Positions 1 to 64,000 of a stretch of 64,000 nucleotides of DNA are shown here, one piece after another. How positions within the stretch are numbered: the first letter of the stretch is position 1; each line of letters opens with the position of its first letter. The notes below the pieces were generated by a model that had not been told where the DNA came from, did no database searches, and saw nothing but the letters and a program-made list of their open reading frames with translations. The translations under genes were made by a program, and so were the position numbers. Source of the DNA: Escherichia coli (GTDB lineage Bacteria > Pseudomonadota > Gammaproteobacteria > Enterobacterales > Enterobacteriaceae); assembly GCF_001677475.2 (NCBI RefSeq), contig NZ_CP015229.1. One strand, written 5' to 3'.

Positions 1-1022
1 GGAGCCACTGGAGCTGGATGCGGGTTGTTCTGGGTGGTGAGAGCTTCTCTGCTCTGGCTGAAGGCCTGCAGGAAGCCCTCGGACAACTGGGCGGAGTGCC
101 GGTAGAACATAAAACGGACAGCCTGAGGGCAGCATGGAAACAACAGGGCGAAGATGGACGCCGCGAGCTGACTGAGCGTTATGCTACTCTCTGTCAGCAC
201 TACGGAATGCAGGGCGTACACAATAATGCCGGTCGGGGCCACGAAAATGGCTCGGTTGAAAGTGCCCACGGACATCTGAAAAGGCGTATCTGTCAGGCGC
301 TGATACTGCGGGGCAGTAACGACTTCAGCACCATAGAAGAATATCAGGCCTTCATCACTCAGCAGGTTATGCGGCACAACCGTAACAATCAGGATCTGGT
401 CAAGGAAGAACGTCTTCATCTGAAACCGCTGCCGCTTCGTCGCAGTGCTGACTATGATGAGCTGACTGTGAGGGTTAGTCGCAGCAGTACCATCAATGTG
501 AAGCACGTCGTCTACAGCGTACCTTCCCGGCTTGTAGGTCAACTGTTACGGGTCAGGTTATGGGACGATCGTCTGAGCTGTTACGTTGGCAGCAGCGAGG
601 TCATGAGCTGCCCTCGCGTCAGACCAGAAAAAGGGAAGACGCGGGCCCGTCGTATCGACTTCCGACATGTGATCGACAGTCTGGCAAAAAAGCCCGGTGC
701 GTTCTGCCATGCAACGCTGAGAAATGACATCCTGCCGGACGATGAATGGCGGAGGCTGTGGCGTCGCTTATGTAATCATCTGGAGCCCGATATGGCAGGA
801 AGGCTGATGGTACATGCCCTGAAACTGGCTGCAGGATACGACGATATCTCAGTCGTGGCAAAAGGTATGGAGCAGATGCTGAATACCCCGGGAAACGTGG
901 ATCTGCACCGGCTGATGCGCTTCCTGGGTATAAAAGAAAAGGCGTTGCCGGTAGTCAATGTGATACAGCATAACCTGAGCAGTTATGAGCAACTACTGCG
1001 TGGCAAGGGAGGTTCGCAGTGA
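1..1022 (+). CDS. istA: IS21-family transposase IstA (5' partial, open to the window edge)
   Basis: Frame is open from position 1; C-terminal transposase-like region; stop overlaps the istB start (GTGA), the classic IS21 arrangement. Confidence 0.8.
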   Translation, partial: SHWSWMRVVLGGESFSALAEGLQEALGQLGGVPVEHKTDSLRAAWKQQGEDGRRELTERYATLCQHYGMQGVHNNAGRGHENGSVESAHGHLKRRICQALILRGSNDFSTIEEYQAFITQQVMRHNRNNQDLVKEERLHLKPLPLRRSADYDELTVRVSRSSTINVKHVVYSVPSRLVGQLLRVRLWDDRLSCYVGSSEVMSCPRVRPEKGKTRARRIDFRHVIDSLAKKPGAFCHATLRNDILPDDEWRRLWRRLCNHLEPDMAGRLMVHALKLAAGYDDISVVAKGMEQMLNTPGNVDLHRLMRFLGIKEKALPVVNVIQHNLSSYEQLLRGKGGSQ

Positions 1023-1774
1023 GCAATATCCATCACCTTGAACATAGCCTGCGTAAACTACGCCTGACACGAGTTGGAGCTGAATGGCACGCTCTGGAAA
1101 AACGAGCGCTGGCAGAAGGCTGGACACCATCGCGCTATCTTCTGACGCTATGCAATGAAGAACTCCTGTGGCGCGAGAGTGAAAAACTGCGTCGTTATAA
1201 AAAGGAGGCCCGGTTGCCAGTTGCCAAAACGCTGAGCGAATACGACTTCAGTCAGGTGCCGGAACTGAATGGAGCTCAGTTCCGGCAACTCTGTGAAACG
1301 ACAGACTGGGTTGATGCAGGAGAAAACGTTCTGCTGTTCGGAGCCAGCGGGTTGGGGAAAAGCCATCTGGCGGCAGCGATCGTGGATGGCGTAGTAGGTC
1401 AGGGCTACCGGGCCCGGTTCTACAGCGCAGGAGAGCTGTTGCAGGAACTACGTAAAGCCAGAGCTCAGTTGAAACTGAATGAGCTGCTACTGAAACTGGA
1501 TCGCTACCGGGTGATAGTGGTGGATGATCTTGGCTATGTCAAACGCGATAGTGCCGAAACGGGTGTGCTGTTCGAGTTAATAGCGCATCGCTATGAACGT
1601 GGGAGCCTGGTGATAACCAGTAACCATCCGTTCAGCATGTGGGGCAGCATCTTCGTGGATGAGACTATGGCGGTGGCTGCGGCAGACAGGCTGATCCATC
1701 ACGGATATATGTTCGAACTGAAAGGGGAAAGCTACAGGAAAAAGACAGCGAAGGCAGTAACAAGCGCGACTTGA
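1019..1774 (+). CDS. istB: IS21-family helper ATPase IstB
   Basis: 251 aa with Walker A motif GASGLGKSHLAAAI and Walker B-like VIVVDDLGY; GTG start overlapping the istA stop. Confidence 0.85.
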   Translation: MSNIHHLEHSLRKLRLTRVGAEWHALEKRALAEGWTPSRYLLTLCNEELLWRESEKLRRYKKEARLPVAKTLSEYDFSQVPELNGAQFRQLCETTDWVDAGENVLLFGASGLGKSHLAAAIVDGVVGQGYRARFYSAGELLQELRKARAQLKLNELLLKLDRYRVIVVDDLGYVKRDSAETGVLFELIAHRYERGSLVITSNHPFSMWGSIFVDETMAVAAADRLIHHGYMFELKGESYRKKTAKAVTSAT

Positions 1775-1839
1775 TGTCGCCCTGAAGGGTGCGGCCAGTA
1801 TAGTTGGCGCGAGTCGGCAAAACTAGTTGACGTCTAATA

Positions 1840-2375
1840 GTCAAGGGATGATCGTGTGGAACAAGCAAACTATGGTGCCAACGAAACCACGGGAAGGCGA
1901 CGAGCTGCGGGTCATTACTCAAACGCTCGCTGGCGATACCAATATCAGCTTCACCATTTTGCAACAACGTCGCAATTTCCTGTGGCGTCCCCTGGATTAG
2001 CTCGAGCCGAACCTCCGGGAAAAGTTCGCGAAAAGCTTTAATGACCTCTGGCAAGCTATAACGTGCCTGAGTATGCGTCGTTGCAATAGTGAGAACGCCA
2101 GACGTATCGTTGGTAAACAGGTCTGCAAGCCGACGAACATTACTGGCTTCATTCAGAATACGTTCTGCAATGACCAGTAATGCTTTGCCCGGTTCAGTCA
2201 TGCCCAGCAGTCTCTTACCTCGTCGAACAAATATTTCGATGCCAAGTTCATCCTCCAGTTCCCGAATATGACGGCTGACGCCTGACTGTGAGGTAAAAAG
2301 CATATTCGCAACCTCTGTCAGGTTGTAATCCTGACGTGCAGCTTCGCGGATTATCTTTAGTTGTTGGAAATTCAC
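1840..2375 (-). pseudogene. cbl: cbl (LysR-type regulator of sulfonate utilisation) truncated by the IS insertion; first ~179 codons intact
   Basis: N-terminus MNFQQLKIIREAARQDYNLTEVANMLFTSQSGVSRHIRELEDELGIEIFVRRGKRLLGMTEPGK... matches Cbl as I recall it through ...LVPHDHPLT, then reads into IS-derived sequence. Confidence 0.8.
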
Positions 2376-2476
2376 GGTAAACTCCGGGCAGTTCAGATAT
2401 CCCGTTATTGTTAAAGTCTAATGCCCGGCATAACAAATAATAAAAACCCGCATCTTATTCCATCCCGATATAACGC

Positions 2477-3394
2477 TTAGCTCACCAATTGCCACTGCCT
2501 TTTTTCCATCACTGGAGAACTAATCACTGACATTAACAACTCTTTCACTGCTTGCGCCTGTGGTGATAAGTTCGCTCTGGCGGGTAAATTTAATGACAAA
2601 GAGAGACTCATGGAAGGTGTGGTAATGCGTGACATCCACCCGTTTACTGCGCCACATAACGAACGCGCGGCCGATTCGGGTAATACTGCAACGCCCATGC
2701 CGCTGGCAATCGCTGCGGTAAGCGTGGCAATAGACTCAATTTCACCAATGACTTTTGCCGTGAGCCGCCGTAGGGAAAAAGCCTCATCAACACGAAGTCT
2801 AATAGCACTGTAATCACTGGGGAGAAAGAGGTTCATTTGCGCAATAGCATTAACATCAACGCTTTGCCCCGGGCAATCTTGAGTTCCTACCAGGAAAAGA
2901 TCTTCTTTCAGCAAAGCCTGACTGGATACACCAGCCACAGGGGAATGCTCATAAATCACCGCCATATCGAGTTGATGATTTATCAGTTTTTCGTTAAGTA
3001 CTGCACCGCTATTTTCATGAAGATAGATAACGATCTCCGGGAATTCAGCGCGAACCGCCTGTAATAAGGGCATGGTGATGGATGACGCTGCGGTTCCTGG
3101 CGCAAAGCCAATCGAGACTTGCCCCGATAATGCCTGACCAACGTTATGCACCGCCAGTTGGGCCTGCTCACACTGACGTAAAATGGCCCGCGCATGGGTA
3201 TAGAGAATTTTTCCGGCGTCTGTTGGCGTAACGCCCCGTTTTGTGCGAATCAAAAGTTGTTGATTTAACTCACCTTCCAGTGTGGCAACCTGCTGACTGA
3301 GCGCTGGTTGTGCGATATGCAATACTTCAGCAGCCTGGGTCAGGCTACCAATATCTACAATTTTTACGAAGTATTTCAGGCGTCTGAAGTTCAT
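2477..3394 (-). CDS. nac: Nitrogen assimilation control protein Nac (LysR family)
   Basis: MNFRRLKYFVKIVDIGSLTQAAEVLHIAQPALSQQVATLEGELNQQLLIRTKRG...; tracker ORF starts 10 codons earlier, true start taken at MNFRR. Confidence 0.9.
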   Translation of the reverse strand: MNFRRLKYFVKIVDIGSLTQAAEVLHIAQPALSQQVATLEGELNQQLLIRTKRGVTPTDAGKILYTHARAILRQCEQAQLAVHNVGQALSGQVSIGFAPGTAASSITMPLLQAVRAEFPEIVIYLHENSGAVLNEKLINHQLDMAVIYEHSPVAGVSSQALLKEDLFLVGTQDCPGQSVDVNAIAQMNLFLPSDYSAIRLRVDEAFSLRRLTAKVIGEIESIATLTAAIASGMGVAVLPESAARSLCGAVNGWMSRITTPSMSLSLSLNLPARANLSPQAQAVKELLMSVISSPVMEKRQWQLVS

Positions 3395-3450
3395 GTTGCC
3401 TCCGGTGTTTAAGAATCGGCACAAGTGCCGCCATTACTTACAACCAGAGT

Positions 3451-3466
3451 GCAAGATGCTTGCCAG
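3451..3466 (-). promoter_or_regulatory. sigma-54 (-24/-12) promoter of nac
   Basis: Minus strand reads TGGCAAGCATCTTGCA (GG-N10-GC) about 56 bp upstream of the nac start. Confidence 0.6.
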
Positions 3467-3580
3467 TTTTATTTTGGCGTTGATGTACAAGCTAACCAGC
3501 TGTCAAATAAGAGATTATGATAGATTCGTCATTGGCTCCTTTAATCAGCTGTCGCGTTCCCCTGCCCTATAAAAGGAGGG

Positions 3581-3597
3581 TATGCACCACGATGGTT
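3581..3597. promoter_or_regulatory. Putative NtrC binding site upstream of nac
   Basis: TGCACCACGATGGTTCA resembles the NtrC consensus TGCACCA-N3-TGGTGCA. Confidence 0.45.
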
Positions 3598-3720
3598 CAT
3601 TACCCAATAAGATTGAAAGCTCACCACTTTGTTGAAATTGACAGCAAACAAACAAAAAAATGCATTTCACCCTTTGACATCACCATGCACTGCCATTAAT
3701 ATGCGCCCCGTTCACACGAT

Positions 3721-3796
3721 TCCTCTGTAGTTCAGTCGGTAGAACGGCGGACTGTTAATCCGTATGTCACTGGTTCGAGTCCAGTCAGAGGAGCCA
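3721..3796 (+). tRNA. asnV: tRNA-Asn (anticodon GUU)
   Basis: 76-nt sequence TCCTCTGTAGTTCAGTCGGTAGAACGGCGGACTGTTAATCCGTATGTCACTGGTTCGAGTCCAGTCAGAGGAGCCA with cloverleaf and CCA end. Confidence 0.97.
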
Positions 3797-3802
3797 AATT
3801 CA

Positions 3803-3830
3803 AAAAAGCCTGCTTTTAAGCAGGCTTTTT
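3803..3830 (+). terminator. Rho-independent terminator after tRNA-Asn
   Basis: Hairpin AAAGCCTGCTTTTAAGCAGGCTTTTT followed by a T-run. Confidence 0.8.
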
Positions 3831-3851
3831 GCTTTGTAATTACCAACGCTC

Positions 3852-4787
3852 TTAAAACATCTGTCTTGAACCAGAACTAATTTGCACAGGCATTCCCGAT
3901 CGTCGTTGCAACGCAGCATTTGCGCGATTTACATCAACTTCTTGCCCGTTGATAAACGCCCGCAAAGATGGGGTTACCGGCAATGGTACTTTTCGGTCAG
4001 ACTCATATTCTGCACGATTGCGCGACAGCGGCTCATGAACTTCCAGCCACTTTGAACCATCCGGTTCCGTTGTGTATTTCACTGGCTGATCAATAATTTG
4101 AACACGAGTACCTACAGGAACATTATCAAACAGATATTTGATATCGTCATTGCGCAGACGAATACAGCCCTGACTTACCCGGAGCCCAATACCAAAATTG
4201 GCATTGGTACCGTGGATGGCATACAACCTGCCAATATAAATCGCGTACAGCCCCATGGGATTATCGGGACCCGCAGGAACAAATGCGGGCAAACTCTCCC
4301 CTCGTTTCGCATATTCGCGCCGAGTGTTCGGCGTTGGCGTCCAGGTTGGAGCTTCTTGTTTACGTTCAACGGTAGTCACCCAGTTACGCGGGGTTTCTCG
4401 CCCAGCCTGGCCGATACCAATAGGAAAGACTTCCACAGTATTACTGTCTGGCGGGTAGTAATAAAGACGCATCTCAGCGACGTTAACCACAATCCCTTTA
4501 CGAACAGTGGCGGGCAAAATCAGTTGCTGCGGAATGGTGAGTTGTGAGCCAGACTTCGGTAAAAAAACATCAGCGCCCGGATTCGCTTCCAGCATATTAC
4601 TTAACCCTTGCCCGTATTGTGCGGCAAAAGTCTCCAGCGGCTGAGTATTGTGATTAGGAACAGTTACAGTAAGCGACTGCCCCACTAAACGGCTACCCTC
4701 TGGAGGTAATGGATAAGTTACCGCCAGGCTATTTTGGCTGGCAAAAAGCAGAGCAAATGAGCAAAGAATATTTACACGACGCATCAT
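3852..4787 (-). CDS. ldtA: L,D-transpeptidase LdtA (ErfK)
   Basis: 311 aa with signal peptide and YkuD-type L,D-transpeptidase domain, matching ErfK as I recall it. Confidence 0.9.
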
Positions 4788-4848
4788 GTCCCTTTCCTAA
4801 GTCGCGAATACTATCCGATAAGTATAGCTTTTATCAGAATTTTCGTTT

Positions 4849-5928
4849 TTAGCTGTTCAAATCAGAAGTCGTATTCCCCGGTAGAACAATATTACTGGCA
4901 GCAAGTTCGCCCATGTTGTTGTATATCGCACAAGCAGCTTCGATGATGGGCATCGCCAGAGCTGCACCACTCCCCTCACCTAAACGCATATCCATATTGA
5001 GATAAGGCTCCAGCCCCAAATGCGACAGCGCTATACGCGCGCCTTTTTCTGCCGACAAGTGAGAAGGAATGAGATACGGTTTGATTGCAGGAGACATCTG
5101 GTAGGCTGCGAGCGCAGCAGCATAAGAAAGAAATCCATCCAGCAACACAGGTAAACCGCAGGAAGCAGCGCCTAACATCACGCCAGCCATTCCGACCAAA
5201 TCAAATCCACCCACTTTTGCCAGGACATCAACGCCATCCTGAGGATTTGGTTTATTCAACGTAATCGCCCGGCGCACAACATCAATTTTATTAGCCAGTT
5301 TATCTGTCGGCAGGTTTGCGCCAATCCCAACCACTTCTTCAGGATCCCGGCCAGTGATTGTGCTGACTATTGCCGCTGCCGGTGTCGTGTTTGCCATCCC
5401 CAGTTCACCTACACCAAACAGCGTGACACCGTTTTTTGCCAGCTCCCGCGTATAACATATGACGTCCAAAAGCAACTTTTCAGCCTGACGGCGACTCATT
5501 GCCGGAGCTGAAGCAATATTGCCGCTACCTCGTGCGACACGCATGTTGATAAGCCCGGGGATAGGCTTAGCAGTATCAATACCAACATCAATTACGTGGA
5601 CGTTAGCGCCCGCTTGTGCTGCCAGCACACACACGCCGGTTGTTCCGCGGGTCATATTTTCAGCCTGAATGGCTGTCACTTCTTTTGGGGAAATAGCGAC
5701 CCCTTCCTCCCAGACGCCGTGATCGGCACACATAACCAGTACTGCTTTTTTGCCCACATGCGGTATGCCATTCAACCCCGGCATTCCCGCCAGTTGTATG
5801 GCAAGCGCCTCCAGCCTTCCCAGGCTACCAACAGGTTTGAGTAACCCGTCGATATGCCGTTGTGCACGCGACATAGCGGCAGGATCGATGGCAGGGATCG
5901 TATTCAGTAAATCGGCAAGTGTTTGCAT
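4849..5928 (-). CDS. cobT: Nicotinate-nucleotide--dimethylbenzimidazole phosphoribosyltransferase
   Basis: 359 aa CobT family ([40 protein letters not shown]...). Confidence 0.93.
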
Positions 5929-5939
5929 GTCACGTCTCT

Positions 5940-6683
5940 TTATAGCATTGCCAGCAGGAAGACCAGTTCACCTAGCTCTATGGCTGCTCCCAGCGTATCG
6001 CCGGTTTGCCCGCCCAGCGTACGTTTGAGAAGCTGACCGAGAATGAAAATCGCAGCCATCGTCAACACCATAGCAGCCACACCATGCATACCCGGCAATA
6101 ATACGGCAGCAAAAATAGCGGCTAAGCCGAGTGTGACGCAGGTTTGTCGCCCATCAATTTTGCCAATGAACACATTGCCAAGCCCTTCTTCCCGGGCATA
6201 ACGATGACGATACATCAATAATGTGGCAGTCCCGCGGCTGACCGCACATGCTGCCGCCAGCGATGCAAGGATCGGTTCGCCACGCAGAGCCAACTCGCTT
6301 AACACCAGAATCTTTGCCAGTACAACAAAAATCAAGGCCAGACCGCCGTGGGTGCCTAACCGGCTATCCCGCATGATTTCCAACATGCGTTCGCGACTAC
6401 GTGCAGAAAATACGCCATCACAGGTATCGGCGAGGCCGTCCAGGTGGAATCCCCCGGTCATCAGCGCCAGCACAAGTACGCTAAACAGTGCCGCCAGTGG
6501 TACGCCACACCATGCCTGCAGCACCATGAAGACCAGCCCGCTGATCGCGCCAAGCAATAATCCAATCAAAGGAAAAGTAATAATACCGCGAGAATAATGC
6601 TCGAAATCCAGTCCCTGGGACCAGCGACGCGGTACAGGCAGACGCGTAATAAAAGAGAGCATCGCCCAAAATAATTTACTCAT
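5940..6683 (-). CDS. cobS: Cobalamin (5'-phosphate) synthase
   Basis: Polytopic membrane protein; true start taken at [18 protein letters not shown] (tracker ORF is 12 codons longer). Confidence 0.9.
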
Positions 6684-7225
6684 TTGATTTTTACTCCAAT
6701 ACCCGAAACCACCAGCCATACTTCATTTGCCGCAGCGGCCAGCTGCTGATTTACCCGCCCGGCAATATCACGAAAATGTCGTGCCAGACGACTCTCCGGC
6801 ACAATCCCCATACCCACTTCGTTAGTCACTAATACAACCTTTGCGGGGCAACGTTGGCAGGCAGTAATCAACGACTGAATCTCAGCATTAATCGCCTGTT
6901 CCATCACCTGATAATCCCATTCATCAGGGTCTTTATCGCCGCCATAATCAAACAACAGATTAGTCACCATTGTGGTAACGCATTCCAGCAACACAGCCTC
7001 ATTCGGGTTAATGTCTGCATGAATTAATTCATCAAGATGTTGCCAGCGCTCCACTGTGCGCCAGTGCGCCGGGCGGCCTTGCCGATGATGTTCTATCCGT
7101 GCAGCCATCTCATCATCAAGGATTTGCGAGGTGGCGATATACAGAACCTGTGAAGAGTCCCCAATAAGCGCCTCTGCGTGGCGACTCTTCCCGCTCCGTG
7201 CGCCCCCCGTCACCAAAATCATCAT
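6680..7225 (-). CDS. cobU: Adenosylcobinamide kinase / adenosylcobinamide-phosphate guanylyltransferase
   Basis: 181 aa, P-loop [18 protein letters not shown]; overlaps the cobS start. Confidence 0.93.
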
Positions 7226-7358
7226 ACCGACTCCTGATTCATTTGTATGATGGTATTCATTGAACAGAACAATGGATCCCCCACCGTTGCTGACCGCAAA
7301 ACATTTACGCGATTAATACTGCGCGTAATATAATTAAAAATCCAGTATTCTCAATCCA

Positions 7359-7796
7359 TTACGAAAGAAGATGGCATTGCGGGATAGCCAGACTTCCTCG
7401 TGTTAACGTCCGACAAAATGCGTCATTGACAGCGGTTTCTCTGGCATGACAGATTTCATTCAGATAATGGATTAATGCTGCAGCCCCACCAGCCGGACCA
7501 GTCAGCAAACGGGCATTGTGTTCTGCAATCAAAATTACCGTCGTTCCCTCAGAATGAGCGAGCCATTCTGGTACAGATATCTCGCTTTCAGCTGCTATCA
7601 ATAGCAGCACTGAATAATCGCTATATGCATCTGATAACGATTGCACAGGCCCACCGTCAAAAGGCTGGAAATCTTGCTGCCAGTCCTCACCAACAAAACA
7701 GGTTATTGGCAATATTTCAGCCAGATGTTTCGCCAGGTCCACATCTCCAGATAAGAGGCAAAAAAGAGCTATCGATTCGGGTTTTATCGTTTTCAT
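7359..7796 (-). CDS. Hypothetical protein (145 aa from MKTIKPES; tracker ORF begins earlier at a GTG at 7865), function unassigned
   Basis: ORF between the cobalamin riboswitch and cobU on the same strand; GGAGGG Shine-Dalgarno 9 nt before the ATG; I cannot match it to a Cbi/Cob family. Confidence 0.45.
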   Translation of the reverse strand: MKTIKPESIALFCLLSGDVDLAKHLAEILPITCFVGEDWQQDFQPFDGGPVQSLSDAYSDYSVLLLIAAESEISVPEWLAHSEGTTVILIAEHNARLLTGPAGGAAALIHYLNEICHARETAVNDAFCRTLTRGSLAIPQCHLLS

Positions 7797-7899
7797 GCCC
7801 CTCGCCCTCCACTTAATTTCCTGTAATGGCGGTCTGGTTGATAAGCCATGAAACAAGATTGCCACACCTTAAGTGCAGCCCTGGTGCCTGTCGGCACTG

Positions 7900-8170
7900 C
7901 GATGAAAGAACTAAATGATGCCGCCATACCCTGATCCTTTCAGGGTGGTAGGGGTATAAAGACGCGCCTGTACTCTACCTGACGCTTCCGGGCAACCCAC
8001 TTCCCACCGAAGTTGTTGGTATTGACTGACTGGCTGGTCTTCTGGCTTAGCGTCATCCTCACCCGACCTTCCCAATCTCGCGATCAGTGGCATTTTCGGG
8101 TTTGTCAGCATTACAGCAGCGGGGGCTGCGAGGGATTTTCACCCTCTTCCCAGGCACAAATGTGCCACAC
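7900..8170 (-). promoter_or_regulatory. Cobalamin (adenosylcobalamin) riboswitch, cob-operon leader type
   Basis: Minus strand reads ...GCCTGGGAAGAGGGTGAAAATCCCTCGCAGCCCCCGCTGCTGTAATG...GCCACTG...GGGAAGG...AAGCCAGAAGACCAGCC (B12-box) = conserved cobalamin aptamer core. Confidence 0.85.
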
Positions 8171-8277
8171 CTGTCAGCGTATGTTATGAGCTGATTTCAC
8201 TTTTCCCATAACAGGTAAATAACGTTAATTATTCATTCCAGCGTTTATTTAAACCTTCCCTTTTTTTAGCATTTACT

Positions 8278-9192
8278 CTATACCGTTTCCATCGCCGCAT
8301 TTTCACTCACTTGCTGTCGATACACCTGCGGCGTAACCTGATAAGTCTGACGAAAAACTTTGCAAAAATAACTGGTTTGTGAAAAACCTAAATTACGCGC
8401 AATGCTGGCGATGCTCCAGTCGCTATGGCACAGTAACTCACGAGCGCTGGCCATCCGTTGTTGGTTTACCCACGCATTAAACCCGATTCCATGGTATTTC
8501 TTGAATAACTTACTGAAATAATAAGGGCTTAGATAAACATGCGAGGCGACATCTTCCAGACGCAAATCGTCTGATAAATGCGCATCAATATAGCGTAAAG
8601 CTTTTTTCATTTTATTGTCGTGGGGACCAGGCGCACGAGTCTGGCGCACCGAATCTGACTGAGATTTGTTCTCTTTAATAACCACAAAATTGAGTTGTTT
8701 TTTGAGGCAATTTTCTACAATCAACTTCAACAAATCAGCAGAGGCCATAACTCTTGAGTAATCCATCTCAGGGACTTTGCGAAATTCATTAAGTAATTCG
8801 GGATCTGCCTGCCAGCAATCATCGACATTCAGAATATCGACCAAATCGACATCATCATTACGCAGACGAACTTGCCCGCACAATACAAAACCGACTAAAT
8901 GCCCGGCGATTACCAGTGGAATAGAGAAATCGGTTAATCCGGCATGACAGCGATAAATACAAGGCTGATCGGATTTAGAGGCTTCCAGGCCCCCACAACG
9001 ATCGCTCATGCGACATCGAGTGCTTAGCTGAGGGTGTTGCCGCATCAACTGACAAAATGGAGTGAAGTTAAACAGCTCGGAAATTTCATCGCCGTGAATA
9101 TTGACCACGACAACCGCAAGGCTGGTCGCCTGCGCAAAATCCTGCGCGATTTTATTAATGAGTTCTGAATTAAGTGTCGCCGCAGAAATCAT
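8278..9192 (-). CDS. pocR: AraC-family regulator of the pdu/cob regulon
   Basis: 304 aa; C-terminal AraC-type HTH; matches Salmonella PocR as I recall it. Confidence 0.9.
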   Translation of the reverse strand: MISAATLNSELINKIAQDFAQATSLAVVVVNIHGDEISELFNFTPFCQLMRQHPQLSTRCRMSDRCGGLEASKSDQPCIYRCHAGLTDFSIPLVIAGHLVGFVLCGQVRLRNDDVDLVDILNVDDCWQADPELLNEFRKVPEMDYSRVMASADLLKLIVENCLKKQLNFVVIKENKSQSDSVRQTRAPGPHDNKMKKALRYIDAHLSDDLRLEDVASHVYLSPYYFSKLFKKYHGIGFNAWVNQQRMASARELLCHSDWSIASIARNLGFSQTSYFCKVFRQTYQVTPQVYRQQVSENAAMETV

Positions 9193-9394
9193 GATAAAAC
9201 CTCCCAGTTAATTTATTGTTATAGCAAAACAATTGTTTTACATTTAATCTTCACATCATCCTTGATGATTTACTGACGAGAAGCACAAAGGACAATAACA
9301 AAAGCCTCCGTGAAGCGGGAGACTTTTTAATAAGTTCGGAAAGCAGATCACAAACAGTAAAAAAATAAACGTTTATAACTGCCAGATTATTTCG

Positions 9395-10204
9395 TTATTC
9401 GCTGATTTCTTTAGGCGTTACACTATTGACAGGTAAATTCTTTGCAATGAGATAGCGATAAATCGCCGCACCAACACATGCGCCAATGATCGGTGCAATA
9501 ATGGGTACAATGAAATAAGGAATATTGCGTCCACCAGTCATCGCAATTTCCCCCCAACCCGCAAGCCAGGTGAAAAATTTAGGTCCAAAATCACGCGCTG
9601 GATTCATGGCAAAACCGGTTAATGGTCCGGTAGAAGCACCAATAACAGCAACCAGAATACCAATTAGTAAAGGCGCAAGCGGTCCTTTGGGTACGCCATT
9701 ACCGTCATCGGTCAACGCCATAATCAACCCCATTAACATGGACGTTATGACCACTTCGACCAACGCAGCTTGCCATACATTAATCGCCGCTGCCGGATAA
9801 GTACTGAAGATACTGGCGAGTTGTAAACTTTCTGCACTACCACGCACCATATTGTGAGCAGATTCAAAATCGGTAAACAAACTGCTGTATAGAGAATATG
9901 CCAGAACCGCACCACCAAAGGCACCCGCTAATTGCGCCACACAAAATGGCAGCACTTTACGGGCTGGGAAAGAGGCAAACAGCCACAGAGCAATGGTAAC
10001 TGCCGGGTTGAGATGAGCGCCGGAAATACCTGCCGTAAGGTAAACAGCAAGCGAAATCCCTAACCCCCAAATGATACAAATTTCCCACAGTCCCAGACTT
10101 GCCCCGGCAACTTTCAGGGCGCACAAACAACCAATGCCAAAAAAGAGGAACAGTCCGGTGCCTAAAAACTCGGCAACGCATTGCGCCTTGAGTGAATCAT
10201 TCAT
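9395..10204 (-). CDS. pduF: Propanediol diffusion facilitator (MIP/aquaglyceroporin family)
   Basis: MNDSLKAQCVAEFLGTGLFLFFG...; two NPA motifs (HLNPAVT, MNPARDF); start taken at MNDSL. Confidence 0.9.
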   Translation of the reverse strand: MNDSLKAQCVAEFLGTGLFLFFGIGCLCALKVAGASLGLWEICIIWGLGISLAVYLTAGISGAHLNPAVTIALWLFASFPARKVLPFCVAQLAGAFGGAVLAYSLYSSLFTDFESAHNMVRGSAESLQLASIFSTYPAAAINVWQAALVEVVITSMLMGLIMALTDDGNGVPKGPLAPLLIGILVAVIGASTGPLTGFAMNPARDFGPKFFTWLAGWGEIAMTGGRNIPYFIVPIIAPIIGACVGAAIYRYLIAKNLPVNSVTPKEISE

Positions 10205-10716
10205 AGTGACACCTTCTTTACGGAGTTTTTCTTTATCAGCCAACTATGCGCTGATTGTTGTGTATATCGAGCGCAACTATAAAAAATTGCTCTGCAGAAA
10301 ATATTGCCAACATGCATGACAGACTCGTGTAAAAATCGTTCTAACATAGCAAATTATTGTCATTGCCGAAGCATGCAACACAGCGTTAATCAGTGTTGAA
10401 AGTAATAATTACTGTCAAACTTTCACAATAAAAAATTGTCATCATGATATAATAAAATTTAAACAAATATCACAATTCCCTTCCGCCAACCAAACCCAAC
10501 GAAATTTTATCCGCGATTAACCCCCTCAACCAACGCAATTAATTCACATTGAAACATCCACAAAATAACCAAGAAATTAATAACATATAGTTTATAAAAG
10601 CAATTTTATAATATTTGCCCTCTATTAATTTTTCTCATTAGCCGATTAAGTCAGCCATTCTTTTTCCTCGCTTTTTTTTATAGTCATATCGTCAAAAAAA
10701 TCCAGGCGAGGTCTTT
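10205..10716. promoter_or_regulatory. Divergent pduF / pduA control region
   Basis: 512-bp AT-rich intergenic region between divergent pduF and pduA with direct repeats of CAACCAA-like motifs. Confidence 0.6.
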
Positions 10717-11001
10717 ATGCAACAAGAAGCGTTAGGAATGGTAGAAACCAAAGGCTTAACTGCCGCCATAGAGGCCGCAGACGCCATGGTGAAGTCGGCA
10801 AATGTTTTGCTGGTCGGCTACGAAAAAATAGGTTCCGGGCTGGTGACAGTCATCGTTCGTGGTGATGTCGGGGCGGTAAAAGCGGCAACAGACGCAGGTG
10901 CCGCAGCTGCGCGTAACGTCGGCGAAGTAAAAGCCGTACACGTTATTCCCCGCCCACATACCGATGTCGAAAAAATCTTACCAAAGGGAATTAACCCATG
11001 A
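10717..11001 (+). CDS. pduA: Microcompartment shell protein PduA (BMC-H)
   Basis: 94 aa [30 protein letters not shown]..., matching Salmonella PduA as I recall it. Confidence 0.97.
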
Positions 11002-11810
11002 GCAGCAATGAACTGGTCAAACAGATCATGGCGCAGGTCATCGCTCGCGTAGCGACGCCAGAGCATGAGGTTCTCCCGAAAACCACTCATCAAATACGAG
11101 AGACGGCTATGGCAGAAAAAAGCTGCACGTTAACAGAATTTGTTGGCACCGCTATTGGCGACACTGTAGGTCTGGTCATTGCGAACGTTGATAGCGCCCT
11201 GTTGGACGCGATGAAACTTGAAAAACGCTATCGTTCCATTGGCATTCTGGGTGCGCGTATTGGCGCAGGGCCACACATTATGGCCGCTGATGAAGCGGTA
11301 AAAGCCACCAACACTGAAGTTATTAGCATTGAACTTCCTCGGGATACTAAAGGCGGTGCCGGACATGGCTCATTGATCCTCTTAGGTGGCAACGATGTTT
11401 CCGACGTGAAACGCGGTATTGAAGTCGCCCTGAAAGAACTCGATCGGACCTTTGGCGATGTCTATGCCAACGAAGCCGGACATCTTGAGCTGCAATATAC
11501 CGCCCGCGCCAGCTATGCACTGGAAAAAGCGTTTGGAGCACCATTGGGACGGGCTTGCGGCGTTATTGTCGGCGCTCCGGCTGCGGTGGGTGTTCTGATG
11601 GCCGACACCGCGCTGAAGTCCGCCAATGTGGATGTCGTGGCATACAGCTCCCCCGCTCAAGGCACCAGCTACAGCAACGAAGTCATTCTGATTATCTCGG
11701 GTGACTCCGGCGCAGTCCGCCAGGCGGTCATCTCCGCACGCGAAATCGGTAAAACCGTGCTTTCGACTCTCGGCGATACACCGAAAAACGATCGCCCTTC
11801 CTACATCTGA
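10998..11810 (+). CDS. pduB: Microcompartment shell protein PduB (tandem BMC); internal PduB' start near 11109
   Basis: 270 aa [14 protein letters not shown]... with internal start [14 protein letters not shown]. Confidence 0.95.
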
Positions 11811-11828
11811 ATTCTCTGAGGCAGATTT

Positions 11829-13493
11829 ATGAGATCGAAAAGATTTGAAGCACTGGCAAAACGCCCGGTCAACCAGGACGGTTTCGTTAAAGAGTGGATT
11901 GAAGAAGGCTTCATTGCGATGGAAAGCCCGAACGATCCTAAACCGTCAATCAAAATTGTTAACGGCGTCGTTACCGAACTGGATGGAAAACCCGCCAGTC
12001 AGTTTGACCTGATCGACCACTTTATCGCCCGCTACGGCATCAATCTCGCGCGCGCAGAGGAAGTCATCGCGATGGATTCGGTAAAACTGGCCAATATGTT
12101 GTGCGATCCAAATGTCAAACGTAGCAATATCGTTCCCCTTACCACAGCAATGACGCCTGCAAAAATAGTCGAAGTAGTTTCGCAGATGAACGTGGTAGAG
12201 ATGATGATGGCGATGCAGAAAATGCGCGCCCGTCGAACACCATCACAACAGGCTCACGTCACCAACGTCAAAGATAACCCGGTACAAATTGCCGCCGACG
12301 CAGCTGAAGGCGCATGGCGCGGGTTTGATGAACAGGAAACCACCGTTGCCGTTGCTCGCTATGCCCCGTTCAACGCCATCGCCCTGCTGGTCGGCTCACA
12401 GGTGGGACGCCCGGGCGTCTTGACCCAGTGTTCACTGGAAGAAGCCACCGAACTGAAACTCGGTATGTTAGGCCACACCTGTTACGCCGAAACAATTTCT
12501 GTCTATGGTACAGAACCTGTTTTCACCGATGGCGATGACACCCCGTGGTCAAAAGGATTTCTCGCGTCATCCTATGCTTCTCGCGGCTTAAAAATGCGCT
12601 TTACTTCCGGCTCTGGCTCTGAAGTACAGATGGGTTACGCGGAAGGTAAATCAATGCTTTATCTCGAGGCTCGTTGCATTTACATCACCAAAGCCGCAGG
12701 CGTTCAGGGCCTGCAGAGTGGTTCGGTAAGCTGCATCGGTGTTCCATCAGCTGTGCCATCAGGCATCCGCGCGGTATTAGCGGAAAACTTAATTTGCTCA
12801 TCGCTGGACCTGGAATGCGCCTCCAGTAATGACCAGACCTTTACCCACTCGGATATGCGCCGTACAGCACGTTTCCTGATGCAGTTTCTGCCAGGTACCG
12901 ACTTTATCTCTTCCGGTTTTTCCGCTGTGCCGAACTACGACAACATGTTTGCTGGTTCAAACGAAGATGCTGAAGACTTCGATGATTACAACGTCATTCA
13001 GCGTGACCTGAAGGTTGATGGCGGGCTGCGACCAGTACGCGAAGAAGATGTTATCGCTATCCGCAATAAAGCCGCTCGCGCTTTACAGGCTGTCTTTGCC
13101 GGTATGGGACTACCGCCTATTACCGATGAAGAAGTCGAAGCGGCAACCTATGCCCACGGTTCGAAAGATATGCCTGAGCGCAATATTGTGGAAGACATTA
13201 AGTTCGCCCAGGAGATTATCAATAAAAACCGTAACAGCCTGGAAGTGGTGAAAGCCCTGGCGCAAGGCGGTTTTACCGATGTCGCCCAGGCCATGCTCAA
13301 CATGCAAAAAGCAAAACTGACCGGCGATTATCTCCATACCTCAGCCATCATCGTCGATGACGGACAAGTGCTCTCTGCGGTCAATGACATCAATGATTAC
13401 GCCGGACCGGCTACAGGTTACCGCCTGCAAGGGGAACGCTGGGAAGAGATCAAAAATATTCCCGGTGCACTTGATCCCAACGAAATTGACTAA
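11829..13493 (+). CDS. pduC: B12-dependent propanediol dehydratase, large subunit
   Basis: 554 aa MRSKRFEALAKRPVNQDGFVKEWIEEG... Confidence 0.97.
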   Translation: MRSKRFEALAKRPVNQDGFVKEWIEEGFIAMESPNDPKPSIKIVNGVVTELDGKPASQFDLIDHFIARYGINLARAEEVIAMDSVKLANMLCDPNVKRSNIVPLTTAMTPAKIVEVVSQMNVVEMMMAMQKMRARRTPSQQAHVTNVKDNPVQIAADAAEGAWRGFDEQETTVAVARYAPFNAIALLVGSQVGRPGVLTQCSLEEATELKLGMLGHTCYAETISVYGTEPVFTDGDDTPWSKGFLASSYASRGLKMRFTSGSGSEVQMGYAEGKSMLYLEARCIYITKAAGVQGLQSGSVSCIGVPSAVPSGIRAVLAENLICSSLDLECASSNDQTFTHSDMRRTARFLMQFLPGTDFISSGFSAVPNYDNMFAGSNEDAEDFDDYNVIQRDLKVDGGLRPVREEDVIAIRNKAARALQAVFAGMGLPPITDEEVEAATYAHGSKDMPERNIVEDIKFAQEIINKNRNSLEVVKALAQGGFTDVAQAMLNMQKAKLTGDYLHTSAIIVDDGQVLSAVNDINDYAGPATGYRLQGERWEEIKNIPGALDPNEID

Positions 13494-13502
13494 GGGTGAG
13501 AA

Positions 13503-14171
13503 ATGGAAATTAACGAAAAATTACTGCGTCAGATTATCGAAGACGTGCTGGCAGAAATGCAAACCAGCGACAAGTCCGTTTCATTTCGCGCACCTGTCTC
13601 TGCAACTGCCTTTTCCGCGCCAGATACCGGAAATTTTCTGACCGAAATTGGCGAAGCACAACAAGGCACTCAGCAAGATGAAGTCATTATTGCTGTAGGC
13701 CCGGCGTTCGGCCTGGCGCAAACCGTCAATATCATCGGTATTCCGCATAAAAACATCTTGTGCGAAGTGATTGCCGGTATCGAAGAAGAAGGCATTAAAG
13801 CCCGTGTGATTCGCTGCTTTAAATCGTCCGATGTCGCATTCGTAGCAGTCGAAGGCGATCGTCTTAGTGGTTCAGGTATTGCTATCGGTATTCAGTCGAA
13901 AGGTACAACGGTTATCCACCAGCAAGGTCTTCCTCCCTTGTCTAACCTGGAACTTTTCCCACAAGCGCCTTTGTTGACGCTGGATACTTATCGTCAGATT
14001 GGCAAAAACGCCGCGCGTTATGCGAAGCGTGAGTCTCCACAACCGGTGCCGACCCTCAACGATCAAATGGCGCGGCCGAAATACCAGGCCAAATCTGCCA
14101 TTTTGCATATTAAAGAGACGAAGTACGTGGTCACTGGCAAAAAACCGCAAGAACTGCGCGTGACGTTTTAA
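13503..14171 (+). CDS. pduD: Propanediol dehydratase, medium subunit
   Basis: 222 aa; position and similarity. Confidence 0.95.
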
Positions 14172-14185
14172 CAAAGGAAACCTTC

Positions 14186-14704
14186 ATGAATACCGATGCA
14201 ATTGAGTCGATGGTCAGGGACGTGTTGAATCGCATGAACAGTTTACAGGATGCAGCTCCTGTTTCTGCGGTCCCCAACGCGTCAATACAGAGCGCCAAAG
14301 TGACGGATTACCCGCTGGCAAATAAACATCCGGAATGGGTTAAAACAGCGACCAATAAAACGCTCGACGATTTCACCCTGGAAAATGTGCTAAGCGATAA
14401 CGTCACCGCCCAGGATATGCGCATTACCCCTGAAACATTGCGTATTCAGGCTGCGATTGCCAGAGATGCTGGTCGCGATCGTCTGGCGATGAATTTTGAA
14501 CGCGCCGCTGAGCTTACCTCAGTACCGGATGATCGCATCCTCGAAATCTACAATGCGTTACGCCCTTATCGTTCAACTAAGCAAGAACTTATTGCCATTG
14601 CTGACGATCTTGAACGGCGTTATCAGGCCCAAATTTGTGCTGCATTTGTCCGTGAAGCTGCGGAACTTTATGTCGAGCGCAAAAAACTGAAAGGCGACGA
14701 TTAA
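14186..14704 (+). CDS. pduE: Propanediol dehydratase, small subunit
   Basis: 172 aa; position and similarity. Confidence 0.95.
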   Translation: MNTDAIESMVRDVLNRMNSLQDAAPVSAVPNASIQSAKVTDYPLANKHPEWVKTATNKTLDDFTLENVLSDNVTAQDMRITPETLRIQAAIARDAGRDRLAMNFERAAELTSVPDDRILEIYNALRPYRSTKQELIAIADDLERRYQAQICAAFVREAAELYVERKKLKGDD

Positions 14705-14713
14705 GGACGAACT

Positions 14714-16546
14714 ATGCGATATGTAGCAGGCATTGATATCGGCAACTCATCAACAGAGGTTGCGCTGGCAACGCTCAGTGCAACTGGAGAGTTGTCGTTC
14801 GTGAGTAGCGCCCTGGCGGAAACCACAGGAATTAAAGGTACGTTGCGTAACGTCCATGGTATTCAGGAGGCGCTCGCACAGGCAACGAAAAAAGTCGGCA
14901 TCAATGTTAGCGATATTTCGCTTATTCGTATCAATGAAGCAACCCCGGTCATTGGTGATGTGGCGATGGAAACCATCACTGAAACTATCATCACCGAATC
15001 AACCATGATCGGTCACAACCCGAAAACTCCGGGCGGAGTGGGGCTGGGCGTAGGGCTCACCATCACTCCGCAAGAGTTATTAACACGCCCGGCGGACACA
15101 CCTTACATTCTGGTGGTGTCATCGGCATTTGATTTTGCCGATATCGCGAAGATGATAAACGCCTCCGTACGAGCCGGATATCAGCTGACTGGCGTTATTC
15201 TACAACGCGACGATGGTGTGCTGGTCAATAACCGCCTGGAAATTCCTTTACCTATTGTGGATGAAGTCCTCTACATCGATCGTATTCCGCTCGGCATGCT
15301 GGCTGCAATTGAAGTTGCCGTTCCCGGGAAAGTTATCGAAACCCTGTCTAACCCGTATGGGATTGCCACCGTTTTCGCCCTCAATGCTGAAGAGACTAAA
15401 AATATTGTTCCTGTCGCGCGGGCGCTAATCGGCAACCGTTCAGCAGTGGTAGTGAAAACGCCCTCTGGCGACGTTAAAGCCCGTTCGATACCCGCCGGAA
15501 ATATCGAACTGCTTTCTGCCGGGCGCACAACGCGGGTTGATGTAGCTGCTGGTGCCGATGCCATTATGAAAGCGGTCGGTGAGTGCCCAAAACTGGAAAA
15601 CGTGACAGGAGAACCAGGCACCAACATCGGCGGAATGCTGGAACATGTTCGCCAGACCATGGCGGAACTGACCAACAAACCCAGCAACGAAATTTTTATT
15701 CAGGATTTGCTGGCGATAGATACCTCTGTCCCCGTCAGCGTAACCGGCGGTCTGGCAGGTGAATTTTCACTGGAACAGGCTGTGGGTATTGCTTCTATGG
15801 TGAAATCCGACCGTCTGCAAATGGCGATGATCGCCAGTGAAATTAAGCAAAAACTGCATGTTGATGTTCAGGTCGGAGGCGCAGAAGCAGAAGCCGCCAT
15901 TCAGGGGGCCTTGACTACCCCAGGAACCACACGTCCACTGGCAATTCTGGACTTAGGTGCAGGCTCTACCGATGCCTCCATCATCAATCAGAAAGGGGAA
16001 ATCGTTGCCACTCACCTTGCGGGAGCGGGCGACATGGTAACGATGATTATCGCTCGTGAGCTGGGCTTAAATGATCGTTATCTGGCAGAAGAAATCAAAA
16101 AGTACCCGTTGGCAAAAGTAGAAAGCCTGTTCCACTTACGCCATGAAGATGGCAGCGTTCAGTTCTTCCCTACTCCCCTATCCCCTCATGTATTCGCCCG
16201 CGTTTGTGTGGTGAAACCTGACGAACTGGTGCCTATTCCCGGTGATTTGACGCTGGAAAAAGTACGCGCTGTTCGTCGCAGTGCGAAAGAACGTGTCTTC
16301 GTAACCAATGCCCTGCGCGCGCTACGTCAGGTAAGCCCTGCCGGAAATATTCGCGACATTCCGTTCGTCGTTCTGGTGGGTGGTTCTTCGCTGGATTTCG
16401 AAGTACCGCAATTGGTCACCGACGCGCTGGCACATTATCGACTGGTCGCCGGGCGGGGGAATATCCGTGGTAGCGAAGGTCCGCGCAACGCGGTAGCTAC
16501 TGGGCTACTCATCGCCTGGCACAAGGAGTCGATTCATGGAAAGTAA
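14714..16546 (+). CDS. pduG: Diol dehydratase reactivase, large subunit
   Basis: 610 aa MRYVAGIDIGNSSTEVALA... (actin-like ATPase fold). Confidence 0.95.
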   Translation: MRYVAGIDIGNSSTEVALATLSATGELSFVSSALAETTGIKGTLRNVHGIQEALAQATKKVGINVSDISLIRINEATPVIGDVAMETITETIITESTMIGHNPKTPGGVGLGVGLTITPQELLTRPADTPYILVVSSAFDFADIAKMINASVRAGYQLTGVILQRDDGVLVNNRLEIPLPIVDEVLYIDRIPLGMLAAIEVAVPGKVIETLSNPYGIATVFALNAEETKNIVPVARALIGNRSAVVVKTPSGDVKARSIPAGNIELLSAGRTTRVDVAAGADAIMKAVGECPKLENVTGEPGTNIGGMLEHVRQTMAELTNKPSNEIFIQDLLAIDTSVPVSVTGGLAGEFSLEQAVGIASMVKSDRLQMAMIASEIKQKLHVDVQVGGAEAEAAIQGALTTPGTTRPLAILDLGAGSTDASIINQKGEIVATHLAGAGDMVTMIIARELGLNDRYLAEEIKKYPLAKVESLFHLRHEDGSVQFFPTPLSPHVFARVCVVKPDELVPIPGDLTLEKVRAVRRSAKERVFVTNALRALRQVSPAGNIRDIPFVVLVGGSSLDFEVPQLVTDALAHYRLVAGRGNIRGSEGPRNAVATGLLIAWHKESIHGK

Positions 16547-16886
16547 AGAGCGTGCACCAGCCATCGTCGTCATGGAGATCGGTGACTGTATCACTACATG
16601 GGATGAAGTGCTTCTTGGCATTGAAGAGGAAGGTATTCCCTTTCGCATTCAACACATTCCGTCAGGTGAAGTTATCGATAGCGCCTGGCTGGCTGCTCGT
16701 CAATCTCCCCTGTTGGTTGGCATTGCCTGCGATCAGGAAAAACTGATTGTACATTACAAAAACTTACCGGCATCAGCGCCACTGTTTACGCTGATGTATC
16801 AACAAGATAACCATGCCCGGCGCAGCATCGGCACTAACGCTGCCCGCCTGGTAAAAGGGATTCCCTTCCGGGAACTCCACTCATAA
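16536..16886 (+). CDS. pduH: Diol dehydratase reactivase, small subunit
   Basis: 116 aa; overlaps the pduG stop by 11 nt. Confidence 0.9.
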
Positions 16887-16905
16887 TCCACAGGAGAAAC
16901 GCAGT

Positions 16906-17181
16906 ATGAACAACGCACTAGGACTGGTTGAAACAAAAGGGTTAGTTGGCGCAATTGAAGCTGCAGATGCCATGGTTAAATCCGCCAACGTGCAACTGGT
17001 TGGCTATGAAAAGATTGGTTCGGGTCTGATTACGGTGATGGTCCGCGGTGATGTTGGTGCAGTAAAGGCCGCCGTGGATGCGGGGAGCGCTGCGGCAAGC
17101 GCAGTTGGCGAAGTGAAATCCTGCCATGTCATCCCGCGCCCACACAGTGATGTTGAGGCTATTTTACCTAAATCGGCATAA
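16906..17181 (+). CDS. pduJ: Microcompartment shell protein PduJ (BMC-H)
   Basis: 91 aa [29 protein letters not shown]... Confidence 0.95.
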
Positions 17182-17204
17182 CCCCATTTGCTAAGGAGCA
17201 CAGC

Positions 17205-17627
17205 GTGAAGCAATCACTGGGATTACTTGAAGTCAGTGGTCTGGCTCTCGCCATCAGTTGCGCAGACGCTATGGCAAAAGCCGCGTCCATCACGCTGGTT
17301 GGCCTTGAGAAGACCAATGGCTCAGGCTGGACGCTCATCAAAATCACCGGTGACGTCGCCTCGGTTAATGCGGCGATCGCGACGGGAGCCAGTTTCGCCG
17401 GACAGCGAAATGGCCTTGTCGCACACAAAGTGATTGCCCGCCCGGGAGACGGCATTCTGCCCCACACAACTGAAGCATTGACCGTGACGGTTGAAACAAG
17501 CAAAACACCAGCAACAACCGTCACCTCAGAGATTATCAGTTGTAATTTGTGTCTTGACCCGGCATGTCAGCGGCAAAAAGGTGAGCCCCGCTCACTTTGC
17601 CTGTACGCCAATAAGCGAGGGGAGTAG
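17205..17627 (+). CDS. pduK: Microcompartment shell protein PduK (BMC-H with C-terminal Cys-rich tail)
   Basis: 140 aa; BMC domain plus CNLCLDPAC motif. Confidence 0.9.
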   Translation: MKQSLGLLEVSGLALAISCADAMAKAASITLVGLEKTNGSGWTLIKITGDVASVNAAIATGASFAGQRNGLVAHKVIARPGDGILPHTTEALTVTVETSKTPATTVTSEIISCNLCLDPACQRQKGEPRSLCLYANKRGE

Positions 17628-17629
17628 CA

Positions 17630-18262
17630 GTGGATAAACAAACCCTGCAGGAAACAGTGAGCCAGATTCTGGATGAGATGCGCGAGCGCCCTATCCCACT
17701 GGGCGTTTCCAGTCGCCATATTCATCTTTCAACAGCGGATTATTTGCGTCTTTTTCCTGAACAACCGATTAGCGAGAAAAAGCCGTTAATGCAACCTGGC
17801 CAATTCGCTGCTGAACAGGTTGTTACGCTGGAGGGACCAAAAGGCAAATTGCACAACGTTCGCTTGTTGGGGCCGCTACGCAATGCAAGCCAGGTGGAAA
17901 TTTCCCGGACGGACGCCAGAACGTTAGGGATCACCGCCCCGCTACGCATGTCAGGCGATCTCAGCGGCACTCCGGGGATTCGTTTGATAAGCCCATTTGC
18001 GGAACTGGAGATCACATCTGGCGTCATTGTCGCGCAACGGCATATTCATATGTCTCCGCTGGATGCCCTGATTTATGGCGTTACGCATGGCGATAAATTG
18101 GCGGTTGCCATTGAAGGTGATGAGCGAGGACTGATATTCGAAAACGTCGCTGTTCGCGTCTCTCCGGATATGCGTCTTGAAATGCATATTGATACCGATG
18201 AGGCCAACGCCGCAGGCGCTGATAGCCCTGACGTTTTTGCCACACTGGTGTCAGTGCCATGA
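17630..18262 (+). CDS. pduL: Phosphate propanoyltransferase
   Basis: 210 aa; PduL/EutD-like duplicated fold. Confidence 0.9.
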   Translation: MDKQTLQETVSQILDEMRERPIPLGVSSRHIHLSTADYLRLFPEQPISEKKPLMQPGQFAAEQVVTLEGPKGKLHNVRLLGPLRNASQVEISRTDARTLGITAPLRMSGDLSGTPGIRLISPFAELEITSGVIVAQRHIHMSPLDALIYGVTHGDKLAVAIEGDERGLIFENVAVRVSPDMRLEMHIDTDEANAAGADSPDVFATLVSVP

Positions 18263-18750
18263 ATAACATGCTGATGCAACGTATTGTTGACGAAGTGGTT
18301 TTTCGCCTTAAACAACGTGCGGGAAAAGCACTCGTGCTGACTGTTTTTCAACTGCGAGACGCCAGCGTTCAAGAGAGCGTTCATCAGTATGCGTCATTAC
18401 AAATCCGATATGTCGATCTGCCGTTGTTACGACAACTTGCGGAGAACAAAACGTCAGATCGAGCAGCAATTCAGATACACGAAGCGTTAGCCTGGGGATT
18501 GCACATTCAATTGTCGTTGCAGCGTCATTTCCTGAACGCCATTGAATTGAAGACTCTCGCCCGTCTACCGCTAAGCTGGTGCGACGAGCAAGGGCAACCG
18601 ATCTACCTTCATCGTGATCGACTTTTAAGTTATGCCGATATTGCACAGTTAAGCTCGGGAATACTGGTGTTACAGCGAAAATGTTGTGTGACCGCACTGG
18701 CTCGTGAAGCGGCAATTACCCGAAATATTCAGTTAATCAGGCAGGAGTAA
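18259..18750 (+). CDS. pduM: Microcompartment structural protein PduM
   Basis: 163 aa; position between pduL and pduN. Confidence 0.85.
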   Translation: MNNMLMQRIVDEVVFRLKQRAGKALVLTVFQLRDASVQESVHQYASLQIRYVDLPLLRQLAENKTSDRAAIQIHEALAWGLHIQLSLQRHFLNAIELKTLARLPLSWCDEQGQPIYLHRDRLLSYADIAQLSSGILVLQRKCCVTALAREAAITRNIQLIRQE

Positions 18751-18753
18751 CCT

Positions 18754-19029
18754 ATGCATCTGGCTCGAGTCACTGGCGCGGTAGTATCCACGCAAAAATC
18801 ACCTTCTCTGATCGGGAAAAAACTGCTGCTGGTTCGCCGGGTCAGTGCTGACGGCGAACTGCCTCTCACGCCATTAACCGGCGACGAAGTTGCCGTTGAT
18901 TCCGTCGGCGCAGGCGTTGGTGAGTTGGTACTCCTCAGCAGTGGTTCCAGTGCCAGACATGTGTTTTCAGGCCCTAACGAGGCCATCGACCTGGCAGTGG
19001 TCGGCATTGTCGATACGCTTTCGCGCTAA
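18754..19029 (+). CDS. pduN: Microcompartment vertex protein PduN (BMC-P)
   Basis: 91 aa [15 protein letters not shown]... EutN/CcmL family. Confidence 0.9.
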
Positions 19030-19040
19030 GGAGCTGAAAG

Positions 19041-20048
19041 ATGGCAATTTATACCCGAACAGGTGATTCAGGAAGTACGTCTTTATTTACCGGACAGCGC
19101 GTCAGCAAAACTCATCTACGTGTCGAAACCTATGGCACGCTGGATGAACTGAACGCGACACTCAGTCTGTGTTATTGCGCCACCGCCATCGAAAGCCATC
19201 GCATCTTACTGGAAGCTATTCAACAACAGATATTTTGGTTTAGCGCCGAACTCGCCAGTGAAAGCGAACAGCCGTCAGCGCAGCAGCGTTACATCGGTAC
19301 GGAAGAAATTGCCGCGCTGGAAAACGCGATCGATAGCGCAATGAACGCCGTCCCCCCAGTTCACAGCTTCATTCTGCCTGGTCGATGTGAAGCCGCGAGC
19401 CGCATGCATTTCGCCCGCACAGTGGCTCGACGGGCTGAAAGACGTCTGGTTGAACTGACAACGGAAACCACCGTCCGGAAGGTTTTGCTGCACTATATCA
19501 ACCGACTTTCCGATTGTCTGTATGCCCTCGCCCGCGTGGAAGACAACGTTGCTCATCAAAACCTGATGATTCAGGAAATCACAAAACGTTATCACGAAGC
19601 CAACCATACACCAGCATTGAAGGAACGCACAATGCCGCTCACTTTTCAGGATCTTCACCAGCTCATTCGTAGTGCGGCAATGCGCGCAGATGAACTGCAT
19701 ATTCCCGTTGTCATCAGCATTGTTGATGCCAACGGAACAGAAAGTGTTACCTGGCGGATGCCTGATGCCCTGTTGGTCAGCAGTGAACTGGCACCGAAAA
19801 AAGCCTGGACCGCCGTGGCGATGAAAACGGCAACCCACAAACTTGCTGATACCGTGCAACCCGGCGCGCCGCTTTACGGGCTCGAAAGCCATATGCAAGG
19901 CAAAGTCGTCACTTTTGGTGGCGGCTTCCCCCTCTGGCGTGACGGAATATTGCTTGGCGGGCTTGGCATCAGCGGCGGTAGCGTTGAACAAGACATGGAT
20001 ATTGCTCAAAGCGCAATGGCGGCAATTAACGTGGGAGTAAACCAATGA
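19041..20048 (+). CDS. pduO: ATP:cob(I)alamin adenosyltransferase (PduO type, with C-terminal DUF336-like domain)
   Basis: 335 aa MAIYTRTGDSGSTSLFTGQRVSK... Confidence 0.95.
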   Translation: MAIYTRTGDSGSTSLFTGQRVSKTHLRVETYGTLDELNATLSLCYCATAIESHRILLEAIQQQIFWFSAELASESEQPSAQQRYIGTEEIAALENAIDSAMNAVPPVHSFILPGRCEAASRMHFARTVARRAERRLVELTTETTVRKVLLHYINRLSDCLYALARVEDNVAHQNLMIQEITKRYHEANHTPALKERTMPLTFQDLHQLIRSAAMRADELHIPVVISIVDANGTESVTWRMPDALLVSSELAPKKAWTAVAMKTATHKLADTVQPGAPLYGLESHMQGKVVTFGGGFPLWRDGILLGGLGISGGSVEQDMDIAQSAMAAINVGVNQ

Positions 20049-21430
20049 ATAACTCTGAATTAGAAACACTGATCCGCAATATTCTGCGCGAGCAACTTGT
20101 CCCCGCTACACCACGAACGCAAAGAAACGCTATTTTCCAGACTGTTGATGAAGCGGTCTGCGCAGCACACCAGGCCTTTTTACGCTTTCAACAGTGCCCG
20201 CTGAAAACCCGTAGCGCCATTATCAGCGCCATTCGCGAAGAATTAATGCCCCGCCTTACCGAACTGGCAGAAGAAAGCGCCAAAGAAACGGGGATGGGAA
20301 ATAAAGAAGATAAGTACCTAAAAAACAAAGCGGCACTCGATAACACGCCAGGAATTGAAGATTTAACCACCACTGCACTAACCGGTGATGGTGGCATGGT
20401 TTTGTTTGAATACTCCCCGTTTGGGGTTATTGGCTCGGTCACGCCGAGCACCAACCCCACGGAAACCATCATTAACAACAGCATCAGCATGCTGGCAGCA
20501 GGTAATAGCGTCTACTTCAGTCCACACCCGGGAGCCAAATACGTTTCGTTAAAACTGATTACCACAATCGAAGACATCGCGTTTCGCTGTAGTGGCATTC
20601 ATAACCTGATCGTTACCGTATCTGAACCGACCTTTGCTGCTACCGAACAGATGATGGCGCACCCTAAAATCAGCGTTCTGGCGATTACCGGCGGTCCGGG
20701 GATCGTCGCCATGGGAATGAAAAGTGGCAAGAAAGTGATTGGTGCCGGAGCGGGTAACCCTCCGTGTATCGTCGATGAAACGGCGGATATTGTGAAAGCC
20801 GTCGAAGATATCATCAACGGCGCTTCATTTGATTACAACCTGCCGTGTATCGCTGAAAAAAGCCTGATTGTCGTAGCATCAGTGGCAGAGTATTTAATTC
20901 AGCAGATGCAAAGTTTTGGCGCGCTTCTTCTTAACTATGAGCAAACGGAGAAATTGCGTGCAATTTGCCTGCCAGACGGTAGCGCCAACAAAAAACTGGT
21001 TGGGAAAAGCCCATCAGCCTTGCTGGAAGCGGCAGGCCTCCCTTTGCCCGCAAAAGCGCCGCGCCTACTGATTGCTGTTGTCGACGCCAATGATAGTTGG
21101 GTTACTTGTGAACAACTGATGCCAATGCTGCCCATTGTGAAGGTCAACGATTTTGATAGCGCTCTCGCCCTGGCGCTGAAAGTGGAAGACGGCTTGCACC
21201 ACACGGCAATTATGCACTCGCAGAACGTCTCACGGCTCAACCTTGCCGCACGCGTTATGCAAACCTCAATCTTTGTCAAAAACGGCCCCTCCTGGGCGGG
21301 TATTGGCGTCGGCGGCGAAGGCTTTACGACCTTTACCATTGCAACACCGACCGGAGAAGGGACAACGTCAGCACGGACTTTTGCCCGCTCACGACGCTGC
21401 GTGTTAACCAGCGGCTTTTCAATTCGCTAG
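20045..21430 (+). CDS. pduP: CoA-acylating propionaldehyde dehydrogenase
   Basis: 461 aa aldehyde dehydrogenase family with N-terminal encapsulation-peptide-like helix (MNNSELETLIRNILREQL). Confidence 0.95.
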   Translation: MNNSELETLIRNILREQLVPATPRTQRNAIFQTVDEAVCAAHQAFLRFQQCPLKTRSAIISAIREELMPRLTELAEESAKETGMGNKEDKYLKNKAALDNTPGIEDLTTTALTGDGGMVLFEYSPFGVIGSVTPSTNPTETIINNSISMLAAGNSVYFSPHPGAKYVSLKLITTIEDIAFRCSGIHNLIVTVSEPTFAATEQMMAHPKISVLAITGGPGIVAMGMKSGKKVIGAGAGNPPCIVDETADIVKAVEDIINGASFDYNLPCIAEKSLIVVASVAEYLIQQMQSFGALLLNYEQTEKLRAICLPDGSANKKLVGKSPSALLEAAGLPLPAKAPRLLIAVVDANDSWVTCEQLMPMLPIVKVNDFDSALALALKVEDGLHHTAIMHSQNVSRLNLAARVMQTSIFVKNGPSWAGIGVGGEGFTTFTIATPTGEGTTSARTFARSRRCVLTSGFSIR

Positions 21431-21440
21431 AGAAACGGAA

Positions 21441-22553
21441 ATGAATACTTTTTCACTGCAGACGCGTTTATACAGCGGACCGGGAAGTCTCAAGGTACTT
21501 AGCCGTTTCTCTCATAAACACATCTGGATTGTTTGCGACGTCTTTCTGGCACGTTCACCACTCATTGACACGTTGCATCAGGCGCTGCCCGACAGTAATC
21601 GTCTTAGTATTTTTAGCGAAATAACGCCCGACCCAACTATCCAGACCGTGGTGAAAGGCATTGCGCAAATGCAGACTTTACGCCCGGATGTGGTTATCGG
21701 TTTTGGCGGCGGTTCTGCCCTGGACGCCGCAAAAGCGATTGTCTGGTTCGGTCGCCAGTGTGGCATTGAAATTGAAACCTGCGTAGCCATTCCTACCACC
21801 AGCGGTACCGGTTCCGAAGTGACCAGTGCTTGTGTCATCAGCGATCCTGAGAAAGGGATTAAATATCCCCTTTTCGATAATGCACTTTATCCGGATATCG
21901 CGATCCTTGATCCATCTCTGATCGTCAGCGTGCCACCGGCGATAACGGCCAATACCGGGATGGATGTTTTAACCCATGCGCTTGAAGCTTATGTTTCTCC
22001 TCGCGCCAGCGACTTCACGGATGCACTGGTCGAAAAAGCCGTGCAAATTGTTTTTCAATACCTGCCCACTGCAGTGAAAAAAGGCGATTGTCTTGCCACC
22101 CGTGGCAAAATGCATAATGCATCGACGCTTGCAGGAATGGCCTTTAGCCAGGCCGGACTCGGTTTAAACCATGCAATTGCTCATCAACTCGGCGGACAGT
22201 TTCATCTGCCGCACGGACTGGCGAATGCGCTCCTGCTCACGGCAGTTATCCGCTTTAATGCTGGCGATCCGCGCACAGCCAAACGCTATGCCCGGCTGGC
22301 GAAAACGTGCCATTTATGCCCGGACAACGCCAATGACACCGCCAGCCTGAATGCACTTATTCAACATATTGAGCAGCTTAAAACAACCTGTACGCTGCCG
22401 ACTCTTACCAATGCGCTGAAAGAAAAAAAAGCAGAATGGTCAATACGCATACCAGATATGGTTCAGGCGGCACTGGCGGATGCAACGTTGCGTACCAACC
22501 CGCGTGCGGCTGATGCCTCCGCTATTGCAGAACTGCTCGAGGAGTTGTTATGA
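21441..22553 (+). CDS. pduQ: 1-Propanol dehydrogenase (iron-containing ADH)
   Basis: 370 aa Fe-ADH family. Confidence 0.93.
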   Translation: MNTFSLQTRLYSGPGSLKVLSRFSHKHIWIVCDVFLARSPLIDTLHQALPDSNRLSIFSEITPDPTIQTVVKGIAQMQTLRPDVVIGFGGGSALDAAKAIVWFGRQCGIEIETCVAIPTTSGTGSEVTSACVISDPEKGIKYPLFDNALYPDIAILDPSLIVSVPPAITANTGMDVLTHALEAYVSPRASDFTDALVEKAVQIVFQYLPTAVKKGDCLATRGKMHNASTLAGMAFSQAGLGLNHAIAHQLGGQFHLPHGLANALLLTAVIRFNAGDPRTAKRYARLAKTCHLCPDNANDTASLNALIQHIEQLKTTCTLPTLTNALKEKKAEWSIRIPDMVQAALADATLRTNPRAADASAIAELLEELL

Positions 22554-23893
22554 ACGTCGAGTTAACCTCCTGCGACGACCAGACCATCCGCGAGCGAGTA
22601 CAGGCAGCAGGTGTCGTGGGTGCAGGCGGCGCAGGTTTTCCAACCCATATTAAGCTACAAGCGCGTGTTGACACTTTCCTGGTGAATGCGGCGGAATGCG
22701 AACCAATGTTGAACGTGGATCAACAGTTAATGGCGCAGCAAGCCAGTCGCCTGCTTCGCGGTGTTCACTATGCGATGAAAGCCACCGGGGCCAGTAGCGG
22801 AATCATCGCGCTGAAAGAGAAATATCAACTGGCAATAAACGCACTCACACCACTGTTACCACCGGATATCCGCCTGCATATTTTGCCCGACGTTTACCCC
22901 GCAGGAGACGAAGTGCTGACCATCTGGATGGCAACTGGTCGCCGCGTTCCACCCGCTGCATTACCCGTTAGCGTCGGTGTGGTGGTCAATAATGTTCAAA
23001 CCGTACTTAATATTGCCAGAGCCGTCGAGCAACAGTATCCAGTGACGCGCCGCACACTCACCGTTAATGGTGCAGTGGCGAAACCAATAACGGTAACCGT
23101 CCCCATCGGCATGTCTTTACGTGAAGTCCTGGCGCTGGCGGGCGGCGCAACAGTGGATGCTCCTGGTTTTATCAATGGCGGACCGATGATGGGAAGTTTG
23201 ATCACATCGCTCGACACACCAGTCAGCAAAACCACTGGCGGCTTGCTGGTTTTACCCAACTCTCATTCACTGATCCAACGTCGAATGCAGAATGACCGCA
23301 GCGTACTTGCCGTCGCGAAAACTGTTTGTGAGCAATGCCGCTTGTGTACCGATCTCTGCCCACGTCATTTAATCGGTCACGAACTGGCACCCCATTTGTT
23401 AGTACGTGCGGTTAACTACCAACAGCTCGCTACGCCGCAACTGTTACTGACGGCGCTCACCTGTTCAGAGTGCAACGTCTGCGCCAGCGTCGCCTGTCCG
23501 GTAGGAATTTCACCAATGCGCATAAACCGCCTGCTTAAGCAGGAATTACGCGCACAAAATCTCCGTTACGAAGGTACCTTAAATCCTGCAGATCCCATGG
23601 CAAATTATCGACTGATTCCCGTAAAACGGCTGGTAACCAGACTTGGCTTAACCCCGTGGTATCAGGATGCGCCATTGTCTGAACAGGTGCCTCAGACCGA
23701 AAAAGTGACGTTATTGTTACGCCAGCACATCGGTGCCAGCGCAATTGCGTGTGTACAAAAAGGCGATCGCGTCGTTCATGGGCAATGTGTAGGTCAAATT
23801 CCACACGGCACATTAGGTGCCCCCATTCATGCCAGTATTGATGGCATGGTCAGCGATGTGACAGAAAACGCAATTACGCTTGTGAGAGGTTAA
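22550..23893 (+). CDS. pduS: Cobalamin reductase PduS (RnfC/Nqo1-like Fe-S flavoprotein)
   Basis: 447 aa with two 4Fe-4S Cys clusters ([25 protein letters not shown]). Confidence 0.93.
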
Positions 23894-23895
23894 CC

Positions 23896-24450
23896 ATGTC
23901 GAAAGCGGTAGGTATTTTAGAACTTAGCAGTATCGCGAAAGGGATGGAAACCGGCGACGCCATGCTGAAAAGCGCCAACGTTGAGTTACTGGTCAGCAAA
24001 ACGCTATGCCCCGGAAAATTTCTGCTGATGCTCGGTGGCGATGTGGGCGCGGTGCAACAGGCCATCAATAGCGGATCTTCCCTTGCTGGTGAAATGCTGG
24101 TCGACAGTCTTGTCCTGCCGAATATTCATCCCAGCCTCCTTTCTGCAATCAGCGGACTTAACCATGTTGAACAGCACCGGGCTGTCGGCGTAGTCGAAAC
24201 CTGGAGTGTCGCCGCCTGCATTGACGCAGCCGATTGTGCTGTCAAAGCTGCGAATGTCATTCTCGTTCGCGTACATATGGCTTTTGGCATTGGTGGTAAA
24301 TGCTACATGGTGGTTGCTGGCGATATTTCAGATGTTAATAACGCGGTCTCTGTTGCCAGCGAGCGTGCGGGGGAAAAAGGTTTGTTGGTCTATCGGTCAG
24401 TGATTGCCCGTCCACATGAAGCCATGTGGCGTCAGATGGTGGAGGGATAA
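23896..24450 (+). CDS. pduT: Microcompartment shell protein PduT (tandem BMC)
   Basis: 184 aa [29 protein letters not shown]... Confidence 0.93.
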
Positions 24451-24800
24451 TGACAACTCAGCACACAACTGAACGGATGATTCAGGAATATGTCCCTGGT
24501 AAGCAGGTCACGCTGGCACATGTCATCGCCAATCCAGGGAAGGATCTGTTTAAGAAATTGGGTTTACCAGACACCGTTTCTGCTATTGGCATTCTGACGA
24601 TTACCCCCAGCGAAGCATCTATCATCGCATGTGATATCGCCACAAAATCAGGCGCTGTAGAGATCGGTTTTCTTGATCGTTTTACCGGTGCCGTAGTGCT
24701 GACTGGTGATGTTTCTGCGATTGAATATGCACTTAGCCAGGTTACCCGTACGCTGGGTGAAATGATGCGCTTTACCGCTTGCCCCATTACGCGGACCTGA
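24450..24800 (+). CDS. pduU: Microcompartment shell protein PduU (permuted BMC)
   Basis: 116 aa from [39 protein letters not shown]; ATG overlaps the pduT TAA (TAATG); tracker ORF starts 8 codons upstream. Confidence 0.9.
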
Positions 24801-24804
24801 CGTT

Positions 24805-25248
24805 ATGCAACGTATGATGCTCATCGGCCCCAGCCAGTGCGGAAAAACGTCGCTCACGCAATGTCTGCGTGGCGAAAATATTCATTATCAGAAAACGCAG
24901 GCAATCGTCTGGTCCCCGACCACCATTGATACACCAGGCGAATACCTCGAAAACCGCAGCCTCTACAGTGCTCTGTTGGTCAGCGCCTGCGAAGCGGACA
25001 TTATCGCCCTGGTGCTTAATGCGGACGCACCGTGGTCCCCTTTTTCGCCAGGCTTTACCTCGTCAATGAATCGCCCGGTCATTGGAGTAGTAACCAAAGC
25101 AGATTTAGCCAGCATGGAACAAATATCTTTGGTGAAATGTTGGTTACGGGAAGCTGGAGCGCACAACGTGTTAGTAACCAGTGCGGTTAATAACAATGGA
25201 GTTACAGAACTTTTTGCCTTGCTGCATACAGAAGATGTCTGTCGCTAA
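24805..25248 (+). CDS. pduV: PduV (Ras-like GTPase-family microcompartment-associated protein)
   Basis: 147 aa with P-loop [10 protein letters not shown]. Confidence 0.9.
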
Positions 25249-25348
25249 TTTCGATAGGTTATCAGATGGGAATGATGACTTTGATACACAGAAAAGAATC
25301 AATGAGCAATGAGGGTTGCCGGGCAACCCTCATTGAATAAAACAGGAA

Positions 25349-25678
25349 TTACTTCGCTTCGCCGTTTTTCATTTCGCCCATAGCTTTCAGCTTTTTGGAG
25401 ATATCGCGGCGTTCTTTGGAGAGCTCGGCATTTTTGATGATGTAATCGTCAACACGATCTTCATAGTCACCTTTCATGCTGGCGATGATGCCCTGGATTG
25501 CTTCAACGCTCATCCCCGGCTTGATGTAATCGCTCAGGTTGTCCAGCAGCAGGACGCGCTTCTGGTTGTCACGGATCTTTTTCTCAACGTCCTGAATTTC
25601 ACGTTGCAGTTTGTTCTTACGACGGAACAGACGAACAAATTCCAGTACGTCCTGGAATGAAGGCTTGGTAGTTTCCAT
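25349..25678 (-). CDS. yeeX: DUF496 family protein YeeX
   Basis: [41 protein letters not shown]...; start taken at METTK. Confidence 0.9.
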
Positions 25679-25849
25679 TTTTATACCCCTGATAATGTGA
25701 GAGTCGGATTCGTTTAAGCAACCGCTATTCGTTAGGGCCAACATTACTCATAGCTGCCGCAGATGACAATGCTTTTATCCCTTTTCACTATCATACCCTT
25801 TATCCTTGCTGAATCGAAGCAGCAGCAAGATGATTCTGAAGTTCAGGAA

Positions 25850-26908
25850 TTATTTGCGCAAGGCCCGGCAAATCAGATTCGATAGCAACTCAAGCTGATG
25901 TGCCGTTTCCATGTTCAGCCACACATAACCATAGATTGGTGTTTCCACAACCTTCAGGTCATGGTGGTTATTGAGCAACTGACGCAGCTCTTCCACAGCA
26001 TCGTTCAATTTTTCCGTATTGGCAAAAACCGGCTGCGGATTACCTTCGTACAACGCATGAACAAGGCTCAGCAGTATTTGCTGCATCATGTGCTGGGTAT
26101 CACGAAGTTTTTGCGCGTTCAATAACACGAAATGGCTGGGGCGCGTGGCCCAGTACGCATTGATTTGCAACTCCAGCATACAAACCAGATTGCGGTTAAT
26201 GGTCTGGATACCTTCATATATCGATTTTGGAATACGGGTTTCTTTGCTAGCGGGCGCAATCAGCCCACGCATTTTCACAGCATCGGTCAGGAGTTTTTGT
26301 AGATGGCTTTCCAGACGTGGGCGTTCGAGTAAGTTCGGTGAGAATGCTGATTGATAGACCCGATTATACTCGGTCAGACTTTTCGCCAGTTGAATGCGCC
26401 AGTGGATGAACGCCCGTTGTGGCCAGATACCGGTAAATAACATTGCCAGTAAAGAGCCGAGGATCACATCGCCGCTTCGCCATAACGCCGTATCAATTTC
26501 ACCTGTCGGCGAACCCACAACAATTGCTAGCGTCACCCCAATCAATAATCCTTGATACGGTTTCTTGCCCAGCGCCATCCAACCGCAAAGAAACATAGCC
26601 GCCGCGCACCAGACTAACATCAGCGGTAACGAAATTAACTCCAGTTGCAGAGCGATAAGACCTAAAATCGACCCCAACACCGTACCGCCAATACGTTCGA
26701 AGGCGCGAGGGACTACGTTACCCCAGAACGAGATTGGCCCCATAATCACCACCATGGTGACCAGCGGCCAGGTGCTTTCAGGGATAGTAAACAGGCGGAT
26801 AATGAGAAAAGTGAGCAGGAATGCCAGCGCGACCCGAGTACCATGCACAATGCGGTAATGGCGGTATACCCGGATTTCAAACGGGCTTAATGACTTATCG
26901 GCACGCAC
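25850..26908 (-). CDS. yeeA: Inner membrane protein YeeA (FUSC-like)
   Basis: 352 aa membrane protein; conserved synteny with yeeX/sbmC. Confidence 0.85.
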   Translation of the reverse strand: MRADKSLSPFEIRVYRHYRIVHGTRVALAFLLTFLIIRLFTIPESTWPLVTMVVIMGPISFWGNVVPRAFERIGGTVLGSILGLIALQLELISLPLMLVWCAAAMFLCGWMALGKKPYQGLLIGVTLAIVVGSPTGEIDTALWRSGDVILGSLLAMLFTGIWPQRAFIHWRIQLAKSLTEYNRVYQSAFSPNLLERPRLESHLQKLLTDAVKMRGLIAPASKETRIPKSIYEGIQTINRNLVCMLELQINAYWATRPSHFVLLNAQKLRDTQHMMQQILLSLVHALYEGNPQPVFANTEKLNDAVEELRQLLNNHHDLKVVETPIYGYVWLNMETAHQLELLSNLICRALRK

Positions 26909-27105
26909 GCAGAAACTCCGTAATGAAAATTAAAAGCGCTCATAACACATCTGTCGGCCAGAAGGCGCGCCTCTGAGTTATCCGACGGACATACCGGGAA
27001 CAGTGTAATTTCCCGGCAGGAGCGAAAAAATTGAAAGGCGCATCTTACTCTTTTCGCTTTCAAAAAAAGAGTGGTCATCGCGTTAACACACCGCCCTAAG
27101 ATGAA

Positions 27106-27579
27106 TTAGTGATGTTTTGGCTGCACCGCAACATACATTTCGATATCCCAGTACCCATCTTCCGCGCCATTGTTCAAATAAACCTCAAAACAGGGCTTTG
27201 GTAACATTTCATAAGCACTGTCTTGCAAGAGGCTATTAAAGAACTGATACCAGGGTTTAGCAAAATCATCACCGACTACACGAGCTACCGCCACCGCATA
27301 CTGACCACCTGAAATTTCTGTCAGAATGACGCCCTCACTGTTTTCGGGGAGCGTGAAGTAACCCGGCACCGTCACGACGGTGTCGCAGCGTAATTTTTCG
27401 GCGGGTGTTTCGTCTGGATTGTCGTAATAGACAGCAACCCACTCCTTCGGCACAATATTTTGGCTATCTACCCACATCATCAACTGCTCAAAACCTTTCT
27501 TTACCGTCTGCTCCCACGGGCCAACGAGATGGAAACCTGCAACGGTACGTTTATCTTCCTGCTTAATCTCGTAGTTCAT
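27106..27579 (-). CDS. sbmC: DNA gyrase inhibitor SbmC (GyrI)
   Basis: 157 aa [37 protein letters not shown]... Confidence 0.93.
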
Positions 27580-27595
27580 GAAGCCTCCATTAATA

Positions 27596-27611
27596 CTGTT
27601 TTTATATACAG
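27596..27611. promoter_or_regulatory. LexA (SOS) box upstream of sbmC
   Basis: CTGTTTTTATATACAG = CTGT-N8-ACAG, 17 bp upstream of the sbmC start. Confidence 0.85.
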
Positions 27612-27723
27612 TATAGTTGCAATATTAAAACCACAAGGAATGAGTGTTGATTATGCGAGCAGACTCGCACTCCTGCCAGTCTGCTGCAAAAGAAAGGTCA
27701 GGCCTTATGGTGGAAATAATCAC

Positions 27724-28869
27724 TCAGGCGAGAAAACATGCTGCCTCCCCGACAGATTCCAGGGTAACCAGCGGCCAGTGCGCCACCTGTTTATCACGGT
27801 CGTAAAGTTCAATTTCCCCTACCCGCTGATGGGCGCTAATTGGCGCGGTGAGCTCTTTACCATCAAGGGTATATTTGGCTTTGATATGTGGAATTTCAGC
27901 TTTCGGTAGCACCATCCAGAACTCTTGTTCCGTTCCCAAGGCGATATTTTCTTTATCGCCATACCAGATGCGTTCCGTACCGACCTTTTTCCCACGGTGC
28001 AAAATTTGCACCGTAGTAAAGTTTTGTTGCCCCCAACGCAGTAATTTTCTTGCCTCTTCCTCACGACCTTTTGCACTGTCAGCCCCCATTACCACTGCAA
28101 TGAGACGACGCTGCCCATCTACAGCCGAAGCAATGAGGTTAAACCCGGCACCAGAAGTATGACCCGTTTTCAGGCCGTCAACATTCATGGTTTTATCCCA
28201 CAATAACCCGTTACGGTTTTGCTGGGTGATACCGTTCCAGGTGAGGCTTTTCTCACTGTACATATGATAAAACTCGGGCTCGCCGTGGATGATAGCGCGA
28301 GAAAGCACAGCTAAATCATAAGCCGAGCTATGCTGGCCTGGTGCATCCAGACCATGCACTGTTTCAAAATGTGTATCCTTGAGATGCAGCTTCTCGGCAT
28401 AGTTGTTCATCATTGCAACAAACTGCCGTTGCCCGCCGGCAATATAGTCAGCCAGTGCAACACAAGCGTCATTTCCGGAATCCACAATTAAACCACGGCT
28501 TAAATCACGTACCGATACGCGATCGCCCTCTTTCAAAAACATCAGTGAAGAACCGACAAACACTGGATTATCTTTCGCCCACGCATCGCGCCCTACGGTG
28601 ACAATATCGTCTGGCGTAATGCGATGACTATCGATAGCGCGATCCACGACATAACCCGTCATCAGCTTTGTCAGGCTGGCGGGATTGCGCTGTTGATGCT
28701 CATTACCCGCGGTGAGGATCTGTCCGGTGGTGTAATCCATCAGTACCCAGGACCCGGCTTGAATCTGTGGAGGCTGAGGTGAAAAAGGAATGTTTTCCGC
28801 CGCAAAACCAGACGATAAGTTAAAAACGAACAAAGAAGCAGCAATAATAAGACGGCGTTTCAACAGCAA
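27724..28869 (-). CDS. dacD: D-alanyl-D-alanine carboxypeptidase DacD (PBP6b)
   Basis: 381 aa with signal peptide and SxxK motif (ASLTKLMT). Confidence 0.92.
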   Translation of the reverse strand: MLLKRRLIIAASLFVFNLSSGFAAENIPFSPQPPQIQAGSWVLMDYTTGQILTAGNEHQQRNPASLTKLMTGYVVDRAIDSHRITPDDIVTVGRDAWAKDNPVFVGSSLMFLKEGDRVSVRDLSRGLIVDSGNDACVALADYIAGGQRQFVAMMNNYAEKLHLKDTHFETVHGLDAPGQHSSAYDLAVLSRAIIHGEPEFYHMYSEKSLTWNGITQQNRNGLLWDKTMNVDGLKTGHTSGAGFNLIASAVDGQRRLIAVVMGADSAKGREEEARKLLRWGQQNFTTVQILHRGKKVGTERIWYGDKENIALGTEQEFWMVLPKAEIPHIKAKYTLDGKELTAPISAHQRVGEIELYDRDKQVAHWPLVTLESVGEAACFLA

Positions 28870-29071
28870 ACCCTCAGGAGTTTCAAATAGCTGTTCTTTT
28901 TACGGAAATACTTATGAACTGGCTGGAATAAAGTGCAAGAAAATGTGACTACCCTCGCATTTTTATCTGACATGATCTGTTGCCACTCGCTGTCAAATTG
29001 TTGCGCTAAAGCTGATTAGCAAGGTGATATTTGATACTCTGGCAGACAGCAGTAATAACGGATTTAACCTA

Positions 29072-30499
29072 ATGATGAATGATGGTAAGCAACAATCTAC
29101 CTTTTTGTTTCACGATTACGAAACCTTTGGCACGCACCCCGCGTTAGATCGCCCTGCACAGTTCGCAGCCATTCGCACCGATAGCGAATTCAATGTCATC
29201 GGCGAACCCGAAGTCTTTTACTGCAAGCCCGCGGATGACTATTTACCCCAGCCAGGAGCAGTATTAATTACCGGTATTACCCCGCAGGAAGCACGGGCGA
29301 AAGGAGAAAACGAAGCCGCGTTTGCCGCTCGTATTCACTCACTTTTTACCGTACCGAAGACCTGTATTCTCGGCTACAACAATGTGCGTTTCGACGACGA
29401 AGTCACACGCAACGTTTTTTATCGTAATTTCTACGATCCTTACGCCTGGAGCTGGCAGCATGATAACTCGCGCTGGGATTTACTGGATGTTATGCGTGCC
29501 TGTTATGCCCTGCGCCCGGAAGGAATAAACTGGCCTGAAAATGATGACGGTCTACCGAGCTTTCGCCTTGAGCATTTAACCAAAGCGAATGGTATTGAAC
29601 ATAGCAACGCCCACGATGCAATGGCTGATGTGTACGCCACTATTGCGATGGCGAAACTGGTAAAAACGCGTCAGCCACGCCTGTTTGATTATCTCTTTAC
29701 CCATCGCAATAAACACAAACTAATGGCGTTGATTGATGTTCCGCAGATGAAACCCCTGGTTCACGTTTCCGGAATGTTTGGGGCATGGCGCGGCAATACC
29801 AGCTGGGTAGCACCGCTGGCGTGGCATCCTGAAAATCGCAATGCCGTAATTATGGTGGATTTGGCAGGAGACATTTCGCCATTACTGGAACTGGATAGCG
29901 ACACATTGCGCGAGCGTCTATATACCGCAAAAGCCGATCTTGGCGATAACGCCGCCGTTCCGGTTAAACTGGTGCATATCAATAAATGTCCGGTGCTGGC
30001 CCAGGCGAATACGCTACGCCCGGAAGATGCCGACCGACTGGGAATTAATCGTCAGCATTGCCTCGAAAACCTGAAAATTCTGCGTGAAAATCCGCAAGTG
30101 CGCGAAAAAGTGGTGGCGATATTCGCGGAAGCCGAACCGTTTACGCCTTCAGATAACGTGGATGCACAGCTTTATAACGGCTTTTTCAGTGACGCCGATC
30201 GTGCAGCGATGAAAATTGTGCTGGAAACCGAGCCGCGTAATTTACCGGCACTGGATATCACTTTTGTTGATAAACGGATTGAAAAGCTGTTGTTCAATTA
30301 TCGGGCACGCAACTTCCCGGGGACGCTGGATTATGCCGAGCAGCAACGTTGGCTGGAGCACCGCCGCCAGGTATTCACACCCGAGTTTTTACAAGGCTAT
30401 GCAGAAGAGATTCAGATGCTGGCGCAGCAGTATGCCGACGATAAAGAAAAAGTGGCGCTGTTAAAAGCGCTTTGGCAGTACGCGGAAGAGATTGTCTAA
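29072..30499 (+). CDS. sbcB: Exodeoxyribonuclease I
   Basis: MMNDGKQQSTFLFHDYETFGTHPALDRPAQFAAIRTD...; start taken at MMNDG (tracker ORF 16 codons longer). Confidence 0.95.
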   Translation: MMNDGKQQSTFLFHDYETFGTHPALDRPAQFAAIRTDSEFNVIGEPEVFYCKPADDYLPQPGAVLITGITPQEARAKGENEAAFAARIHSLFTVPKTCILGYNNVRFDDEVTRNVFYRNFYDPYAWSWQHDNSRWDLLDVMRACYALRPEGINWPENDDGLPSFRLEHLTKANGIEHSNAHDAMADVYATIAMAKLVKTRQPRLFDYLFTHRNKHKLMALIDVPQMKPLVHVSGMFGAWRGNTSWVAPLAWHPENRNAVIMVDLAGDISPLLELDSDTLRERLYTAKADLGDNAAVPVKLVHINKCPVLAQANTLRPEDADRLGINRQHCLENLKILRENPQVREKVVAIFAEAEPFTPSDNVDAQLYNGFFSDADRAAMKIVLETEPRNLPALDITFVDKRIEKLLFNYRARNFPGTLDYAEQQRWLEHRRQVFTPEFLQGYAEEIQMLAQQYADDKEKVALLKALWQYAEEIV

Positions 30500-30509
30500 T
30501 GTGAAGCCT

Positions 30510-30534
30510 CCGCCGCTGGTACGGCGGAGGACAA
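30510..30534. terminator. Bidirectional terminator hairpin between convergent sbcB and yeeD
   Basis: Inverted repeat CCTCCGCCGCTGGTACGGCGGAGG. Confidence 0.7.
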
Positions 30535-30541
30535 TGTTGAG

Positions 30542-30769
30542 TCAGGCTTTTTGAACGGTGATGCTCCACGCTGCATCGCCAATCTGCTGATAATCGGTGA
30601 TGGCATGTCCTTCTTCTGCCGCCCACTGTGGGATTGCTTCAGTTGCCTGGGTGCAATCAAACTCAATTACCAACTCGTCGCCGCTGGCCATTTCTGCCAG
30701 TGCTGCTTTTGCTTCTATGAGTGGAAACGGACAGACCTGCGTCACCACATCCAGCTTTTTAATCGCCAT
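30542..30769 (-). CDS. yeeD: TusA-like sulfurtransferase YeeD
   Basis: 75 aa with CPFP motif (VTQVCPFPLIEAK). Confidence 0.9.
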   Translation of the reverse strand: MAIKKLDVVTQVCPFPLIEAKAALAEMASGDELVIEFDCTQATEAIPQWAAEEGHAITDYQQIGDAAWSITVQKA

Positions 30770-30782
30770 CTTTACACCTTAC

Positions 30783-31841
30783 TTAATTTGCCGCAGCAGT
30801 TGCCAGTCGCGCCTTACGCTGCGGTCGAACATACATAAGCCAGGACGCAGTCCAGACTCCGAGAATCATAAATACAAGGCCAACCCAGCCCTGCCAGGTC
30901 ATCATTGCAGTCATAACCAATCCATTACCAATAGAGCAACCACCTGCAATACTGGCACCGAAGCCCATCAGTACACCACCTAACCCGCTACGTAATGTTG
31001 TTTGTGCATCAGCTGCGCGAACGCGGAACTCACGGCTCGCTTTGGCTGCAATAAATGACCCCACGAAGATCCCTAACACCAGGAAAACGCCCCAGTTAAT
31101 GTATTTCACATCACCCGCGACCAGAAATTGCAGAATATTGGCCGTTGGGGAAGTGATTCCTAACCCAAACATGCGTCCGGTTGCTTCACTCAGGGGCCAG
31201 GCTAAAAGCGCAATCAAACCGATGAGTACAGCAGTGACAAAGGGATGCCAGCGTTTTTCAAACAGAATATGAGCGATCCCGGTTCGGCGCGGCGGTAAGG
31301 TCGCGACTTTCAGTTTTGGCTTCTTCAACTCTTTCATCACCACCCAGAGCGTTATCACCAGCAAAACGGCAACCAACGGCCACACAGACAAATTAAAAGT
31401 ATCAGCAATAGAGTTATGTTCAGTAGTGTAGTGCTGCAAGGTTTGATTTAAACCACTGGCGTGTGGAGAACGCATCACCGCACTCATCACCATATAAGTG
31501 AAAAGCGCGATCCAACTGCCGATCAATCCCTCACCCGCGCGATACCAGGTACCGGTGGCACATCCACCCGCCAGAACAATTCCCAGCCCGAAGATATACC
31601 CACCTATAACAGTACCAAGCCACGGGAACGCCCCGGCTTCGTAAGTCAGTAGGCCCGCCTGAATTAACGCAAAAACCCCCACGCTTTGTACCGAAATTGC
31701 AATCAGCAGGGCATAAAACATGCGATTATTTTTCGCGATATACATATCGCGAAAACCACCTGTCAGGCAAAAACGCCCACGCTGCATGACAAATCCCAGC
31801 AGAGCACCACAAATTAGCCCGCTTAATATCATTGAAAACAT
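30783..31841 (-). CDS. yeeE: Thiosulfate transporter-like membrane protein YeeE
   Basis: 352 aa polytopic membrane protein immediately upstream of yeeD. Confidence 0.9.
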   Translation of the reverse strand: MFSMILSGLICGALLGFVMQRGRFCLTGGFRDMYIAKNNRMFYALLIAISVQSVGVFALIQAGLLTYEAGAFPWLGTVIGGYIFGLGIVLAGGCATGTWYRAGEGLIGSWIALFTYMVMSAVMRSPHASGLNQTLQHYTTEHNSIADTFNLSVWPLVAVLLVITLWVVMKELKKPKLKVATLPPRRTGIAHILFEKRWHPFVTAVLIGLIALLAWPLSEATGRMFGLGITSPTANILQFLVAGDVKYINWGVFLVLGIFVGSFIAAKASREFRVRAADAQTTLRSGLGGVLMGFGASIAGGCSIGNGLVMTAMMTWQGWVGLVFMILGVWTASWLMYVRPQRKARLATAAAN

Positions 31842-31967
31842 AAATTAATTAACCAGATGAATGTTAATGGGGAAATTATTCATGACTGGTGGAATGCAGA
31901 CCAATAACCAAATTCTCTAAATTAGAACAAATGGTTATTAATGAGGATGTCGATAAGAAAGAATAAA

Positions 31968-32010
31968 AAAACCGGAGCCAAATGTTCATTCGACTCCGGT
32001 TTATTATTAG
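31968..32010 (-). terminator. Rho-independent terminator downstream of plaP
   Basis: Minus strand hairpin AAACCGGAGTCGAATGAACATTTGGCTCCGGTTT followed by TTTTTT. Confidence 0.75.
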
Positions 32011-32019
32011 AAAAGATGA

Positions 32020-33378
32020 TTATGCTACGTCTTCGTACTGCGGAACCGGGTTACGGAAACTCTTGGTTACGCAAGCCAGGTAAATCAGGCCGATAGCCGC
32101 CCAGATCAGACCCAGAACCATTGAGCTCTCTTCCAGGTTAACCCACAGCGCACCTACAGTCAGCGCACCACACATCGGCAGGAACAGATACTGGAAGTGA
32201 TCTTTCAGCGTCTTGTTACGCTTCTCACGGATCCAGAACTGCGAAATAACCGACAGGTTAACGAAGGTGAACGCCACCAGCGCACCAAAGTTAATCAGCG
32301 CCGTAGCCATTACCAGGTCGAAGTTGATTGCCAGCAGAGCAATCGCGCCAACCAGGATGATGTTCATCGCCGGAGTACGCCATTTCGGGTGTACATAACC
32401 GAAGAAGCTTTTCGGGAACACGCCGTCACGACCCATTACGTACATCAGACGCGCCACGCCTGCGTGCGCCGCCATACCGGACGCCAGTACGGTAATGGTG
32501 GAGAAGATCAGCGCGCCAACCTGGAACGCTTTACCCGCAACGTACAGCATGATTTCAGGCTGTGACGCATCCGGATCTTTAAAGCGAGAGATATCCGGGA
32601 AGTACAGCTGCAGGAAGTAAGTTGCAAAGATGAAGATCATGCCGCCGATCAGCGCGGTCAGGAAAATCGCACGCGGGATCACGCGCTCTGCATCTTTGGT
32701 TTCTTCCGACAGGTTGCTGATGCCGTCAAAGCCGGTAAAGGAGAAGCACAGGATTGTCGCCCCGGTAATCATCGGGATAACATGCGCATCGCCAGACCAG
32801 AACGGACGAGTGCTCGCCAGCGTACCAGCGCCTTCACCTTCAAATACGCCATAAACAACCATGCCCAGAATCACCGCGATCAGCACTACCTGCAACACGA
32901 CGATTACAGTGTTGAAGTTCGCTACGGATTTCAGACTACGCAGGTTAAAGGCGGTCATAAAGGCCACCAGCGCCACCACAAACATCCACGATGGGATGGA
33001 AGGCACCAGAGCTTCAAAATAGATTTTCGCCAGCAGAATGTTGATCATCGGCGCGAACAGATAGTCGAGCAGAGAAGACCAACCCACCATAAAGCCGACA
33101 GTCGGGCTAATGGATTTCTGGGCGTAAGTGTATGCAGAGCCAGCAGAAGGATAGCGGCGAACCAGCTTCCCGTAGCTCAGAGCCGTAAACAGGATCGCAA
33201 TCAATGCGAACGCATAGGCTGTCGGCACATGACCATCCGTGAGGCCTGAAACGATACCAAATGTATCAAACAGCGTCATCGGCTGCATATAGGCAAGACC
33301 CATCATTACAACCGGAACTAACGTAAGCGTTTTACGCAATTCCACGCGAGAGGTGTTTGGAGTAACGTTATGCGACAT
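32020..33378 (-). CDS. plaP: Putrescine importer PlaP (APC family amino acid/polyamine permease)
   Basis: About 452 aa APC transporter, [24 protein letters not shown]... Confidence 0.9.
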
Positions 33379-33644
33379 GGTCATTCTCCTTTACGGTGAT
33401 AACCGTCGCGTAAGCAAAAAATTGCCCCATTTTTTTGGATTCCTCAGCGACAACAACTGTCGATTTTTAGTAAATATCTATCCGGTACGAAGCCCGGCCT
33501 CTTGGTATGAATGATTGGTTTGAAGCAAAAAATAACCGACGCTGATGAAACGTCGGTTTTTAGTCATTTTTTGACAGCGGCGCATTGTGCCTAAATAGGG
33601 GGGAAATGACAAGAGAATGAGAGGCTTGTCATAATAATTTTTCT

Positions 33645-34574
33645 TTAAATGGCTGATTTTCCGTCATCAGATTTTGCATAAACACCGGCGATCGCACTAT
33701 TTGCTAAAATTTCATCTCGCCACCAGCCGCTGGCAAGCCCTGCGGTCTGTTCGTTCCAGCCAATCCAGACGGGTTCAAAGAGAGTTTGGGCGACTACTTT
33801 CTTCTCGATTAACGCGCCACTATCGAGAAAACGTTGCGCCAGATAACGGGGTAAATAGCCGCAGCCAAGGCCGCTAATTTGCAGCTCCAGCTTGGTTTTA
33901 AAATCGAAAACGGTAATGGCTTCTTGTTCGTCGAGAACTTGTGAGGCCGTAGAAGCGCCGGCCTGTGCAGTGTCCCCCACCACAATCGCCCGATATCGTT
34001 TAATGATACGACGGTTTAACGGTTCTTCTTCCAGGGCTAACGGATGATGAGGCGCGACCGCAAAGACTTGTTCCAGATCGCCCAACCGCGAGAAACCAAA
34101 CTCACTGGAAGATGGTGGCTCATGCATCGCGCCAACAATAATATCCGCTCGCCCCTGAGTCAGGGCATCCCAGGAACCACCGAGTACGCCATTGATAAAC
34201 TTCAGGCGCGTCACGCTATGATGTTGATAAAAAGCTTCAATGAGTGGCGCAAGCAGAGAAAAAGGAAACGTGTCGTCCACGCCAATCACCAGCTCGTTTT
34301 CCCAGCCTTCGTGCAGTTTGATCGCCTGCTTTTCCAGTTCTCGCACGGTATGCAGAACTTCCCGCCCTTTCTCTAATAACATTTTTCCGGTGCGGGTGAA
34401 TTTAGCGCGGTGACCGCTACGATCAAGCAATTGAATATTAAGGTCGCTTTCCAGCTTGTGAACGGTGTAACTTAGAGCGGATGGCGTCTTGTAGAGTTTG
34501 GCCGACGCCGCCGCAAAACTGCCTTCTTTTTCTAAGGCATCGAGGATCATCAACACATCCAGCAGTGGTTTCAT
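33645..34574 (-). CDS. yeeY: LysR-family transcriptional regulator YeeY
   Basis: 309 aa; N-terminal HTH and LysR substrate-binding domain. Confidence 0.88.
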   Translation of the reverse strand: MKPLLDVLMILDALEKEGSFAAASAKLYKTPSALSYTVHKLESDLNIQLLDRSGHRAKFTRTGKMLLEKGREVLHTVRELEKQAIKLHEGWENELVIGVDDTFPFSLLAPLIEAFYQHHSVTRLKFINGVLGGSWDALTQGRADIIVGAMHEPPSSSEFGFSRLGDLEQVFAVAPHHPLALEEEPLNRRIIKRYRAIVVGDTAQAGASTASQVLDEQEAITVFDFKTKLELQISGLGCGYLPRYLAQRFLDSGALIEKKVVAQTLFEPVWIGWNEQTAGLASGWWRDEILANSAIAGVYAKSDDGKSAI

Positions 34575-34619
34575 ACACGCCCCCTTGCAGTGTATGCGGC
34601 GTCCTGCTGGCGTGATCGT

Positions 34620-35444
34620 TTACTCCAGCGGCATTACCAGCGGATCGGGATACTGGTATTCAAACCCCAGTTCATTACAAATCCGACTGCCATCAATAAT
34701 CTTACCTTTGCCGCTGTCCAGACTATTTCTGAACTGCGGAGGTTCCAGCCCCAGTAAACGGGCCATCTGCGGATAGAAAACATTACGCGCAGGGTGAGCT
34801 GGCGCACATATATTATAGATGTGTCCGCCTTTAGGTGCCTGTAACAACAGAGTGATAGCGCCAATAACATCTTCTAAATGGACTAAATTAACACCATGTT
34901 CACCATCAGGCGCGGTTTTTCCGGCAAAGAAGCGTCCGGGATGACGTCCCGGTCCGACCAGCCCCGCAAGACGCAGAATATCGACCGAAGTACCGGGTAA
35001 ATTGTGCAGCCAGTCTTCGAGTTCTTCTAATACTCGTCCACTGTTGGTCACCGGATTACGCGGGGTGGTTTCTTTCACCGTGCCTTGCGCGTCGCCATAG
35101 ACAGATGTTGAGCTGGTAAAAATAATTCGGGGAATACGATGGGCCAGCGCGCTATCCACTAACTCTTGTACCGCTTGTAAATAGAACTCATCGCCGGGGC
35201 CGCTACGACGTGCCGGAAGCGTAATGACCAGCGCGTCGGCATCCATCAGGGCATCCAGATCGTCAGAATCGCAAACTAACTCAGGCTCCATGCGAAGCAG
35301 ATAGCTATCAATGCCACTCATTCGGGCCGCTTCGACACCATCTTGTGTGGTTTTACTCCCGGTGACTTGCCAGCCTCGCGCTGAAAGTGACATCGCCAGC
35401 GGCATGCCTAACCACCCTAACCCGACAATTGCGACCTTTTTCAT
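34620..35444 (-). CDS. yeeZ: NAD(P)-dependent epimerase/dehydratase family protein YeeZ
   Basis: 274 aa; Rossmann motif VAIVGLGWLG. Confidence 0.88.
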   Translation of the reverse strand: MKKVAIVGLGWLGMPLAMSLSARGWQVTGSKTTQDGVEAARMSGIDSYLLRMEPELVCDSDDLDALMDADALVITLPARRSGPGDEFYLQAVQELVDSALAHRIPRIIFTSSTSVYGDAQGTVKETTPRNPVTNSGRVLEELEDWLHNLPGTSVDILRLAGLVGPGRHPGRFFAGKTAPDGEHGVNLVHLEDVIGAITLLLQAPKGGHIYNICAPAHPARNVFYPQMARLLGLEPPQFRNSLDSGKGKIIDGSRICNELGFEYQYPDPLVMPLE

Positions 35445-35526
35445 CCGTTATCTCCTGATACACCTTAGATCTATAAGGCTACGCTAGCGTATCAAAACTG
35501 ACAATTCATTCTATGAATGAATCTGT

Positions 35527-35781
35527 TCAATAATGATAACGACATGCTGCAATGAGCAGTGAATCGTCGGTAACCGCGTATACCAGACGGTGCTCCTCTG
35601 TAATGCGTCGGGACCAGAAACCTGACAAATTATGTTTCAGGGGTTCTGGCTTCCCCTTACCTTCAAATGGCGTTCTGCGGGTATCTTTGATAAGTTCATT
35701 GATCTTTTTAACAATTCGCTTATCTGTTTCCTGCCAGTACAGATAATCATCCCATGATTCCTCAGACCAGATTAGTTTCAC
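35527..35781 (-). CDS. yoeB: Toxin YoeB (RelE-family mRNA interferase)
   Basis: 84 aa [68 protein letters not shown]...; overlaps the yefM stop. Confidence 0.95.
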
Positions 35782-36029
35782 TCAATAATGTCCTTTTCCG
35801 TTCCTTTGCCAGATTTCAGGCTATCGATTGAGTCCATCAATCTCCGGGCATTAGCGGGGGAACGCAGTAGATAAGCCGTCTCCTCCAGGGAGTTGTATTC
35901 TTCGAGTGACATCAGAACACAAGCCTCTCCATTCTGACGAGTAATAAGGATCGGGGCATGATCTTCAACGGCTTTCATCATTGTTGCCGACAAATTCTGA
36001 CGCGCTTCGCTGTAGCTAATTGTACGCAT
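35778..36029 (-). CDS. yefM: Antitoxin YefM
   Basis: 83 aa [58 protein letters not shown]... Confidence 0.95.
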
Positions 36030-36044
36030 GTTAATCTCCTCTTT

Positions 36045-36062
36045 TGTACATTTCATTGTACA
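36045..36062. promoter_or_regulatory. yefM-yoeB operator palindrome
   Basis: TGTACA-tttcat-TGTACA immediately upstream of the yefM start. Confidence 0.8.
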
Positions 36063-36312
36063 ATGATGGGCGTTAATTAACTATTTATTAATTAGTTTGT
36101 AGATCAAGATATTGTCAGTGAGTCGAAAAATACAGGCTTCGCTATTTTTGGTGCCGTCAGCTTAGAGGTCAGTCCTCTTAGCACCCTCCTTGCCCCGCTC
36201 ATTCATTAAACAAATCCATCGCCATAAAATATATAAAAAAGCCCTTGCTTTCTAACGTGAAAGTGGTTTAGGTTAAAAGACATCAGTTGAATAAACATTC
36301 ACAGAGACTTTT

Positions 36313-36363
36313 ATGACACGCGTTCAATTTAAACACCACCATCATCACCATCATCCTGACTAG
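36313..36363 (+). CDS. hisL: his operon leader peptide
   Basis: ATG ACA CGC GTT CAA TTT AAA CAC CAC CAT CAT CAC CAT CAT CCT GAC TAG = MTRVQFKHHHHHHHPD. Confidence 0.97.
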   Translation: MTRVQFKHHHHHHHPD

Positions 36364-36426
36364 TCTTTCAGGCGATGTGTGCTGGAAGACATTCAGATCT
36401 TCCAGTGGTGCATGAACGCATGAGAA

Positions 36427-36462
36427 AGCCCCCGGAAGATCATCTTCCGGGGGCTTTTTTAT
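36427..36462 (+). terminator. his attenuator (rho-independent terminator)
   Basis: AGCCCCCGGAAGATCATCTTCCGGGGGCT hairpin followed by TTTTTTATT, between hisL and hisG. Confidence 0.93.
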
Positions 36463-36508
36463 TGCGCGATTGATAACGGTTCAGACAGGTTTAAAGAGGA
36501 ATAACAAA

Positions 36509-37408
36509 ATGACAGACAACACTCGTTTACGCATAGCTATGCAGAAATCCGGCCGTTTAAGTGATGACTCACGCGAATTGCTGGCGCGCTGTGGCATTAA
36601 AATCAATCTTCACACCCAGCGCCTGATCGCGATGGCAGAAAACATGCCGATTGATATTCTGCGTGTGCGTGACGACGACATTCCCGGTCTGGTAATGGAT
36701 GGCGTAGTAGACCTTGGGATTATCGGCGAAAACGTGCTGGAAGAAGAGCTGCTTAACCGCCGCGCCCAGGGTGAAGATCCGCGCTACTTTACCCTGCGTC
36801 GACTGGATTTCGGCGGCTGCCGCCTTTCGCTGGCAACGCCGGTTGATGAAGCCTGGGACGGCCCGCTCTCCTTAAACGGTAAACGTATTGCCACCTCTTA
36901 TCCTCACCTGCTCAAGCGTTATCTCGACCAGAAAGGCATCTCTTTTAAATCCTGCTTGCTGAACGGTTCTGTTGAAGTCGCCCCGCGCGCCGGACTGGCG
37001 GATGCAATTTGCGATCTGGTTTCCACCGGTGCCACGCTGGAAGCTAACGGCCTGCGCGAAGTCGAAGTTATCTACCGCTCGAAAGCCTGCCTGATCCAGC
37101 GCGATGGCGAAATGGAAGAATCCAAACAGCAGCTGATCGACAAACTGCTGACCCGTATTCAGGGTGTGATCCAAGCGCGCGAATCAAAATACATCATGAT
37201 GCACGCACCGACCGAACGTCTGGATGAAGTCATCGCCCTGCTGCCAGGTGCCGAACGCCCAACTATTCTACCGCTGGCGGGTGATCAACAGCGCGTAGCG
37301 ATGCACATGGTCAGTAGCGAAACCCTGTTCTGGGAAACGATGGAAAAACTGAAAGCGCTGGGTGCCAGTTCAATTCTGGTCCTGCCGATTGAGAAGATGA
37401 TGGAGTGA
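36509..37408 (+). CDS. hisG: ATP phosphoribosyltransferase
   Basis: [34 protein letters not shown]...; start taken at MTDNT. Confidence 0.97.
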
Positions 37409-37413
37409 TCGCC

Positions 37414-39796
<2,383 letters not shown>

Positions 39797-39797
<1 letters not shown>

Positions 39798-40863
39798 TGA
39801 GTCAGAAGTATCTTTTTATCGATCGCGATGGAACCCTGATTAGCGAACCGCCGAGTGATTTTCAGGTGGACCGTTTTGACAAACTCGCCTTTGAACCGGG
39901 CGTGATCCCGGAACTGCTGAAGCTGCAAAAAGCGGGCTACAAGCTGGTGATGATCACTAATCAGGATGGTCTTGGAACACAAAGTTTCCCGCAGCCGGAT
40001 TTTGATGGCCCGCACAACCTGATGATGCAGATCTTCACCTCGCAAGGCGTACAGTTTGATGAAGTGCTGATTTGTCCGCATCTGCCCGCCGATGAGTGCG
40101 ACTGCCGTAAGCCGAAAGTAAAACTGGTGGAGCGTTATCTGGCTGAGCAAGCGATGGATCGCTCTAACAGTTATGTGATTGGCGATCGCGCGACCGATAT
40201 TCAACTGGCAGAAAACATGGGCATTACTGGTTTACGCTACGACCGCGAAACCCTGAACTGGCCGATGATTGGCGAGCAACTTACCAAACGAGACCGTTAC
40301 GCCCATGTAGTGCGCAACACCAAAGAGACGCAAATTGACGTCCAGGTGTGGCTGGATCGTGAAGGTGGCAGCAAGATTAACACCGGCGTTGGCTTCTTTG
40401 ATCACATGCTGGATCAGATCGCCACCCACGGCGGTTTCCGCATGGAAATCAACGTCAAAGGCGACCTCTATATCGACGATCACCACACCGTCGAAGATAC
40501 CGGCCTGGCGCTGGGCGAAGCGTTAAAAATGGCTCTTGGCGACAAACGCGGTATTTGTCGCTTTGGTTTTGTGCTACCGATGGACGAATGCCTTGCCCGC
40601 TGTGCACTGGATATCTCTGGTCGCCCGCACCTGGAATATAAGGCCGAATTTACCTACCAGCGCGTGGGCGATCTCAGCACCGAAATGATCGAGCACTTCT
40701 TCCGTTCGCTCTCATACACCATGGGCGTGACCCTGCACCTGAAAACCAAAGGTAAAAACGATCACCACCGTGTAGAGAGCCTGTTCAAAGCTTTTGGTCG
40801 CACCCTGCGCCAGGCCATCCGCGTGGAAGGCGATACCCTGCCCTCATCGAAAGGAGTGCTGTA

Positions 40864-40864
<1 letters not shown>
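39797..40864 (+). CDS. hisB: Bifunctional histidinol-phosphatase / imidazoleglycerol-phosphate dehydratase
   Basis: [27 protein letters not shown]...; ATG overlaps the hisC TGA. Confidence 0.97.
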
Positions 40865-42942
<2,078 letters not shown>

Positions 42943-42949
<7 letters not shown>

Positions 42950-43554
42950 CAGAACAACAACGTCGCGAACTGGACTGGGAAAAAACTGACGGACTGATGC
43001 CGGTGATTGTTCAACACGCGGTATCTGGCGAAGTGCTAATGCTGGGCTATATGAACCCGGAAGCCTTAGACAAAACCATCGAAAGCGGCAAAGTCACCTT
43101 CTTCTCGCGCACTAAACAGCGACTGTGGACCAAAGGCGAAACGTCGGGTAATTTCCTCAACGTAGTGAGCATTGCGCCGGACTGCGACAACGACACTTTA
43201 TTAGTGCTGGCGAATCCCATCGGCCCGACCTGCCACAAAGGCACCAGCAGCTGCTTCGGTGACACCGCTCACCAGTGGCTGTTCCTCTATCAACTGGAAC
43301 AACTGCTTGCCGAACGTAAATCTGCCGATCCGGAAACCTCCTACACTGCCAAACTGTATGCCAGCGGCACCAAACGCATCGCGCAGAAAGTGGGCGAAGA
43401 AGGCGTGGAAACCGCACTAGCAGCAACGGTACATGACCGCTTTGAGCTGACCAACGAGGCATCTGACTTGATGTATCACCTGCTGGTGCTGTTGCAGGAT
43501 CAGGACCTGGATTTAACGACGGTGATTGAGAACCTGCGTAAACGGCATCAGTGA
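42943..43554 (+). CDS. hisI: Bifunctional phosphoribosyl-AMP cyclohydrolase / phosphoribosyl-ATP pyrophosphatase
   Basis: 203 aa [42 protein letters not shown]... Confidence 0.97.
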
Positions 43555-43566
43555 GTTGCGGGGTAA

Positions 43567-43595
43567 GCGGATGCGATATTGTTGTCGCATCCGGC
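43567..43595. repeat. REP-like inverted repeat
   Basis: GCGGATGCGATATTGTTGTCGCATCCGGC, resembling the GCCGGATGCG REP core. Confidence 0.5.
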
Positions 43596-43638
43596 AAAAA
43601 AAAACGGGCAAGGTGTCACCACCCTGCCCATTTTCTTT
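43596..43638. terminator. Bidirectional rho-independent terminator between convergent hisI and wzzB
   Basis: A9 tract, hairpin GGGCAAGGTGTCACCACCCTGCCC, then ATTTTCTTT; U-rich tail on either strand. Confidence 0.85.
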
Positions 43639-43651
43639 AAAACCGAAAAGA

Positions 43652-44632
43652 TTACTTCGCGTTGTAATTACGCAGAGCGTTACGCCCCAACACAATCCCC
43701 GCGCCAACCATGCCGCCCAGCAGCACCGCCAGAATCAAGGTAATTGCCTTTTTCGGACTATCGCGACGAATAGGTAACGTCGGTTTCATCACATAACGGT
43801 AAGCATGAATATCAAGATCATCAACTTTTAAGCTTTCGATATCCAGCAGGTTTTGACGAGTCTGATAGTAGTTTGGTGAGAACACCAACGGACGGGTCGC
43901 TTCATGTTTAATCATCGACTCCAGCGCTTCGCTACCCAAAAGGAACAACGTATCTTGCGTCACATCTTCAGTCTGCTGAACCTGTGGCTTTGTCACCTGC
44001 GCCTGATTCGCATACTGCAACGCTTCCTGAATCTGACGGATACGCAGATCTTTCTGCTCCTGCGCGACTACTTCCTGCGTTCTTAAAGAGTCCTGCAAGT
44101 TTTTCCGTCCCAGAGCAATGTTGTCTTTGAGATCCTTTTCTAGCTCTTGATTCACTTTATCATCAACTTGCTGAATGTATTGGGCCAACTTCATTTGTGC
44201 GCCCTCTGCAGTTTGCCCAACATAAGAAACAGTCAATGGTAATTGCTGGTTCTTAACAGAAGGTTCGATGGTAAGTTTTTCTGGTTCATCCTGATTATCC
44301 AGCGTTTCTGCTAATGCAGAGAAGGCAGAACTGAAGCGACCAATTAACGTCTCCTGCAAATCCGATACTTTCGGTGCAGCCTGACCATAGATAACATTCA
44401 TGGCATTGTTATAGCCAGCAATTTGCCCCACGTCGGGCTGAGTGATAATTGCTGTTGACGTCCATTTCTCCTTCGCAACTGCCAAATATCCAATAGCCAG
44501 GGCAATAGCCACAATGACGGAAATGATGATTGTCATCTTGCCACGCCACAACTGCACTAGTAAATCAATCAAATCAATCTGTTCTGGGTCATTATTTTGC
44601 CCAGAAACATTATTATTTTCTACTCTCATCAT
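43652..44632 (-). CDS. wzzB: O-antigen chain length determinant (polysaccharide co-polymerase Wzz)
   Basis: MRVENNNVSGQNNDPEQIDLIDLLVQLWRGKMTIIISVIVAIALAIG...; start taken at MRVEN. Confidence 0.95.
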   Translation of the reverse strand: MMRVENNNVSGQNNDPEQIDLIDLLVQLWRGKMTIIISVIVAIALAIGYLAVAKEKWTSTAIITQPDVGQIAGYNNAMNVIYGQAAPKVSDLQETLIGRFSSAFSALAETLDNQDEPEKLTIEPSVKNQQLPLTVSYVGQTAEGAQMKLAQYIQQVDDKVNQELEKDLKDNIALGRKNLQDSLRTQEVVAQEQKDLRIRQIQEALQYANQAQVTKPQVQQTEDVTQDTLFLLGSEALESMIKHEATRPLVFSPNYYQTRQNLLDIESLKVDDLDIHAYRYVMKPTLPIRRDSPKKAITLILAVLLGGMVGAGIVLGRNALRNYNAK

Positions 44633-44774
44633 TACCCTAACTGACGGAAATTTCCAAGTCCGCATAGTTTAGCGATAATCCTCGTGAATGCTATAGGATA
44701 AGTGATAAAAATAATGAATTGTTGCGTAAGTAACAAAAGACAATCAGGGCGTAAATAGCCCTGATAACAAGATG

Positions 44775-45950
<1,176 letters not shown>

Positions 45951-46131
45951 TCAGAATTAACTTAACTGTGAATCATGATGTTTTTAGCATCCTGATAAGA
46001 GTTAAAAGTTTTAACGCTACGTTGTAAGATGGTCAACGCAACGAAAAACAATTCAGATTTTCTTTATAAGAATAGCTGATATTTATTAAGTTAATATTAA
46101 GCAGTGAAATTTAGTCTATAAGATATTTGGC

Positions 46132-46168
46132 AAAAAAAAGCCCGGTGCAATATACGCCGGGCCTCAAT
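46132..46168 (-). terminator. Rho-independent terminator downstream of gnd
   Basis: Minus strand hairpin GGCCCGGCGTATATTGCACCGGGC followed by TTTTTTTT. Confidence 0.8.
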
Positions 46169-46189
46169 TTTATTGTTGATTAAATCAGA

Positions 46190-47596
46190 TTAATCCAGCC
46201 ATTCAGTATGGAACACACCTTCTTTATCAATGCGCTTATAAGTATGCGCACCGAAATAGTCACGCTGTGCCTGGATCAGGTTTGCAGGCAGAACTGCGGC
46301 GCGGTAGCTGTCATAATAGGCAACCGCAGCCGCGAAGGTCGGAACCGGGATACCGTTCTGTACTGCATAAGCAACGACATCACGCAGCGCCTGCTGGTAG
46401 TCATCGGCAATTTGCTTAAAGTACGGAGCCAGCAGCAGGTTAGCGATCTGTGGATTTTCGGCATATGCATCGGTGATTTTCTGCAGGAACTGCGCACGGA
46501 TGATGCAGCCAGCACGGAAAATCTTCGCGATTTCGCCGTAGTTCAGATCCCAGTTGTATTCTTCAGACGCAGCACGCAGCTGAGAGAAGCCCTGAGCGTA
46601 AGAAACGATTTTGCCCAGATACAGCGCACGGCGAACTTTTTCGATGAACTCAGCCTTGTCGCCTGCTGACTGAGCTTGCGGACCAGAGAGAACTTTAGAT
46701 GCGGCAACGCGCTGATCTTTCAGAGAAGAGATATAACGTGCAAACACAGACTCGGTAATCAGCGACAGCGGTTCTCCGAGATCCAGCGCGCTCTGGCTGG
46801 TCCATTTACCGGTACCTTTGTTAGCCGCTTCATCCAGGATCACATCAACCAAGTAGTTACCGTCTTCATCTTTTTTAGTGAAGATGTCTTTGGTGATGTC
46901 GATCAGGTAGCTGCTCAGTTCACCGTTATTCCACTCGGTAAAGGTCTGTGCCAGTTCTTCGTTGGTGAGGTTCAGGCCACCTTTAAGCAGAGAATAGGCT
47001 TCAGCAATCAGTTGCATATCACCGTATTCAATACCGTTGTGAACCATCTTCACATAGTGACCTGCACCATCGGCACCAATATAGGTAACGCATGGCTCCC
47101 CGTCTTCAGCTACTGCGGCGATTTTGGTCAGGATCGGTGCAACCAGTTCATAGGCTTCTTTCTGCCCACCAGGCATAATGGAAGGACCTTTCAGCGCACC
47201 TTCTTCACCGCCGGAAACACCGGTACCAATGAAGTTAAAACCTTCGGCAGAAAGCTCACGATTACGACGAATGGTGTCCTGGAAGAAGGTATTACCACCA
47301 TCAATAATGATGTCACCTTTATCGAGGTATGGCTTGAGGGAATCAATAGCAGCATCCGTGCCTGCACCTGCTTTAACCATTAACAGGATGCGACGAGGCG
47401 TTTCCAGAGATTCAACGAACTCTTTCACCGTATAGTAAGGAACCAGTTTTTTGCCTGGATTTTCGGCAATCACTTCTTCCGTCTTTTCACGGGAACGGTT
47501 GAAAATAGAGACGGTATAACCACGGCTTTCGATGTTAAGCGCAAGATTGCGCCCCATCACTGCCATACCGACTACGCCAATCTGTTGCTTTGACAT
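46190..47596 (-). CDS. gnd: 6-phosphogluconate dehydrogenase (decarboxylating)
   Basis: 468 aa [30 protein letters not shown]... Confidence 0.98.
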
Positions 47597-47787
47597 TGTT
47601 TACTCCTGTCAGGGGGTTACCGCGGGATTGCGCGGCTTGAATATGAAACAGATGTTAACTCAAGTTACATGAATGTGTGTAGTGCTGAATTTCATTAATG
47701 CAACGAATACCGTTCATCTTCCTTTATACAGACATCCACTTGTAACCAAACCTACGCGCACATGTAAGCGAAGATAAATCTATAACA

Positions 47788-49212
47788 TCAAGAAATTAAA
47801 GATATAATACTCCCAAGCACATTCGTAACATATTGCTTAGCCTGATTTTCATCACTGCCTTCAGCGTAACAACGGAGTTCAGGGGCATTTCCGGAAGGAC
47901 GGAGATGTATAATATCACCATTAGTTAAAATAAATCTTGCACCATCAGTTTCATCAATAGTGGAACAGGATAATGATTCATACCCTAATTTATTAAAGAA
48001 ATTATTAGGTGATGAAATGGCATTTTTTATAATTTGCTGACTTGACTCTGAAGGAAAGTTTTTCACTCTATCTGACCAAGTAAATCGCTGTGGAAGATTA
48101 TTAACCAGTTGAGAGATAGTACTATTGCGAGAAGCTATTAAGAGCATTAACGCTGGTAATACTGCATCTCGAGTAGGTAACGCATTTAATTCTTTGCCAT
48201 TAATTTGTAAATCGGAGGCAAGCAGAAAACCGCCATTAGCTTCAAAACCAGCGACTGAATCAAATTGTTTAGCAAGTTCTGAAAACGCTGCAATCACATA
48301 AGGAGAGCCAATTTTAGTCCGTTGTGTATTTGCAAATTTATTAGATTGTTCAATTGCTGTATTACAACTCACTGGAATAGCCAACGCCTTGATATTAAGT
48401 TCAATAGCCGTAAGTAATCCCAGAATATCGCCTCGTAGCCATTCACCATTTTCATCGGCAACTAAAGGGCGATCACCATCACCATCTGTTGAGAAAATTG
48501 CATCGAGATTGTATTTTTTAGACCACTCTCTTGCAAGTAGACGATCTTCTTCGCTAACTGCTTCCGTATCAATAGGAACGAACTCATCACTTCTACCGAG
48601 GGAGATGACCTCAGCACCCAATTGATTAAAAAGTGGAGCATATAAATCTCGTCCTGCACTAGAATGTTCATAGATCCCAATTCTCTTCCCCTTTAAAATA
48701 TCGGAATTAAAAAGAGAAACATAACGTTCTAGGTATGAATCCGCACCTTGAGTACTTGTTTCAAGATGAGGTAATACATCTACAGGAGAAAAAACATATT
48801 CACTATTTACTATTGCTAACTCATCCTCTTTTGTGATTTCACCATCTGGACGGTAAAATTTCAAACCATTACGGTCAAAAGGTATGTGACTACCGGTAAC
48901 CATTATGCAGGGGATGTTTTTCTGCATGGAATAATGAGCTAATGCAGGGGTCGGAATTACACCATGATATTCAACAGCGAACCCATGTTGTTTGATAGCG
49001 AACGCGCATGCCTGAGCAATTTCATAACTACTCGGGCGATTGTCAATGGCTAAAGCAACTTTATTAAAATTGTATTTGTCATCAATAACAGAAAGAAACG
49101 CATGACTGAAGGCTGCACAAACATCATGGGTAAAATCGATGACTAAACCACGAGCACCACTAGTGCCGAAAGCAATATTGCTATCGGTAATGATTTTGTT
49201 AGCATTTAACAT
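47788..49212 (-). CDS. manB: Phosphomannomutase
   Basis: 474 aa alpha-D-phosphohexomutase; active-site TGSHIP and metal-binding DGDGDR. Confidence 0.88.
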   Translation of the reverse strand: MLNANKIITDSNIAFGTSGARGLVIDFTHDVCAAFSHAFLSVIDDKYNFNKVALAIDNRPSSYEIAQACAFAIKQHGFAVEYHGVIPTPALAHYSMQKNIPCIMVTGSHIPFDRNGLKFYRPDGEITKEDELAIVNSEYVFSPVDVLPHLETSTQGADSYLERYVSLFNSDILKGKRIGIYEHSSAGRDLYAPLFNQLGAEVISLGRSDEFVPIDTEAVSEEDRLLAREWSKKYNLDAIFSTDGDGDRPLVADENGEWLRGDILGLLTAIELNIKALAIPVSCNTAIEQSNKFANTQRTKIGSPYVIAAFSELAKQFDSVAGFEANGGFLLASDLQINGKELNALPTRDAVLPALMLLIASRNSTISQLVNNLPQRFTWSDRVKNFPSESSQQIIKNAISSPNNFFNKLGYESLSCSTIDETDGARFILTNGDIIHLRPSGNAPELRCYAEGSDENQAKQYVTNVLGSIISLIS

Positions 49213-49217
49213 GATGA

Positions 49218-49964
49218 TTACTTCTTAATAAATTGAGGAAGTTTGGATAGATTTTTATACGCTAAAGCTATTGGCCAGATAATACCATTCTGTTTCATAG
49301 CGCGAATATCTTCCATTGATTTATTGATCATGGAAGATGCTGAGCGATTGCTAATTCCACCAACACGCATTTTCACTAATACTTTTGGTAAGTAAGCTAT
49401 TGAAATACGCTGTTTTAAAATATAACGTAATAATGAGTCATAATCAGCAGATATTCGGTAATCTAATGAAAAACAACCAAACTCACTATAACAATCGCGT
49501 TTCATATAAAATGATGGGTGTGGCGGCATCCAACCTAGTTTCATCTTCAAACGGCTAAATGAGCCACTCTTCCATAATCTAATACGTTTAGTCGTATCAT
49601 TTTGGGCAACATACTCCAAATCACCATAAACAGCATCACACCCTGAACTTTCAAATGTTTTTACTATATCTGCAATAGCATCGTCATAAGCAAGTAAGTC
49701 ATCAGAGTGCAAAAATCCAATTATATCACCAGAAGCTGCTTGAATACCTTTATTCAGTGCATCATAAATACCATTGTCGGGTTCGCAAATGATTGTTGAA
49801 ACTCTTGTACATTTACTCTTGATTAGCTCTATTGTATTATCTTTCGATGCTCCATCTACAACTATATATTCAATATCTGAATGCGTTTGTTTTTCCAGAG
49901 AGAGTAATGTATCAAGAAGCGTTTTTTCACTATTATAAGTTGCTGTGATAATTGAAATCCGCAT
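49218..49964 (-). CDS. Glycosyltransferase, family 2
   Basis: 248 aa MRISIITATYNSEKTLLDTLLSLEKQTHSDIEYIVVDGASKDNT... (GT-A fold). Confidence 0.8.
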   Translation of the reverse strand: MRISIITATYNSEKTLLDTLLSLEKQTHSDIEYIVVDGASKDNTIELIKSKCTRVSTIICEPDNGIYDALNKGIQAASGDIIGFLHSDDLLAYDDAIADIVKTFESSGCDAVYGDLEYVAQNDTTKRIRLWKSGSFSRLKMKLGWMPPHPSFYMKRDCYSEFGCFSLDYRISADYDSLLRYILKQRISIAYLPKVLVKMRVGGISNRSASSMINKSMEDIRAMKQNGIIWPIALAYKNLSKLPQFIKK

Positions 49965-51370
49965 TAGTATCCAACTCCAGAAGAAGAAACTCTTATAACA
50001 TCATCCTCTTCCAAGTAGACTCCTGATCTAACCTCAATTATTTCAAGTGGGATCTTGCCAGGATTTTCAATGGCATGTGGAACACCAACAGGTATATATG
50101 TTGATTCATTTTCTGAAACAAGATAAGTTTTCTCCTCAAGATGAACTTTAGCTGTCCCCGAAACAACAATCCAATGTTCAGTACGATGGTAATGGATCTG
50201 CTTAGCGGTAATGTGACCCGGTAATACAATCACATGTTTAACCTGAAAGCGTTGCCCTTCAGCTATAGTGTCATGACTGCCCCAAGGACGAAAAATTTCC
50301 CGATGTTGTAAATATTCTGTTCGATTATTCTTTTTAAGCTGAGCTACGATGTTTTTAACTTGCTGAACTTTATCTTTATGAGCAACTAATACTGCATCTT
50401 TCGTTTCAACGACAACCAAATCCTTTACGCCCACGGCACCAATAAGTCTATGCTGCGAATAAAGATAACTATCTGTAGCATCCTCAACCAAAACATCACC
50501 ACGAATGGCATTGCCGCTTTGGTCTTTTGAACTTATTTCCCACAGCGCAGACCATGACCCAACATCACTCCATTGCGCATCCAATGGTACGACTACAGCT
50601 TCTGCTGTTTTTTCCATAACGGCATAGTCGATTGACTCTTCAGGGCAGCAAGAAAAAGAAGAATTATCCAAGCGGATAAAATCTAAATCTTGAGTCGAGG
50701 AAGCTAAGGATTGCTGACAACTCTCTAGAATATCTGGACGGAATTTTTTTAGTTCATCGATGAATACAGATGCTCTGAACATAAACATTCCACTATTCCA
50801 AAGATAACCGCCATCTGACAAATACCGCTGAGCTAATTCTAGCTCTGGCTTTTCAACAAAAGCTGCAACTTTATAACCTTGCCCACTAAGTGGATCACCT
50901 GACTTAATATAGCCATACCCTGTCTCTGGAGCTGTTGGAACAATGCCAAATGTGACCAACTTACCTTGCTGCGCAAACTCCTTCGCGGCCAAAACTGCTG
51001 TAATGAAACTATTCTCATCCTGAATTTCATGGTCAGCCGCAAGAACTAAAAGTATAGGATCCTCTCCACTTGCCGTTGCCTGAAGCGCTGCAAGGGCTAC
51101 AGCTGGTGCCGTATTGCGCCCAACAGGCTCAAGCAAAATCCCACTATGCTTTAAACCAACTTTACGTAATTGTTCAGCAACGATGAAACGATGTGATTCA
51201 TTACAAATGATCAAAGCAGGATTGTGTTCAACCTTTTCTAGCCGTCGCATAGTCTCTTGCAACATAGTTAAGCGGCTATTTAAAGACAGAAATTGTTTCG
51301 GATAAAGTGTACGTGAAAGAGGCCATAATCTGGTACCAGATCCACCGGCCATGACAACGGGAAGTAGCAT
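49964..51370 (-). CDS. manC: Mannose-1-phosphate guanylyltransferase / mannose-6-phosphate isomerase
   Basis: 468 aa [28 protein letters not shown]... with C-terminal cupin. Confidence 0.92.
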   Translation of the reverse strand: MLLPVVMAGGSGTRLWPLSRTLYPKQFLSLNSRLTMLQETMRRLEKVEHNPALIICNESHRFIVAEQLRKVGLKHSGILLEPVGRNTAPAVALAALQATASGEDPILLVLAADHEIQDENSFITAVLAAKEFAQQGKLVTFGIVPTAPETGYGYIKSGDPLSGQGYKVAAFVEKPELELAQRYLSDGGYLWNSGMFMFRASVFIDELKKFRPDILESCQQSLASSTQDLDFIRLDNSSFSCCPEESIDYAVMEKTAEAVVVPLDAQWSDVGSWSALWEISSKDQSGNAIRGDVLVEDATDSYLYSQHRLIGAVGVKDLVVVETKDAVLVAHKDKVQQVKNIVAQLKKNNRTEYLQHREIFRPWGSHDTIAEGQRFQVKHVIVLPGHITAKQIHYHRTEHWIVVSGTAKVHLEEKTYLVSENESTYIPVGVPHAIENPGKIPLEIIEVRSGVYLEEDDVIRVSSSGVGY

Positions 51371-51375
51371 ATCTA

Positions 51376-51837
51376 TTACCTTGATATAAAATAATTTTTG
51401 GTATATTGATGAACTGTAGTGCTATTAAGCAACGTTACTACATCAAACCACTTGTAGGAATTATGCTGAATCGTTGGTAGGCGAAGTTGCTGCGGATTAA
51501 TTTGAATTTCATATCCATGCACTACGTAGTGTGTAGAAAAATCTAGTTCAGAAAAATTGTCATTGTAAAAGTGTTCATACACACCAAGAAATATGGCCTC
51601 ACCAAGACTAGTTTGAACGCCTAACTCTTCATATGTGATCCTTTTAAAAGCATCCTCGAATGACTCGTCCTTAAAAATTCGCCCTCCAGGCACAAACCAA
51701 TAATTTTTTGCGGGGCGATTCAGGCGCTGCCCAAGCAGCGCCTCTCCTTTATCATTTCTAATTATGAGGTCAATCGAGATTAGAGGAGTATGCTTGACTA
51801 TTGTTTTAAATAACTCATATTCTAATCTCTTTTTCAT
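51376..51837 (-). CDS. gmm: GDP-mannose mannosyl hydrolase (Nudix)
   Basis: 153 aa Nudix box GGRIFKDESFEDAFKRITYEELG. Confidence 0.88.
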   Translation of the reverse strand: MKKRLEYELFKTIVKHTPLISIDLIIRNDKGEALLGQRLNRPAKNYWFVPGGRIFKDESFEDAFKRITYEELGVQTSLGEAIFLGVYEHFYNDNFSELDFSTHYVVHGYEIQINPQQLRLPTIQHNSYKWFDVVTLLNSTTVHQYTKNYFISR

Positions 51838-51839
51838 AA

Positions 51840-52805
51840 CTATCCCCGAAAAGAATCAATATTCTCAAGAAACCATTGATATGTTAATGATAGACCTTCA
51901 TGTAAATTATAGCGATGTAGCCAGCCCAAGTTTTTGAGTCGGGTAACGTCCATAAGCTTTCGCGGGGTGCCATCTGGTTTGGTCGCGTCAAAAACAATTT
52001 TTCCTTGATAACCCACTACAGAAGCCATTGTTTCAGCCATTTCACGTATAGAACAATCCACCCCCGTACCAACATTAATATGAGATAACATTGGTTGTGT
52101 ATTTTGTTGATAGATTGTGTCCTCTAACTCCATCACATGAACCGAGGCAGCAGCCATATCATCAACATATAAAAACTCACGCATCGGTGTTCCCGTGCCC
52201 CAGACAATAACTTCTTGTGCACCACTTTCTTTTGCCTCATGGAATCTACGCATAAGCGCCGGAATAACATGGGAGTTTTCAGGATGGAAGTTATCATTCG
52301 AACCATAAAGATTAGTCGGCATTACACTTCTATAATCGCGACCATATTGACGATTATAAGACTCACATAATTTTATGCCCGCAATCTTAGCAATTGCGTA
52401 TGGCTCATTAGTTGGCTCAAGTATGCCCGTCAAAAGTGCAGACTCTTTCATCGGCTGCTCTGCAAATTTTGGATAAATGCAGCTAGAGCCTAAAAAAAGT
52501 AATTTTTGAATTCCAACCTTGTGAGCTGAATGTATAATATTACTCTCAATCATGAGATTCTGATAAATGAATTCTGCTGGAAATGTATTATTGGCATAAA
52601 TACCACCTACTTTTGCCGCAGCAAGATAAACCTGATCAACCCTCTCTCTCTCAAAAAATGCCTCAACATCCTTCTGCACGGTCAGATCGAGTTCTTTGTG
52701 TGTTTTAACCACTAACTCGATATCATCACGCAGCGATAATTGTCGGCAAATAGCAGAGCCAACCATGCCCTGGTGCCCAGCAACATATACTCTTTTCTTT
52801 ATCAT
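51840..52805 (-). CDS. fcl: GDP-L-fucose synthase
   Basis: 321 aa [23 protein letters not shown]... Confidence 0.93.
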
Positions 52806-52808
52806 GTA

Positions 52809-53942
52809 TTAACGCTCCAGAGAAACCGAAACATCATAACCATGGCTTTTAAGAAGTGCATGTTGTTTCGCTTTTAACAAATCGCTAGCAACCATTTCTG
52901 CACACATCTCTTCAACTGTAATCTCTGGTTCCCAGCCTAATAGATTTTTTGCTTTTGCAGGGTCACCTAAGAGTGTTTCAACTTCAGCAGGACGGAAATA
53001 ACGAGGATCAACCCGAACTATAACGTCTCCAACATTTACACCAATAGCACAATCGGAAACTTTATTAACTACTGTGGCTATCTCATCTACACCCTCACCA
53101 GTGAATTCAAGTTCAAGTCCGACTTCTTTAGCAGCCATACGGACAAATTCACGCACAGATATCTGTTTACCTGTGGCGATGACAAAATCCTCTGGATGAT
53201 CTTGCTGAAGCATCATCCATTGCATGCGAACATAATCTTTAGCGTGTCCCCAGTCACGCAACGAATCCAGATTACCCAAATATAAGCATTGTTCGATCCC
53301 CTGAGAAATATTAGCTATTGCACGAGTAATTTTACGAGTAACAAAAGTTTCTCCACGGCGTGGCGATTCATGGTTAAAAAGAATACCATTACAAGCATAT
53401 ATACCATAAGATTCACGGTAGTTAACTGTTATCCAGTAAGCATACATCTTAGCTACAGCATAAGGCGAACGCGGGTAGAATGGAGTTGTTTCACGCTGAG
53501 GAATCTCTTGCACTAAACCAAAAAGTTCTGAAGTAGATGCTTGATAGAAACGTGTTTTTTTCTCCAGCCCACAGATTCGTATTGCTTCTAATAAACGTAA
53601 TGTACCTATTGCATCTACATCTGCTGTATATTCTGGTGACTCGAATGATACTGCGACATGGGATTGTGCACCAAGGTTATAAATTTCATCCGGTTGAATT
53701 TCTTGGATTAAACGGATCAGATTCGATGTATCTGTTAAATCCCCATAGTGTAAAATAAAATTAGGCTCATCAACGAATCGTGATTGATATATATGATCAA
53801 TTCTATCAGTGTTAAATGACGATGCTCGGCGTTTTATACCATGTACTTCATAACCTTTTTCAATAAGAAATTCAGCAAGATATGAACCATCTTGTCCAGT
53901 TACGCCTGTGATAAATGCAACTTTTTTATTCATTTTAATCAT
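52809..53942 (-). CDS. gmd: GDP-mannose 4,6-dehydratase (true start may be 9 nt downstream, at [10 protein letters not shown])
   Basis: 377 aa; [19 protein letters not shown]... SDR-type dehydratase. Confidence 0.95.
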
Positions 53943-53951
53943 GTTATGTTC

Positions 53952-54983
53952 CTAAATATTCAACTCATTATAAACTTTAATCGTTTCATTAACACATTTT
54001 GACCATGAAAATTTTTGCGCCTGCAGTAAACCTCTTTCGATCATAACATTTCTTTTTAAATTAACTAATTCTAAAGCTTCTTTTAACGTAAACTCATTAA
54101 TATCATCAATATAAATAGGCGCATTCCCCCCTACTTCCGGCAACGAGGATGTGTTTGCACAAATAACTGGACATCCGGCCTGCATAGCTTCTAGGACAGG
54201 TATTCCAAACCCCTCATAACTGGAAGGGTAAACAAGTGCATATGCAGTATTATACTGTATATTTAAATCTTCATTACTCAAAAATGTAAAATGTTCATAT
54301 CTATTTTTTAAATATTTTTCAAGGAGTTCTCTTTCATATTTTTTAAGCGAGCCTCCGCCTACAATTGTAAGCTTTAAGCCATGTAATTTCCCTACAGCTT
54401 TGACTGCAAGAACGAAATTTTTATAACCTTCTCTGGCACCGACAAACAAAACTGAATTATTTACTCTCATATCAGATATGTTAGAAATATGTTTATATGA
54501 TGGGGATACACCATTATAAATCACTCTAATTTTATCTTCACTAATTGGACAGTACTTAAGTAAATCTCTAGCAGTGTTGTTTGAAATACAAATTACGATA
54601 TCACTATTCTTGATAGCATGATATTTTTGAAGAGAATGAATAAATTTTGACATTCCTCCCCTGTATTTTTCATAGGTAAAATCATGAACAGTTGTAACAT
54701 TTTTCACATTCAAATTAGGATTTTTATGAACTCGATAATAACTTGAGTGTAAAACCCTAGTTTTAATATCACTTACATTTCTATATCTTTCTAAAATTCT
54801 TGGCTCACGATATTGCAACTTTAAGTCACTTGTATCAAACTCAAATTCTTTATTTTTATACAATAGAATTTCAGCTTGGTAATTTGATTTCACCATTCCT
54901 TGGATCAACTCATTAAAGTATACACTTATTCCACCAAATGATTGGAGATTATAAATAATCCCATCGATAGTTACCATTATCAT
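53952..54983 (-). CDS. Glycosyltransferase, family 4 (GT-B)
   Basis: 343 aa with EGFGIPVLEAMQAGCPVI motif. Confidence 0.82.
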   Translation of the reverse strand: MIMVTIDGIIYNLQSFGGISVYFNELIQGMVKSNYQAEILLYKNKEFEFDTSDLKLQYREPRILERYRNVSDIKTRVLHSSYYRVHKNPNLNVKNVTTVHDFTYEKYRGGMSKFIHSLQKYHAIKNSDIVICISNNTARDLLKYCPISEDKIRVIYNGVSPSYKHISNISDMRVNNSVLFVGAREGYKNFVLAVKAVGKLHGLKLTIVGGGSLKKYERELLEKYLKNRYEHFTFLSNEDLNIQYNTAYALVYPSSYEGFGIPVLEAMQAGCPVICANTSSLPEVGGNAPIYIDDINEFTLKEALELVNLKRNVMIERGLLQAQKFSWSKCVNETIKVYNELNI

Positions 54984-56236
54984 CGCCCTCGCAAGGTAAT
55001 ACGTTCGATTAGAACGAACAATATCAAAAAGAAGATCAGTAACAATACATATGCAGGCCCAGAAAAATAAGTTCCAAATGAAGGTGAAATGAGAATTATA
55101 GAAAGCAAAAAATAGGATGCAGAGTTCGTAATTACTTTTGCATTAAACATTTTAAGCTTAGCAAAAATATAGCCATAAAAGATATTCATAGGTGAAAGAA
55201 AAGTTAAAATGACCAGTCCAACATATCCATAATCAACAAAATTATCCATCCCTTTTGAAAAAGCAGGTGTATGCCCCGACTCTGCAGCTCCTGGATAATA
55301 GATTTCATTTACATGCAGAAATCCATATACAAAAGGTTTATCAGGAAACAAACCTCTCGGTATATAAGACCAAAACTGGCTGAAATAGACTGTGCCATTG
55401 AAAAATTTAACCACACCTTTATCAATATCTTGCAGCAAATAAATACTGTTTTGATACTGGTCAAAATAAGACAATACTACATCGACATTCATATTTCCAA
55501 TAGCTAAAAATAAATTATAGAGAATGGCACACGCTGCCAGAGGTGTAACTAAAATCAGGCCAAATTTTAGAAATCTAGATTTATTAAGACTTAACACTGC
55601 AAGATAAAAAATCGCAAATGAAAGAATAAAGGTTTTCGATCCAAGAAAAAAAACCAAGGTACAATAGAATATCGCGCATAAAAATAATTTTATTTCCGAG
55701 CGTAAAGCCAACGCTCTAGAAAAATAAGATACTGAAAGCATACTTAAAGAAAAGGCATACAAAAAACCATTACCTTCTCGATAGTTTTGATAACCATCCC
55801 TGGGATTCGTCAACCATCCAGAAATACCTATTTCTGACTTTGAAGAAAGAAGAACAAATAATGTAACAAACAGAACCAATGTAATATTTGATATTCTTTT
55901 TAATTTTGTATGCGAAATTAAGCAAGTTAAATAGCTCTCTCTATTTTTGAATATTATATTAAAAATAAAATAAAATAAAATTATAGATAAAACACCCACA
56001 AAAGAGTATATGTTATATATGAATAAAGCCTCATTATAATATTGATTTAACGCAAAGTCTGAACCATAGAAAAGAGGGGCCAGAATATTTTCCAATAGAA
56101 AAACCGGGAATAAAATAATGGCGCAAATGGTAAAGGGATTGATAATTGTAAGTCTTAGCGTTTTCGTCGCTAATAAAGAAAAAGAAAAATATAGTACTAC
56201 AGCGAGTGTAACATTTAAACAATATATTATTACCAC
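54980..56236 (-). CDS. wzy: Putative O-antigen polymerase Wzy
   Basis: 418 aa, about 10-12 predicted TM helices with a large loop; position inside the O-antigen cluster; very AT-rich. Confidence 0.7.
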   Translation of the reverse strand: MVIIYCLNVTLAVVLYFSFSLLATKTLRLTIINPFTICAIILFPVFLLENILAPLFYGSDFALNQYYNEALFIYNIYSFVGVLSIILFYFIFNIIFKNRESYLTCLISHTKLKRISNITLVLFVTLFVLLSSKSEIGISGWLTNPRDGYQNYREGNGFLYAFSLSMLSVSYFSRALALRSEIKLFLCAIFYCTLVFFLGSKTFILSFAIFYLAVLSLNKSRFLKFGLILVTPLAACAILYNLFLAIGNMNVDVVLSYFDQYQNSIYLLQDIDKGVVKFFNGTVYFSQFWSYIPRGLFPDKPFVYGFLHVNEIYYPGAAESGHTPAFSKGMDNFVDYGYVGLVILTFLSPMNIFYGYIFAKLKMFNAKVITNSASYFLLSIILISPSFGTYFSGPAYVLLLIFFLILFVLIERITLRGR

Positions 56237-56246
56237 ATCCTCTCCC

Positions 56247-57056
56247 CTATCTTAAACCGAATAATTTGCGCTTAATTGATTTTGTTTTTTGATATAATGT
56301 TTGAGGAACAATCATTTTAAATAAAACTTGCAATGTATTATAGACAGCAAATTTTATTTTGTATGATAAGGGCATATGAATATTATTTTTAGCTAGAATG
56401 TAAGCAATTTCTTTCTTGACTAATTTTTTATTAGACTCATTTGAACTTACACCCGAAGCATCCATTATGGATACAGGAAAATTCACATAATGCAACGTAG
56501 ATGGATCTATTGTTCTTATCATAAAATCACTATCAGCAGCAATTTTTAGTGTTGTATCAAAGCGATTAGCATTATCTTTAAAAAAGCTAGAATGCTGGAA
56601 AGTACCCTGATGAGGAGGAAGTGAAGGCCGACCACATTCCCACTTTTTCTGTATTTTTCCGTAAACTCCAACTATATTATCTTTATCACTAAAATATACA
56701 TCACCATATATAGTTGTTGCACTCATATTTTCGTGAATGGCATTTGCTATTTTTGAAAGAGTATTATTTTCATAGAATGTATCGCCAGCTCCCATAAAAA
56801 TAACCCAATCGCCATTTATGTGAGGAAGAGCTTTATTCCAAGCGTCGTATATTCCTTGATCAGATTCGCATAAAAAATAATCTATAATATCAATATATCT
56901 ATAAATATATTCTAGTGTTGATTTGTTAGAGTTGCCGTCTATAACAATCCATTGAATATTACAATAATTTTGATTTTTAATAGATTCTGCAGTCTTGCAG
57001 AAATCTTCCTCACAATTATACGTCGATGTTATTATAGTAATCTGTAAGCCATTCAT
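56247..57056 (-). CDS. Glycosyltransferase, family 2
   Basis: 269 aa MNGLQITIITSTYNCEEDFCKTAESIKNQNYCNIQWIVIDGNSN... Confidence 0.8.
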   Translation of the reverse strand: MNGLQITIITSTYNCEEDFCKTAESIKNQNYCNIQWIVIDGNSNKSTLEYIYRYIDIIDYFLCESDQGIYDAWNKALPHINGDWVIFMGAGDTFYENNTLSKIANAIHENMSATTIYGDVYFSDKDNIVGVYGKIQKKWECGRPSLPPHQGTFQHSSFFKDNANRFDTTLKIAADSDFMIRTIDPSTLHYVNFPVSIMDASGVSSNESNKKLVKKEIAYILAKNNIHMPLSYKIKFAVYNTLQVLFKMIVPQTLYQKTKSIKRKLFGLR

Positions 57057-57062
57057 CTTAAC

Positions 57063-57773
57063 TCACTTATTTTTCATAGCAATATATTTTAATCTTAATT
57101 CTTTAATTAATGTCTTTACTTTACTATCAGTGGAATACTCAATATTAAACGTGCCAGAGACTCCTCTTATTTTGGGAATAGTTGTTCCAATAACTCCTTT
57201 TAATTTATTATTTTTAATTTGCTCAAAAAAAATGTGTTCTAAATAAACACCATCAAGGTCACGCACAGATTTATAAGAATTAGCAAAAAAGTCCCAATAT
57301 ATTTTTTTATTTACAACATAAAATCTTGTATCAATCATATTTTCATTCAGAAAAGGAACTGGTATAAAAAAAGCTTTACCATTGAATGCATTTATACATT
57401 GCTTATAATTATCGACGTATAGTTTTGATGTTATTTTTGCAAAACTTTCAGCATTAGACAAATAGCGGCTATTCATTAATGCATACTCAATTATTTCACC
57501 CTCTCCGTAACCTTTACCATAAGATTGAACACTTTCTATATCATTTTTGAAATGTATTATCTCGATCGAATCTTTATTAAGTATTTGTTTATCATTATGA
57601 ATATCTTTCGTCAAATCATAATCACTACCATCACATATTACTATAGAATCAGCATTCTTTGACAACTCTCTTATCGCTTTCAATGTATGTAATAATCTTG
57701 AATTTTCATCAGAAAGATTTGTAAGAGGAGCATTAGGTGAGATACAAGAAGTCACTAATACTGGGATTTTCAT
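57063..57773 (-). CDS. Putative O-antigen glycosyltransferase, family unassigned (236 aa from MKIPVLVTS)
   Basis: ATG overlaps the wzx stop (ATGA); the tracker ORF extends 46 codons further, into wzx; no recognisable GT2/GT4 signature. Confidence 0.55.
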   Translation of the reverse strand: MKIPVLVTSCISPNAPLTNLSDENSRLLHTLKAIRELSKNADSIVICDGSDYDLTKDIHNDKQILNKDSIEIIHFKNDIESVQSYGKGYGEGEIIEYALMNSRYLSNAESFAKITSKLYVDNYKQCINAFNGKAFFIPVPFLNENMIDTRFYVVNKKIYWDFFANSYKSVRDLDGVYLEHIFFEQIKNNKLKGVIGTTIPKIRGVSGTFNIEYSTDSKVKTLIKELRLKYIAMKNK

Positions 57774-59014
57774 TTTTTCTTTTCCAGCCTCAACGAAATT
57801 AACATTAGTATAAAATAATCGACGGTGACTCTTGCGCTCCAAGCATAAGCCACACCTGCTACAGAAAAATACATAATTGAAAAATATAAAACCAGCAGAT
57901 ATGGAATACATTCAACAAGATGAATGAGCCCCGTAATATTTGCATAACCTTTCGATTGGATTTGAGCAAATGGAACTTGAGCAAGAGAGTTGAATACAAA
58001 ACCTACTAATAATATTTGAAATATATAAGGACTCTCAGTGCTATATTGTTTTCCAAGCCATAAAGTTATAATATCACCAGCCTTCAAAGAAAACATAATA
58101 GCTATAACTATACTAGTTACACTTATTAATAACGTAGCCTCTTTTATTATTTTTCTCCGCTCATCTTTTGTATTATTCTTGCATAGAGCAGGAAAAACTG
58201 TCCTTGCTATAGTTGTCGGTAATATAAGTAACTTTGAAATTGCATCTGCAGGAGCAATATATAACGAAGCTTTAGCGGGGCCAACTGCATTTGATAAGAT
58301 AAATCGATCAATATTTGTAAGCAATGGGTTAATTATACTACTAATACTCGCCCATCCTCCAAAACTTAATAGTGCTTTTGTTTTACTTAGACTAAAATCC
58401 ATTGTAAGCCTATTATTTCTAAAAACAAAGAACACGCTTAAAAGAGCACCAACTATTCTCGCAATCACCAATCCCAAAGTAGCATTAAGCAAACCAACAT
58501 TTCCATGAATGAAAATAACTGGTAGTAGCGCAGTTAACACACCTGTAATTGTTTTTTGTACATTCAATAATTTGAACTTTTCATATCCTTCTAATATCCC
58601 CCAACAAACCATATTAAGAAGATAAAATGGCAGACAGTAGGATAAAATACTTATAGCATATGCAACACTTTCAGTTTGTTCCGGACCACTAATTAAGGAT
58701 GCAATCTTATGGTCGCAGTAATAAAAAATTACGGCTACAACAACACCAATAGATAATGTTAATAAAAATGATGTTGTAATTATTTGACTGGTTGCCTTTT
58801 TGTCGTTTTTATTTAATGATATTTCACGCACAACGGCTCGGGAAAGTCCGAGATCAAATATACTTGCGTATCCAACTATTGTAAAAAACATTAAAAAAAA
58901 GCCAAAGTTAGTTATTCCTAACTCCCTTGCCAAATACCCCATCGCAGGTATTGACAATAAAGTTGGGATTGCATACCCAACCAAATTTATTAAACTATTT
59001 ATTTTAATACTCAT
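57770..59014 (-). CDS. wzx: O-antigen flippase Wzx
   Basis: 414 aa, 12-TM polysaccharide-transporter-like, MSIKINSLINLVGYAIPTLLSIPAMGYLAR... Confidence 0.85.
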   Translation of the reverse strand: MSIKINSLINLVGYAIPTLLSIPAMGYLARELGITNFGFFLMFFTIVGYASIFDLGLSRAVVREISLNKNDKKATSQIITTSFLLTLSIGVVVAVIFYYCDHKIASLISGPEQTESVAYAISILSYCLPFYLLNMVCWGILEGYEKFKLLNVQKTITGVLTALLPVIFIHGNVGLLNATLGLVIARIVGALLSVFFVFRNNRLTMDFSLSKTKALLSFGGWASISSIINPLLTNIDRFILSNAVGPAKASLYIAPADAISKLLILPTTIARTVFPALCKNNTKDERRKIIKEATLLISVTSIVIAIMFSLKAGDIITLWLGKQYSTESPYIFQILLVGFVFNSLAQVPFAQIQSKGYANITGLIHLVECIPYLLVLYFSIMYFSVAGVAYAWSARVTVDYFILMLISLRLEKKK

Positions 59015-59031
59015 TTTTTAATTATCTTTTG

Positions 59032-59574
59032 TCAATAATTATTTTGTATAAATGGAGTGCCCAAACAATCTTTTTGTGATAAAAGAGGTTCTTTGTATAA
59101 TTGCCAATCTATGTTAAGTAAAGCATCATTCCAAATGATACATTTCTCATGTTCTTTTGAGTAAAAATTATTGGTCTTATACAATATTTCTGAACCTTCT
59201 TCTTTTACATAAAAACCATGTGCAAATCCCTCAGGGATCCACAACTGGCGCTTATTCTCAGCAGATAAATTCACCCCAACCCACTTGCCAAAAGTAGGTG
59301 ACGATTTACGAATATCAACCGCAACATCAAAAACCTCACCAACAACGCAACGTACCAATTTCCCTTGCGCATAAGGTTCTAACTGATAATGCAGCCCGCG
59401 TAAAACACCTTTACTAGACTTCGAATGGTTATCCTGGACAAATTCAACCTTACGTCCTACAGCTTCTTCGAATACTTTCTGATTAAAGCTTTCCATAAAG
59501 AAACCACGCTCATCACCAAAAACTTTCGGCTCGAAAATTAACACATCAGGAATTTCTGTTTTAATTACGTTCAT
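59032..59574 (-). CDS. rmlC: dTDP-4-dehydrorhamnose 3,5-epimerase
   Basis: 180 aa MNVIKTEIPDVLIFEPKVFGDERGFFMESF... Confidence 0.95.
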   Translation of the reverse strand: MNVIKTEIPDVLIFEPKVFGDERGFFMESFNQKVFEEAVGRKVEFVQDNHSKSSKGVLRGLHYQLEPYAQGKLVRCVVGEVFDVAVDIRKSSPTFGKWVGVNLSAENKRQLWIPEGFAHGFYVKEEGSEILYKTNNFYSKEHEKCIIWNDALLNIDWQLYKEPLLSQKDCLGTPFIQNNY

Positions 59575-59578
59575 TTTA

Positions 59579-60457
59579 TTAATAACCTTTAATCATTTTC
59601 AGCAGATACTGTCCATAAGCATTTTTTTTCAGCGGCTCCGCTAATGCTTTCACCTGTTCAGCATCAATAAACCCTTTACGGTAAGCAATTTCTTCTGGGC
59701 AGGAAACCTTTAGTCCCTGGCGCTCTTCAATGGTGGCAATGAAGTTGCTTGCTTCAATAAGACTCTGATGTGTCCCCGTATCCAGCCATGCATAACCACG
59801 CCCCATCATGGCAACGGATAAACGCCCCTGTTCCATATAAATACGGTTAATATCGGTAATTTCCAGTTCACCACGGGCAGAAGGCTTAAGGTTTTTCGCC
59901 ATTTCGACAACGTCGTTATCATAGAAATAAAGCCCGGTTACCGCATAATTACTTTTTGGTTGTAGCGGTTTTTCTTCCAGGCAGATCGCCGTACCGTTTT
60001 TATCAAACTCAACGACACCGTAGCGTTCAGGATCATTAACGTGATAGGCAAATACCGTTGCACCACTTTCTTTGTTAACAGCGACATCCATTAACTTCGG
60101 CAGATCATGACCGTAGAAGATATTATCACCAAGAACCAAAGCACAATCATCACCACCGATAAACTCTTCACCGATAATAAACGCCTGCGCAAGCCCATCT
60201 GGAGTCGGTTGCACTTTGTACTGAAGATTTAGCCCCCACTGGCTACCGTCACCCAGCAGTTGTTGAAAACGAGGAGTATCCTGTGGCGTACTAATAATCA
60301 GAATATCGCGAATACCCGCCAACATCAGTGTAGAGAGCGGGTAATAGATCATCGGCTTATCATAAATAGGTAATAGCTGTTTACTGACAGCCATAGTCAC
60401 AGGATAAAGACGTGTACCAGAACCACCCGCTAAAATAATACCTTTACGCGTTTTCAT
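59579..60457 (-). CDS. rmlA: Glucose-1-phosphate thymidylyltransferase
   Basis: 292 aa [42 protein letters not shown]... Confidence 0.97.
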
Positions 60458-60514
60458 TTCATCATTCCTTTTAATTCATCTTGCTCCACCATCACGAACA
60501 AGATGCAAAAACTA

Positions 60515-61414
60515 TTAAATTGCTGTAGTCGTAAATAATTCGTTGAGCATTCGTTTCACACCAACCTGCCACTCAGGCAAGACAAGCGCAAAGTTCTGCT
60601 GAAATTTTTCTGTATTAAGGCGAGAGTTATGTGGACGACGAGCTGGTGTAGGATAGGCTGTTGTTGGTACTGCGTTGAGCTTGTTGAGTGCAAGGGGAAT
60701 ACCTGCTTTGCGCGCCTCTTCAAAAACCAGCGCAGCATAATCGTGCCAGGTTGTGGTACCACTGGCTACCAGATGGTACAAACCTGCGACTTCCGGTTTA
60801 TTCAGTGCCACACGAATAACATGTGCCGTACAATCAGCCAGCAGCTCAGCACCTGTTGGCGCACCAAATTGATCATTTATCACAGCCAGTTCTTCGCGCT
60901 CTTTTGCCAGACGCAACATCGTTTTGGCGAAGTTATTTCCTTTACCTGCGTATACCCAGCTGGTACGGAAAATAAGATGCTTCGCGCAATGTTCCTGTAA
61001 CGCTTTTTCTCCGGCTAACTTGGTTTCACCGTAAACATTTAGCGGTGCGGTTGCATCCGTCTCCAGCCATGGCGTGTCGCCATTTCCAGGGAAGACGTAG
61101 TCAGTTGAGTAATGAATTACCCAAGCCCCAACTTCATTAGCCGCTTTTGCAATTGATTCAACGCTAGTCGCATTGAGTAATTGTGCAAATTCGGGTTCTG
61201 ACTCAGCCTTATCTACTGCGGTGTGAGCCGCAGCATTAACAATAACATCAGGTCGAATTCTTTTGACTGTTTCAGCTACACCTTCAGGATTACTAAAATC
61301 ACCACAATAATCAGTGGAGTGAACATCAAGAGCAATCAAATTACCCAAAGGTGCCAGAGCACGCTGTAGTTCCCAACCTACCTGCCCTGTTTTGCCGAAA
61401 AGGAGGATATTCAT
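60515..61414 (-). CDS. rmlD: dTDP-4-dehydrorhamnose reductase
   Basis: 299 aa [30 protein letters not shown]... Confidence 0.96.
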   Translation of the reverse strand: MNILLFGKTGQVGWELQRALAPLGNLIALDVHSTDYCGDFSNPEGVAETVKRIRPDVIVNAAAHTAVDKAESEPEFAQLLNATSVESIAKAANEVGAWVIHYSTDYVFPGNGDTPWLETDATAPLNVYGETKLAGEKALQEHCAKHLIFRTSWVYAGKGNNFAKTMLRLAKEREELAVINDQFGAPTGAELLADCTAHVIRVALNKPEVAGLYHLVASGTTTWHDYAALVFEEARKAGIPLALNKLNAVPTTAYPTPARRPHNSRLNTEKFQQNFALVLPEWQVGVKRMLNELFTTTAI

Positions 61415-62499
61415 TACTGGCGGCCCTCATAGTTCTGTGCAATCCACGATTGATAGGCACCACTTTTCACATTATCAACCCATTTTGTATTGGACAGGTA
61501 CCATTCCACTGTCTTCCGAATCCCGCTCTCAAACGTTTCCTGCGGTTTCCAGCCCAATTCGCGGCTAATCTTCTCAGCATCAATCGCATAACGGCGATCG
61601 TGTCCCGGGCGGTCGGCAACATAAGTAATTTGCTCACGATAAGATTTCTCTTTCGGTACAATCTCATCCAGCAAATCACAAATAGTAAGCACTACATCGA
61701 TGTTTTTCTTTTCGTTGTGTCCGCCAATATTATAGGTTTCGCCTGCTTTACCTTCAGTAACGACTGTATATAACGCTCGAGCATGATCCTCGACATACAA
61801 CCAATCGCGAATTTGATCCCCTTTACCATAAATAGGTAATGCTTTACCTTCCAGAGCATTCAGAATAACCAATGGAATCAATTTTTCCGGGAAATGATAA
61901 GGGCCATAATTGTTAGAGCAATTAGTCACAATGGTCGGTAAACCATAGGTACGTTTCCACGCGCGGACTAAATGATCGCTGGATGCTTTGGATGCGGAAT
62001 AAGGGCTGCTTGGTGCGTAAGCTGTTGTCTCAGTAAATAAGGGTAATTTTTCTTTATTATTTACTTCGTCAGGATGAGGCAAATCACCATAGACTTCGTC
62101 AGTAGAAATATGATGAAAACGGAAGCTATTTTTCTTGTCGCTATCAAGAGCAGACCAGTAATTGCGAGCGGCTTCCAAAAGGACATAAGTACCAACAATA
62201 TTGGTTTCAATAAATGCCGCAGGGCCTGTAATTGAACGATCCACATGGCTTTCAGCAGCCAGGTGCATCACTGCATCCGGCTGATGCAGAGCAAAAATCC
62301 GCGCCATTGCAGCAGCATCGCAAATATCCGCATGTTCAAAAACATAGCGTTCAGAATCAGAAACATCAGCAAGTGATTCCAGGTTTCCGGCGTACGTTAA
62401 TTTATCGACATTAACAACACTATCCTGCGTATTATTTATAATGTGACGAACTACAGCAGAACCAATAAATCCTGCGCCACCAGTAACAAGTATTTTCAC
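61414..62499 (-). CDS. rmlB: dTDP-glucose 4,6-dehydratase
   Basis: 361 aa [43 protein letters not shown]... Confidence 0.97.
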
Positions 62500-62573
62500 T
62501 TAATTATTCCATATTACTTCAGAGCATGCTGTGAAATAAGCGGCTCTTAGTTTGATTAATAGAGGTATTAATG

Positions 62574-62612
62574 CACGCTACCGCCCCTGGCTTTACAGCT
62601 ACCAGAGCACTG
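62574..62612 (-). promoter_or_regulatory. JUMPstart element with ops (RfaH-dependent antitermination site) in the O-antigen operon leader
   Basis: Minus strand reads CAGTGCTCTGGTAGCTGTAAAGCCAGGGGCGGTAGCGTG; ops core GGCGGTAGCGTG. Confidence 0.9.
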
Positions 62613-62870
62613 CATGCATGCCTACGATGTGACGAGCGTTACCCACTCGCGCTAAACCCGAAAAATTCAAACACTAATTGTCTTACCAATCCGCTCTGGA
62701 AACAAGGAAAATCCTGGAAAACTTTGACTAAAATCCTATTGCTAACTCGTTGTTATCCTGATTGTTTATATAAAACAACGGCAGGAATATTCGCAACAAA
62801 TTACTTTCGCCACGAATCTTCACTGCCGTTATAATTTTCTTATCAACCGTTACATTCGGTCAGATTTTCA

Positions 62871-63764
62871 TTATTCGCTTAACAGCTTCTCAATGCCTTT
62901 ACGGAACTTCGCCCCTTCTTTCAGGTTGCGTAGTCCATACTTCACGAACGCTTGCATATAACCCATTTTTTTACCGCAGTCGTAGCTGTCACCAGTCATC
63001 AGCATTGCATCAACAGACTGTTTTTTCGCCAGTTCGGCAATGGCATCTGTCAGTTGGATACGTCCCCATGCACCTGGCTGAGTGCGTTCAAGTTCCGGCC
63101 AAATATCGGCAGAAAGCACATAGCGACCAACGGCCATGATGTCTGAGTCCAGCGTCTGCGGCTGATCCGGTTTTTCGATGAATTCAACAATGCGGCTGAC
63201 TTTACCTTCGCGATCCAGTGGTTCTTTGGTCTGAATAACGGAGTATTCAGAGAGGTCACCCGGCATACGTTTTGCCAGCACCTGGCTGCGGCCCGTTTCG
63301 TTGAAGCGCGCAATCATGGCAGCAAGGTTGTAGCGCAGCGGGTCGGCGCTGGCGTCATCGATCACAACGTCTGGCAGCACCACGACAAATGGGTTGTCAC
63401 CAATGGCGGGTCGTGCACACAAAATGGAGTGGCCCAAACCTAAAGGTTCGCCCTGACGCACGTTCATAATGGTCACGCCCGGTGGACAGATGGACTGCAC
63501 TTCCGCAAGCAGTTGACGCTTCACGCGCTGCTCAAGGAGAGATTCTAATTCATAAGAGGTGTCGAAGTGGTTTTCGACCGCGTTCTTGGACGCGTGAGTT
63601 ACCAGGAGGATTTCTTTGATCCCTGCAGCAACAATCTCGTCAACAATGTACTGAATCATTGGCTTGTCGACGATCGGTAGCATCTCTTTGGGAATCGCCT
63701 TAGTGGCAGGCAACATATGCATCCCAAGACCCGCTACAGGAATAACTGCTTTTAAATTCGTCAT
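62871..63764 (-). CDS. galF: UTP--glucose-1-phosphate uridylyltransferase-like regulatory subunit GalF
   Basis: [48 protein letters not shown]...; start taken at MTNLK. Confidence 0.96.
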
Positions 63765-64000
63765 TATTTCATCCACCTGTAAAATGGTTGCTGAATTATA
63801 GCTTGTTCGATTTTTTTCGCCAGCATCAATTACCCTGAATTGATTACTGAATTACTTTTGATGTTACGCCGCTTCGTTGTGGATTGCAGTAGCATTGTTC
63901 CTAAGTATGGCTCCATTTTTCCAGGAATGGTCGCAAATCTACTCCCTCCGTTCCGGCAATCTAAAGTTAATCTTTTCCACATTAACAATATGGTGATTTA

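Follow-up and report, generated by a model that had tools for sequence, protein, structure and literature searches.

Organisation of the region

The window, i.e. the whole 64,000-nucleotide stretch of E. coli DNA that was analysed, begins inside an insertion element and passes from there into the chromosomal gene cbl, of which only the 5' part is present (Table 1). From position 1840 onwards, the window is colinear with the cbl-nac-tRNA-Asn-ldtA-cobTSU arrangement of E. coli; the place of cbl downstream of nac is conserved, and 5412 complete genomes share this position colinearly. Between 7000 and 55000 the window is ordinary syntenic chromosome, with cobUST, a B12 riboswitch, pocR-pduF, the pdu operon, sbcB, tsuBA, the his operon, gnd and the O-antigen genes.

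An earlier note on this DNA had described nac as an intact paralog next to cbl. The gene is full length, its product scoring 600.4 bits on the Nac profile NF008410 (cut-off 309) with coverage of positions 1-305 of 305. As to paralogy, the description has to be amended; Nac and Cbl are only distantly related members of the LysR family, with 23% identity, and the close paralog of Cbl is CysB (PMC4501297), not the nac product.

Two further observations concern the surroundings. From about 8000 to 25300, the window carries a complete pocR-pduF-pdu operon for a propanediol utilisation microcompartment, together with the B12 riboswitch and adjoining cobUST; at least 80% of window 7000-31000 is covered in only 636 of 5426 complete genomes. 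The yeeO gene (13481-15124 in the draft locus L008) is annotated in some assemblies in a 547-amino acid, CTG-initiated form that overlaps the tRNA-Asn gene downstream of cbl, while most use a 495-amino acid form starting at ATG; the longer product is probably an annotation artefact.

Table 1. Features at the left end of the window and in the adjoining chromosome.
Feature	Position	Strand	Basis or remark
ISEc10 (IS21 family), right-hand 1839 nt (element positions 572-2410)	1..1839	+	window start falls inside the element
istA, C-terminal 339 codons and stop, frame open	3..1022	+	N-terminal 160 codons lie left of the window
istB, AAA+ helper ATPase, 251 aa, intact	1019..1774	+	NF038214
Chimeric ORF, Cbl 1-179 plus 57 IS-encoded residues, 236 aa	1665..2375	-	ORF list
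ISEc10 right terminal inverted repeat, ending ...GACGTCTAATA at 1839	1791..1839	+	terminus identical in 6 copies
GTCAAG, right-hand copy of the 6-bp target-site duplication	1840..1845	.	junction comparison; single copy in the empty site
cbl 5' fragment, 536 of 951 nt, residues 1-179	1840..2375	-	colinear with intact cbl
nac, intact, 305 aa, upstream of cbl on the same strand	2477..3394	-	NF008410
tRNA-Asn (GTT), unaffected	3721..3796	+	ARAGORN; annotated in reference L001

The insertion element

The istA-istB element of the IS21 family that the earlier note placed at the left of the window is confirmed and can be named as ISEc10. In a megablast search of 5426 complete E. coli genomes, window 1-1839 is 98.2-99.9% identical to ISEc10 copies that sit in many unrelated places on chromosomes and plasmids. 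These matches, hundreds of copies annotated as 'IS21-like element ISEc10 family', end at 1839-1853, and a plasmid copy (L002) aligns with the window at 99.89% over 1841 nt without gaps. A 1.8-kb match at 99.9% identity is far beyond chance. The name ISEc10 rests on 98.4-99.9% identity over 1839 nt to copies named 'ISEc10 family' in RefSeq, that of CFT073 included.

The termini and the length of the element were defined on six complete copies. Five of these are 2410 bp long, and the sixth, with a frameshifted istB, is 2409 bp long; all six have the same termini, TATGAGACG...CGTCTAATA. The inverted repeats are imperfect, the right end in the window matching the left end of the complete copies, TATGAGACGACAAT..., at 36 of 49 aligned positions. 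Four of the six copies are flanked by a target duplication of 6 bp and one by a duplication of 7 bp; the remaining copy (L004) has none. In the IS21 family, target-site duplications are 4-8 bp long. The coupled istA-istB genes, the imperfect inverted repeats and the short target duplication are all traits of this family.

Both genes appear to be in good order. The GTG start codon of istB overlaps the TGA stop codon of istA (GTGA). IstB scores 266.7 bits on NF038214, the IS21 helper ATPase profile (cut-off 200), covering positions 1-231 of 232; it is one amino acid away from reference copies, and its exact sequence is widespread, occurring in 493 collection blocks. IstA is cut by the window edge and matches NF033546 partially, with 117 bits against a cut-off of 160; the full-length IstA of a copy that is 99.8% identical (L003) reaches 226.4 bits on the same cut-off. 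The visible part of IstA is free of internal stops and is 1-2 amino acids away from reference IstA. The inserted copy is apparently complete and active.

The ISEc10 of CFT073 and of many plasmids and chromosomes has the same istA/istB layout, GTGA overlap, right terminus and 6-bp duplication. The window copy differs from these in its insertion site alone, no complete genome having a copy in cbl. The same element has been seen to jump anew beside lpp in CFT073 under laboratory selection (PMC7482066), these new insertions cutting or abolishing the expression of a chromosomal gene. They come from laboratory selection and sit up- or downstream of their gene, whereas the insertion in cbl is natural and lies inside the coding sequence.

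All six ISEc10 target duplications at hand (L002, L003, L005-L007 and the window) start with a G: GTTGCA, GGTCACC, GTCTTC, GGCAAG, GCAATC and GTCAAG. This suggests a target preference of the element. Separately, a single assembly, GCA_047262175.1, supplies eight of the ten places listed as L042-L051, six of them chromosomal and two on a 215-kb contig. Its ISEc10 copies encode an IstB identical to that of the window and several break prophage genes, which looks like an expansion of the element in that genome.

Truncation of Cbl

The switch from ISEc10 to cbl lies at 1839/1840 and is sharp to 1-2 bases in a three-way alignment that sets the window against an intact cbl and against the end of an ISEc10 copy from another context. 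The earlier note had the minus-strand cbl frame running for about 179 codons into the right end of the element, and exactly 179 residues (of 316) are retained, identical to those of the intact Cbl of a near-isogenic strain. Its prediction of a truncated Cbl holds for the cut after codon 179, with one correction: past the junction, the reading frame remains open for 57 codons into the element, overlapping the 3' end of istB on the opposite strand. This chimeric frame has no record as a gene product. Elsewhere in the window there is neither a copy of the missing 415 nt of cbl nor a second ISEc10.

Pfam places the HTH_1 domain of Cbl at residues 3-63 and the LysR_substrate domain at 90-293, while the effector domain of PDB entry 2FYI spans residues 87-306. 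The intact allele of this lineage aligns with that E. coli K-12 protein without mismatch over residues 88-306; the allele in the window ends at residue 179. The HTH domain and the linker are retained; of the 204 residues matched by the effector-domain model, the first 90 are still present and the other 114 are gone. On the Cbl equivalog profile NF009324, the chimeric frame obtains 399.9 bits, over profile positions 1-202 of 316, and the intact near-isogenic Cbl 687.5 bits. As the former value is below the cut-off for full-length Cbl (491), the window contains a fragment of cbl, a pseudogene, rather than a functional member of the family.

A truncated product need not be inert, and Cbl(1-179) might still bind the Cbl/CysB sites and act as a constitutive or interfering regulator. 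The intact HTH domain (3-63) and linker, and the 57 further open codons, would allow for this, and Cbl reportedly activates without a ligand and from a single binding site (PMC11495319). Nevertheless, we consider such residual activity unlikely. With 114 of the 204 effector-model residues removed, the two-lobed fold of 2FYI cannot form, and the frame falls short of the equivalog cut-off as described above. An independent allele with a similar truncation point, Q199*, is annotated as a pseudogene. Since the cut at residue 179 precludes the two-lobed effector domain, the interrupted cbl is most likely a null allele.

Both junctions and the empty site

The left 571 nt of the element and its left junction lie outside the window; the link to them is made via a draft assembly, GCA_002516285.1, that is identical to the window where the two overlap. 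This assembly and GCA_016118575.1, which provides the empty site, were found by exact-protein lookup of the LdtA sequence of the window. The earlier note had proposed to look for the 3' part of cbl beyond the left end of the element, for a short target-site duplication, and for an intact cbl with which to compare the interrupted one; all three could be located.

The right junction is carried by contig NJSK01000009.1 of GCA_002516285.1, which matches window 1779-14787 at 100% identity and stops 61 nt into the element. Among public contigs, it is the only one that encodes the contig-end product made of Cbl(1-179) and residues from the element. The left junction was predicted beforehand as the left end of the element, GTCAAG and the 3' part of cbl, and the open reading frames that gene callers would report from it were derived. 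One of these predicted products, of 133 amino acids, retrieved contig NJSK01000105.1 of the same assembly, in which 60 nt of the ISEc10 left end are followed by GTCAAG, the remaining 415 nt of cbl, yeeO, yeeN and amn. Over 140 nt, this contig agrees with the predicted left junction at every position; compared with the empty site, it has one mismatch in 4421 nt. Other routes to the left flank were less productive: lookups of Amn and of the 547- and 495-amino acid forms of YeeO gave intact loci only, a predicted 139-amino acid leftover product matched only contigs in which cbl is split without an insertion element, and the matches of a predicted 101-amino acid product were mostly to the Q199* lineage and to error-rich assemblies.

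The left junction reads ...AAATTTGC-GTCAAG-TATGAGACG... (L072) and the right junction in the window ...CGTCTAATA-GTCAAG-GGATG..., giving a 6-bp GTCAAG on both sides of the element. In GCA_016118575.1 (L008), which has one mismatch to the window in 12,948 nt, the site is uninterrupted and codes for an intact Cbl of 316 amino acids. It reads ...TTTGCGTCAAGGGATG..., that is, ...AAATTTGC GTCAAG GGATGATC..., or, on the side of the right junction, ...TTTGC GTCAAG GGATG.... Read from these junctions, the event is a simple transposition with a 6-bp target duplication in which the 3' part of cbl has been retained.

A more complex history could be imagined, in which the 3' part of cbl was lost or relocated together with the genes beside it, either by a deletion adjacent to the element or by recombination of one ISEc10 copy with another. 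The left flank of the element lies beyond the edge of the window, and the two junction contigs of GCA_002516285.1 each end 60-61 nt into the element, so that no single contig spans it; furthermore, rearranged copies of ISEc10 do exist, as one of the six complete copies (L004) lacks a target duplication. We regard this as very improbable for the locus described here, because both junctions, the matching 6-bp duplication and the 3' fragment of cbl beside yeeO are found in an assembly that matches the window at 100% identity over 13 kb. The duplication is proof of a simple insertion as the original event.

Copies of insertion elements are repeated sequences and frequent sites of misassembly, and the join between ISEc10 and cbl might be chimeric. 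An assembly artefact is nonetheless extremely unlikely: the join falls exactly at the terminus that was defined on six other copies, and an independent public assembly has the same right junction, the complementary left junction and the expected duplication. Natural divergence of cbl at about 1839, which the earlier note had named as an outcome that would speak against its reading, is excluded by the three-way alignment and by the termini defined on other ISEc10 copies: up to 1839 the window is ISEc10 with 99.9% identity, and intact cbl continues with unrelated sequence.

Occurrence of the insertion and other cbl alleles

The junction between cbl and ISEc10 occurs in none of the 5426 complete E. 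coli genomes; among public draft assemblies, one, GCA_002516285.1, has it. Searches of GTDB representative genomes and of JGI metagenome contigs for the exact right junction gave no match, and a literature search gave no paper on the assembly accession or on natural disruption of cbl by an insertion element. The insertion is private to one lineage. As a separate observation, the window is at most about 98.3% identical, over 24 kb, to the best complete E. coli genome, and 99.99% identical to the draft GCA_016118575.1 (positions 1840-14787); by this comparison, its lineage is absent among the 5426 complete genomes.

Few complete genomes have a large disruption of cbl, the gene being contiguous in 5411 of the 5426. 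Loss of its function is not a rarity. A nonsense allele, Q199* (CAG to TAG at codon 199), is present in 109 of these genomes, including O26:H11 strain 11368 and O26/O103 STEC; at an example locus (L064, NZ_AP027176.1 2771156-2772706) it is annotated 'cbl pseudogene, internal stop'. In O157:H7, cbl is intact. In the O26:H11-type STEC with this allele (strain 11368, EH2252), the C-terminal third or more of Cbl is lost and nac is intact, as in the window. The two alleles differ in the number of residues kept, 198 against 179, and in their origin, a point mutation against a strain-private insertion.

In addition, contigs from Logan, ENA and NCBI (L026-L031, L071, L073, L076, L077) contain cbl split into products of 177+139, 179+133, 183+133 or 165+139 amino acids without an insertion element. 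These are small lesions clustered near codons 177-183, beside the ISEc10 insertion site; some may be sequencing errors. With Q199*, the small lesions around codons 177-183, seen in several read-level assemblies, and the ISEc10 insertion, there are at least three kinds of independent null allele, on the basis of which the inactivation of cbl might be recurrent in E. coli, and perhaps adaptive. We put this forward as a doubtful suggestion.

Proposed event and predicted consequences

Taken together, the comparisons make it very probable that a copy of ISEc10 has inserted itself by transposition into cbl on the chromosome of one E. coli lineage, creating what is likely a null allele. In the proposed course of events, ISEc10 (2410 bp, encoding the IstA transposase and the IstB AAA+ helper ATPase) would have entered cbl at codons 177-179, in the orientation opposite to that of cbl, and its integration would have duplicated the 6-bp target GTCAAG. 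The gene would thereby have been split into the 5' fragment at the right end of the element, in the window, and the 415-nt 3' fragment past its left end, just outside. The sole product possible from the cbl promoter would be Cbl(1-179) followed by 57 residues encoded by the element. A promoter scan of positions 1600-3600 detected no sigma-70-like promoter; outward transcription driven by the element is thus not supported by a site of this kind near the junction.

Cbl is an accessory LysR-type activator specific for the tau and ssu genes; it acts alongside CysB in the induction of tauABCD and ssuEADCB during sulfate starvation (PMC4501297; PMC11495319; PMC6892915). In the insertion strain, the Cbl-dependent activation of these two operons, which lie outside the window, is predicted to be lost, and with it the use of taurine and alkanesulfonates as sulfur sources. 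The functions of nac and the CysB-dependent assimilation of sulfate should be unaffected. The comparisons above establish which element it is, its two junctions, the duplication, the empty site and the point of truncation; loss of Cbl function and the sulfonate phenotype are the most likely outcome predicted from them.

With a known element, a known gene and a known mechanism, this is an ordinary, strain-private knockout. Its cbl should be annotated as a pseudogene, and the strain would be expected to be unable to induce its operons for taurine and alkanesulfonate utilisation. The locus is a clean natural case of ISEc10 at work, for which the two junctions as well as a near-isogenic empty site are available. 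It adds one independent case to a small set of natural cbl null alleles, and has little import beyond the annotation of the strain. If the recurrent inactivation of cbl suggested above were true, the regulon for scavenging sulfur from sulfonates could be dispensable, or costly, in some host niches.

Follow-up and report, generated by a model that had tools for sequence, protein, structure and literature searches.

Does a nac gene whose neighbor cbl has been cut by an insertion sequence still carry the regulatory region that controls it in Escherichia coli K-12? The question is posed by a 64,000-nucleotide stretch of E. coli DNA (hereafter the window), in which the left end shows the gene order cbl-nac-asnV-ldtA-cobTSU, the enterobacterial arrangement that is also found in K-12. 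We consider it very probable that positions 3450-3599 are the nac regulatory region as it occurs in K-12, with its cis elements and the Nac protein unchanged and with cbl cut by ISEc10. The features on which this view is built are collected in Table 1.

Table 1. Features of the nac-cbl locus and the nac/asnV spacer in the window.
Feature	Position	Strand	Basis or remark
ISEc10, right-hand ~1.84 kb, IS21 family	1-1839	+	99.1-99.9% identity to annotated copies
cbl', codons 1-179 of 316	1840-2375	-	junction 1839|1840 with the ISEc10 right end
nac-cbl spacer, 101 bp	2376-2476	-	terminator scan
nac, LysR-type nitrogen assimilation control protein, 305 aa, intact	2477-3394	-	100% aa identity to K-12
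nac leader, inferred, 45 nt	3395-3439	-	TSS placed from the -12 GC
nac -24/-12 sigma-54 promoter CTGGCAAGCATCTTGCA	3450-3466	-	sequence; matches published K-12 site
Candidate Nac autoregulatory operator ATAAGAGATTATGAT	3507-3521		+ strand ATAAG-N6-TGAT; centered at -75
Block adjoining the NtrC dyad, TACCCTCCTTTTATAGGGCA	3563-3582	-	conserved columns; consensus ACCYCT-TATGGGGCA
NtrC dyad TGCACCACGATGGTTCA, high-affinity type	3583-3599		17 bp; 1 mismatch to TGCACCA-N3-TGGTGCA
asnV promoter, sigma-70, divergent from nac	3674-3702	+	TTGACA-17-TAATAT; 10/12 matches, promoter scan
asnV, tRNA-Asn (GUU)	3721-3796	+	ARAGORN; Rfam tRNA 72.6 bits; K-12 annotation
asnV intrinsic terminator	3803-3830	+	terminator scan

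The nac gene and the truncation of cbl

The segment from 1840 to 3860 aligns with E. coli K-12 (NC_000913.3, ~2,060,379-2,062,399) over its full length without a gap and with 37 substitutions. The 22 differences that fall in nac are all synonymous, which indicates continued purifying selection on the gene, and the HTH_1 and LysR_substrate domains of Nac are both complete in Pfam. Six further substitutions are intergenic (3407, 3421, 3449, 3478, 3499 and 3534), and none of the six lies within the sigma-54 or NtrC motif described below. The spacer between nac and asnV, 326 bp long, is common to the nac enhancer and to the asnV promoter. The latter is near-consensus, with an A-rich tract upstream at 3650-3660 and a GC-rich discriminator (GCGCCCC) 3' of the -10 hexamer, features that would be typical of tRNA promoters under stringent control. 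The genes ldtA and cobTSU follow beyond asnV, and an Rfam scan of 1700-4000 returned nothing besides the tRNA.

The remainder of the window (4000-64000) is colinear with E. coli and carries ldtA, cobTSU, the pdu operon, sbcB, plaP, gnd and an O-antigen cluster whose wzx and wzy genes are of the O36 family. The propanediol utilization (pdu) operon is complete, and is covered to at least 80% in just 636 of 5,426 complete E. coli genomes. The best identity of this remainder to any genome in that collection is only ~96-98%, which suggests a somewhat divergent lineage of the E. coli group.

The truncation of cbl, which had been claimed from a first reading of the DNA, is plain in the comparison with K-12. 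Residues 1-179 of Cbl are identical to the K-12 protein, after which the two diverge at the 1839|1840 junction where ISEc10 takes over. The resulting open reading frame (1665-2375, minus strand) encodes a chimera of 236 residues, in which 57 residues derived from the insertion sequence stand in place of residues 180-316 of Cbl. Pfam recognizes HTH_1 at residues 3-63 of this chimera, together with LysR_substrate at profile positions 3-95 of 209 only; more than half of the effector domain is lost, and a complete LysR effector-binding domain is thus absent from Cbl'.

The annotated copies of ISEc10 all stop matching the window at 1839-1844. The element contributes a gene pair on the plus strand, convergent with cbl' and nac, consisting of a 5'-truncated istA (to 1022) and istB (1019-1774). 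In an intact copy, istA has a length of 1500 nt and its start precedes by 478 nt the point corresponding to window position 1, and the left ~0.5-0.65 kb of the element falls beyond the start of the window.

How cbl was lost allows two readings. The simpler one is an insertion of ISEc10 into the gene. The other, which we regard as possible but somewhat doubtful, is a deletion or rearrangement mediated by the insertion sequence, in which the 3' half of cbl was lost along with neighbors such as asnU and yeeO. The 3' half of cbl was not found elsewhere in the 64-kb window, where the search returned only tRNA-Asn cross-matches, and the window begins inside ISEc10, with the other junction beyond it. 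Moreover, a search of 5,426 complete E. coli genomes found the ISEc10::cbl junction in none of them, and a protein look-up gave no record for the exact 236-residue chimera. A simple insertion, however, would leave the 3' half of cbl past the left edge of the window just as well. The two readings concern only the manner in which cbl was lost, and a deletion is compatible with our overall explanation of the locus.

The sigma-54 promoter of nac and its NtrC enhancer

The element CTGGCAAGCATCTTGCA upstream of nac agrees in 17 of 17 letters with motif OS19, the experimentally mapped sigma-54 site of K-12 nac, which is tabulated at distance 45 and in the class 'confirmed' (PMC4591121; Bonocora et al., 2015). 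The original prediction that nac retains its -24/-12 promoter is thereby upheld as regards the element itself, although the start that it gave (3451) is one base off the true start at 3450. In its core form, TGGCAAGCATCTTGCA at 3450-3465 on the minus strand, the element has one mismatch to TGGCAC-N5-TTGCA, and its GG and GC doublets are exactly 10 bp apart, which places them at -25/-24 and -13/-12. These positions are counted from a transcription start that we infer at 3439; the leader that would result has the length tabulated for K-12 (PMC4591121), and a Shine-Dalgarno sequence (GGAGG, 3399-3403) stands upstream of the nac ATG at 3394. A promoter scan predicted no sigma-70-type promoter for nac on the minus strand of the spacer.

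Occupancy of the element by sigma-54 is known from K-12. The K-12 ChIP-seq peak and motif (PMC4591121) convert to window positions 3457-3460, and the identical promoter sequence is positive there by both sigma-54 ChIP-seq and gSELEX. The K-12 gSELEX peaks of RpoN and NtrC convert to ~3509, within the nac/asnV spacer.

Upstream of the promoter, the NtrC dyad TGCACCACGATGGTTCA is the same in K-12 and is the sole match with at most one mismatch in the 64 kb, where 0.03 would be expected. Its center lies at -152 from the inferred start, within the range of ~100-200 bp for enhancers. The upstream NtrC-like site that had been proposed is therefore present as a one-mismatch dyad unique to the window, and scans for the two motifs, which had been suggested as a check, found both of them aligning to the characterized K-12 nac promoter. 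NtrC occupies this locus in K-12, where 'nac-cbl' is a ChIP-seq target (PMC4066584). The published interval converts to window positions 3380-3460, nearer the promoter than the dyad and ~125-210 bp from it, an offset that we assume to be due to peak resolution or looping. A further NtrC candidate at 3620-3636 (CTCACCACTTTGTTGAA) has four mismatches by eye and is unconserved in the alignment described below, and was dropped.

How far are these two elements kept outside E. coli? Orthologues of nac were gathered independently of the promoter, with a degenerate DNA pattern for the N-terminal sequence KYFVKIVDIG and one genome per species. The search yielded 120 loci, ~70 of which encode Nac at 54% identity or more, and motifs were counted over the 67 other Enterobacterales loci with a full 400 nt upstream, with shuffles as the null. 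The sigma-54 motif (at most one mismatch) is present in 44 of the 67 orthologous nac loci, compared with a mean of 0.24 in the shuffles, and the NtrC dyad (at most two mismatches) in 35 of 67, compared with 0; since the species are phylogenetically related these counts are not independent events, but the contrast with the shuffles is still overwhelming. The nac leader measures 44-50 nt across the Enterobacteriaceae. In a MAFFT alignment of the nac upstream regions from 18 genera, the conserved blocks are five in number: the NtrC dyad, the block adjoining it, a Nac-like block, the -24/-12 element and the Shine-Dalgarno sequence.

The distances of the dyad from the inferred nac start are discrete, at approximately -131, -142, -150 to -155, -163/-164 and -174. 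The class at -150 to -155 is the majority and includes the window, while Erwinia and Pantoea have the dyad at -163/-164 and Rahnella at -174. The best period of this spacing is ~11 bp, with a circular resultant length of 0.81.

These comparisons bear on the view that the two motifs are coincidental, the TGGCA...TGCA dyad being a hairpin or terminator-like structure and the upstream palindrome serving the divergent asnV promoter and not nac. The sigma-54 pattern is by itself no rarer than chance in the 64-kb window (three matches with at most one mismatch, 2.05 expected). The terminator scan does flag 3451-3463, where a stem of 5 bp precedes a T-rich run on the plus strand; we rejected this hairpin-like candidate, which is no more than the dyad inside the -24/-12 element. 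Terminator-like matches as a whole are at chance level (2 found, 1.7 expected), and no plus-strand gene ends at 3451-3463. The NtrC dyad, likewise, lies upstream of asnV as well, ~75 bp from its -35 hexamer, yet NtrC binds the nac/asnV spacer in K-12 both in vitro and in vivo. Against coincidence stand also the exact identity of the sequence to a site verified by ChIP-seq in K-12, and the retention of both motifs across genera at a spacing from nac that is fixed and in phase with the helix. Conservation and published occupancy together effectively refute this view, to which we give almost no credence. We thus take the -24/-12 element to be real because it is identical to the published ChIP-seq motif, stands in the right position and is conserved in orthologous loci.

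The other one-mismatch matches to the sigma-54 pattern are TGGCAGGCAAATTGCA and TGGCGCAGACGTTGCA, at 20959-20974 and 23471-23486 on the minus strand; both probably lie within the pdu region, and their number is at chance level.

Accessory sites in the spacer and a substitution at -10

Between the NtrC dyad and the promoter, the conserved block that adjoins the dyad may represent a second, low-affinity NtrC site. An NtrC enhancer should have at least two adjacent dimer sites for the active oligomer to nucleate, and only this half-site-like block adjoins the dyad. It is the right half of the block that looks like an NtrC half-site, reading TAGGGCA here and TGGGGCA in the consensus; the left half is a poor one. 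The half-site is centered at ~-127, on the promoter side of the dyad center by 25 bp, and 29 of 68 nac loci contain the pattern T[AG]GGGCA compared with 3.0 expected, with a cluster at -126/-127.

The Nac-like block, ATAAGAGATTATGAT, is a candidate operator for Nac itself. Its ATAAG corresponds to the strong half of the Nac motif ATAagnaaaanttAT defined by ChIP-exo in E. coli, and its other end is GAT, as opposed to the TAT of the ATA-N9-TAT consensus. Read on the nac strand, the block appears in the alignment as ATYA-N6-CTTAT, and the form ATNA-N6-CTTAT is found in 42 of 68 nac loci compared with 0.44 expected, in clusters at -75/-76 and -87/-88, and it moves to -87/-88 in those loci in which the NtrC enhancer lies one helical turn farther from the start. 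The strict form of the consensus does occur at 3569-3583, abutting the NtrC dyad; this match was rejected as chance, with 20 such matches in the window against 15.6 expected and an occurrence in 8 of 68 nac loci against 6.9 expected.

Taken as a comparison of sequences, the quantized distances of the dyad and the co-shifting Nac-like block form what reads as a signature of a face-of-helix constraint on a weak enhancer. The phased distances and the co-shift bear out in silico what has been reported in vitro for the nac enhancer of Klebsiella, its dependence on the face of the helix, and introduce no new principle.

Among the species representatives, a genome deposited as E. coli strain SCPM-O-B-8794 encodes a Nac only 97% identical to that of the window and K-12 and has a different NtrC dyad (TGTTCCATTGTGGTGCA); despite its name, this strain may represent an Escherichia species cluster of its own.

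The intergenic substitution closest to a motif is at 3449, the base directly after TTGCA and position -10 of nac, which is C in the window and A in K-12 and in 16 of the 18 aligned genera. We considered whether the promoter might look intact while the nitrogen control of nac has nevertheless been altered, through this A-to-C change, through convergent transcription from ISEc10, or through both. Sigma-54 makes its contact with the fork junction at the -12 element, immediately beside position -10, and C at this position is rare, occurring in 17 of 5,426 E. coli genomes (0.3%). These 17 include the O55:H7 strain DEC5A, however, so that the variant occurs in natural E. coli strains, and RpoN motifs derived genome-wide extend no farther than the A of TGCA, holding no information at -10. 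With respect to transcription from the element, the IS genes on the plus strand do face cbl' and nac on the minus strand, but the end of the insertion sequence is 1.6 kb away from the nac promoter; and the purifying selection indicated by the exclusively synonymous differences in nac also argues against an altered control. We would expect the substitution at 3449 to be neutral, allowing that it could conceivably affect promoter strength, and judge altered control of nac to be improbable. The reading that we favor remains that of a nac regulatory region equivalent to that of K-12.

Regulatory consequences and comparison with known nac promoters

The K-12-like architecture suggests how the locus would operate. 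Upon nitrogen limitation, phosphorylated NtrC (NtrC~P) would bind at -152, to the dyad, with probable assistance from the weak half-site next to it (~-127/-132), and would loop to the closed complex of sigma-54 RNA polymerase at the -24/-12 element (3450-3466), driving open complex formation. Transcription from ~3439 would then yield Nac. Nac acts on sigma-70 promoters. It would probably also feed back on its own expression, repressing the nac promoter through the ATAAG-N6-TGAT block at -75, between enhancer and promoter.

A terminator scan of the spacer predicted no intrinsic terminator between nac and cbl, a result consistent with co-transcription of the two genes. Transcription that continues past nac would read through into cbl and make cbl expression responsive to nitrogen; in the window, where istA and istB converge on cbl' and nac, such read-through would be antisense to istB. 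For K-12 the literature points in the same direction, and bears out the original placement of cbl in the NtrC regulon: 'nac-cbl' is a ChIP-seq target of NtrC (PMC4066584), cbl is among the regulators up-regulated by NtrC (PMC9853098), and cbl expression responds to nitrogen limitation (PMC11748552).

In the window this branch would end in a damaged gene. With cbl cut after codon 179, the locus is predicted to supply no functional Cbl. The protein is reportedly required for expression of ssu and tau, as found by van der Ploeg and colleagues. Together with CysB, Cbl is a main regulator of the response to sulfur limitation (PMC11748552). Since ISEc10 has cut cbl, the Cbl-dependent expression of genes for scavenging sulfur from sulfonates and taurine is expected to be lost. 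It is thus a reasonable inference, in agreement with the original prediction, that nitrogen control is intact and sulfonate control lost; glnG, glnL, rpoN, ssu and tau lie beyond the window, and what we say about nitrogen and sulfur control is drawn from the nac-cbl locus. The predicted phenotype, a failure to obtain sulfur from taurine or alkanesulfonates, would be a small metabolic streamlining. On this view the lineage retains the step from NtrC to Nac in its response to nitrogen stress, beside a cbl inactivated by an insertion sequence, which matters little beyond annotation.

A more elaborate consequence can be imagined, in which nitrogen-induced read-through from nac runs antisense into istB and istA and couples the IS21-family transposase to nitrogen, with an effector-blind Cbl' acting on operators of the Cbl/CysB type. 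If this were true, the transcript would encode the chimeric Cbl', with its HTH, half an effector domain and 57 IS-derived residues. We think it very unlikely, and prefer the plain loss of a cbl gene downstream of an otherwise normal nac.

Set against known systems, the locus has few surprises: the nac promoter is well characterized and already known, and the loss of cbl is a routine pseudogene generated by an insertion sequence. Like the IS-pseudogenized regulators of E. coli and Shigella-type genomes, it shows an insertion sequence, here ISEc10 of the IS21 family, interrupting a non-essential LysR regulator and leaving a chimeric open reading frame; what sets it apart is its junction, which none of the 5,426 complete E. 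coli genomes searched shares. The closest counterpart is the K-12 nac promoter itself (nacp; Muse and Bender, 1998; OS19), with which it shares the -24/-12 element, the NtrC dyad, their spacing, the 45-nt leader and the Nac protein. The K-12 locus also has the same flanking genes, cbl, asnV, ldtA and cobTSU, and differs from the window in the six intergenic positions, one of them at -10, and in an uncut cbl.

The locus also resembles what has been described for Klebsiella. The nac promoter of Klebsiella aerogenes, in the 1995 work of Feng, Goss, Bender and Ninfa, is reportedly a weak sigma-54 promoter with an enhancer near -153. That enhancer is said to combine one high-affinity NtrC site with an adjacent low-affinity one and to depend on the face of the helix, and a Nac operator is said to lie between enhancer and promoter. 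The block adjoining the dyad and the Nac-like block of the window (3563-3582 and 3507-3521) fit this architecture, and in K. oxytoca the nac orthologue shows the sigma-54 motif together with a leader of 47 nt and the dyad at -151. Unlike Klebsiella nac, the window has the E. coli-type dyad, with TGAACC in one half, and its weak half-site reads TAGGGCA and not TGGGGCA.

Among other promoters of the NtrC regulon, glnAp2 and glnK of E. coli use the same activator, sigma factor and looping, with the dyad consensus GCaCcaaaAtgGtGC. The difference from glnAp2 lies in the enhancer: glnAp2 carries a pair of strong NtrC sites and responds already at low NtrC~P, whereas nac has one strong site. The nac promoter is said, from the work of Atkinson and colleagues in 2002, to fire only on starvation.

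Follow-up and report, generated by a model that had tools for sequence, protein, structure and literature searches.

The 145-aa open reading frame (ORF) between the cobalamin riboswitch and cobU in this Escherichia coli genome is almost certainly an in-frame 5′ third of cbiG, and we hold the anatomy of the surrounding relic with the same assurance. On sequence comparison it is a leftover of cbi gene loss in the common ancestor of the genus Escherichia. Selection has very likely kept the frame open in seven lineages (144–156 codons), and on our reading its product is a retained protein consisting of the CbiG N-domain alone, probably regulated by B12 and propanediol.

Reading frame and identity of the ORF

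The ORF, here called cbiG′, lies at positions 7359–7796 of the window (the whole 64,000-nt stretch of contig NZ_CP015229.1 that was analyzed), begins with ATG and runs for 145 codons, with the riboswitch aptamer upstream and cobU (7225–6680) downstream. An ORF in this place had been reported by a first-pass annotation, and we recovered its peptide exactly as quoted; it is on the minus strand, which that annotation had left unstated. The Shine–Dalgarno sequence GGAGGG is likewise present (7810–7805), although it lies 8 nt from the ATG and not 9 as described. Across seven Escherichia lineages only this frame is free of stops, with 2–13 stops in each of the other five, and this together with significant CbiG homology places the ORF beyond chance. 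We discarded an antisense ORF of 113 aa (7475–7816, plus strand) and the remaining four frames, since none is free of stops in other lineages. As the start codon we favor the ATG over a GTG at 7865 (168 aa), given that the Shine–Dalgarno sequence and ATG are conserved and that the alignment reaches CbiG residue 1.

The ORF had been described as fitting no family, which proved wrong. The NCBIfam model for cobalt-precorrin-5A hydrolase, CbiG (NF004463), matches it at E 6e-21 and 74.9 bits, aligning residues 1–119 with profile positions 1–126 of 351, the N-terminal part of the protein. A DNA profile of the relic matched cbiG of complete operons by nhmmer (E 1.5e-22), and comparison by blastn and nhmmer with the other cbi genes of complete operons gave no match. 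The homology is N-terminal and in frame, and does not correspond to an internal stretch of a cbi gene read out of frame. In the protein alignment the ORF spans roughly CbiG residues 1–132, possibly to ~165, with four in-frame deletions; its tail aligns colinearly but weakly with residues ~140–165, and the homology of the last ~25 residues is marginal. CbiG is the cobalt-precorrin-5A hydrolase of the anaerobic cobalamin pathway (PMC7242693), and its N-domain motifs GATGIAVR, DPAVVVIDE, SGH and ADPVITTATDVN have been lost from the ORF; by alignment, GATGIAVR, DPAVVVIDE, LLSGHxGGAN and DPVITTATDVN are replaced or deleted in all Escherichia copies.

A word-indexed protein search returned Escherichia copies only, full-length CbiG relatives surfaced only with an exhaustive profile search, a Pfam scan gave no match even at E ≤ 10 (CbiG_N, PF11760, included) and a PDB sequence search found none. 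An AlphaFold2 model of the ORF (pLDDT 73) was compared with the PDB using Foldseek, which ranked the CbiG structure 3eeq_B first by probability (0.99; TM 0.54) but 12th by E-value; nothing reached E ≤ 0.001, and the best E-values belonged to generic Rossmann-like folds. Full-text literature searching found nothing on the 145-aa ORF.

Remains of the cob operon around cbiG′

In the direction of transcription, the locus holds the cob leader with its riboswitch, a short cbiA′-′cbiF fusion ORF, cbiG′, the last ~36 codons of cbiP and cobUST. The whole leader, comprising aptamer and expression platform, occupies 7928–8222 (minus strand) and is homologous to the leader upstream of cbiA: by blastn, window positions 8222–7919 match positions 3678–3987 of complete-operon locus L014 at 80.6% identity, and the Klebsiella pneumoniae locus L013 matches at 76.6%. 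Leader identity among Escherichia species is 86–95%, and synonymous sites of flanking genes differ by 0.3 to >1 substitutions per site. The cobalamin (AdoCbl) aptamer (RF00174; 8015–8189, minus strand) scored 109.5 bits over the full model, 1–189 (E 1e-27; gathering score 31.5). It lies on the same strand, 218 nt ahead of cbiG′ and 87 nt ahead of where the leader ORF starts, and six other Escherichia loci scored 105–113 bits, among them that of E. fergusonii, which has no cobUST (112.9 bits).

Directly 5′ of the cbiA start codon is a predicted hairpin sequestering the ribosome-binding site (RBS), ACCCUGA-AAGGA-UCAGGGU (7928–7946, minus strand), found in both minimum-free-energy and centroid folds. 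Its seven pairs are conserved (95.9% of cells paired across 7 lineages), with AAGGA enclosed immediately ahead of the ATG at 7927. This leader was left by two old deletions at the head of a series of relics, and the riboswitch is therefore not the orphan it was taken for, since its RBS hairpin and original cbiA start codon follow downstream. Upstream of the leader is pocR (8278–9192, minus strand; ORF list and RefSeq annotation of the matching E. coli region), encoding a propanediol-responsive AraC-type activator, with Pfam PocR/HTH_AraC domains found on its orthologues. The PocR protein of Salmonella activates both the pdu and cob promoters, and B12 control of cob in that genus acts on cbiA translation.

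The cbiA start codon now opens a leader ORF of 44 codons (7793–7927, minus strand), in which the first ~15 codons of cbiA are joined in frame to the last ~12 of cbiF. Its ATG at 7927 aligns with the cbiA ATG of locus L014, its MAASFSSFIAVPTGT resembles MAARHHAFILAGTGSG of CbiA and its 3′ end aligns with the 3′ end of cbiF (nhmmer). Between these ends, window positions 7918–7832 matched nothing significantly in three complete operons, cbiA and cbiF included; by visual impression alone, this middle part may derive from cbiA with the P-loop deleted. The TGA of the leader ORF overlaps the ATG of cbiG′ (ATGA), and both this overlap and the length of exactly 44 codons recur in all 11 of the non-fergusonii Escherichia loci examined. 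The E. fergusonii leader ORF has 49 codons and keeps the native 20-nt cbiF/cbiG overlap. The leader peptide itself is nearly neutral, with dN/dS of 0.2–1.2 and equal change at the three codon positions.

An RNAalifold consensus also predicts a hairpin in which leader-ORF coding sequence pairs with the Shine–Dalgarno sequence and AUG of cbiG′ (7786–7859, minus strand). Its helices 4 and 5 have 89–92% of cells paired, against 30–47% in slid controls, and three pairs are changed on both sides. The hairpin is a candidate basis of translational coupling that we regard as suggestive, because only seven sequences underlie it and pairing was scored on the alignment from which the structure came. We consider coupling of cbiG′ to the riboswitch likely.

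On the other side of cbiG′, the cbiP remnant (7226–7333, minus strand) is interrupted by stops and lies in another frame than the ORF. By blastn, window positions 7333–7101 match positions 17981–18218 of L014, and nhmmer recovered the remnant at E 1.6e-4. Its end was likened to the CbiP terminus YTIMQQHQEPV-stop, and the native overlap of the cbiP stop with the cobU start is retained. The homology to cbiP starts at 7333, past the ORF stop (7359–7361). By nhmmer, the cbiG′/′cbiP junction could be bracketed only to 7425–7333. A consensus scan also identified a sigma-70-like promoter candidate, TTGAGA-N16-TATATT, with 10 of 12 matches (7327–7354, minus strand), just past the ORF stop and upstream of cobU; such sites are not above shuffled expectation in this region, and among five aligned lineages the −35 hexamer reads TTGAGA in all but E. 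albertii, which has TTGATA. Downstream of the relic survive the late, nucleotide-loop-assembly genes cobU (6680–7225), cobS (5940–6683) and cobT (4849–5928), all on the minus strand and recognized from their ORFs and RefSeq names, with dN/dS of 0.03–0.2. By blastn and nhmmer, cbiB–cbiE, cbiT and cbiH–cbiO are absent from the window, in which cbiA, cbiF and cbiP are reduced to small end pieces, and 5,426 complete E. coli genomes held no cbiH–L-like DNA.

This arrangement goes back to two deletions in an ancestral pdu-pocR-cob region of the Salmonella/Klebsiella type. The first removed cbiA after about codon 15 through cbiF save its last ~12 codons, and the second cbiG after about codon 132–165 through cbiP save its last ~36 codons. 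In what remains, the AdoCbl riboswitch and RBS hairpin would gate the original cbiA start codon, and cbiG′ would be translated by coupling to the leader ORF, only with low B12 and with propanediol present (through PocR).

Retention and likely selection across Escherichia

The same junctions were found in 644 of 5,426 complete E. coli genomes and in E. albertii, E. fergusonii, E. marmotae, E. ruysiae-type lineages and E. whittamii. The ORF is open and still downstream of a B12 riboswitch in all Escherichia species that we examined; no relative with the junction was found to lack it. Together with pdu, 88% of the complete E. coli genomes have lost its 5′ part, and for this reason we conclude that the ORF is dispensable outside a pdu-positive background. 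E. coli K-12 keeps the 3′ ~57 codons of the relic beside cobU, annotated by PGAP as a ‘cobalamin biosynthesis protein’ pseudogene; it has neither riboswitch, leader ORF, the first ~88 codons nor pdu, and an IS5 element is adjacent. Among full-length alleles, some lack 9 nt in frame and terminate 6 codons early; a 9-nt deletion and an early stop also mark the K-12 allele. We do not read the 9% divergence of the K-12 3′ fragment as decay after truncation, because the same allele occurs in full-length 136-aa variants.

Openness of the frame is not expected from drift. In neutral evolution on the observed tree, using a simple K80 null with uniform rates, all six tips were open with P = 0.0015 at the ORF’s own rate and in 0 of 4,000 runs at the third-position rate. 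The dN/dS of the ORF is 0.30–0.58 (mean 0.43), compared with 0.74 ± 0.18 under a null forbidding only stop codons, and third positions are 1.6-fold more variable than first and second positions (null, 1.03). Three phylogenetically independent pairs gave P = 0.003, 0.001 and 0.24, the third being near neutral. Codons 1–66 and 86–116 are constrained (ratio about 0.33), and the loop (codons 67–85; 1.1) and tail (0.64) are effectively neutral. Synonymous change within the constrained blocks is high, and the constraint is therefore on amino acids rather than nucleotides.

Constraint is also weak and patchy: selection has removed roughly half of the amino-acid changes in the ORF, and its dN/dS is 3- to 10-fold above that of neighboring genes. 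Within E. coli, all eight sampled alleles are intact, with no stop or frameshift, and the segregating sites comprise 14 synonymous and 14 nonsynonymous changes (pN/pS 0.32, versus 0.26 for 5′ cobU). In the alignment of the six non-fergusonii lineages, the ORF and the leader ORF are without a frameshifting indel, and indels of 1, 5 and 6 nt occur in the non-coding stretches that flank them.

Two species have kept the ORF although cob genes downstream of it are lost. In E. albertii, cobT has disappeared and cobU is disrupted by stops and at least 4 deletions; neither the 435-nt ORF nor the 44-codon leader ORF shows a lesion, dN/dS is not raised on that branch and we estimate a Poisson P of about 0.015 for retention of the ORF. 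In E. fergusonii, cobUST is wholly lost, and the riboswitch, leader ORF and a 156-aa ORF are kept across synonymous distances >1.2. We treat retention in the two species as suggestive, not decisive. These results partly support the first-pass proposal of a new B12-regulated gene, whose regulation and function are predicted: conservation extends to the riboswitch, its RBS hairpin and the translationally coupled leader ORF, and the ORF shows purifying selection.

Explanations for retention and comparison with known systems

Selection on the protein itself, rather than solely on the act of translation, is in our judgment an even call, and we give about the same chance to the explanation as a whole, a selected and riboswitch-coupled cbiG′ protein. 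The selected entity would be the product with its Rossmann-like CbiG-N domain, without the middle and C-terminal domains of CbiG and without the signature motifs of the N-domain. It would therefore be a fragment that has been domesticated, with a role that goes along with pdu and B12 use. A similar pattern would also come from a translated peptide without function, selected just for harmlessness. It is conceivable, though less likely than not, that the riboswitch has been kept to regulate this stand-alone domain, induced by propanediol and repressed by B12, in a new, non-hydrolase role linked to Pdu and corrinoid use. The protein may, for example, bind or hand over incomplete corrinoids or partner a Pdu or Cob protein. 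Our low-confidence guess is that it takes part in corrinoid handling as a non-catalytic binder or partner.

The main rival, which we find doubtful but worth serious weight, is a purely cis-acting translated spacer. Here the peptide would be irrelevant, and the leader ORF and cbiG′ would be kept open to provide ribosome cover over the ~0.7-kb relic, such that transcription from the PocR-dependent, riboswitch-gated cob promoter escapes Rho-dependent polarity on its way to cobUST, which would also inherit the B12 repression of translation exerted at the cbiA start. Much of the locus is consistent with this. The leader ORF is always open to the next start, whether by ATGA or, in E. fergusonii, by the 20-nt overlap in a different frame; its peptide is almost neutral, as are the loop and tail of cbiG′. 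All lineages have an open cbiG′ frame, conservation of the riboswitch and RBS hairpin is strong, genomes that lost pocR and the riboswitch have lost the ORF too, and B12 control through cbiA translation is the Salmonella arrangement. However, stop avoidance predicts a higher dN/dS than was found, the constraint is concentrated in two blocks with high synonymous change, and E. coli pN/pS for the ORF is similar to that of cobU. The ORF also stops 133 nt before cobU, with a promoter-like site in the gap, no C-rich, G-poor rut-like stretch was found in its mRNA and most E. coli retain cobUST without this conduit. Finally, cbiG′ is intact in E. albertii, where cobU is an untranslatable pseudogene before cobS, and in E. 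fergusonii, where there is no cobUST to reach.

A neutral pseudogene remnant, not yet destroyed and open by chance, is already disfavored, and we consider it improbable. The absence of CbiG catalytic parts, the decayed motifs, the pseudogene label given to the K-12 piece, deletion in many E. coli and a dN/dS much higher than in neighboring genes would all be expected of such a remnant. Against this, six lineages are all open (P of 0.0015 or less), as is E. fergusonii across synonymous distances >1.2; frameshifting indels are confined to the flanking non-coding stretches; third positions change in excess and dN/dS is below its null; and in E. albertii it is the adjacent cobU that decayed and not the ORF.

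A chimeric cbiG′-′cbiP (or similar) fusion protein made by the deletion is very improbable. The first-pass annotation had offered a chimeric relic of the cbi deletion as one possibility, and the ORF is indeed a relic of cbi loss at a deletion junction, with marginal CbiG homology in its last ~25 residues. However, its coding sequence is in-frame 5′ cbiG only: cbiP homology begins downstream of the stop, in another frame with stops upstream, the tail is weakly colinear with CbiG and no other cbi gene matches. The true fusion at the locus is the 44-codon ORF upstream. That the product is still a functional cobalt-precorrin-5A hydrolase can be dismissed with near certainty, despite its homology to the CbiG N terminus: its 74.9 bits fall short of the curated NF004463 cut-off of 546 bits, CbiG_mid and CbiG_C are absent (full-length relatives carry PF11761 and PF01890), and with no other cbi genes in the window or in any of the complete E. 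coli genomes there is no substrate pathway, so that such activity appears very unlikely.

With the unassigned ORF and the seemingly orphan riboswitch of pdu-positive E. coli placed, the steps by which Escherichia lost most of its cob operon can be traced precisely: there were two deletions, and one of them is an in-frame cbiA–cbiF fusion that preserved the native chain of translational coupling. Less ordinary is that the cbiG piece and the riboswitch are intact genus-wide, even in species without cobU or cobUST. If the product is functional, this would be domestication of a gene fragment with inherited riboswitch control. It would also add a new participant to propanediol and B12 metabolism, which as a trait has been linked to E. 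coli associated with gut inflammation (PMC9220930). The riboswitch and gene fragment would then have outlived a whole pathway through a new job; should the ORF be no more than a translated spacer, it would be a clear-cut case from nature of selection favoring translation itself and not the protein made.

Compared with CbiG itself, cbiG′ has a native start codon and a native overlap with the preceding cbiF frame, and its predicted fold is similar to that of the N-terminal domain in 3eeq, the CbiG homologue from S. solfataricus; it differs in covering only about the first third, with no CobE-like C-terminal domain and no surrounding cbi pathway. The leader resembles the Salmonella/Klebsiella cob leader (77–81% identity), with the aptamer, RBS hairpin and cbiA start in the same places downstream of pocR, but its first ORF is the 44-codon cbiA′-′cbiF fusion and not cbiA. 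In Salmonella and Klebsiella this leader feeds 17 biosynthetic genes, whereas in Escherichia it feeds a cbiG fragment. Translational control of cbiA by the AdoCbl riboswitch leader was reportedly described by Richter-Dahlfors, Ravnum and Andersson. The K-12 pseudogene fragment is the same relic in the same place next to cobU, but is limited to the 3′ ~57 codons, the riboswitch, leader ORF and pdu being gone. The aerobic pathway has CobE, a stand-alone protein homologous to one domain of CbiG, its C-terminal domain. The ORF corresponds instead to the N-terminal domain, and to our knowledge no homology between it and CobE would be expected; CobE nonetheless provides a precedent for a single CbiG-derived domain acting as a separate small protein in B12 metabolism.

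A cob operon cut down upstream of cobU

Among the window ORFs, cobT (4849-5928), cobS (5940-6683), cobU (6680-7225) and the 145-aa ORF with its ATG start (7359-7796) all lie on the minus strand, followed there by a Cobalamin riboswitch aptamer (8015-8189; RF00174, 109.5 bits), pocR (8278-9192) and pduF, with pduA on the plus strand beyond. The first-pass annotation had called the ORF correctly and quoted its 145-aa peptide exactly; the GGAGGG Shine-Dalgarno is also present, although its spacing to the ATG is 8 nt rather than 9. The sRNA STnc230 (RF02075, 76 bits) is found between pocR and pduF (9253-9336, plus strand), a position that it keeps in all Escherichia and Klebsiella loci and in L014, one of our reference operons.

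We compared the window with two complete pdu-pocR-cbiA...cbiP-cobUST regions (L013, from K. pneumoniae, and L014) by blastn and tblastx and with an nhmmer profile made from seven Escherichia copies. In both references cbiG is frameshifted (L013:10001-11055 and L014:10001-11055), as is to be expected of regions found through truncated CbiG proteins; its first ~150 codons are intact. Homology covers the cob leader through the first cbiA codons (8222-7919, minus), including the cbiA ATG at 7927, just before which a hairpin (ACCCUGA-AAGGA-UCAGGGU) encloses the ribosome-binding site. This ATG opens a 44-codon leader ORF (7927-7793, minus) whose N terminus, MAASFSSFIAVPTGT, matches MAARHHAFILAGTGSG of CbiA, whose 3' end can be aligned to the final ~12 cbiF codons, and whose TGA overlaps the ATG of the 145-aa ORF as ATGA. 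The cbiF 3' end and cbiG nucleotides 1 to ~397 occupy ~7831-7425 (minus; E 1.5e-22), and the last ~36 codons of cbiP, their 11 terminal residues compared with ..YTIMQQHQEPV*, occupy 7333-7226 (minus), with the native cbiP/cobU overlap kept. By these alignments, two deletions have cut a cob operon down to the present locus, and the riboswitch, previously labelled an orphan, is therefore not one: the cob leader still runs into the cbiA start codon. The suggestion of a relic left by the cbi deletion was right in substance, given the cbiG 5' homology, but the ORF is not a chimera; it is pure cbiG 5' sequence, the cbiP remnant lies in another frame, and the 44-codon ORF is the sole fusion. A promoter-like TTGAGA-N16-TATATT (7327-7354, minus; 10/12) lies a short way upstream of cobU, close to where the deletion joined cbiG' and 'cbiP, and is a candidate driver of cobUST in strains that lack the cob promoter; at -35, four of the five aligned lineages read TTGAGA and E. 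albertii reads TTGATA.

Searches of Pfam and of PDB sequences with the 145-aa ORF gave no match. The earlier statement that no family fits the ORF proved wrong, since NCBIfam NF004463 (cobalt-precorrin-5A hydrolase, CbiG) matches residues 1-119 at profile positions 1-126 of 351 (E 6e-21), with a score of 74.9 bits, far under the 546-bit cut-off for full CbiG. An exhaustive profile search recovered full-length CbiG proteins, with the match confined to their first ~125 residues. In an alignment with the CbiG proteins of complete operons, the ORF follows them colinearly from residue 1 onward, with four in-frame deletions, and the conserved motifs GATGIAVR, DPAVVVIDE, SGH and ADPVITTATDVN are lost. 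AlphaFold2 models the ORF product (pLDDT 73) as a small alpha/beta domain, and the CbiG homologue 3eeq_B (probability 0.99, TM 0.54) is the sole structure in the PDB that matches it specifically. Many copies are labelled 'cobalamin biosynthesis protein' or 'hypothetical protein' in RefSeq, so CbiG-type homology was already implicit in databases; we found no paper on the relic, its genus-wide conservation or the riboswitch coupling in the literature searched (classic E. coli cobUST papers lay outside its scope).

Distribution and loss across Escherichia

The whole pocR-riboswitch-ORF-cobU junction was found in 644 of 5,426 complete E. coli genomes. In ~200 more (IAI1 type), a single deletion has taken out the riboswitch, pocR and almost the whole of pdu, fusing ~codon 33 of the ORF with what is left of pduV (L003:3598-3894, E. 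coli JNE082640). Most remaining E. coli, K-12 included, retain just the last ~57 codons, adjoining IS5 or other sequence and annotated by PGAP as an incomplete 'cobalamin biosynthesis protein'; none of the 5,426 genomes contains cbiH-L-like DNA. The K-12 fragment (L002:3260-3431) carries a 9-nt deletion and an early stop and is 90.8% identical to the window, compared with 97-98.5% for cobU, cobS, cobT and the cbiP relic. This divergence reflects an old haplotype, not decay after truncation, because rare variants of full length (136 aa; P0005, P0008-P0010) carry that allele too. In E. coli Z142-6 (L022:1448-1800), pocR is annotated as frameshifted and the adjoining ORF and riboswitch are intact.

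The same arrangement, with an intact 144-aa ORF, is present in E. albertii, E. marmotae, E. whittamii, E. ruysiae-type and other cryptic lineages, and the leader ORF has exactly 44 codons and the ATGA in all 11 non-fergusonii loci examined. The E. fergusonii version shares the upstream junction and is 156 aa long (49% identity); the leader ORF before it has 49 codons, ends ..YANDKA*, like CbiF ..HEYRKA*, and keeps the native 20-nt cbiF/cbiG overlap. These common junctions indicate that each deletion occurred once, before the genus diversified. In E. marmotae, pduC (diol dehydratase large subunit, L006:315-1968) is split into two called ORFs (212 and 329 aa), reflecting either a pseudogene or a sequencing error.

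Downstream genes have been lost in two species. In two E. albertii strains (L004:6436-6960 and L018), cobU is a pseudogene with common lesions (stops and at least four deletions, of roughly 90, 9, 43 and 1 nt), cobT is wholly missing and cobS is intact. Directly upstream, the ORF homologue and leader ORF carry no lesion, where an equal rate per nucleotide predicts ~4 in their 567 nt (P ~0.015, our own estimate), and dN/dS of the ORF is not elevated on this branch. E. albertii cobS (L004:6958-7701) differs from other Escherichia by a synonymous distance of 1.0-1.3, versus 0.1-0.5 among the others and 0.45 for pocR of the same genome, which suggests a recombination or transfer boundary between relic and cobS. 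In E. fergusonii (L011:8471-8700), cobUST is deleted from just past the ORF to 12 nt before the cobT end, and the riboswitch-ORF module is kept without any cob gene downstream; ldtA follows directly, with a glycyl-radical-enzyme microcompartment cluster beyond. Identity of the pdu region to the window is no more than ~74%, and its synonymous sites are saturated.

Selection on the open frame

The ORF frame is the sole stop-free frame in all seven lineages, the other five having 2-13 stops each. In simulations of neutral evolution along the observed tree, 0.15% of runs left the frame open at all six non-fergusonii tips when the ORF's own substitution rate was used, and 0 of 4,000 did so at the third-position or flanking-gene synonymous rate; the leader ORF stayed open in 14% to 2%, which is not significant alone. 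For the ORF, dN/dS averages 0.43 over pairwise comparisons (range 0.30-0.58), whereas pduF, pocR, cobU, cobS and cobT give 0.03-0.2. As NG86 is biased when transitions dominate, we calibrated against a null in which all changes except stop codons are neutral, which gave 0.74 +/- 0.18; the third-position excess was 1.6 versus 1.03 in this null, and three phylogenetically independent pairs gave P = 0.003, 0.001 and 0.24. By region, the ratio is ~0.33 across codons 1-66 and 86-116, where synonymous change is high, 1.1 in the loop (codons 67-85) and 0.64 in the tail. The eight E. coli alleles all have an intact ORF and segregate at 14 synonymous and 14 nonsynonymous sites (pN/pS 0.32, near the 0.26 of the adjoining cobU 5' part). 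In comparisons with E. fergusonii, which are saturated at synonymous sites, dN/dS comes to 0.32-0.37, and the leader retains 86-88% identity.

Probable translational wiring and the object of selection

The cob operon of Salmonella, with the gene order of the complete operons, is under PocR control, and its cbiA is regulated at translation. Aptamer scores are 105-113 bits throughout the species, also where cobU or cobUST is lost, and the leader and RBS hairpin are close to invariant. RNAalifold also folds 7859-7786 into a predicted hairpin, where the Shine-Dalgarno and AUG of the 145-aa ORF are paired to coding sequence of the leader ORF; with ~90% of cells paired and a few compensatory changes among seven sequences, the structure coming from the same alignment, its conservation is only suggestive. 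A terminator-like stem followed by a U-run lies within the leader ORF (7861-7879, minus), the U-run forming the 5' arm of this predicted hairpin. Bound B12 would occlude the cbiA start, while in its absence ribosomes would translate the 44 codons, unfold the hairpin and initiate the ORF at the ATGA. The reading as a B12-regulated gene draws moderate support from the evolutionary evidence.

We give about half of our credence to the ORF protein itself being what matters. In its favour, constraint falls, patchily, on amino acids and is absent at synonymous sites, and pN/pS resembles that of cobU. The 133-nt gap from the ORF end to cobU contains the promoter-like site, the ORF mRNA has no rut-like C-rich stretch, and cobUST is expressed without the ORF as a conduit in most E. 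coli. We also count the lesion-free frames beside decayed E. albertii cobU and the module retained in E. fergusonii. It is possible, if doubtful, that translation alone matters, passing PocR and B12 control over the relic into cobUST by blocking polarity. Weak constraint, one lineage pair near neutral, the lost CbiG motifs, ORF loss always accompanying pdu loss and neutral evolution of the leader peptide argue for this or for caution, as do the undated age of the cobU and cobUST losses and the similar pattern expected of a translated peptide selected just to be harmless. A neutral relic is very unlikely when set beside the simulated open frames, and other readings take the remaining weight.

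N-terminal homology is all that the ORF shares with CbiG among the defining features of that family that were compared; with respect to the riboswitch-controlled cob operon, it descends from, and would work like, the first gene segment.

Follow-up and report, generated by a model that had tools for sequence, protein, structure and literature searches.

A complete pdu locus in Escherichia coli and its probable descent from the ancestral enterobacterial cob-pdu locus

The region between cobU and tmaR (yeeX) in the 64,000-nt stretch of Escherichia coli DNA analyzed here (the window) is very probably the form of the enterobacterial cob-pdu locus typical of Escherichia, passed down vertically in its ancestral position, with cobUST on one side and tmaR on the other, and trimmed by old deletions. 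The pdu locus is ancestral and often lost, and its interpretation as an insertion is unsupported, because Salmonella shares the site, GC content equals that of the flanks, the borders carry no mobile elements, synonymous divergence is close to that of cobUST, and deletion scars mark the genomes without it. The locus is already known and ordinary, and its E. coli version is described in the literature as functional (AIEC LF82, CUMT8).

Gene content and corrinoid dependence

Positions 8278-25248 hold pocR, pduF, and pduABCDEGHJKLMNOPQSTUV, and this block sits between cobU and tmaR/yeeX. The original prediction had described it as complete there, and coordinates, families, and frames bear it out. 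All 23 reading frames are intact, with no frameshifts (the sign it had named for a decaying island) and no internal stops, their lengths equal those annotated in RefSeq for E. coli UTME-8, and an NCBIfam profile search returned the expected family for each gene of the pdu locus. The first two genes are on the minus strand: pocR (8278-9192), the AraC-family activator of the pdu/cob regulon, matches the PocR equivalog NF047788 at 553.8 bits (cut-off 500), and pduF (9395-10204), so named in RefSeq and encoding a MIP-family propanediol diffusion facilitator, matches TIGR00861 at 224.4 bits. Between them, on the plus strand, is a match to the STnc230 sRNA (9253-9336; Rfam RF02075, 76.3 bits), which is also found in the loci of Salmonella and other Escherichia.

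The genes from pduA to pduV (10717-25248) are all on the plus strand and encode the known parts of a Pdu microcompartment. The shell set is present, with the hexamer proteins PduA (10717-11001) and PduJ (16906-17181), the tandem-domain proteins PduB (10998-11810; PduB equivalog, 473.5 bits) and PduT (23896-24450), and the pentamer vertex protein PduN (18754-19029; EutN/CcmL family match); BMC-domain matches were obtained for PduA, PduJ, and PduT, as well as for PduK (17205-17627) and PduU (24450-24800). The three subunits of the B12-dependent diol dehydratase, PduC (11829-13493; NF011979, 1068.7 bits), PduD (13503-14171; NF011616, 387.6 bits), and PduE (14186-14704; NF011971, 356.1 bits), each score above their cut-offs. 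The aldehyde core consists of PduP, a CoA-acylating propionaldehyde dehydrogenase (20045-21430; NF011927, 712.2 bits), the phosphate propanoyltransferase PduL (17630-18262; NF011652, 253.4 bits), and PduQ (21441-22553), which RefSeq names as the 1-propanol dehydrogenase and whose profile matches are limited to related iron-containing alcohol dehydrogenase models, each below cut-off. For cofactor maintenance there are the diol dehydratase reactivase PduGH (pduG, 14714-16546, TIGR04491, 961.6 bits; pduH, 16536-16886, by RefSeq annotation), the adenosyltransferase PduO (19041-20048; TIGR00636, 161.4 bits), and the RnfC-like cobalamin reductase PduS (22550-23893; RefSeq annotation). PduM is encoded at 18259-18750, and pduV (24805-25248), recognized by profile search, ends the operon. 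The 23 proteins align end to end with their Salmonella orthologues at 54-100% amino-acid identity, PduJ, PduK, PduL, PduM, and PduN over their full lengths and PduO, PduP, PduQ, and PduS likewise at 75-85%; for YeeA and SbmC, encoded in the flank, the values are 78% and 74%. The pdu genes are under strong purifying selection, with dN/dS between Escherichia species of 0.00-0.16, mostly below 0.1, and higher values for pduH (0.18-0.35).

In published work on E. coli, the locus occurs in about 50% of AIEC versus 20% of non-AIEC strains, and CUMT8 without pduC fails to grow on 1,2-propanediol (PMC9220930); in LF82, pduB to pduV are expressed, and bile salts induce most of them (PMC6379400). The biochemistry and regulation in the steps that follow are modeled on the system studied in Salmonella, and function in E. 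coli rests on the published AIEC work. PocR would sense 1,2-propanediol and activate both pduF-pocR and the pdu operon, PduF would admit the diol into the cell, and PduCDE with adenosyl-B12 would form propionaldehyde within a shell built from PduA, B, J, K, N, T, U, and M. The aldehyde would then yield propionyl-CoA, 1-propanol, and propionyl-phosphate via PduP, PduQ, and PduL, with PduGH, PduO, and PduS serving cofactor repair and re-adenosylation, and housekeeping kinases may stand in for the missing PduW propionate kinase step.

The corrinoid for this pathway would have to come from outside, as the original prediction had proposed. A profile search of the window found no working cbi genes, and a DNA search with cbiA-D and cbiG-K queries from Citrobacter and Escherichia sp. 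against 5,426 complete E. coli genomes, 643 pdu-positive ones included, gave no match to cbiA-D and nothing but one marginal 126-nt match to cbiG-K. Since such DNA is lacking across complete E. coli genomes, it is well supported that propanediol use must rely on imported corrinoids; as judged from gene content, the corrin ring would not be made de novo, and import of cobalamin or cobinamide would be required, a reading that is likewise well supported. The missing pduX is needed only for de novo B12 synthesis. Three salvage genes are present on the minus strand, cobT (4849-5928; nicotinate-nucleotide:DMB phosphoribosyltransferase, NCBIfam NF000996, 470.8 bits, positioned as in UTME-8), cobS (5940-6683; adenosylcobinamide-GDP ribazoletransferase, TIGR00317, 301.6 bits, 247 codons as in RefSeq), and cobU (6680-7225; adenosylcobinamide kinase/guanylyltransferase, NF004469, 246.8 bits), and imported cobinamide would be completed by their products.

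Inheritance and loss of the locus

The flanking genes are those originally listed: nac, tRNA-Asn (3721-3796), ldtA, and cobTSU on the left, and tmaR/yeeX (25349-25678, minus strand; NF003844/NF040881), yeeA, sbmC, dacD, and sbcB, followed by the his leader at 36339, on the right. The list is correct, but cbl is truncated by an IS21-family element (window 1-1774) and retains only profile positions 1-202 of 316. This insertion, outside the locus, distinguishes the window from the pdu-positive E. coli with which it was compared (LF82, CUMT8, ST372 cluster M, and UTME-8, NZ_CP157115.1), which otherwise resemble it in genes, order, lengths, and both junctions, at 98.4% nucleotide identity over 19.5 kb.

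The cob-pdu regulon of Salmonella enterica (pocR, pduF, pduA-X, cbiA-P, and cobUST) occupies the same chromosomal site. The Salmonella-like synteny noted originally is real for pocR to pduV, where gene order is identical. In Salmonella, pduW (404 aa) and pduX (288 aa) stand between pduV and tmaR-yeeA-sbmC-dacD, the same right flank as here, whereas in the window tmaR starts 100 nt beyond the pduV stop at 25248, so that both genes are absent. The contrast once drawn, of a Salmonella-like island in an E. coli backbone, is thus not sustained, given this common flank together with base composition, borders, dS, and scars. Position 7866, proposed as the start of the island, lies within cob operon relics. 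Comparing 7866-25348 with the flanks, a check suggested at the outset, revealed no departure in GC or GC3: GC is 0.504 across this interval and 0.493 and 0.512 in the flanks, and pduA-V has GC 0.518 and GC3 0.516 against flank values of 0.495-0.507 and 0.479-0.529. A scan of the window found no integrase, insertion-sequence ORF, or flanking repeats adjoining the borders of the pdu block, and tRNA-Asn is separated from the block by about 4 kb that include ldtA and cobTSU. Between Escherichia species, dS is about equal for pdu (0.09-0.6) and cobUST (0.12-0.49). Nucleotide identity to Salmonella, Citrobacter, and Klebsiella is only 72-91%, with none clearly nearest.

Comparison with other genomes places the same locus widely in the genus. 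Both pdu junctions are as in the window in 643 of the 5,426 complete E. coli genomes, and 636 match at least 80% of a 19.5 kb query (window 7000-26500) at one place, so that about 12%, or one in eight, carry the locus. Escherichia whittamii and two other Escherichia lineages have the common layout pocR, riboswitch, cbiG', cobUST, ldtA, and E. albertii shares both the pduV-tmaR junction and the absence of pduW and pduX. The genomes without pdu retain its ends: queries for the pduV end and for the DNA upstream of cobU match in 5,417 and 5,397 of the 5,426 genomes, respectively. In an evenly spaced sample, most pdu-negative genomes, including K-12 and O157, keep 283 nt of the pduV 3' end, with window position 25066 as the common deletion end-point, and most genomes sampled keep the 305 nt beside cobU (7226-7530) with the cbiG' 3' end; ST131 is among the pdu-negatives that retain these roughly 300 nt. 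In strain GF47, cbiG' is fused directly to pduV'. K-12, with the same flanks, has a relic locus of cobUST, IS/CP4-44 prophage remnants, and tmaR, in which mobile-element DNA replaces everything from mid-cbiG' through mid-pduV and a 183-bp PduV-family ORF adjoins tmaR. No clean empty site was found in the pdu-negative genomes examined, which have truncated pduV and cbiG' instead. The genome L038 ("Escherichia sp.") has a full cbi operon but divergent pdu genes (71-84% nucleotide identity to those of the window), and it counts against the favored history.

Horizontal acquisition of a Salmonella-type genomic island by an otherwise typical E. coli chromosome would account for the restricted carriage within the species, and a tRNA-Asn does lie some 4 kb to the left. 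The ST372 study, which puts the E. coli pdu operon at 77.5% identity to that of Salmonella LT2, argues for multiple acquisitions and reports gain and loss of pdu together with neighboring islands (PMC9997745). A truly mobile, distinct pdu island also exists in E. coli strain 48 (NZ_CP166879.1), but it occupies another site, next to iha, espI, and transposase fragments. For the locus in the window, this explanation is already largely refuted and very unlikely, as it meets a block with no compositional step, no mobile borders, no clearly closest donor, and pdu dS equal to that of the flanks, at a site shared with Salmonella and scarred rather than empty in pdu-negative strains. It is less difficult to imagine that the locus was lost and then regained at the ancestral site by homologous recombination from a pdu-positive E. 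coli or other Escherichia. In E. coli, recombination is frequent around the nearby O-antigen and his region, the patchy distribution could reflect it, and the deletion end-point shared by most sampled pdu-negatives implies presence and absence alleles that could be swapped through the flanks; the ST372 study, too, infers repeated gains (PMC9997745). Even so, we consider regain unlikely for the window, where no mosaic boundary is visible and the pdu block, the right flank, and the left flank all reach the same top identity, about 98.4%, to complete E. coli genomes. As no such genome exceeds this value for any part of the window (its alleles differ by about 1.6% from those of the closest), the source lineage is unsampled in that collection.

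The two remaining alternatives concern function. It is highly improbable that the locus is a decaying remnant heading for loss in the manner of the cbi genes: pduW, pduX, and all cbi genes have gone already, the entire block has been lost from most E. coli, and Salmonella has slightly longer PduK, PduS, and PduV, but every frame is intact at the length found in hundreds of genomes, selection against amino-acid change is strong, and pduC-dependent growth on propanediol is published (PMC9220930). That the strain might make its own B12 with cbi genes encoded elsewhere is scarcely credible, considering the outcome of the cbi search and the deletion of pduX as well. Under vertical inheritance, the reading we prefer, old deletions would have removed cbiA-cbiP from the ancestral cob-pdu locus, the DNA preceding the riboswitch, which in Salmonella contains the cob promoter, and pduW-pduX.

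The cob leader

The 1,052 nt between pocR and cobU, a position occupied by cbiA-K in Citrobacter, contain an intact B12 riboswitch followed by two relic ORFs, cbiA' and cbiG', ahead of cobUST. The original statement that only cobUST are present, without cbi, is right in that no working cbi gene remains, but it overlooked these elements. The cobalamin riboswitch aptamer (8015-8189, minus strand) is full length, scoring 109.5 bits over model positions 1-189 of Rfam RF00174 (gathering score 31.5), similar to the 109-111 bits of the cbi-less E. whittamii, L006, and L007 and the 106.9 bits of Salmonella, in which a riboswitch likewise follows pocR, with about 230 nt more between the two, and PocR and STnc230 are also shared. 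Aptamer and platform are 91-98% conserved, compared with 80-85% for the adjacent relic ORFs in most pairs.

Of the Salmonella-type cbiA-P, the window retains only these relics, both on the minus strand. By sequence and alignment, cbiA' (7793-7927, 44 codons) has the original start codon of cbiA as its first codon (N-terminus MAASFSSF... versus MAANFHAF... in Citrobacter), and its stop overlaps the cbiG' start (ATGA); it is open, with an identical overlap, in L005-L007. The second relic, cbiG' (7359-7796, 145 codons), corresponds to the N-terminal third of the cobalt-precorrin-5A hydrolase CbiG, with a degenerate motif. It matches positions 1-126 of 351 of the NCBIfam CbiG profile (E 1e-20, far under the cut-off) and residues 1-119 of Citrobacter CbiG (BLASTP, 45% identity, E 3e-25), a Pfam search of it gave no matches, and at the nucleotide level it matches the beginning of cbiG, which in Citrobacter and Klebsiella follows the riboswitch at a distance of about 6.3 kb. 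Its dN/dS is 0.40-0.61, and four Escherichia lineages nonetheless keep the frame open. A consensus scan found, between the end of cbiG' and cobU, a sigma-70-like match (TTGAGA-16-TATATT, 7327-7354, minus strand, 10/12 positions) that is a possible internal cobU promoter and falls within the 305 nt also retained by pdu-negative E. coli.

The island of strain 48 also lacks cbi and has the same succession of pocR, B12 riboswitch, and an ORF for the CbiG N-terminus (~144 aa), but a second riboswitch and a btuB copy follow in place of cobUST. Its CbiG fragment is 58% identical to intact Citrobacter CbiG versus 40% to the relic in the window, and the 72%-identical P0030 cluster probably represents its PduV. 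The conserved leader of riboswitch and relic ORFs upstream of cobUST is a minor curiosity of the locus.

Content and flanks of the pdu locus

The ORF map and NCBIfam scans bear out the full pocR-pduF-pduA to pduV set that was originally predicted. These genes comprise pocR at 8278-9192(-), with 553.8 bits against the NCBIfam PocR equivalog (cut-off, 500 bits), pduF at 9395-10204(-), and pduA, B, C, D, E, G, H, J, K, L, M, N, O, P, Q, S, T, U, and V at 10717-25248(+). All frames of the locus are open and identical in length to those in the RefSeq annotation of E. coli UTME-8 (NZ_CP157115.1), which matches the window over 19.5 kb at 98.4% identity. Judging from family membership and published E. 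coli phenotypes, and following the studied Salmonella system, PocR would activate transcription in the presence of propanediol, PduF would let the diol in, and shell proteins would surround PduCDE, PduP, PduQ, and PduL and so confine propionaldehyde, with the B12 cofactor kept active by PduGH, PduO, and PduS. Because PduW is absent, propionyl-phosphate would presumably be taken by housekeeping kinases. A match to the STnc230 sRNA lies between pocR and pduF at 9253-9336(+) (Rfam, 76.3 bits), with a terminator-like hairpin on the opposite strand at 9327-9300(-), and the same sRNA match occurs in Salmonella and in other Escherichia loci.

The expected flanking genes were found with one exception. 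To the left lie nac, tRNA-Asn, ldtA, and cobT-cobS-cobU, and to the right tmaR (yeeX), yeeA, sbmC, dacD, sbcB, and the his leader; cbl, listed as part of the left flank, is not whole, an IS21-family element having inserted into it at the left edge of the window. Element and cbl remnant together span 1-2375, with the element at 1-1774 (IstA C-terminal part, 18-1022; IstB, 1019-1774); the cbl remnant corresponds to profile positions 1-202 of 316, and the junction between the two is absent from all complete E. coli genomes. Further to the right, ~44000-62700 holds an O-antigen cluster of low GC (0.30-0.45) with wzx and wzy of the O36 family, a call taken from the annotation of the best match, E. 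coli E06, which is just 98.1% identical, and a JUMPstart element is located at 62574-62612(-).

Age of the pdu-positive state

The earlier description of the locus as an island in an E. coli-type backbone is not supported: five results, concerning composition, borders, synteny with Salmonella, synonymous divergence, and the stubs left in pdu-negative genomes, oppose a recent insertion. The GC profile does not set the locus apart, with GC 0.518 and GC3 0.516 for pduA-V versus GC 0.495-0.507 and GC3 0.479-0.529 for the flanks. At the borders there are no integrase genes or IS elements, and the only flanking direct or inverted repeats are short chance matches. The Salmonella pdu locus occupies the same site and shares the neighbors tmaR-yeeA-sbmC-dacD; against Salmonella proteins, those of the window are 54-100% identical for Pdu, 78% for YeeA, and 74% for SbmC in the flank, a roughly equal divergence of locus and flank. 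Between Escherichia species, dS of the pdu genes (0.09-0.6) is about equal to that of cobUST (0.12-0.49), and the pdu genes are under strong purifying selection (dN/dS mostly 0.03-0.1). Finally, pdu-negative genomes have no empty site but instead retain truncated ends of the locus. A pduV-end query matches 5,417 of the 5,426 complete E. coli genomes, and in an evenly spaced sample the last 283 nt of pduV are kept beside tmaR in most pdu-negative genomes, including K-12 MG1655 and O157:H7. A query upstream of cobU matches 5,397 genomes, with ~305 nt, including the 3' end of the cbiG relic ORF (cbiG'), kept in most of those sampled, and in the pdu-negative strain GF47 cbiG' is fused directly to the pduV remnant. 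Possession of pdu is therefore the older condition in Escherichia, and the arrangement seen in K-12 results from deletion or replacement.

A recent donor in Salmonella, Citrobacter, or Klebsiella was considered and rejected, as nucleotide identity to these is just 72-91%. Re-gain of the locus by individual lineages through homologous recombination is compatible with the pdu-positive state being older, and it has been argued for ST372; it may apply to the window too, but identity there to the nearest genomes is equal (~98.4%) across the pdu block and both flanks. At the cobU junction, window 7226-7530 is just ~91.5% identical to the stub 5' of cobU in pdu-negative genomes, and in ST131 an 851-nt stretch across stub and cobU is 95.8% identical to the window, the adjoining cobU appearing much closer. 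This difference implies that pdu-positive and pdu-negative haplotypes are unusually diverged at that junction. What the present analysis adds is the framing of an older pdu-positive state with deletion in K-12, of cbi deletions common to several Escherichia species, and of an intact riboswitch before the salvage genes; this is of modest relevance to the long-held view that cob-pdu evolution in enteric bacteria proceeded by "loss and reacquisition".

Riboswitch, cbi relics, and cofactor dependence

The gap between cobU and pocR measures 1,052 nt and is occupied by a riboswitch and relic ORFs. The cobalamin riboswitch is full length (8015-8189(-); Rfam, 109.5 bits), and RefSeq annotates the same element in UTME-8; a minimum free energy fold of the leader (7880-8200) is indistinguishable from shuffles (z = -0.83) and so does not strengthen the Rfam match. 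The original cbiA start codon is kept at 7927, 3' of the riboswitch, and begins a 44-codon ORF (cbiA', 7793-7927(-)), the first ~15 residues of which resemble CbiA (MAASFSSFIAVPTGT in the window versus MAANFHAFVLAGTGS in Citrobacter). Its stop overlaps the start of cbiG' (145 codons, 7359-7796(-)) as ATGA. The cbiG' ORF matches positions 1-126 of 351 of the NCBIfam CbiG profile (E 1e-20, far under the cut-off) and shares 45% identity with Citrobacter CbiG over residues 1-119 of the latter (BLASTP, E 3e-25). In Citrobacter and Klebsiella, the start of cbiG lies ~6.3 kb 3' of the riboswitch, with cbiA, B, C, D, E, T, and F in the interval, and it matches the start of cbiG' at the nucleotide level. 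A Pfam scan of this ORF gave no match, even at E 10, and the homology stands on NCBIfam, BLASTP, and synteny. An NCBIfam scan of the cbiA' peptide, and of short frames in the stretch from the cbiG' homology to cobU, found no remnants of cbiP or cbiF. From the pocR stop to the aptamer there are 88 nt in the window and 83-89 nt in cbi-less Escherichia, and the same spacer is 291-325 nt in Salmonella, Citrobacter, and an Escherichia sp. locus with a cbi operon (L038). The region matching the Salmonella cob promoter is absent upstream of the window's riboswitch.

Four deletions separate the locus from a complete cob-pdu regulon: one in the spacer between pocR and the riboswitch, a second of cbiA to cbiF, a third from within cbiG to cbiP (an end placed by the standard cbi gene order, the comparison loci reaching cbiK), and a fourth of pduW-pduX. 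The last pair lies between pduV and tmaR in Salmonella, an interval of 100 nt in the window. The junction in E. albertii is like that of the window, without pduW and pduX, and pduX is also missing, along with dacD, from an E. fergusonii-like contig that retains pduW (operon ends in comparison loci: L084, 8437-9651; L083, 8001-8883; L082, 8438-10611). The operon end thus erodes stepwise, from both genes in Salmonella to pduW alone in the E. fergusonii-like contig to neither in E. albertii and the window. PduX is needed only for de novo B12 synthesis, and its gene has been lost from the locus too.

The window holds no functional cbi genes. Among the 5,426 complete E. coli genomes, a cbiA-D query (3.9 kb, from L038) had no match by blastn, at a sensitivity of ~65-70% identity, and a cbiG-K query (3.25 kb, from Citrobacter) had only one marginal match, of 126 nt, which is a CbiG-fragment ORF inside a different pdu island. 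These results uphold the original prediction that the diol dehydratase would rely on cobalamin taken up from outside, or on cobinamide that CobUST would complete. Dependence on corrinoid import is thus well supported for E. coli as a species, and it is predicted for the genome of the window, which lies outside the set of complete genomes.

Among four Escherichia lineages, identity is 91-98% for the aptamer with its expression platform, versus 80-85% in most pairs for the adjoining relic ORFs, and the aptamer scores 109-111 bits in cbi-less Escherichia versus 106.9 bits in Salmonella. In none of the four is cbiA' or cbiG' interrupted, and all share the ATGA overlap. For cbiG', dN/dS is 0.40-0.61, relaxed yet not neutral, the sole indel is one in-frame codon, and in a simulation with the observed substitution numbers under a simple mutation model it stayed open in all four in 0.7% of trials (~0.007). 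This conservation and the open relic ORFs suggest that the riboswitch still works, and the only genes remaining 3' of it for control are cobUST. It is possible, although we judge it less likely than not, that selection keeps the riboswitch, cbiA', and a translationally coupled cbiG' as a B12-sensing leader of cobUST in cbi-less Escherichia, read through from pduF-pocR. As the cob promoter region is absent, transcription of the leader would come from such read-through, and transcripts may extend from pocR into it; cobUST would then be propanediol-inducible and B12-repressible, with the open cbiA' and cbiG' relaying the riboswitch's translational decision to cobUST by polarity. If true, a salvage operon would have taken over the regulatory leader of a biosynthetic one once 17 genes had been lost. 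Against this, a promoter-like match lies directly 5' of cobU (7327-7354(-)) and pdu-negative strains retain just that last stretch, which implies that cobUST need not rely on the leader. The scan of 7100-10800 gave nothing promoter-like in the pocR-riboswitch interval and one weak terminator-like hairpin within cbiA', but its promoter and terminator counts are at or under shuffle expectation and we treat it as non-evidence. Retention of the riboswitch bears modestly on the regulation of corrinoid salvage in B12 auxotrophs.

Distribution and related loci

The pdu locus is an accessory trait already known in the literature and annotated in hundreds of genomes, and its presence in this genome is nothing new. 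Both locus junctions are present in 643 of the 5,426 complete E. coli genomes, and in 636 at least 80% of a 19.5-kb query (window 7000-26500) is matched in one place. Its reported frequency is about half among AIEC and a fifth among other E. coli, and deletion of pduC abolishes growth of the AIEC strain CUMT8 on 1,2-propanediol (PMC9220930); AIEC strain LF82 expresses pduB to pduV, and bile salts induce most of these genes (PMC6379400). The operons of ST372 and Salmonella LT2 share 77.5% identity (PMC9997745). In gut E. coli, the locus is a trait with recognized links to fitness and virulence, enriched in Crohn's disease AIEC and in dog-associated ST372. A PocR scan of one genome per species found the layout pocR, riboswitch, cbiG', cobU, cobS, cobT, ldtA also in E. 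whittamii and two species-level Escherichia lineages (L005-L007).

Across the whole window, identity to the complete E. coli genomes is nowhere above about 98.4%, so its lineage is unrepresented in that set; it may be a divergent one, of E. coli or of Shigella type. A metagenome-assembled genome labeled Citrobacter sp. (DXKH01000123.1) carries pocR-pdu DNA mostly 98-99% identical to the window (95.7-99.1%), and by this sequence similarity the contig is almost certainly an Escherichia one mis-binned into a Citrobacter assembly. L038, from Escherichia sp. MOD1-EC7003, has a complete operon beginning cbiA-cbiG 3' of its riboswitch (11374-18529), and its pdu and pocR DNA is 71-84% identical to the window, no nearer than Citrobacter or Salmonella.

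E. coli strain 48 (NZ_CP166879.1) carries a different pdu cluster at another chromosomal site (positions 1-11700 of the retrieved locus), beside iha, espI, and transposase fragments. It is an independent cbi-less pdu island that likewise keeps a CbiG N-terminal ORF 3' of a riboswitch: pocR is followed by a B12 riboswitch, a non-coding stretch of 1.3 kb, the ~144-aa CbiG ORF, a second B12 riboswitch, and a copy of btuB. The ORF is 58% identical to Citrobacter CbiG but 40% to the cbiG' relic of the window, and the island, without cbi genes like the window, has B12 uptake (btuB) in place of synthesis.

Follow-up and report, generated by a model that had tools for sequence, protein, structure and literature searches.

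The 64,000-nucleotide stretch of Escherichia coli DNA analyzed here (the window) carries a cobalamin riboswitch that, judged by alignment and position, is orthologous to the riboswitch in the Salmonella cob (cbiA) leader, and that is very probably still functional, on a new and much smaller target. Three deletions have reduced its operon to two gene remnants, here termed cbiA' and cbiG', which are followed by cobU, cobS and cobT. As the best explanation of the whole, to which we assign a probability of about 55%, we propose a functional AdoCbl riboswitch in a shrunken cob operon, with cbiA'-cbiG' as its direct target and cobUST as a secondary, dispensable one. The elements from pduF down to the start of cbiA' are listed below in the order of transcription:

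9395-10243, minus strand: pduF (NCBIfam)
8278-9192, minus strand: pocR, AraC-type regulator of the pdu/cob regulon (NF047788 TransRegPocR, 553.8 bits against a cutoff of 500)
8190-8277, minus strand: pocR-to-aptamer spacer, 88 nt (alignment with Salmonella, Citrobacter, Klebsiella and one further locus)
8182-8213, minus strand: leader hairpin (UGUUAUGGG...CUCAUAACA) just 5' of the aptamer (alignment; homologous hairpin in Salmonella and Citrobacter)
8015-8189, minus strand: cobalamin (AdoCbl-type) riboswitch aptamer (RF00174, 109.5 bits)
7993-8018, minus strand: enhancer/anti-sequestor-like element CAACAACUUCGGUGGGAAGUGGGUUG (alignment)
7943-7954, minus strand: C-rich partner of the enhancer-like element (kept in all lineages compared)
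7928-7946, minus strand: RBS hairpin ACCCUGA-AAGGA-UCAGGGU (predicted 7-bp stem with the cbiA Shine-Dalgarno in the loop; conserved in all lineages)

The preliminary description of this DNA had claimed a canonical cobalamin aptamer on the minus strand just downstream of pocR, and had pointed to a covariance-model scan and an alignment to the Salmonella cob leader as the means of checking it. Both bear the claim out. In a cmscan search of the whole window, RF00174 (Cobalamin) matched at 8015-8189 (-), 88 nt past pocR, at 109.5 bits (gathering score 31.5; E 1.6e-26). The match is not truncated, spanning model positions 1-189 of 189, and represents the single cobalamin riboswitch in the window. 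From the aptamer through the cbiA start, the window is 81-85% identical over ~260-285 nt to the pocR-cbiA leaders of Salmonella and Citrobacter, which have the same position in the locus, and this similarity stops a few bases into cbiA. The interval originally assigned to the element, 7900-8170, covers most of the aptamer; it misses the first 19 nt, and takes in the expression platform at 7928-8014 and the first codons of the cbiA remnant.

The consensus helices and the B12 box, on which the preliminary description had made its claim depend, are both present. The B12 box, AAGCCAGAAGACCAGCC, lies inside the aptamer at 8032-8048 (-), and the GCCACUG, GGGAAG and GCAGCCCCCGCUGCUGU stretches of the aptamer core are invariant across 16 sequences. 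Canonical pairs fill 84.7% of the pair cells in the aptamer helices, as against 31-47% in slid controls. Five pairs show double-sided, compensatory changes, and the covariation score of 0.099, against 0.066, was reached by none of 500 shuffles. Pairing is never seen in one short helix of the mapped model (73-75 with 146-149), which is probably a mapping artefact. RF00174 scores are 105-113 bits in all 13 copies from lineages with the deletions (12 besides that of the window), and 97-112.5 bits in copies from intact operons. The RNA element itself is of an already known kind, since its ortholog is a classic riboswitch and RefSeq labels the locus "riboswitch" in the E. coli genomes that have this arrangement.

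A translational platform of the Salmonella type, with the enhancer element and an RBS hairpin over the cbiA Shine-Dalgarno, is present as far as its sequence allows one to judge. It is intact over 7928-8018 and ends on the cbiA start codon (7927-7925), and the enhancer-like core, AACAACUUCGGUGGGAAGUGGGU, is identical in 10 of 10 aligned sequences. In Salmonella this element was reportedly found by Ravnum and Andersson in 2001 to be a B12-repressed translational enhancer, with cbiA under translational control. An intrinsic terminator was considered as the expression platform and rejected: the one candidate, at 7879-7861 within cbiA', is weak and not conserved in the other lineages.

The history of the locus was read from 77 loci anchored on PocR, with one genome per species. 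The first deletion took out the cob promoter/control block (~250 nt; ~230-260) and ~200 nt of the 5' leader, the second begins at cbiA codon ~16 and reaches nearly to the cbiF end, and the third extends from cbiG codon ~135 through cbiP. Homology to the intact Salmonella, Citrobacter and Klebsiella leaders resumes at the cbiG start, which lies ~6 kb farther on in those genomes. No intact cbi gene is left between the riboswitch and cobU, just as had been claimed for an aptamer at the position of the Salmonella cob (cbiA) leader, and the cbiA-cbiP corrin-ring biosynthesis genes that define a Salmonella-type target are not there to be controlled. The elements that follow the platform are:

7927-7793, minus strand: cbiA' leader ORF, 44 codons (tblastn with CbiA, E 2e-5 to 4e-5)
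7359-7796, minus strand: cbiG' ORF, 145 aa, a remnant of the CbiG N-terminal domain with a novel ~10-aa tail (NF004463)
7327-7354, minus strand: promoter-like site TTGAGA-16-TATATT before cobU, independent of the riboswitch (10 of 12 consensus matches)
6680-7225, minus strand: cobU, adenosylcobinamide kinase/guanylyltransferase (NF004469, 246.8 bits)
5940-6683, minus strand: cobS, cobalamin synthase, its start overlapping the cobU stop (TIGR00317, 301.6 bits)
4849-5928, minus strand: cobT, NaMN:DMB phosphoribosyltransferase (NF000996, 470.8 bits)

The preliminary description had listed a 145-aa unassigned ORF followed by cobU-cobS-cobT. The order of the cob genes stands, the ORF can now be assigned as an N-terminal remnant of CbiG, and the 44-codon cbiA' comes before it. 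The latter consists of ~15 CbiA-homologous codons, a decayed junction and then sequence from the cbiF end; its homology to the CbiA protein lies in MAASFSSFIAVPTGT, as against MAARHHAFILAGTGS over the ~15 codons. A clean in-frame cbiA'-'cbiF fusion was considered and rejected. In intact operons cbiF overlaps cbiG by ~20 nt in a different frame, so that the native cbiF stop falls ~20 nt inside cbiG in the other frame and cbiA' is a decayed chimera; 7883-7823 also resembles the cbiF end too little for a call. The TGA of cbiA' overlaps the ATG of cbiG' as ATGA. In addition, cbiG' has its own conserved GGAGG, and RNAalifold gave at most a weak suggestion of a conserved structure occluding its Shine-Dalgarno or AUG (no covariation; z of 0.08 to -1.33 versus shuffled sequences), so that the ATGA overlap is the one feature that argues for coupling of the two ORFs.

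cbiG' is far from the full-length, three-domain CbiG of ~351 aa: it matches positions 1-126 of the 351 in NF004463, where it scores 75 bits (cutoff 546). Its homology to CbiG runs to about residue 135, with 33-41% identity to the N-termini of intact CbiG proteins. The CbiG motifs GATGIAVR and SGHAGGAN are replaced by AAESEIS and TGPAGGAA, respectively, and there is a 7-residue internal deletion. The blocks conserved among cbiG' sequences coincide with the conserved core of the intact N-termini. The AF2 model is moderately confident (pLDDT 72.5), and its top PDB match in Foldseek is the N-terminal part of 3eeq, a CbiG homolog (TMq 0.52, with a weak E-value), which weakly suggests that the modeled fold may be compatible with that of a CbiG homolog. 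No matches to cbiG' were recovered in Pfam, PDB sequences or PADLOC.

The full pocR-switch-cbiG'-cobU arrangement is found in 641-644 of 5426 complete E. coli genomes (~12%), and 643 of 644 copies in E. coli are full-length. Across the same 5426 genomes there is no cbiA-D-like DNA. In K-12-type genomes only the 3' part of cbiG' remains, beside IS5; a second class of E. coli has a pduV pseudogene fused to cbiG'; and Shigella dysenteriae has IS1 at the corresponding place. All three forms are secondary losses from a window-like ancestor. Seven divergent Escherichia lineages, with names including E. albertii, E. marmotae and E. whittamii, share the architecture with the three deletions at 85-90% nucleotide identity. 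The junctions are thus common to lineages ~15% divergent in nucleotide sequence, which implies old deletions, passed on by inheritance or spread together as one unit. The locus is also mosaic, as cobT is 89.8% identical between the window and one relative locus, versus 97-98% for its neighbors.

Rates of evolution were compared as mean pairwise JC distances among 13 sequences from about seven of the Escherichia lineages with the deletions. The aptamer (0.056) and the platform (0.057) evolve about threefold more slowly than the remnants cbiA' (0.196) and cbiG' (0.175), and 5-9 times more slowly than synonymous sites; the pocR-to-aptamer spacer stands at 0.170 and the cbiG'-cobU spacer at 0.135. 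The dS of neighboring genes is 0.29-0.53, and that of pocR 0.38-0.60. Scaled by pocR dS, the aptamer evolves at a rate of 0.11 in the lineages with the deletions versus 0.24 in those with intact operons. Indels are absent from the aptamer, the platform and cbiA', those of 1, 5 and 11 nt fall in the two spacers, and none in cbiG' shifts the frame. By these measures, purifying selection on the aptamer and the platform is no weaker than in species with an intact operon.

The two remnant ORFs show different patterns. cbiA' has exactly 44 codons and the ATGA overlap in 13 of 13 sequences. Its sequence evolution is nearly neutral (pN/pS 0.66), yet its frame is kept, and it hence looks like a leader ORF retained for being translated. 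cbiG' is open at 144-145 codons in 12 of the 13, and at 136 in one E. coli sublineage. In a neutral simulation on a star tree, which somewhat overstates independence, the probability of cbiG' staying open in four lineages was ~0.003, and the corresponding value for cbiA' was 0.11. The dN/dS of cbiG' is 0.26-0.61, significantly below 1 in most pairs (Fisher p down to 1e-6); neighboring functional genes are at 0.04-0.15. These values indicate that cbiG' is under moderate constraint at the protein level; a dN/dS of ~0.45 is in itself indicative of weak constraint. A more specific proposal, tentative and in our estimate well short of even odds, is that cbiG' is a domesticated small protein of the Escherichia propanediol/B12 economy, such as a corrinoid-handling or regulatory factor, which would be repressed by AdoCbl via the orphaned riboswitch in the pocR transcript, with cbiA' serving as the coupling leader ORF.

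What the riboswitch acts on can be approached through E. albertii. There cobU is a pseudogene with at least 5 disabling indels, the P-loop region being among the parts lost, and cobT has been deleted; cobS shows a dS of 1.0-1.3 with an omega of 0.03, and since the locus is mosaic its per-branch rates are only roughly comparable across segments. The aptamer nevertheless scores 112.8 bits with 0 unique substitutions over 175 nt, and cbiA' and cbiG' are both intact. As E. albertii keeps the switch and both ORFs despite a broken cobU and a lost cobT, the conserved direct target is, on this comparative evidence, most likely cbiA'-cbiG'. The suggestion of the preliminary description that the switch gates the 145-aa ORF is indirectly supported in this way, as it is by the purifying selection, by the platform ending on the cbiA start and by the invariant 44-codon cbiA' with its ATGA.

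Its second suggestion, that cobUST might be gated too, describes a possible role that is neither necessary nor sufficient to explain why the switch is retained. The foremost alternative to our reading takes this role as the only one: the switch would be kept just to gate cobUST, with cbiA' and cbiG' as translated spacers that relay the decision via Rho polarity and whose products have no function. In Salmonella, cobUST lie in the distal part of the cob operon that the riboswitch controls. Translated spacers would agree well with two ORFs that are kept open and joined by ATGA, and with the nearly neutral evolution of cbiA'. No conserved intrinsic terminator was found between the riboswitch and cobU, and the E. 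coli btuB riboswitch provides a precedent for translation-coupled Rho termination (PMC11162775). However, the retention of the switch and both ORFs in E. albertii runs against this alternative, and a dN/dS below 1 with conservation patterned on the fold is not predicted for a pure spacer in cbiG'. Moreover, cobU has its own promoter-like site, in a region that is retained in K-12-type genomes lacking the riboswitch, and most E. coli keep and run cobUST switchless. Nor is there any rut-like, C-rich/G-poor signature in 7927-7226, where the C/G ratio is 0.65-1.16 (78-nt windows over 7927-7359); a signature of the btuB type would lie within the first 80-210 nt of the regulated ORF. Taken together, we regard control of cobUST alone as an unlikely reason for the persistence of the switch.

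The direct reading, with cbiA'-cbiG' as target, requires a source of transcription. Every relative with an intact operon has, after the pocR stop, a highly conserved block of ~230-260 nt, which is absent from the window and its Escherichia relatives. In Salmonella diarizonae the sole forward promoter-like site, TTGTCA-16-TAAAAT (11000-11027 of its locus), falls within this block and would yield a leader of ~475 nt, in agreement with the ~468 nt of the Salmonella cob leader. The window accordingly has no PocR-dependent cob promoter of its own with a ~470-nt leader. This loss of the native promoter block is an observation that the preliminary description did not contain. Within the 88-nt spacer no sigma-70 promoter was found at 8 or more of 12 matches, the single relaxed match falling inside pocR, and no terminator-like site was detected between the pocR stop and the aptamer. 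With neither a consensus-grade promoter nor a terminator in between, read-through from pocR is the simplest source, and pocR is probably what supplies transcripts to the riboswitch. The pdu operon is divergently oriented, from ~10717. The his operon, also within the window, is 98-98.6% identical to its E. coli counterpart.

The same features could fit a different role, in which pocR itself is the target: as a structured 3' UTR of the pduF-pocR transcript that responds to its ligand, the riboswitch would tune 3'-end formation or stability of the pocR mRNA, and hence pdu expression, in response to B12. Just 88 nt, in which neither a promoter nor a terminator signal was found, separate the pocR stop from the aptamer, and pocR/pdu and the switch are always found together in Escherichia (641-644 genomes and all 13 loci). 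Such a role would matter to an organism unable to make B12, and would be compatible with a switch kept in E. albertii without a functional cobU and without cobT. Control of pocR or eut regulators by B12 riboswitches exists in Listeria and Enterococcus. Yet the co-occurrence may be mere physical linkage over 88 nt, and the expected polarity, with B12 lowering downstream transcription, brings no obvious gain for pocR. Above all, this role leaves unexplained the conservation of the RBS hairpin, the cbiA' start, its 44-codon frame, the ATGA and the frame of cbiG', and we consider it improbable. It is highly improbable that the riboswitch is a non-functional relic that owes its conservation to being young, to local recombination, to a mutational cold spot or to an overlapping ORF, because, even though both the cob promoter and the cbi genes have been lost and the locus is mosaic (in cobT, as noted, and with an E. 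albertii cobS dS above 1), the low divergence coincides exactly with aptamer and platform between fast flanks (spacer 0.170, cbiA' 0.196) and beside a pocR with dS of 0.38-0.60, covariance-model scores are undiminished in every lineage, the overlapping 66-codon ORF (7911-8111) has stops in 10 of the 13 sequences with variable sites spread evenly over codon positions (11/12/13), and junctions shared across ~15% divergence mark old deletions.

Under the preferred reading, the shrunken operon would work as follows. The leader would be transcribed mainly via read-through from pocR, and would hence be propanediol-induced through PocR. Upon binding of AdoCbl the RBS hairpin would close and cbiA' would be left untranslated, and likewise cbiG' if the two are coupled. 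The ribosome-free RNA would then be more open to Rho termination or decay, with less read-through into cobUST, which would also be driven by their own promoter and might, by analogy with btuB, be an optional distal target through polarity. In this scheme the ancestral logic, propanediol-induced and B12-repressed, would be preserved with different wiring. In RNA-seq of strain LF82 (PMC6379400), in which bile salts and not B12 were varied, cobUST RPKM went down and the pdu genes went up, which would count against the scheme if LF82 shares the arrangement. The data establish what the element is, how the locus is built, that the deletions are old, that the RNA is under purifying selection and that both ORFs are maintained; the source of transcription, the translational coupling, the Rho polarity and any function of cbiG' are all inferred elements of this scheme.

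Riboswitches are usually taken as markers of the pathway that they control. Here the sensor is as strictly conserved as in species that make B12, with neither the pathway nor the native promoter at hand, and would offer a natural example of a regulatory RNA that outlived its operon and was re-used beyond it. In the literature searched we found no description of strict conservation of the switch after loss of promoter and pathway, of conserved remnant ORFs, or of the independence from cobUST in E. albertii. The remnants provide direct sequence evidence that the Escherichia ancestor had a pdu-pocR-cob locus of the Salmonella type and that deletions then eroded it, which bears on the old debate over 'loss and reacquisition' of B12 synthesis in enteric bacteria. 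Adherent-invasive strains that are pdu-positive come up in discussions of Crohn's disease, and a B12-responsive element beside pocR could shape how such strains couple propanediol use to the supply of B12 or cobinamide in the gut. Provided that cbiG' encodes a functional protein, that product, now annotated as 'hypothetical protein', would be an unrecognized member of the B12 regulon. Should its domestication be real, an operon regulator and two gene fragments would have been exapted into a new B12-responsive unit after the loss of the pathway.

Among known systems, the closest is the AdoCbl riboswitch of the Salmonella enterica cob (cbiA) leader, which was reportedly studied by Richter-Dahlfors, Ravnum and Andersson. 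It likewise lies directly downstream of pocR, shares 81-85% identity over the stretch from aptamer to cbiA start, matches in the enhancer-like core and in the RBS hairpin with its Shine-Dalgarno in the loop, and has cobUST downstream on the same strand. In contrast to Salmonella, the PocR-dependent promoter block and ~200 nt of the 5' leader are deleted here, cbiA-cbiP are reduced to cbiA' and cbiG', and the likely source of transcription is read-through from pocR. The cobUST operon of E. coli K-12, reportedly the subject of Lawrence and Roth in 1995 (J Bacteriol 177:6371), has the same cobU-cobS-cobT, a 133-nt upstream region with the promoter-like site and the 3' part of cbiG' (~92% identity), but lacks pdu, pocR, the riboswitch, cbiA' and the 5' half of cbiG', with IS5 abutting the remnant. 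The btuB AdoCbl riboswitch of E. coli represses translation, which is followed by Rho termination inside the untranslated ORF (PMC11162775). It belongs to the same Rfam family and the same group of organisms and also has a translational, RBS-sequestering platform, but it lies at another, non-orthologous locus, ahead of a full-length functional gene whose early ORF has the C-rich/G-poor signature missing here, whereas the first cistrons at the present locus are gene remnants. Finally, Listeria monocytogenes AspocR and the Enterococcus/Listeria elements EutX/Rli55 resemble the present case in placing a B12 riboswitch beside pocR, in the B12-dependence of Pdu and in linking B12 sensing to pdu/eut. 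While these elements drive a non-coding antisense or sponge RNA, the aptamer described here lies, like pocR, on the minus strand and not antisense to it, and is joined to a translational platform and conserved ORFs.

Rearrangements concentrate upstream of cobU, which makes this a hot spot both in the window (7200-7530) and at the homologous places in other E. coli genomes, and the ends of the matches differ from one E. coli genome to another, falling at query positions 1602, 1771, 1816, 1822, 1888, 1936 and 1948. An IS5 is inserted here in K-12 and an IS1 in Shigella dysenteriae, and a further class of E. coli genomes carries a pduV pseudogene fusion upstream of cobU. The cobalamin riboswitch leader itself is truncated in only one complete E. 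coli genome, Combat13F7 (NZ_CP019245.1, match H95), which keeps no more than 45% of the query, at its 3' end; this piece adjoins a gene for an ATP:cob(I)alamin adenosyltransferase. The remnant of the CbiG N-terminus between the riboswitch and cobU also varies: in one E. coli sublineage, represented by locus L085 and proteins P0005-P0011, it is 136 aa long as a result of a premature stop, which lies 9 codons early and inside the non-homologous tail.

On the other side of the leader, the intact-operon loci share a conserved element immediately 3' of the pocR stop codon: the palindrome TAGCAATATTTTGCTATTGCC with ATTTTTG behind it (approximately 10900-10945 in the Salmonella diarizonae locus L013, and present at this place in every intact-operon locus). 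Alignment with these intact-operon species shows that the palindrome has been lost in Escherichia. Its role may have been that of a weak terminator for pocR, or a protein may bind there. Upstream of pocR, the pduF-pocR intergenic region holds the sRNA STnc230, which is encoded on the other strand from pduF and pocR and is conserved in this position in all Escherichia, Salmonella, Citrobacter and Klebsiella loci scanned. Besides the cobalamin riboswitch, the Rfam matches in the window are this sRNA and four others:

9253-9336, plus strand: STnc230 sRNA, 76.3 bits
3721-3793, plus strand: tRNA (E. coli genomes have an annotated tRNA-Asn at the matching position)
33525-33599, minus strand: STnc240
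36339-36462, plus strand: His leader
62574-62612, minus strand: JUMPstart element

Within the cob genes themselves, cobT of the window (4849-5928) is only 89.8% identical to its counterpart in E. coli WEM25 (locus L001), whereas cobS, cobU and pocR around it show 97-98% identity between the same two loci; this disparity suggests that cobT either is a divergent allele or carries a recombination patch. A separate condition is seen in locus L082 (region 3935-5400), which is assigned to E. albertii by its source name: cobU carries at least 5 indels and is a pseudogene, cobT has been deleted, and cobS is intact, with a very high dS of 1.0-1.3 yet an omega of 0.03. Here cobS stands alone as a constrained gene.

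The metagenome-assembled genome 'Citrobacter sp. HRGM_Genome_0066' has two pocR loci (L002 and L016), one of them 99% E. coli-like, and a 383-nt contig of a Streptomyces assembly (L064) shows 98% identity to PocR of the window; these cases probably reflect bin chimerism or contamination. Finally, an intact cob operon is present in a genome named Escherichia, Escherichia sp. MOD1-EC7003 (L036). Its leader and CbiG resemble those of Klebsiella (L031) rather than the Escherichia remnant, and this likeness points to horizontal acquisition or misnaming.

Follow-up and report, generated by a model that had tools for sequence, protein, structure and literature searches.

Comparison of the spacer between pduF and pduA with its orthologues suggests that it consists of two mirror-image PocR-type promoter modules around a poorly conserved centre of ~200 bp, and that the CAACCAA words in this centre are chance products of its C/A-rich composition and not operators; we give these two statements jointly a probability of roughly 0.8. 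Each module would comprise a GCAAT..TTG box ~80 nt upstream, a GCCA..TTTT block over the -35/spacer region and a TATAGT -10 hexamer. The region itself is already known: it is the Escherichia form of the pduF-pduA divergent control region of the cob/pdu regulon, whose Salmonella counterpart was reportedly the subject of Chen et al. 1994, 1995. It therefore has little weight as a discovery, being the expected and previously studied pdu switch.

The pduF-pduA spacer and its orthologues

The whole stretch of DNA that we analysed (the window) is 64,000 nt long. Positions 10205-10716 are the entire 512-bp spacer between the divergent pduF and pduA genes, as judged from the list of open reading frames and from Pfam, and these limits, which the preliminary description had given, are exact: pduF starts at 10204 (-) and pduA at 10717 (+). 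The spacer and the genes around it are as follows.

8278-9192 (-): pocR, intact, with a PocR sensory domain and an AraC-type HTH (Pfam), downstream of pduF
9395-10204 (-): pduF, encoding a 269-aa MIP-family channel
10205-10716 (unstranded): pduF-pduA intergenic control region, 512 bp, G+C 0.33, flanked by PduF (MIP) and PduA (BMC)
10717-11001 (+): pduA, encoding a 94-aa BMC-domain shell protein

The list of open reading frames also places pduB, pduC and further pdu genes 3' of pduA. An annotated E. coli homologue, with a spacer 96% identical to this one, shares the gene order, which in that genome runs cobT-cobS-cobU, a remnant ORF, a cobalamin riboswitch, pocR, pduF and then pduA-pduB-pduC. 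The gene order (a MIP channel gene and a BMC shell protein gene diverging, with pocR beyond pduF), the intact PocR and the orthology with Salmonella all agree with the identification as a divergent pduF/pduA control region that had been made from the sequence at first sight. The region had also been called AT-rich with poly-T/A tracts, and this holds: G+C is 0.33 overall and 0.29-0.38 locally, compared with ~0.5 in the flanks, and there are runs of T8 (10672-10679) and A7 (10694-10700).

Of 5426 complete E. coli genomes, 640 contain the spacer, at an identity of 92-96%. The best identity in that set was 96.1%, and the pdu allele of the window is not represented in it; for the flank at 1-5900, which carries cobT, ldtA, nac and cbl, many E. 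coli genomes reach 98.3%. PocR of the window is 99% identical to that of a contig (L002) binned in a 'Citrobacter sp.' gut MAG, which also contains a second contig (L016) with a Citrobacter-type pocR; the bin holding both contigs is probably mixed.

We collected orthologues by a PocR search using one genome per species, which gave 77 loci from which 61 pduF-pduA spacers were extracted; four further E. coli spacers brought the set to 65. Conservation was analysed position by position in the 42 Enterobacteriaceae spacers that could be aligned (Escherichia, Citrobacter, Salmonella, Klebsiella, Phytobacter and relatives). The Salmonella loci are those of S. enterica subsp. diarizonae and arizonae, subsp. 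enterica being absent from the set; the cob promoters of these two subspecies match LT2-derived primers with 0-3 mismatches. Spacer length is kept at 509-531 bp in the 42 spacers; in sequence the Escherichia type is only ~55% identical to those of the other genera. Nine Escherichia relatives have spacers 83-96% identical to that of the window, and among the resulting 10 Escherichia sequences variation is very uneven, with 41% of sites variable in the centre and 3% in the Ppdu core (1/36 sites at 10649-10684). A simple promoter/terminator scan of the spacer gave one weak minus-strand match, which is no more than shuffled sequences gave, and an Rfam scan of 7000-11500 at E<=1 gave no match within the spacer.

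PocR-type boxes and promoter layout

In Salmonella, MBP-PocR shifts a fragment from upstream of pduA, and PocR acts on promoters upstream of pduA and of pduF (PMC10433801). With PocR binding the Salmonella orthologue and acting on both sides there, and with PocR intact here, the earlier expectation that both promoters are under PocR control is plausible. According to Rondon & Escalante-Semerena 1996, as relayed in PMC11264322, PocR footprints at the cob promoter define two boxes, 20 and 48 bp long and separated by 52 bp, both of which are needed. At Ppdu two candidate boxes that resemble them, with similarities of 80% and 56% and 215 bp between them, act as PocR-dependent roadblocks, one extra candidate box was reported to be non-functional, and the interaction of PocR with its promoters was stated to remain unclear (PMC11264322).

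We placed the cob boxes in the Salmonella loci by means of the published primers of PMC11264322 and this second-hand geometry, so that their borders are ones that we infer. On this placement cob box I lies at TAGCAATATTTTGCTATTGC, immediately behind the pocR stop, and cob box II starts at AACAATAAATTGTCATAGCGC; it is these two sequences that are conserved as blocks in the Pcob of 20 species. A 22-nt matrix was then trained on the cob boxes only (consensus TAGCAATAATTTGTTATAGCGC). Its top match in the 64-kb window lies inside the spacer, at 10347-10368 (+), where TAGCAAATTATTGTCATTGCCG scores 18.7 bits (P=0.0005 in 2000 spacer shuffles); a second match on the other strand, at 10341-10362 (-), scores 9.7 bits, and the two together make up box A. 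The position aligned with 10347-10368 is matched in 42/42 spacers, at up to 30.7 bits. The spacer therefore holds a sequence that resembles the footprinted PocR boxes, with box A matching both TAGCAATATTTTGCTATTGCC and ACAATAAATTGTCATAGCGC of Salmonella cob boxes I/II. The comparison, which covers ~60 species, gives a concrete consensus for the PocR box, approximately TAGCAATAATTTGTTATAGCGC, and together with the shared promoter layout described below it could guide footprinting and biosensor design. The elements on the pduF side are the following.

10206-10215 (-): pduF ribosome-binding region, AAGGTGTCAC, nearly invariant across 42 spacers
10235-10255 (-): conserved inverted repeat/hairpin in the predicted pduF leader (AUCAGC...GCUGAU), 6 pairs by RNAalifold
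10276-10281 (-): predicted -10 hexamer TATAGT of the pduF-proximal PocR-type promoter, start predicted near 10269
10297-10311 (-): conserved core block upstream of the pduF -10, GTTGGCAATATTTTC (GTTGCCAACAATTT in other genera)
10341-10368 (unstranded): PocR-type box A with palindromic core GCAA-N-TTG, the best PocR operator candidate, proximal, pduF promoter
10423-10447 (-): PocR-type box B, candidate distal box of the pduF promoter, AATAAAA.ATTG conserved, -1.5 bits in the window

The sequence ACTATAAAAA at the pduF -10 is invariant or nearly so in the 42 spacers, and its hexamer is the same as that of Ppdu. The pduF core block lies as far from the -10 as do the CAGCCATTCTTTTT block of Ppdu and the CACCAGTTTTTATTT block of Pcob. 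Box A is the counterpart of Ppdu box I ('80% similar'), where PMC11264322 observed a PocR roadblock. The position of box B scores 8-22 bits in many other genera and, where it is the top match, lies 158-159 nt upstream of the pduF -10. A further nearly invariant element, AAAAATCGT at 10331-10339 (ACGATTTTT on the pduF strand), occurs ~58 nt upstream of the pduF -10, and CTATT(A)TTTTT, which is similar to it, occurs ~57 nt upstream of the Ppdu -10.

The inverted repeat at 10235-10255 has a variable 11-nt loop, and one compensatory change, from a CG to a UA pair, separates the Escherichia clade from the other genera. This folding was run on a core group of genera; in a wider leader alignment including Yersinia, Hafnia, Brenneria and Tolumonas no structure was found, because the leader lengths differ. 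The repeat could be a 5' hairpin of the mRNA or a protein-binding DNA palindrome. The elements on the pduA side are the following.

10533-10554 (+): conserved block D, ACGCAATTAATTCACATTGAAA, candidate degenerate distal PocR-type box of Ppdu
10598-10619 (+): PocR-type box C, AAGCAATTTTATAATATTTGCC, candidate proximal box of Ppdu, degenerate in the window (-1.8 bits)
10652-10669 (+): invariant Ppdu core block, CAGCCATTCTTTTTCCTC, 18 nt, -35 and spacer region
10679-10684 (+): predicted Ppdu -10 TATAGT, with the T8 run just before it, start predicted near 10691
10685-10716 (+): pduA leader, Shine-Dalgarno GAGG at 10708-10711, A7 run, GCGAGGTCTTT conserved

The core block CAGCCATTCTTTTTCCTC is identical in most Enterobacteriaceae spacers and has no more than two mismatches in the Yersinia, Brenneria and Tolumonas spacers in which it was found; both it and TATAGT are the same in Salmonella, Citrobacter and Klebsiella. 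Across genera the Ppdu -10 is kept as TATAGT or TATATT. Box C lies within or adjoins the Ppdu 'box II' of PMC11264322. Within it, GCAATTTTATA is 80-100% conserved in the aligned spacers, and its position scores 11-15 bits in Yersinia, Hafnia, Brenneria and Mangrovibacter, so that it is by position and conservation only that box C is put forward as a PocR-type box in the window. By the matrix, box A is the only confident candidate for a PocR box in the window, boxes B, C and D scoring below zero bits.

When the promoters were aligned on their -10 hexamers, one layout proved common to Ppdu, the pduF-proximal promoter and Pcob. The hexamer is TA(T/C)AGT at all three, and a (C/T)(A/T)GCCA..TTTT block begins 27 nt upstream of it. 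The distance from the PocR-type box to the -10 is 80-81 nt at the pduF promoter in 48/54 spacers, 79-83 nt at Ppdu in 31/58 spacers and 79 nt at Pcob. On the pduF side the module would be formed by (i) box A at 10341-10368, (ii) the core block at 10297-10311 and (iii) the -10 at 10276-10281, and would drive a pduF-pocR transcript, giving positive feedback. On the pduA side it would be formed by (i) box C at 10598-10619, (ii) the invariant block at 10652-10669 and (iii) the -10 at 10679-10684, and would drive the pdu operon. PocR with 1,2-propanediol would occupy box A (with or without B) and box C (with or without D) and recruit RNA polymerase, activating two promoters with weak -35 regions; the weaker distal boxes B and D and an IHF-like site may assist. 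Occupancy of the boxes in this organism is here deduced from sequence, and the Salmonella literature describes propanediol- and PocR-dependent transcription from both sides (PMC10433801, PMC11264322). The transcription starts near 10269 (-) and 10691 (+) are predicted from the -10 hexamers only. Our literature search gave no usable mapped start sites for pduA or pduF, and the second pduF promoter reported in Salmonella was not located by this analysis of the spacer.

The Salmonella equivalent of the pduA leader (-44 to +38) binds CsrA (PMC10433801). The leader of the window has no GGA, the Salmonella and Klebsiella leaders having CGGGAA or CGGAAC at the aligned place; a GGA persists at pduA codons 7-8 (10736-10738). 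CsrA control may be different in the Escherichia type.

The C/A-rich centre and the CAACCAA words

Three features of the centre bear on the alternatives to the two-module reading, together with block D.

10476-10570 (+): Escherichia-specific C/A-rich, G-poor central segment, C 36%, G 6%, GC skew ~-0.58
10485-10501 (+): motif 1, GCCAACCAAACCCAACG, no function supported, matrix score -6.8 bits, 6/17 sites variable
10525-10539 (+): motif 2, CTCAACCAACGCAAT, no function supported for its CAACCAA part, 7/15 sites variable

Motif 2 overlaps block D by its last 7 nt only, and a first alternative is that nothing but this tail matters, i.e. that ACGCAAT opens a degenerate distal box D which cooperates with box C as cob box I does with cob box II. 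GCAATTAATTCACATT in block D is invariant in the 10 Escherichia sequences, members of the Phytobacter/Kosakonia group reach 12-13.5 bits at the aligned position, and its distance of ~145 nt upstream of the Ppdu -10 is comparable to the 155 nt of cob box I. However, block D itself scores -5.7 bits in the window, a match to the matrix is seen in a minority of genera only, and one extra candidate box at Ppdu, which could be this or another, was non-functional in PMC11264322. We regard a working box D as an unlikely but reasonable proposal.

The segment at 10476-10570 cannot be aligned with the other genera, where 36 non-Escherichia spacers share invariant TGTCAC and ATGTAAAT(ATGGAAT) elements at this place. 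The Escherichia segment, including AACCAAAC and CAACG(A/C)AAT, might on this account be a site for a lineage-specific factor, or a structural element, which has replaced TGTCAC/ATGTAAAT; the strong strand asymmetry of 10476-10570, the invariance of parts of the centre in the 10 Escherichia sequences and the maintenance of spacer length across genera are all compatible with such a role. Against it, the Escherichia sequences differ from one another by only 4-17%, so that the invariance of short words says little, no part of the spacer varies more than the centre, no known motif was matched (CRP, IHF, Rfam), and the repeat statistics given below are at chance level. We consider this very improbable. 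A stronger version, in which the Escherichia-type control region has been rewired, with the cob promoter and the central elements lost and a different lineage-specific regulator binding the C/A-rich words (AACCAAAC, and CAACG(A/C)AAT twice, 34 bp apart), seems less probable still.

Our preferred reading of the centre, as chance sequence between two modules, is borne out by the statistics of the repeats. The preliminary description had quoted motifs 1 and 2 as direct repeats; both strings are present as given, but their repetition does not go beyond chance expectation. In the 64-kb window there are 13 copies of CAACCAA, 12.5 being expected. Within the spacer there are 26 repeated 7-mers compared with 20.8 +/- 5.2 in dinucleotide shuffles, CAACCAA being just one of them; longer repeats are present, and the best pair of 15-mers matches at 13/15 positions where the shuffle mean is 12.4. 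Post hoc, CAACCAA did appear enriched against shuffles of the whole spacer (P=0.005), as did CCAAC (5 copies, 0.66 expected). This enrichment vanishes when 10476-10570 is shuffled alone, because its local composition is then respected: the P values become 0.66 for a repeated 7-mer, 0.12 for the 10/11 pair CCAACG(A/C)AATT and 0.79 for three copies of a 5-mer.

The two motifs had further been proposed as PocR operator half-sites for both promoters, and there is something to be said for this: PocR binds the Salmonella orthologue of the fragment that contains them, their spacing of 40 bp puts them on the same face of the helix, and the word is enriched when the whole spacer is shuffled. The remaining evidence is all on the other side. 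The motifs score -6.8 and -5.7 bits with the cob-box matrix and share nothing with Salmonella cob boxes I/II, by whose matrix boxes B, C and D are degenerate as well. The pair of CAACCAA words was found in none of the 65 other orthologous spacers, nine Escherichia relatives and Salmonella included, and a lack of conservation was what the preliminary description had itself named, together with a lack of PocR binding, as refuting its proposal. In the nine Escherichia relatives the word in motif 1 reads GAACCAA, AAACCAA or GAACTAA, and that in motif 2 reads CAGCCAA, TAGCCAA, TAGACAA, TCCCCAA or TATCCAA; with 35% and 47% of their sites variable within Escherichia, compared with 41% for the centre, the motifs change as fast as neutral-looking spacer. 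The distance from the Ppdu -10 to the start of the word is 192 nt for motif 1 and 152 nt for motif 2, and from the pduF -10 it is 206 and 246 nt, respectively; these are not the box positions of PocR-dependent promoters (~80 nt, or ~145-158 nt, from the -10), the ~80-nt position being shared by all three promoters. PocR of the window is 86-91% identical to the Salmonella and Citrobacter proteins, which makes a changed specificity unlikely. The half-site proposal is therefore hardly tenable; the CAACCAA repeats are not worth pursuing as PocR sites, and the useful outcome here is a negative one.

Other regulators, known systems and neighbouring loci

Control of both promoters by CRP and IHF had also been expected, and we scanned the spacer for their sites.

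10470-10474 (unstranded): invariant TCACA, identical in 42/42 spacers, a single good CRP half
10567-10582 (unstranded): weak IHF-like matches, AACCAAGAAATTA / TATTAATTTCTTG, one mismatch to WATCAANNNNTTR, scan near chance

The CRP consensus gave one match in the spacer, at 10459-10474, with 3 mismatches, which is the level of chance; the conserved TCACA words were considered as CRP half-sites and rejected because the matches are too weak, as was block D as an ArcA-like site. Crp control has been placed on the expression of pocR and not directly on Ppdu (PMC4245221), and both Crp and ArcA act largely via pocR expression (PMC4245221, PMC3075218), which agrees with our finding no good CRP site between pduF and pduA. 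In the pduF-pocR spacer, upstream of pocR, TGTGATCTGCTTTCCG at 9337-9352 (-) has a perfect CRP left half-site and a poor right half; the left half-site fits the reports of Crp acting on pocR expression. The literature on the Fis and ArcA regulons gave no site in this spacer.

An IHF match with at most 1 mismatch lies 101-102 nt upstream of the Ppdu -10 in 23/58 spacers and is perfect in Salmonella; at this distance the window has 2 mismatches to the consensus. IHF may bend the DNA just upstream of box C.

In Salmonella enterica the order pocR, pduF and divergent pduA is the same, and the spacer is 524 bp long compared with 512 bp here. The two forms share the 18-nt Ppdu core block and TATAGT, which are identical, the conserved box A, and the pduF ribosome-binding site and leader hairpin. 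They differ in overall sequence (~55% identity), in the central ~60 bp, which is replaced here by the C/A-rich segment without TGTCAC/ATGTAAAT, in the IHF-like site, which is degenerate here, and in the GGA missing from the pduA leader here. The neighbouring Pcob promoter and the cbi genes of Salmonella, Citrobacter and Klebsiella are also missing here. None of the differences from the form found in these three genera supports the half-site idea.

Promoters of AraC-family activators, e.g. araBAD, have promoter-proximal and distal sites. The present system has in common with them an AraC-type HTH joined to a ligand-binding domain, sites by a weak -35 and an A/T-rich divergent spacer, but the PocR boxes are unusually far apart, a pattern that has been called distinct from other AraC-family activators (PMC11264322).

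On the other side of pocR, a full cobalamin riboswitch (RF00174, 109.5 bits, 8015-8189, -) comes only 88 bp after the pocR stop (8278). In Salmonella, Citrobacter and Klebsiella pocR is followed by the PocR-dependent cob promoter with its two boxes; at 7359-8277 this promoter is missing. Beyond the riboswitch come, in this order, a 168-aa ORF with no Pfam match, for which E. coli GF4-3 has the annotation 'cobalamin biosynthesis protein', and cobU-cobS-cobT. The cbi genes have thus been deleted and the riboswitch retained. The pduF-pocR spacer, for its part, contains at 9253-9336 (+) an Rfam match to the enterobacterial sRNA STnc230, of which our literature search found no usable mention; the match scores 76.3 bits, above the gathering score, and lies on the strand opposite to pduF and pocR.
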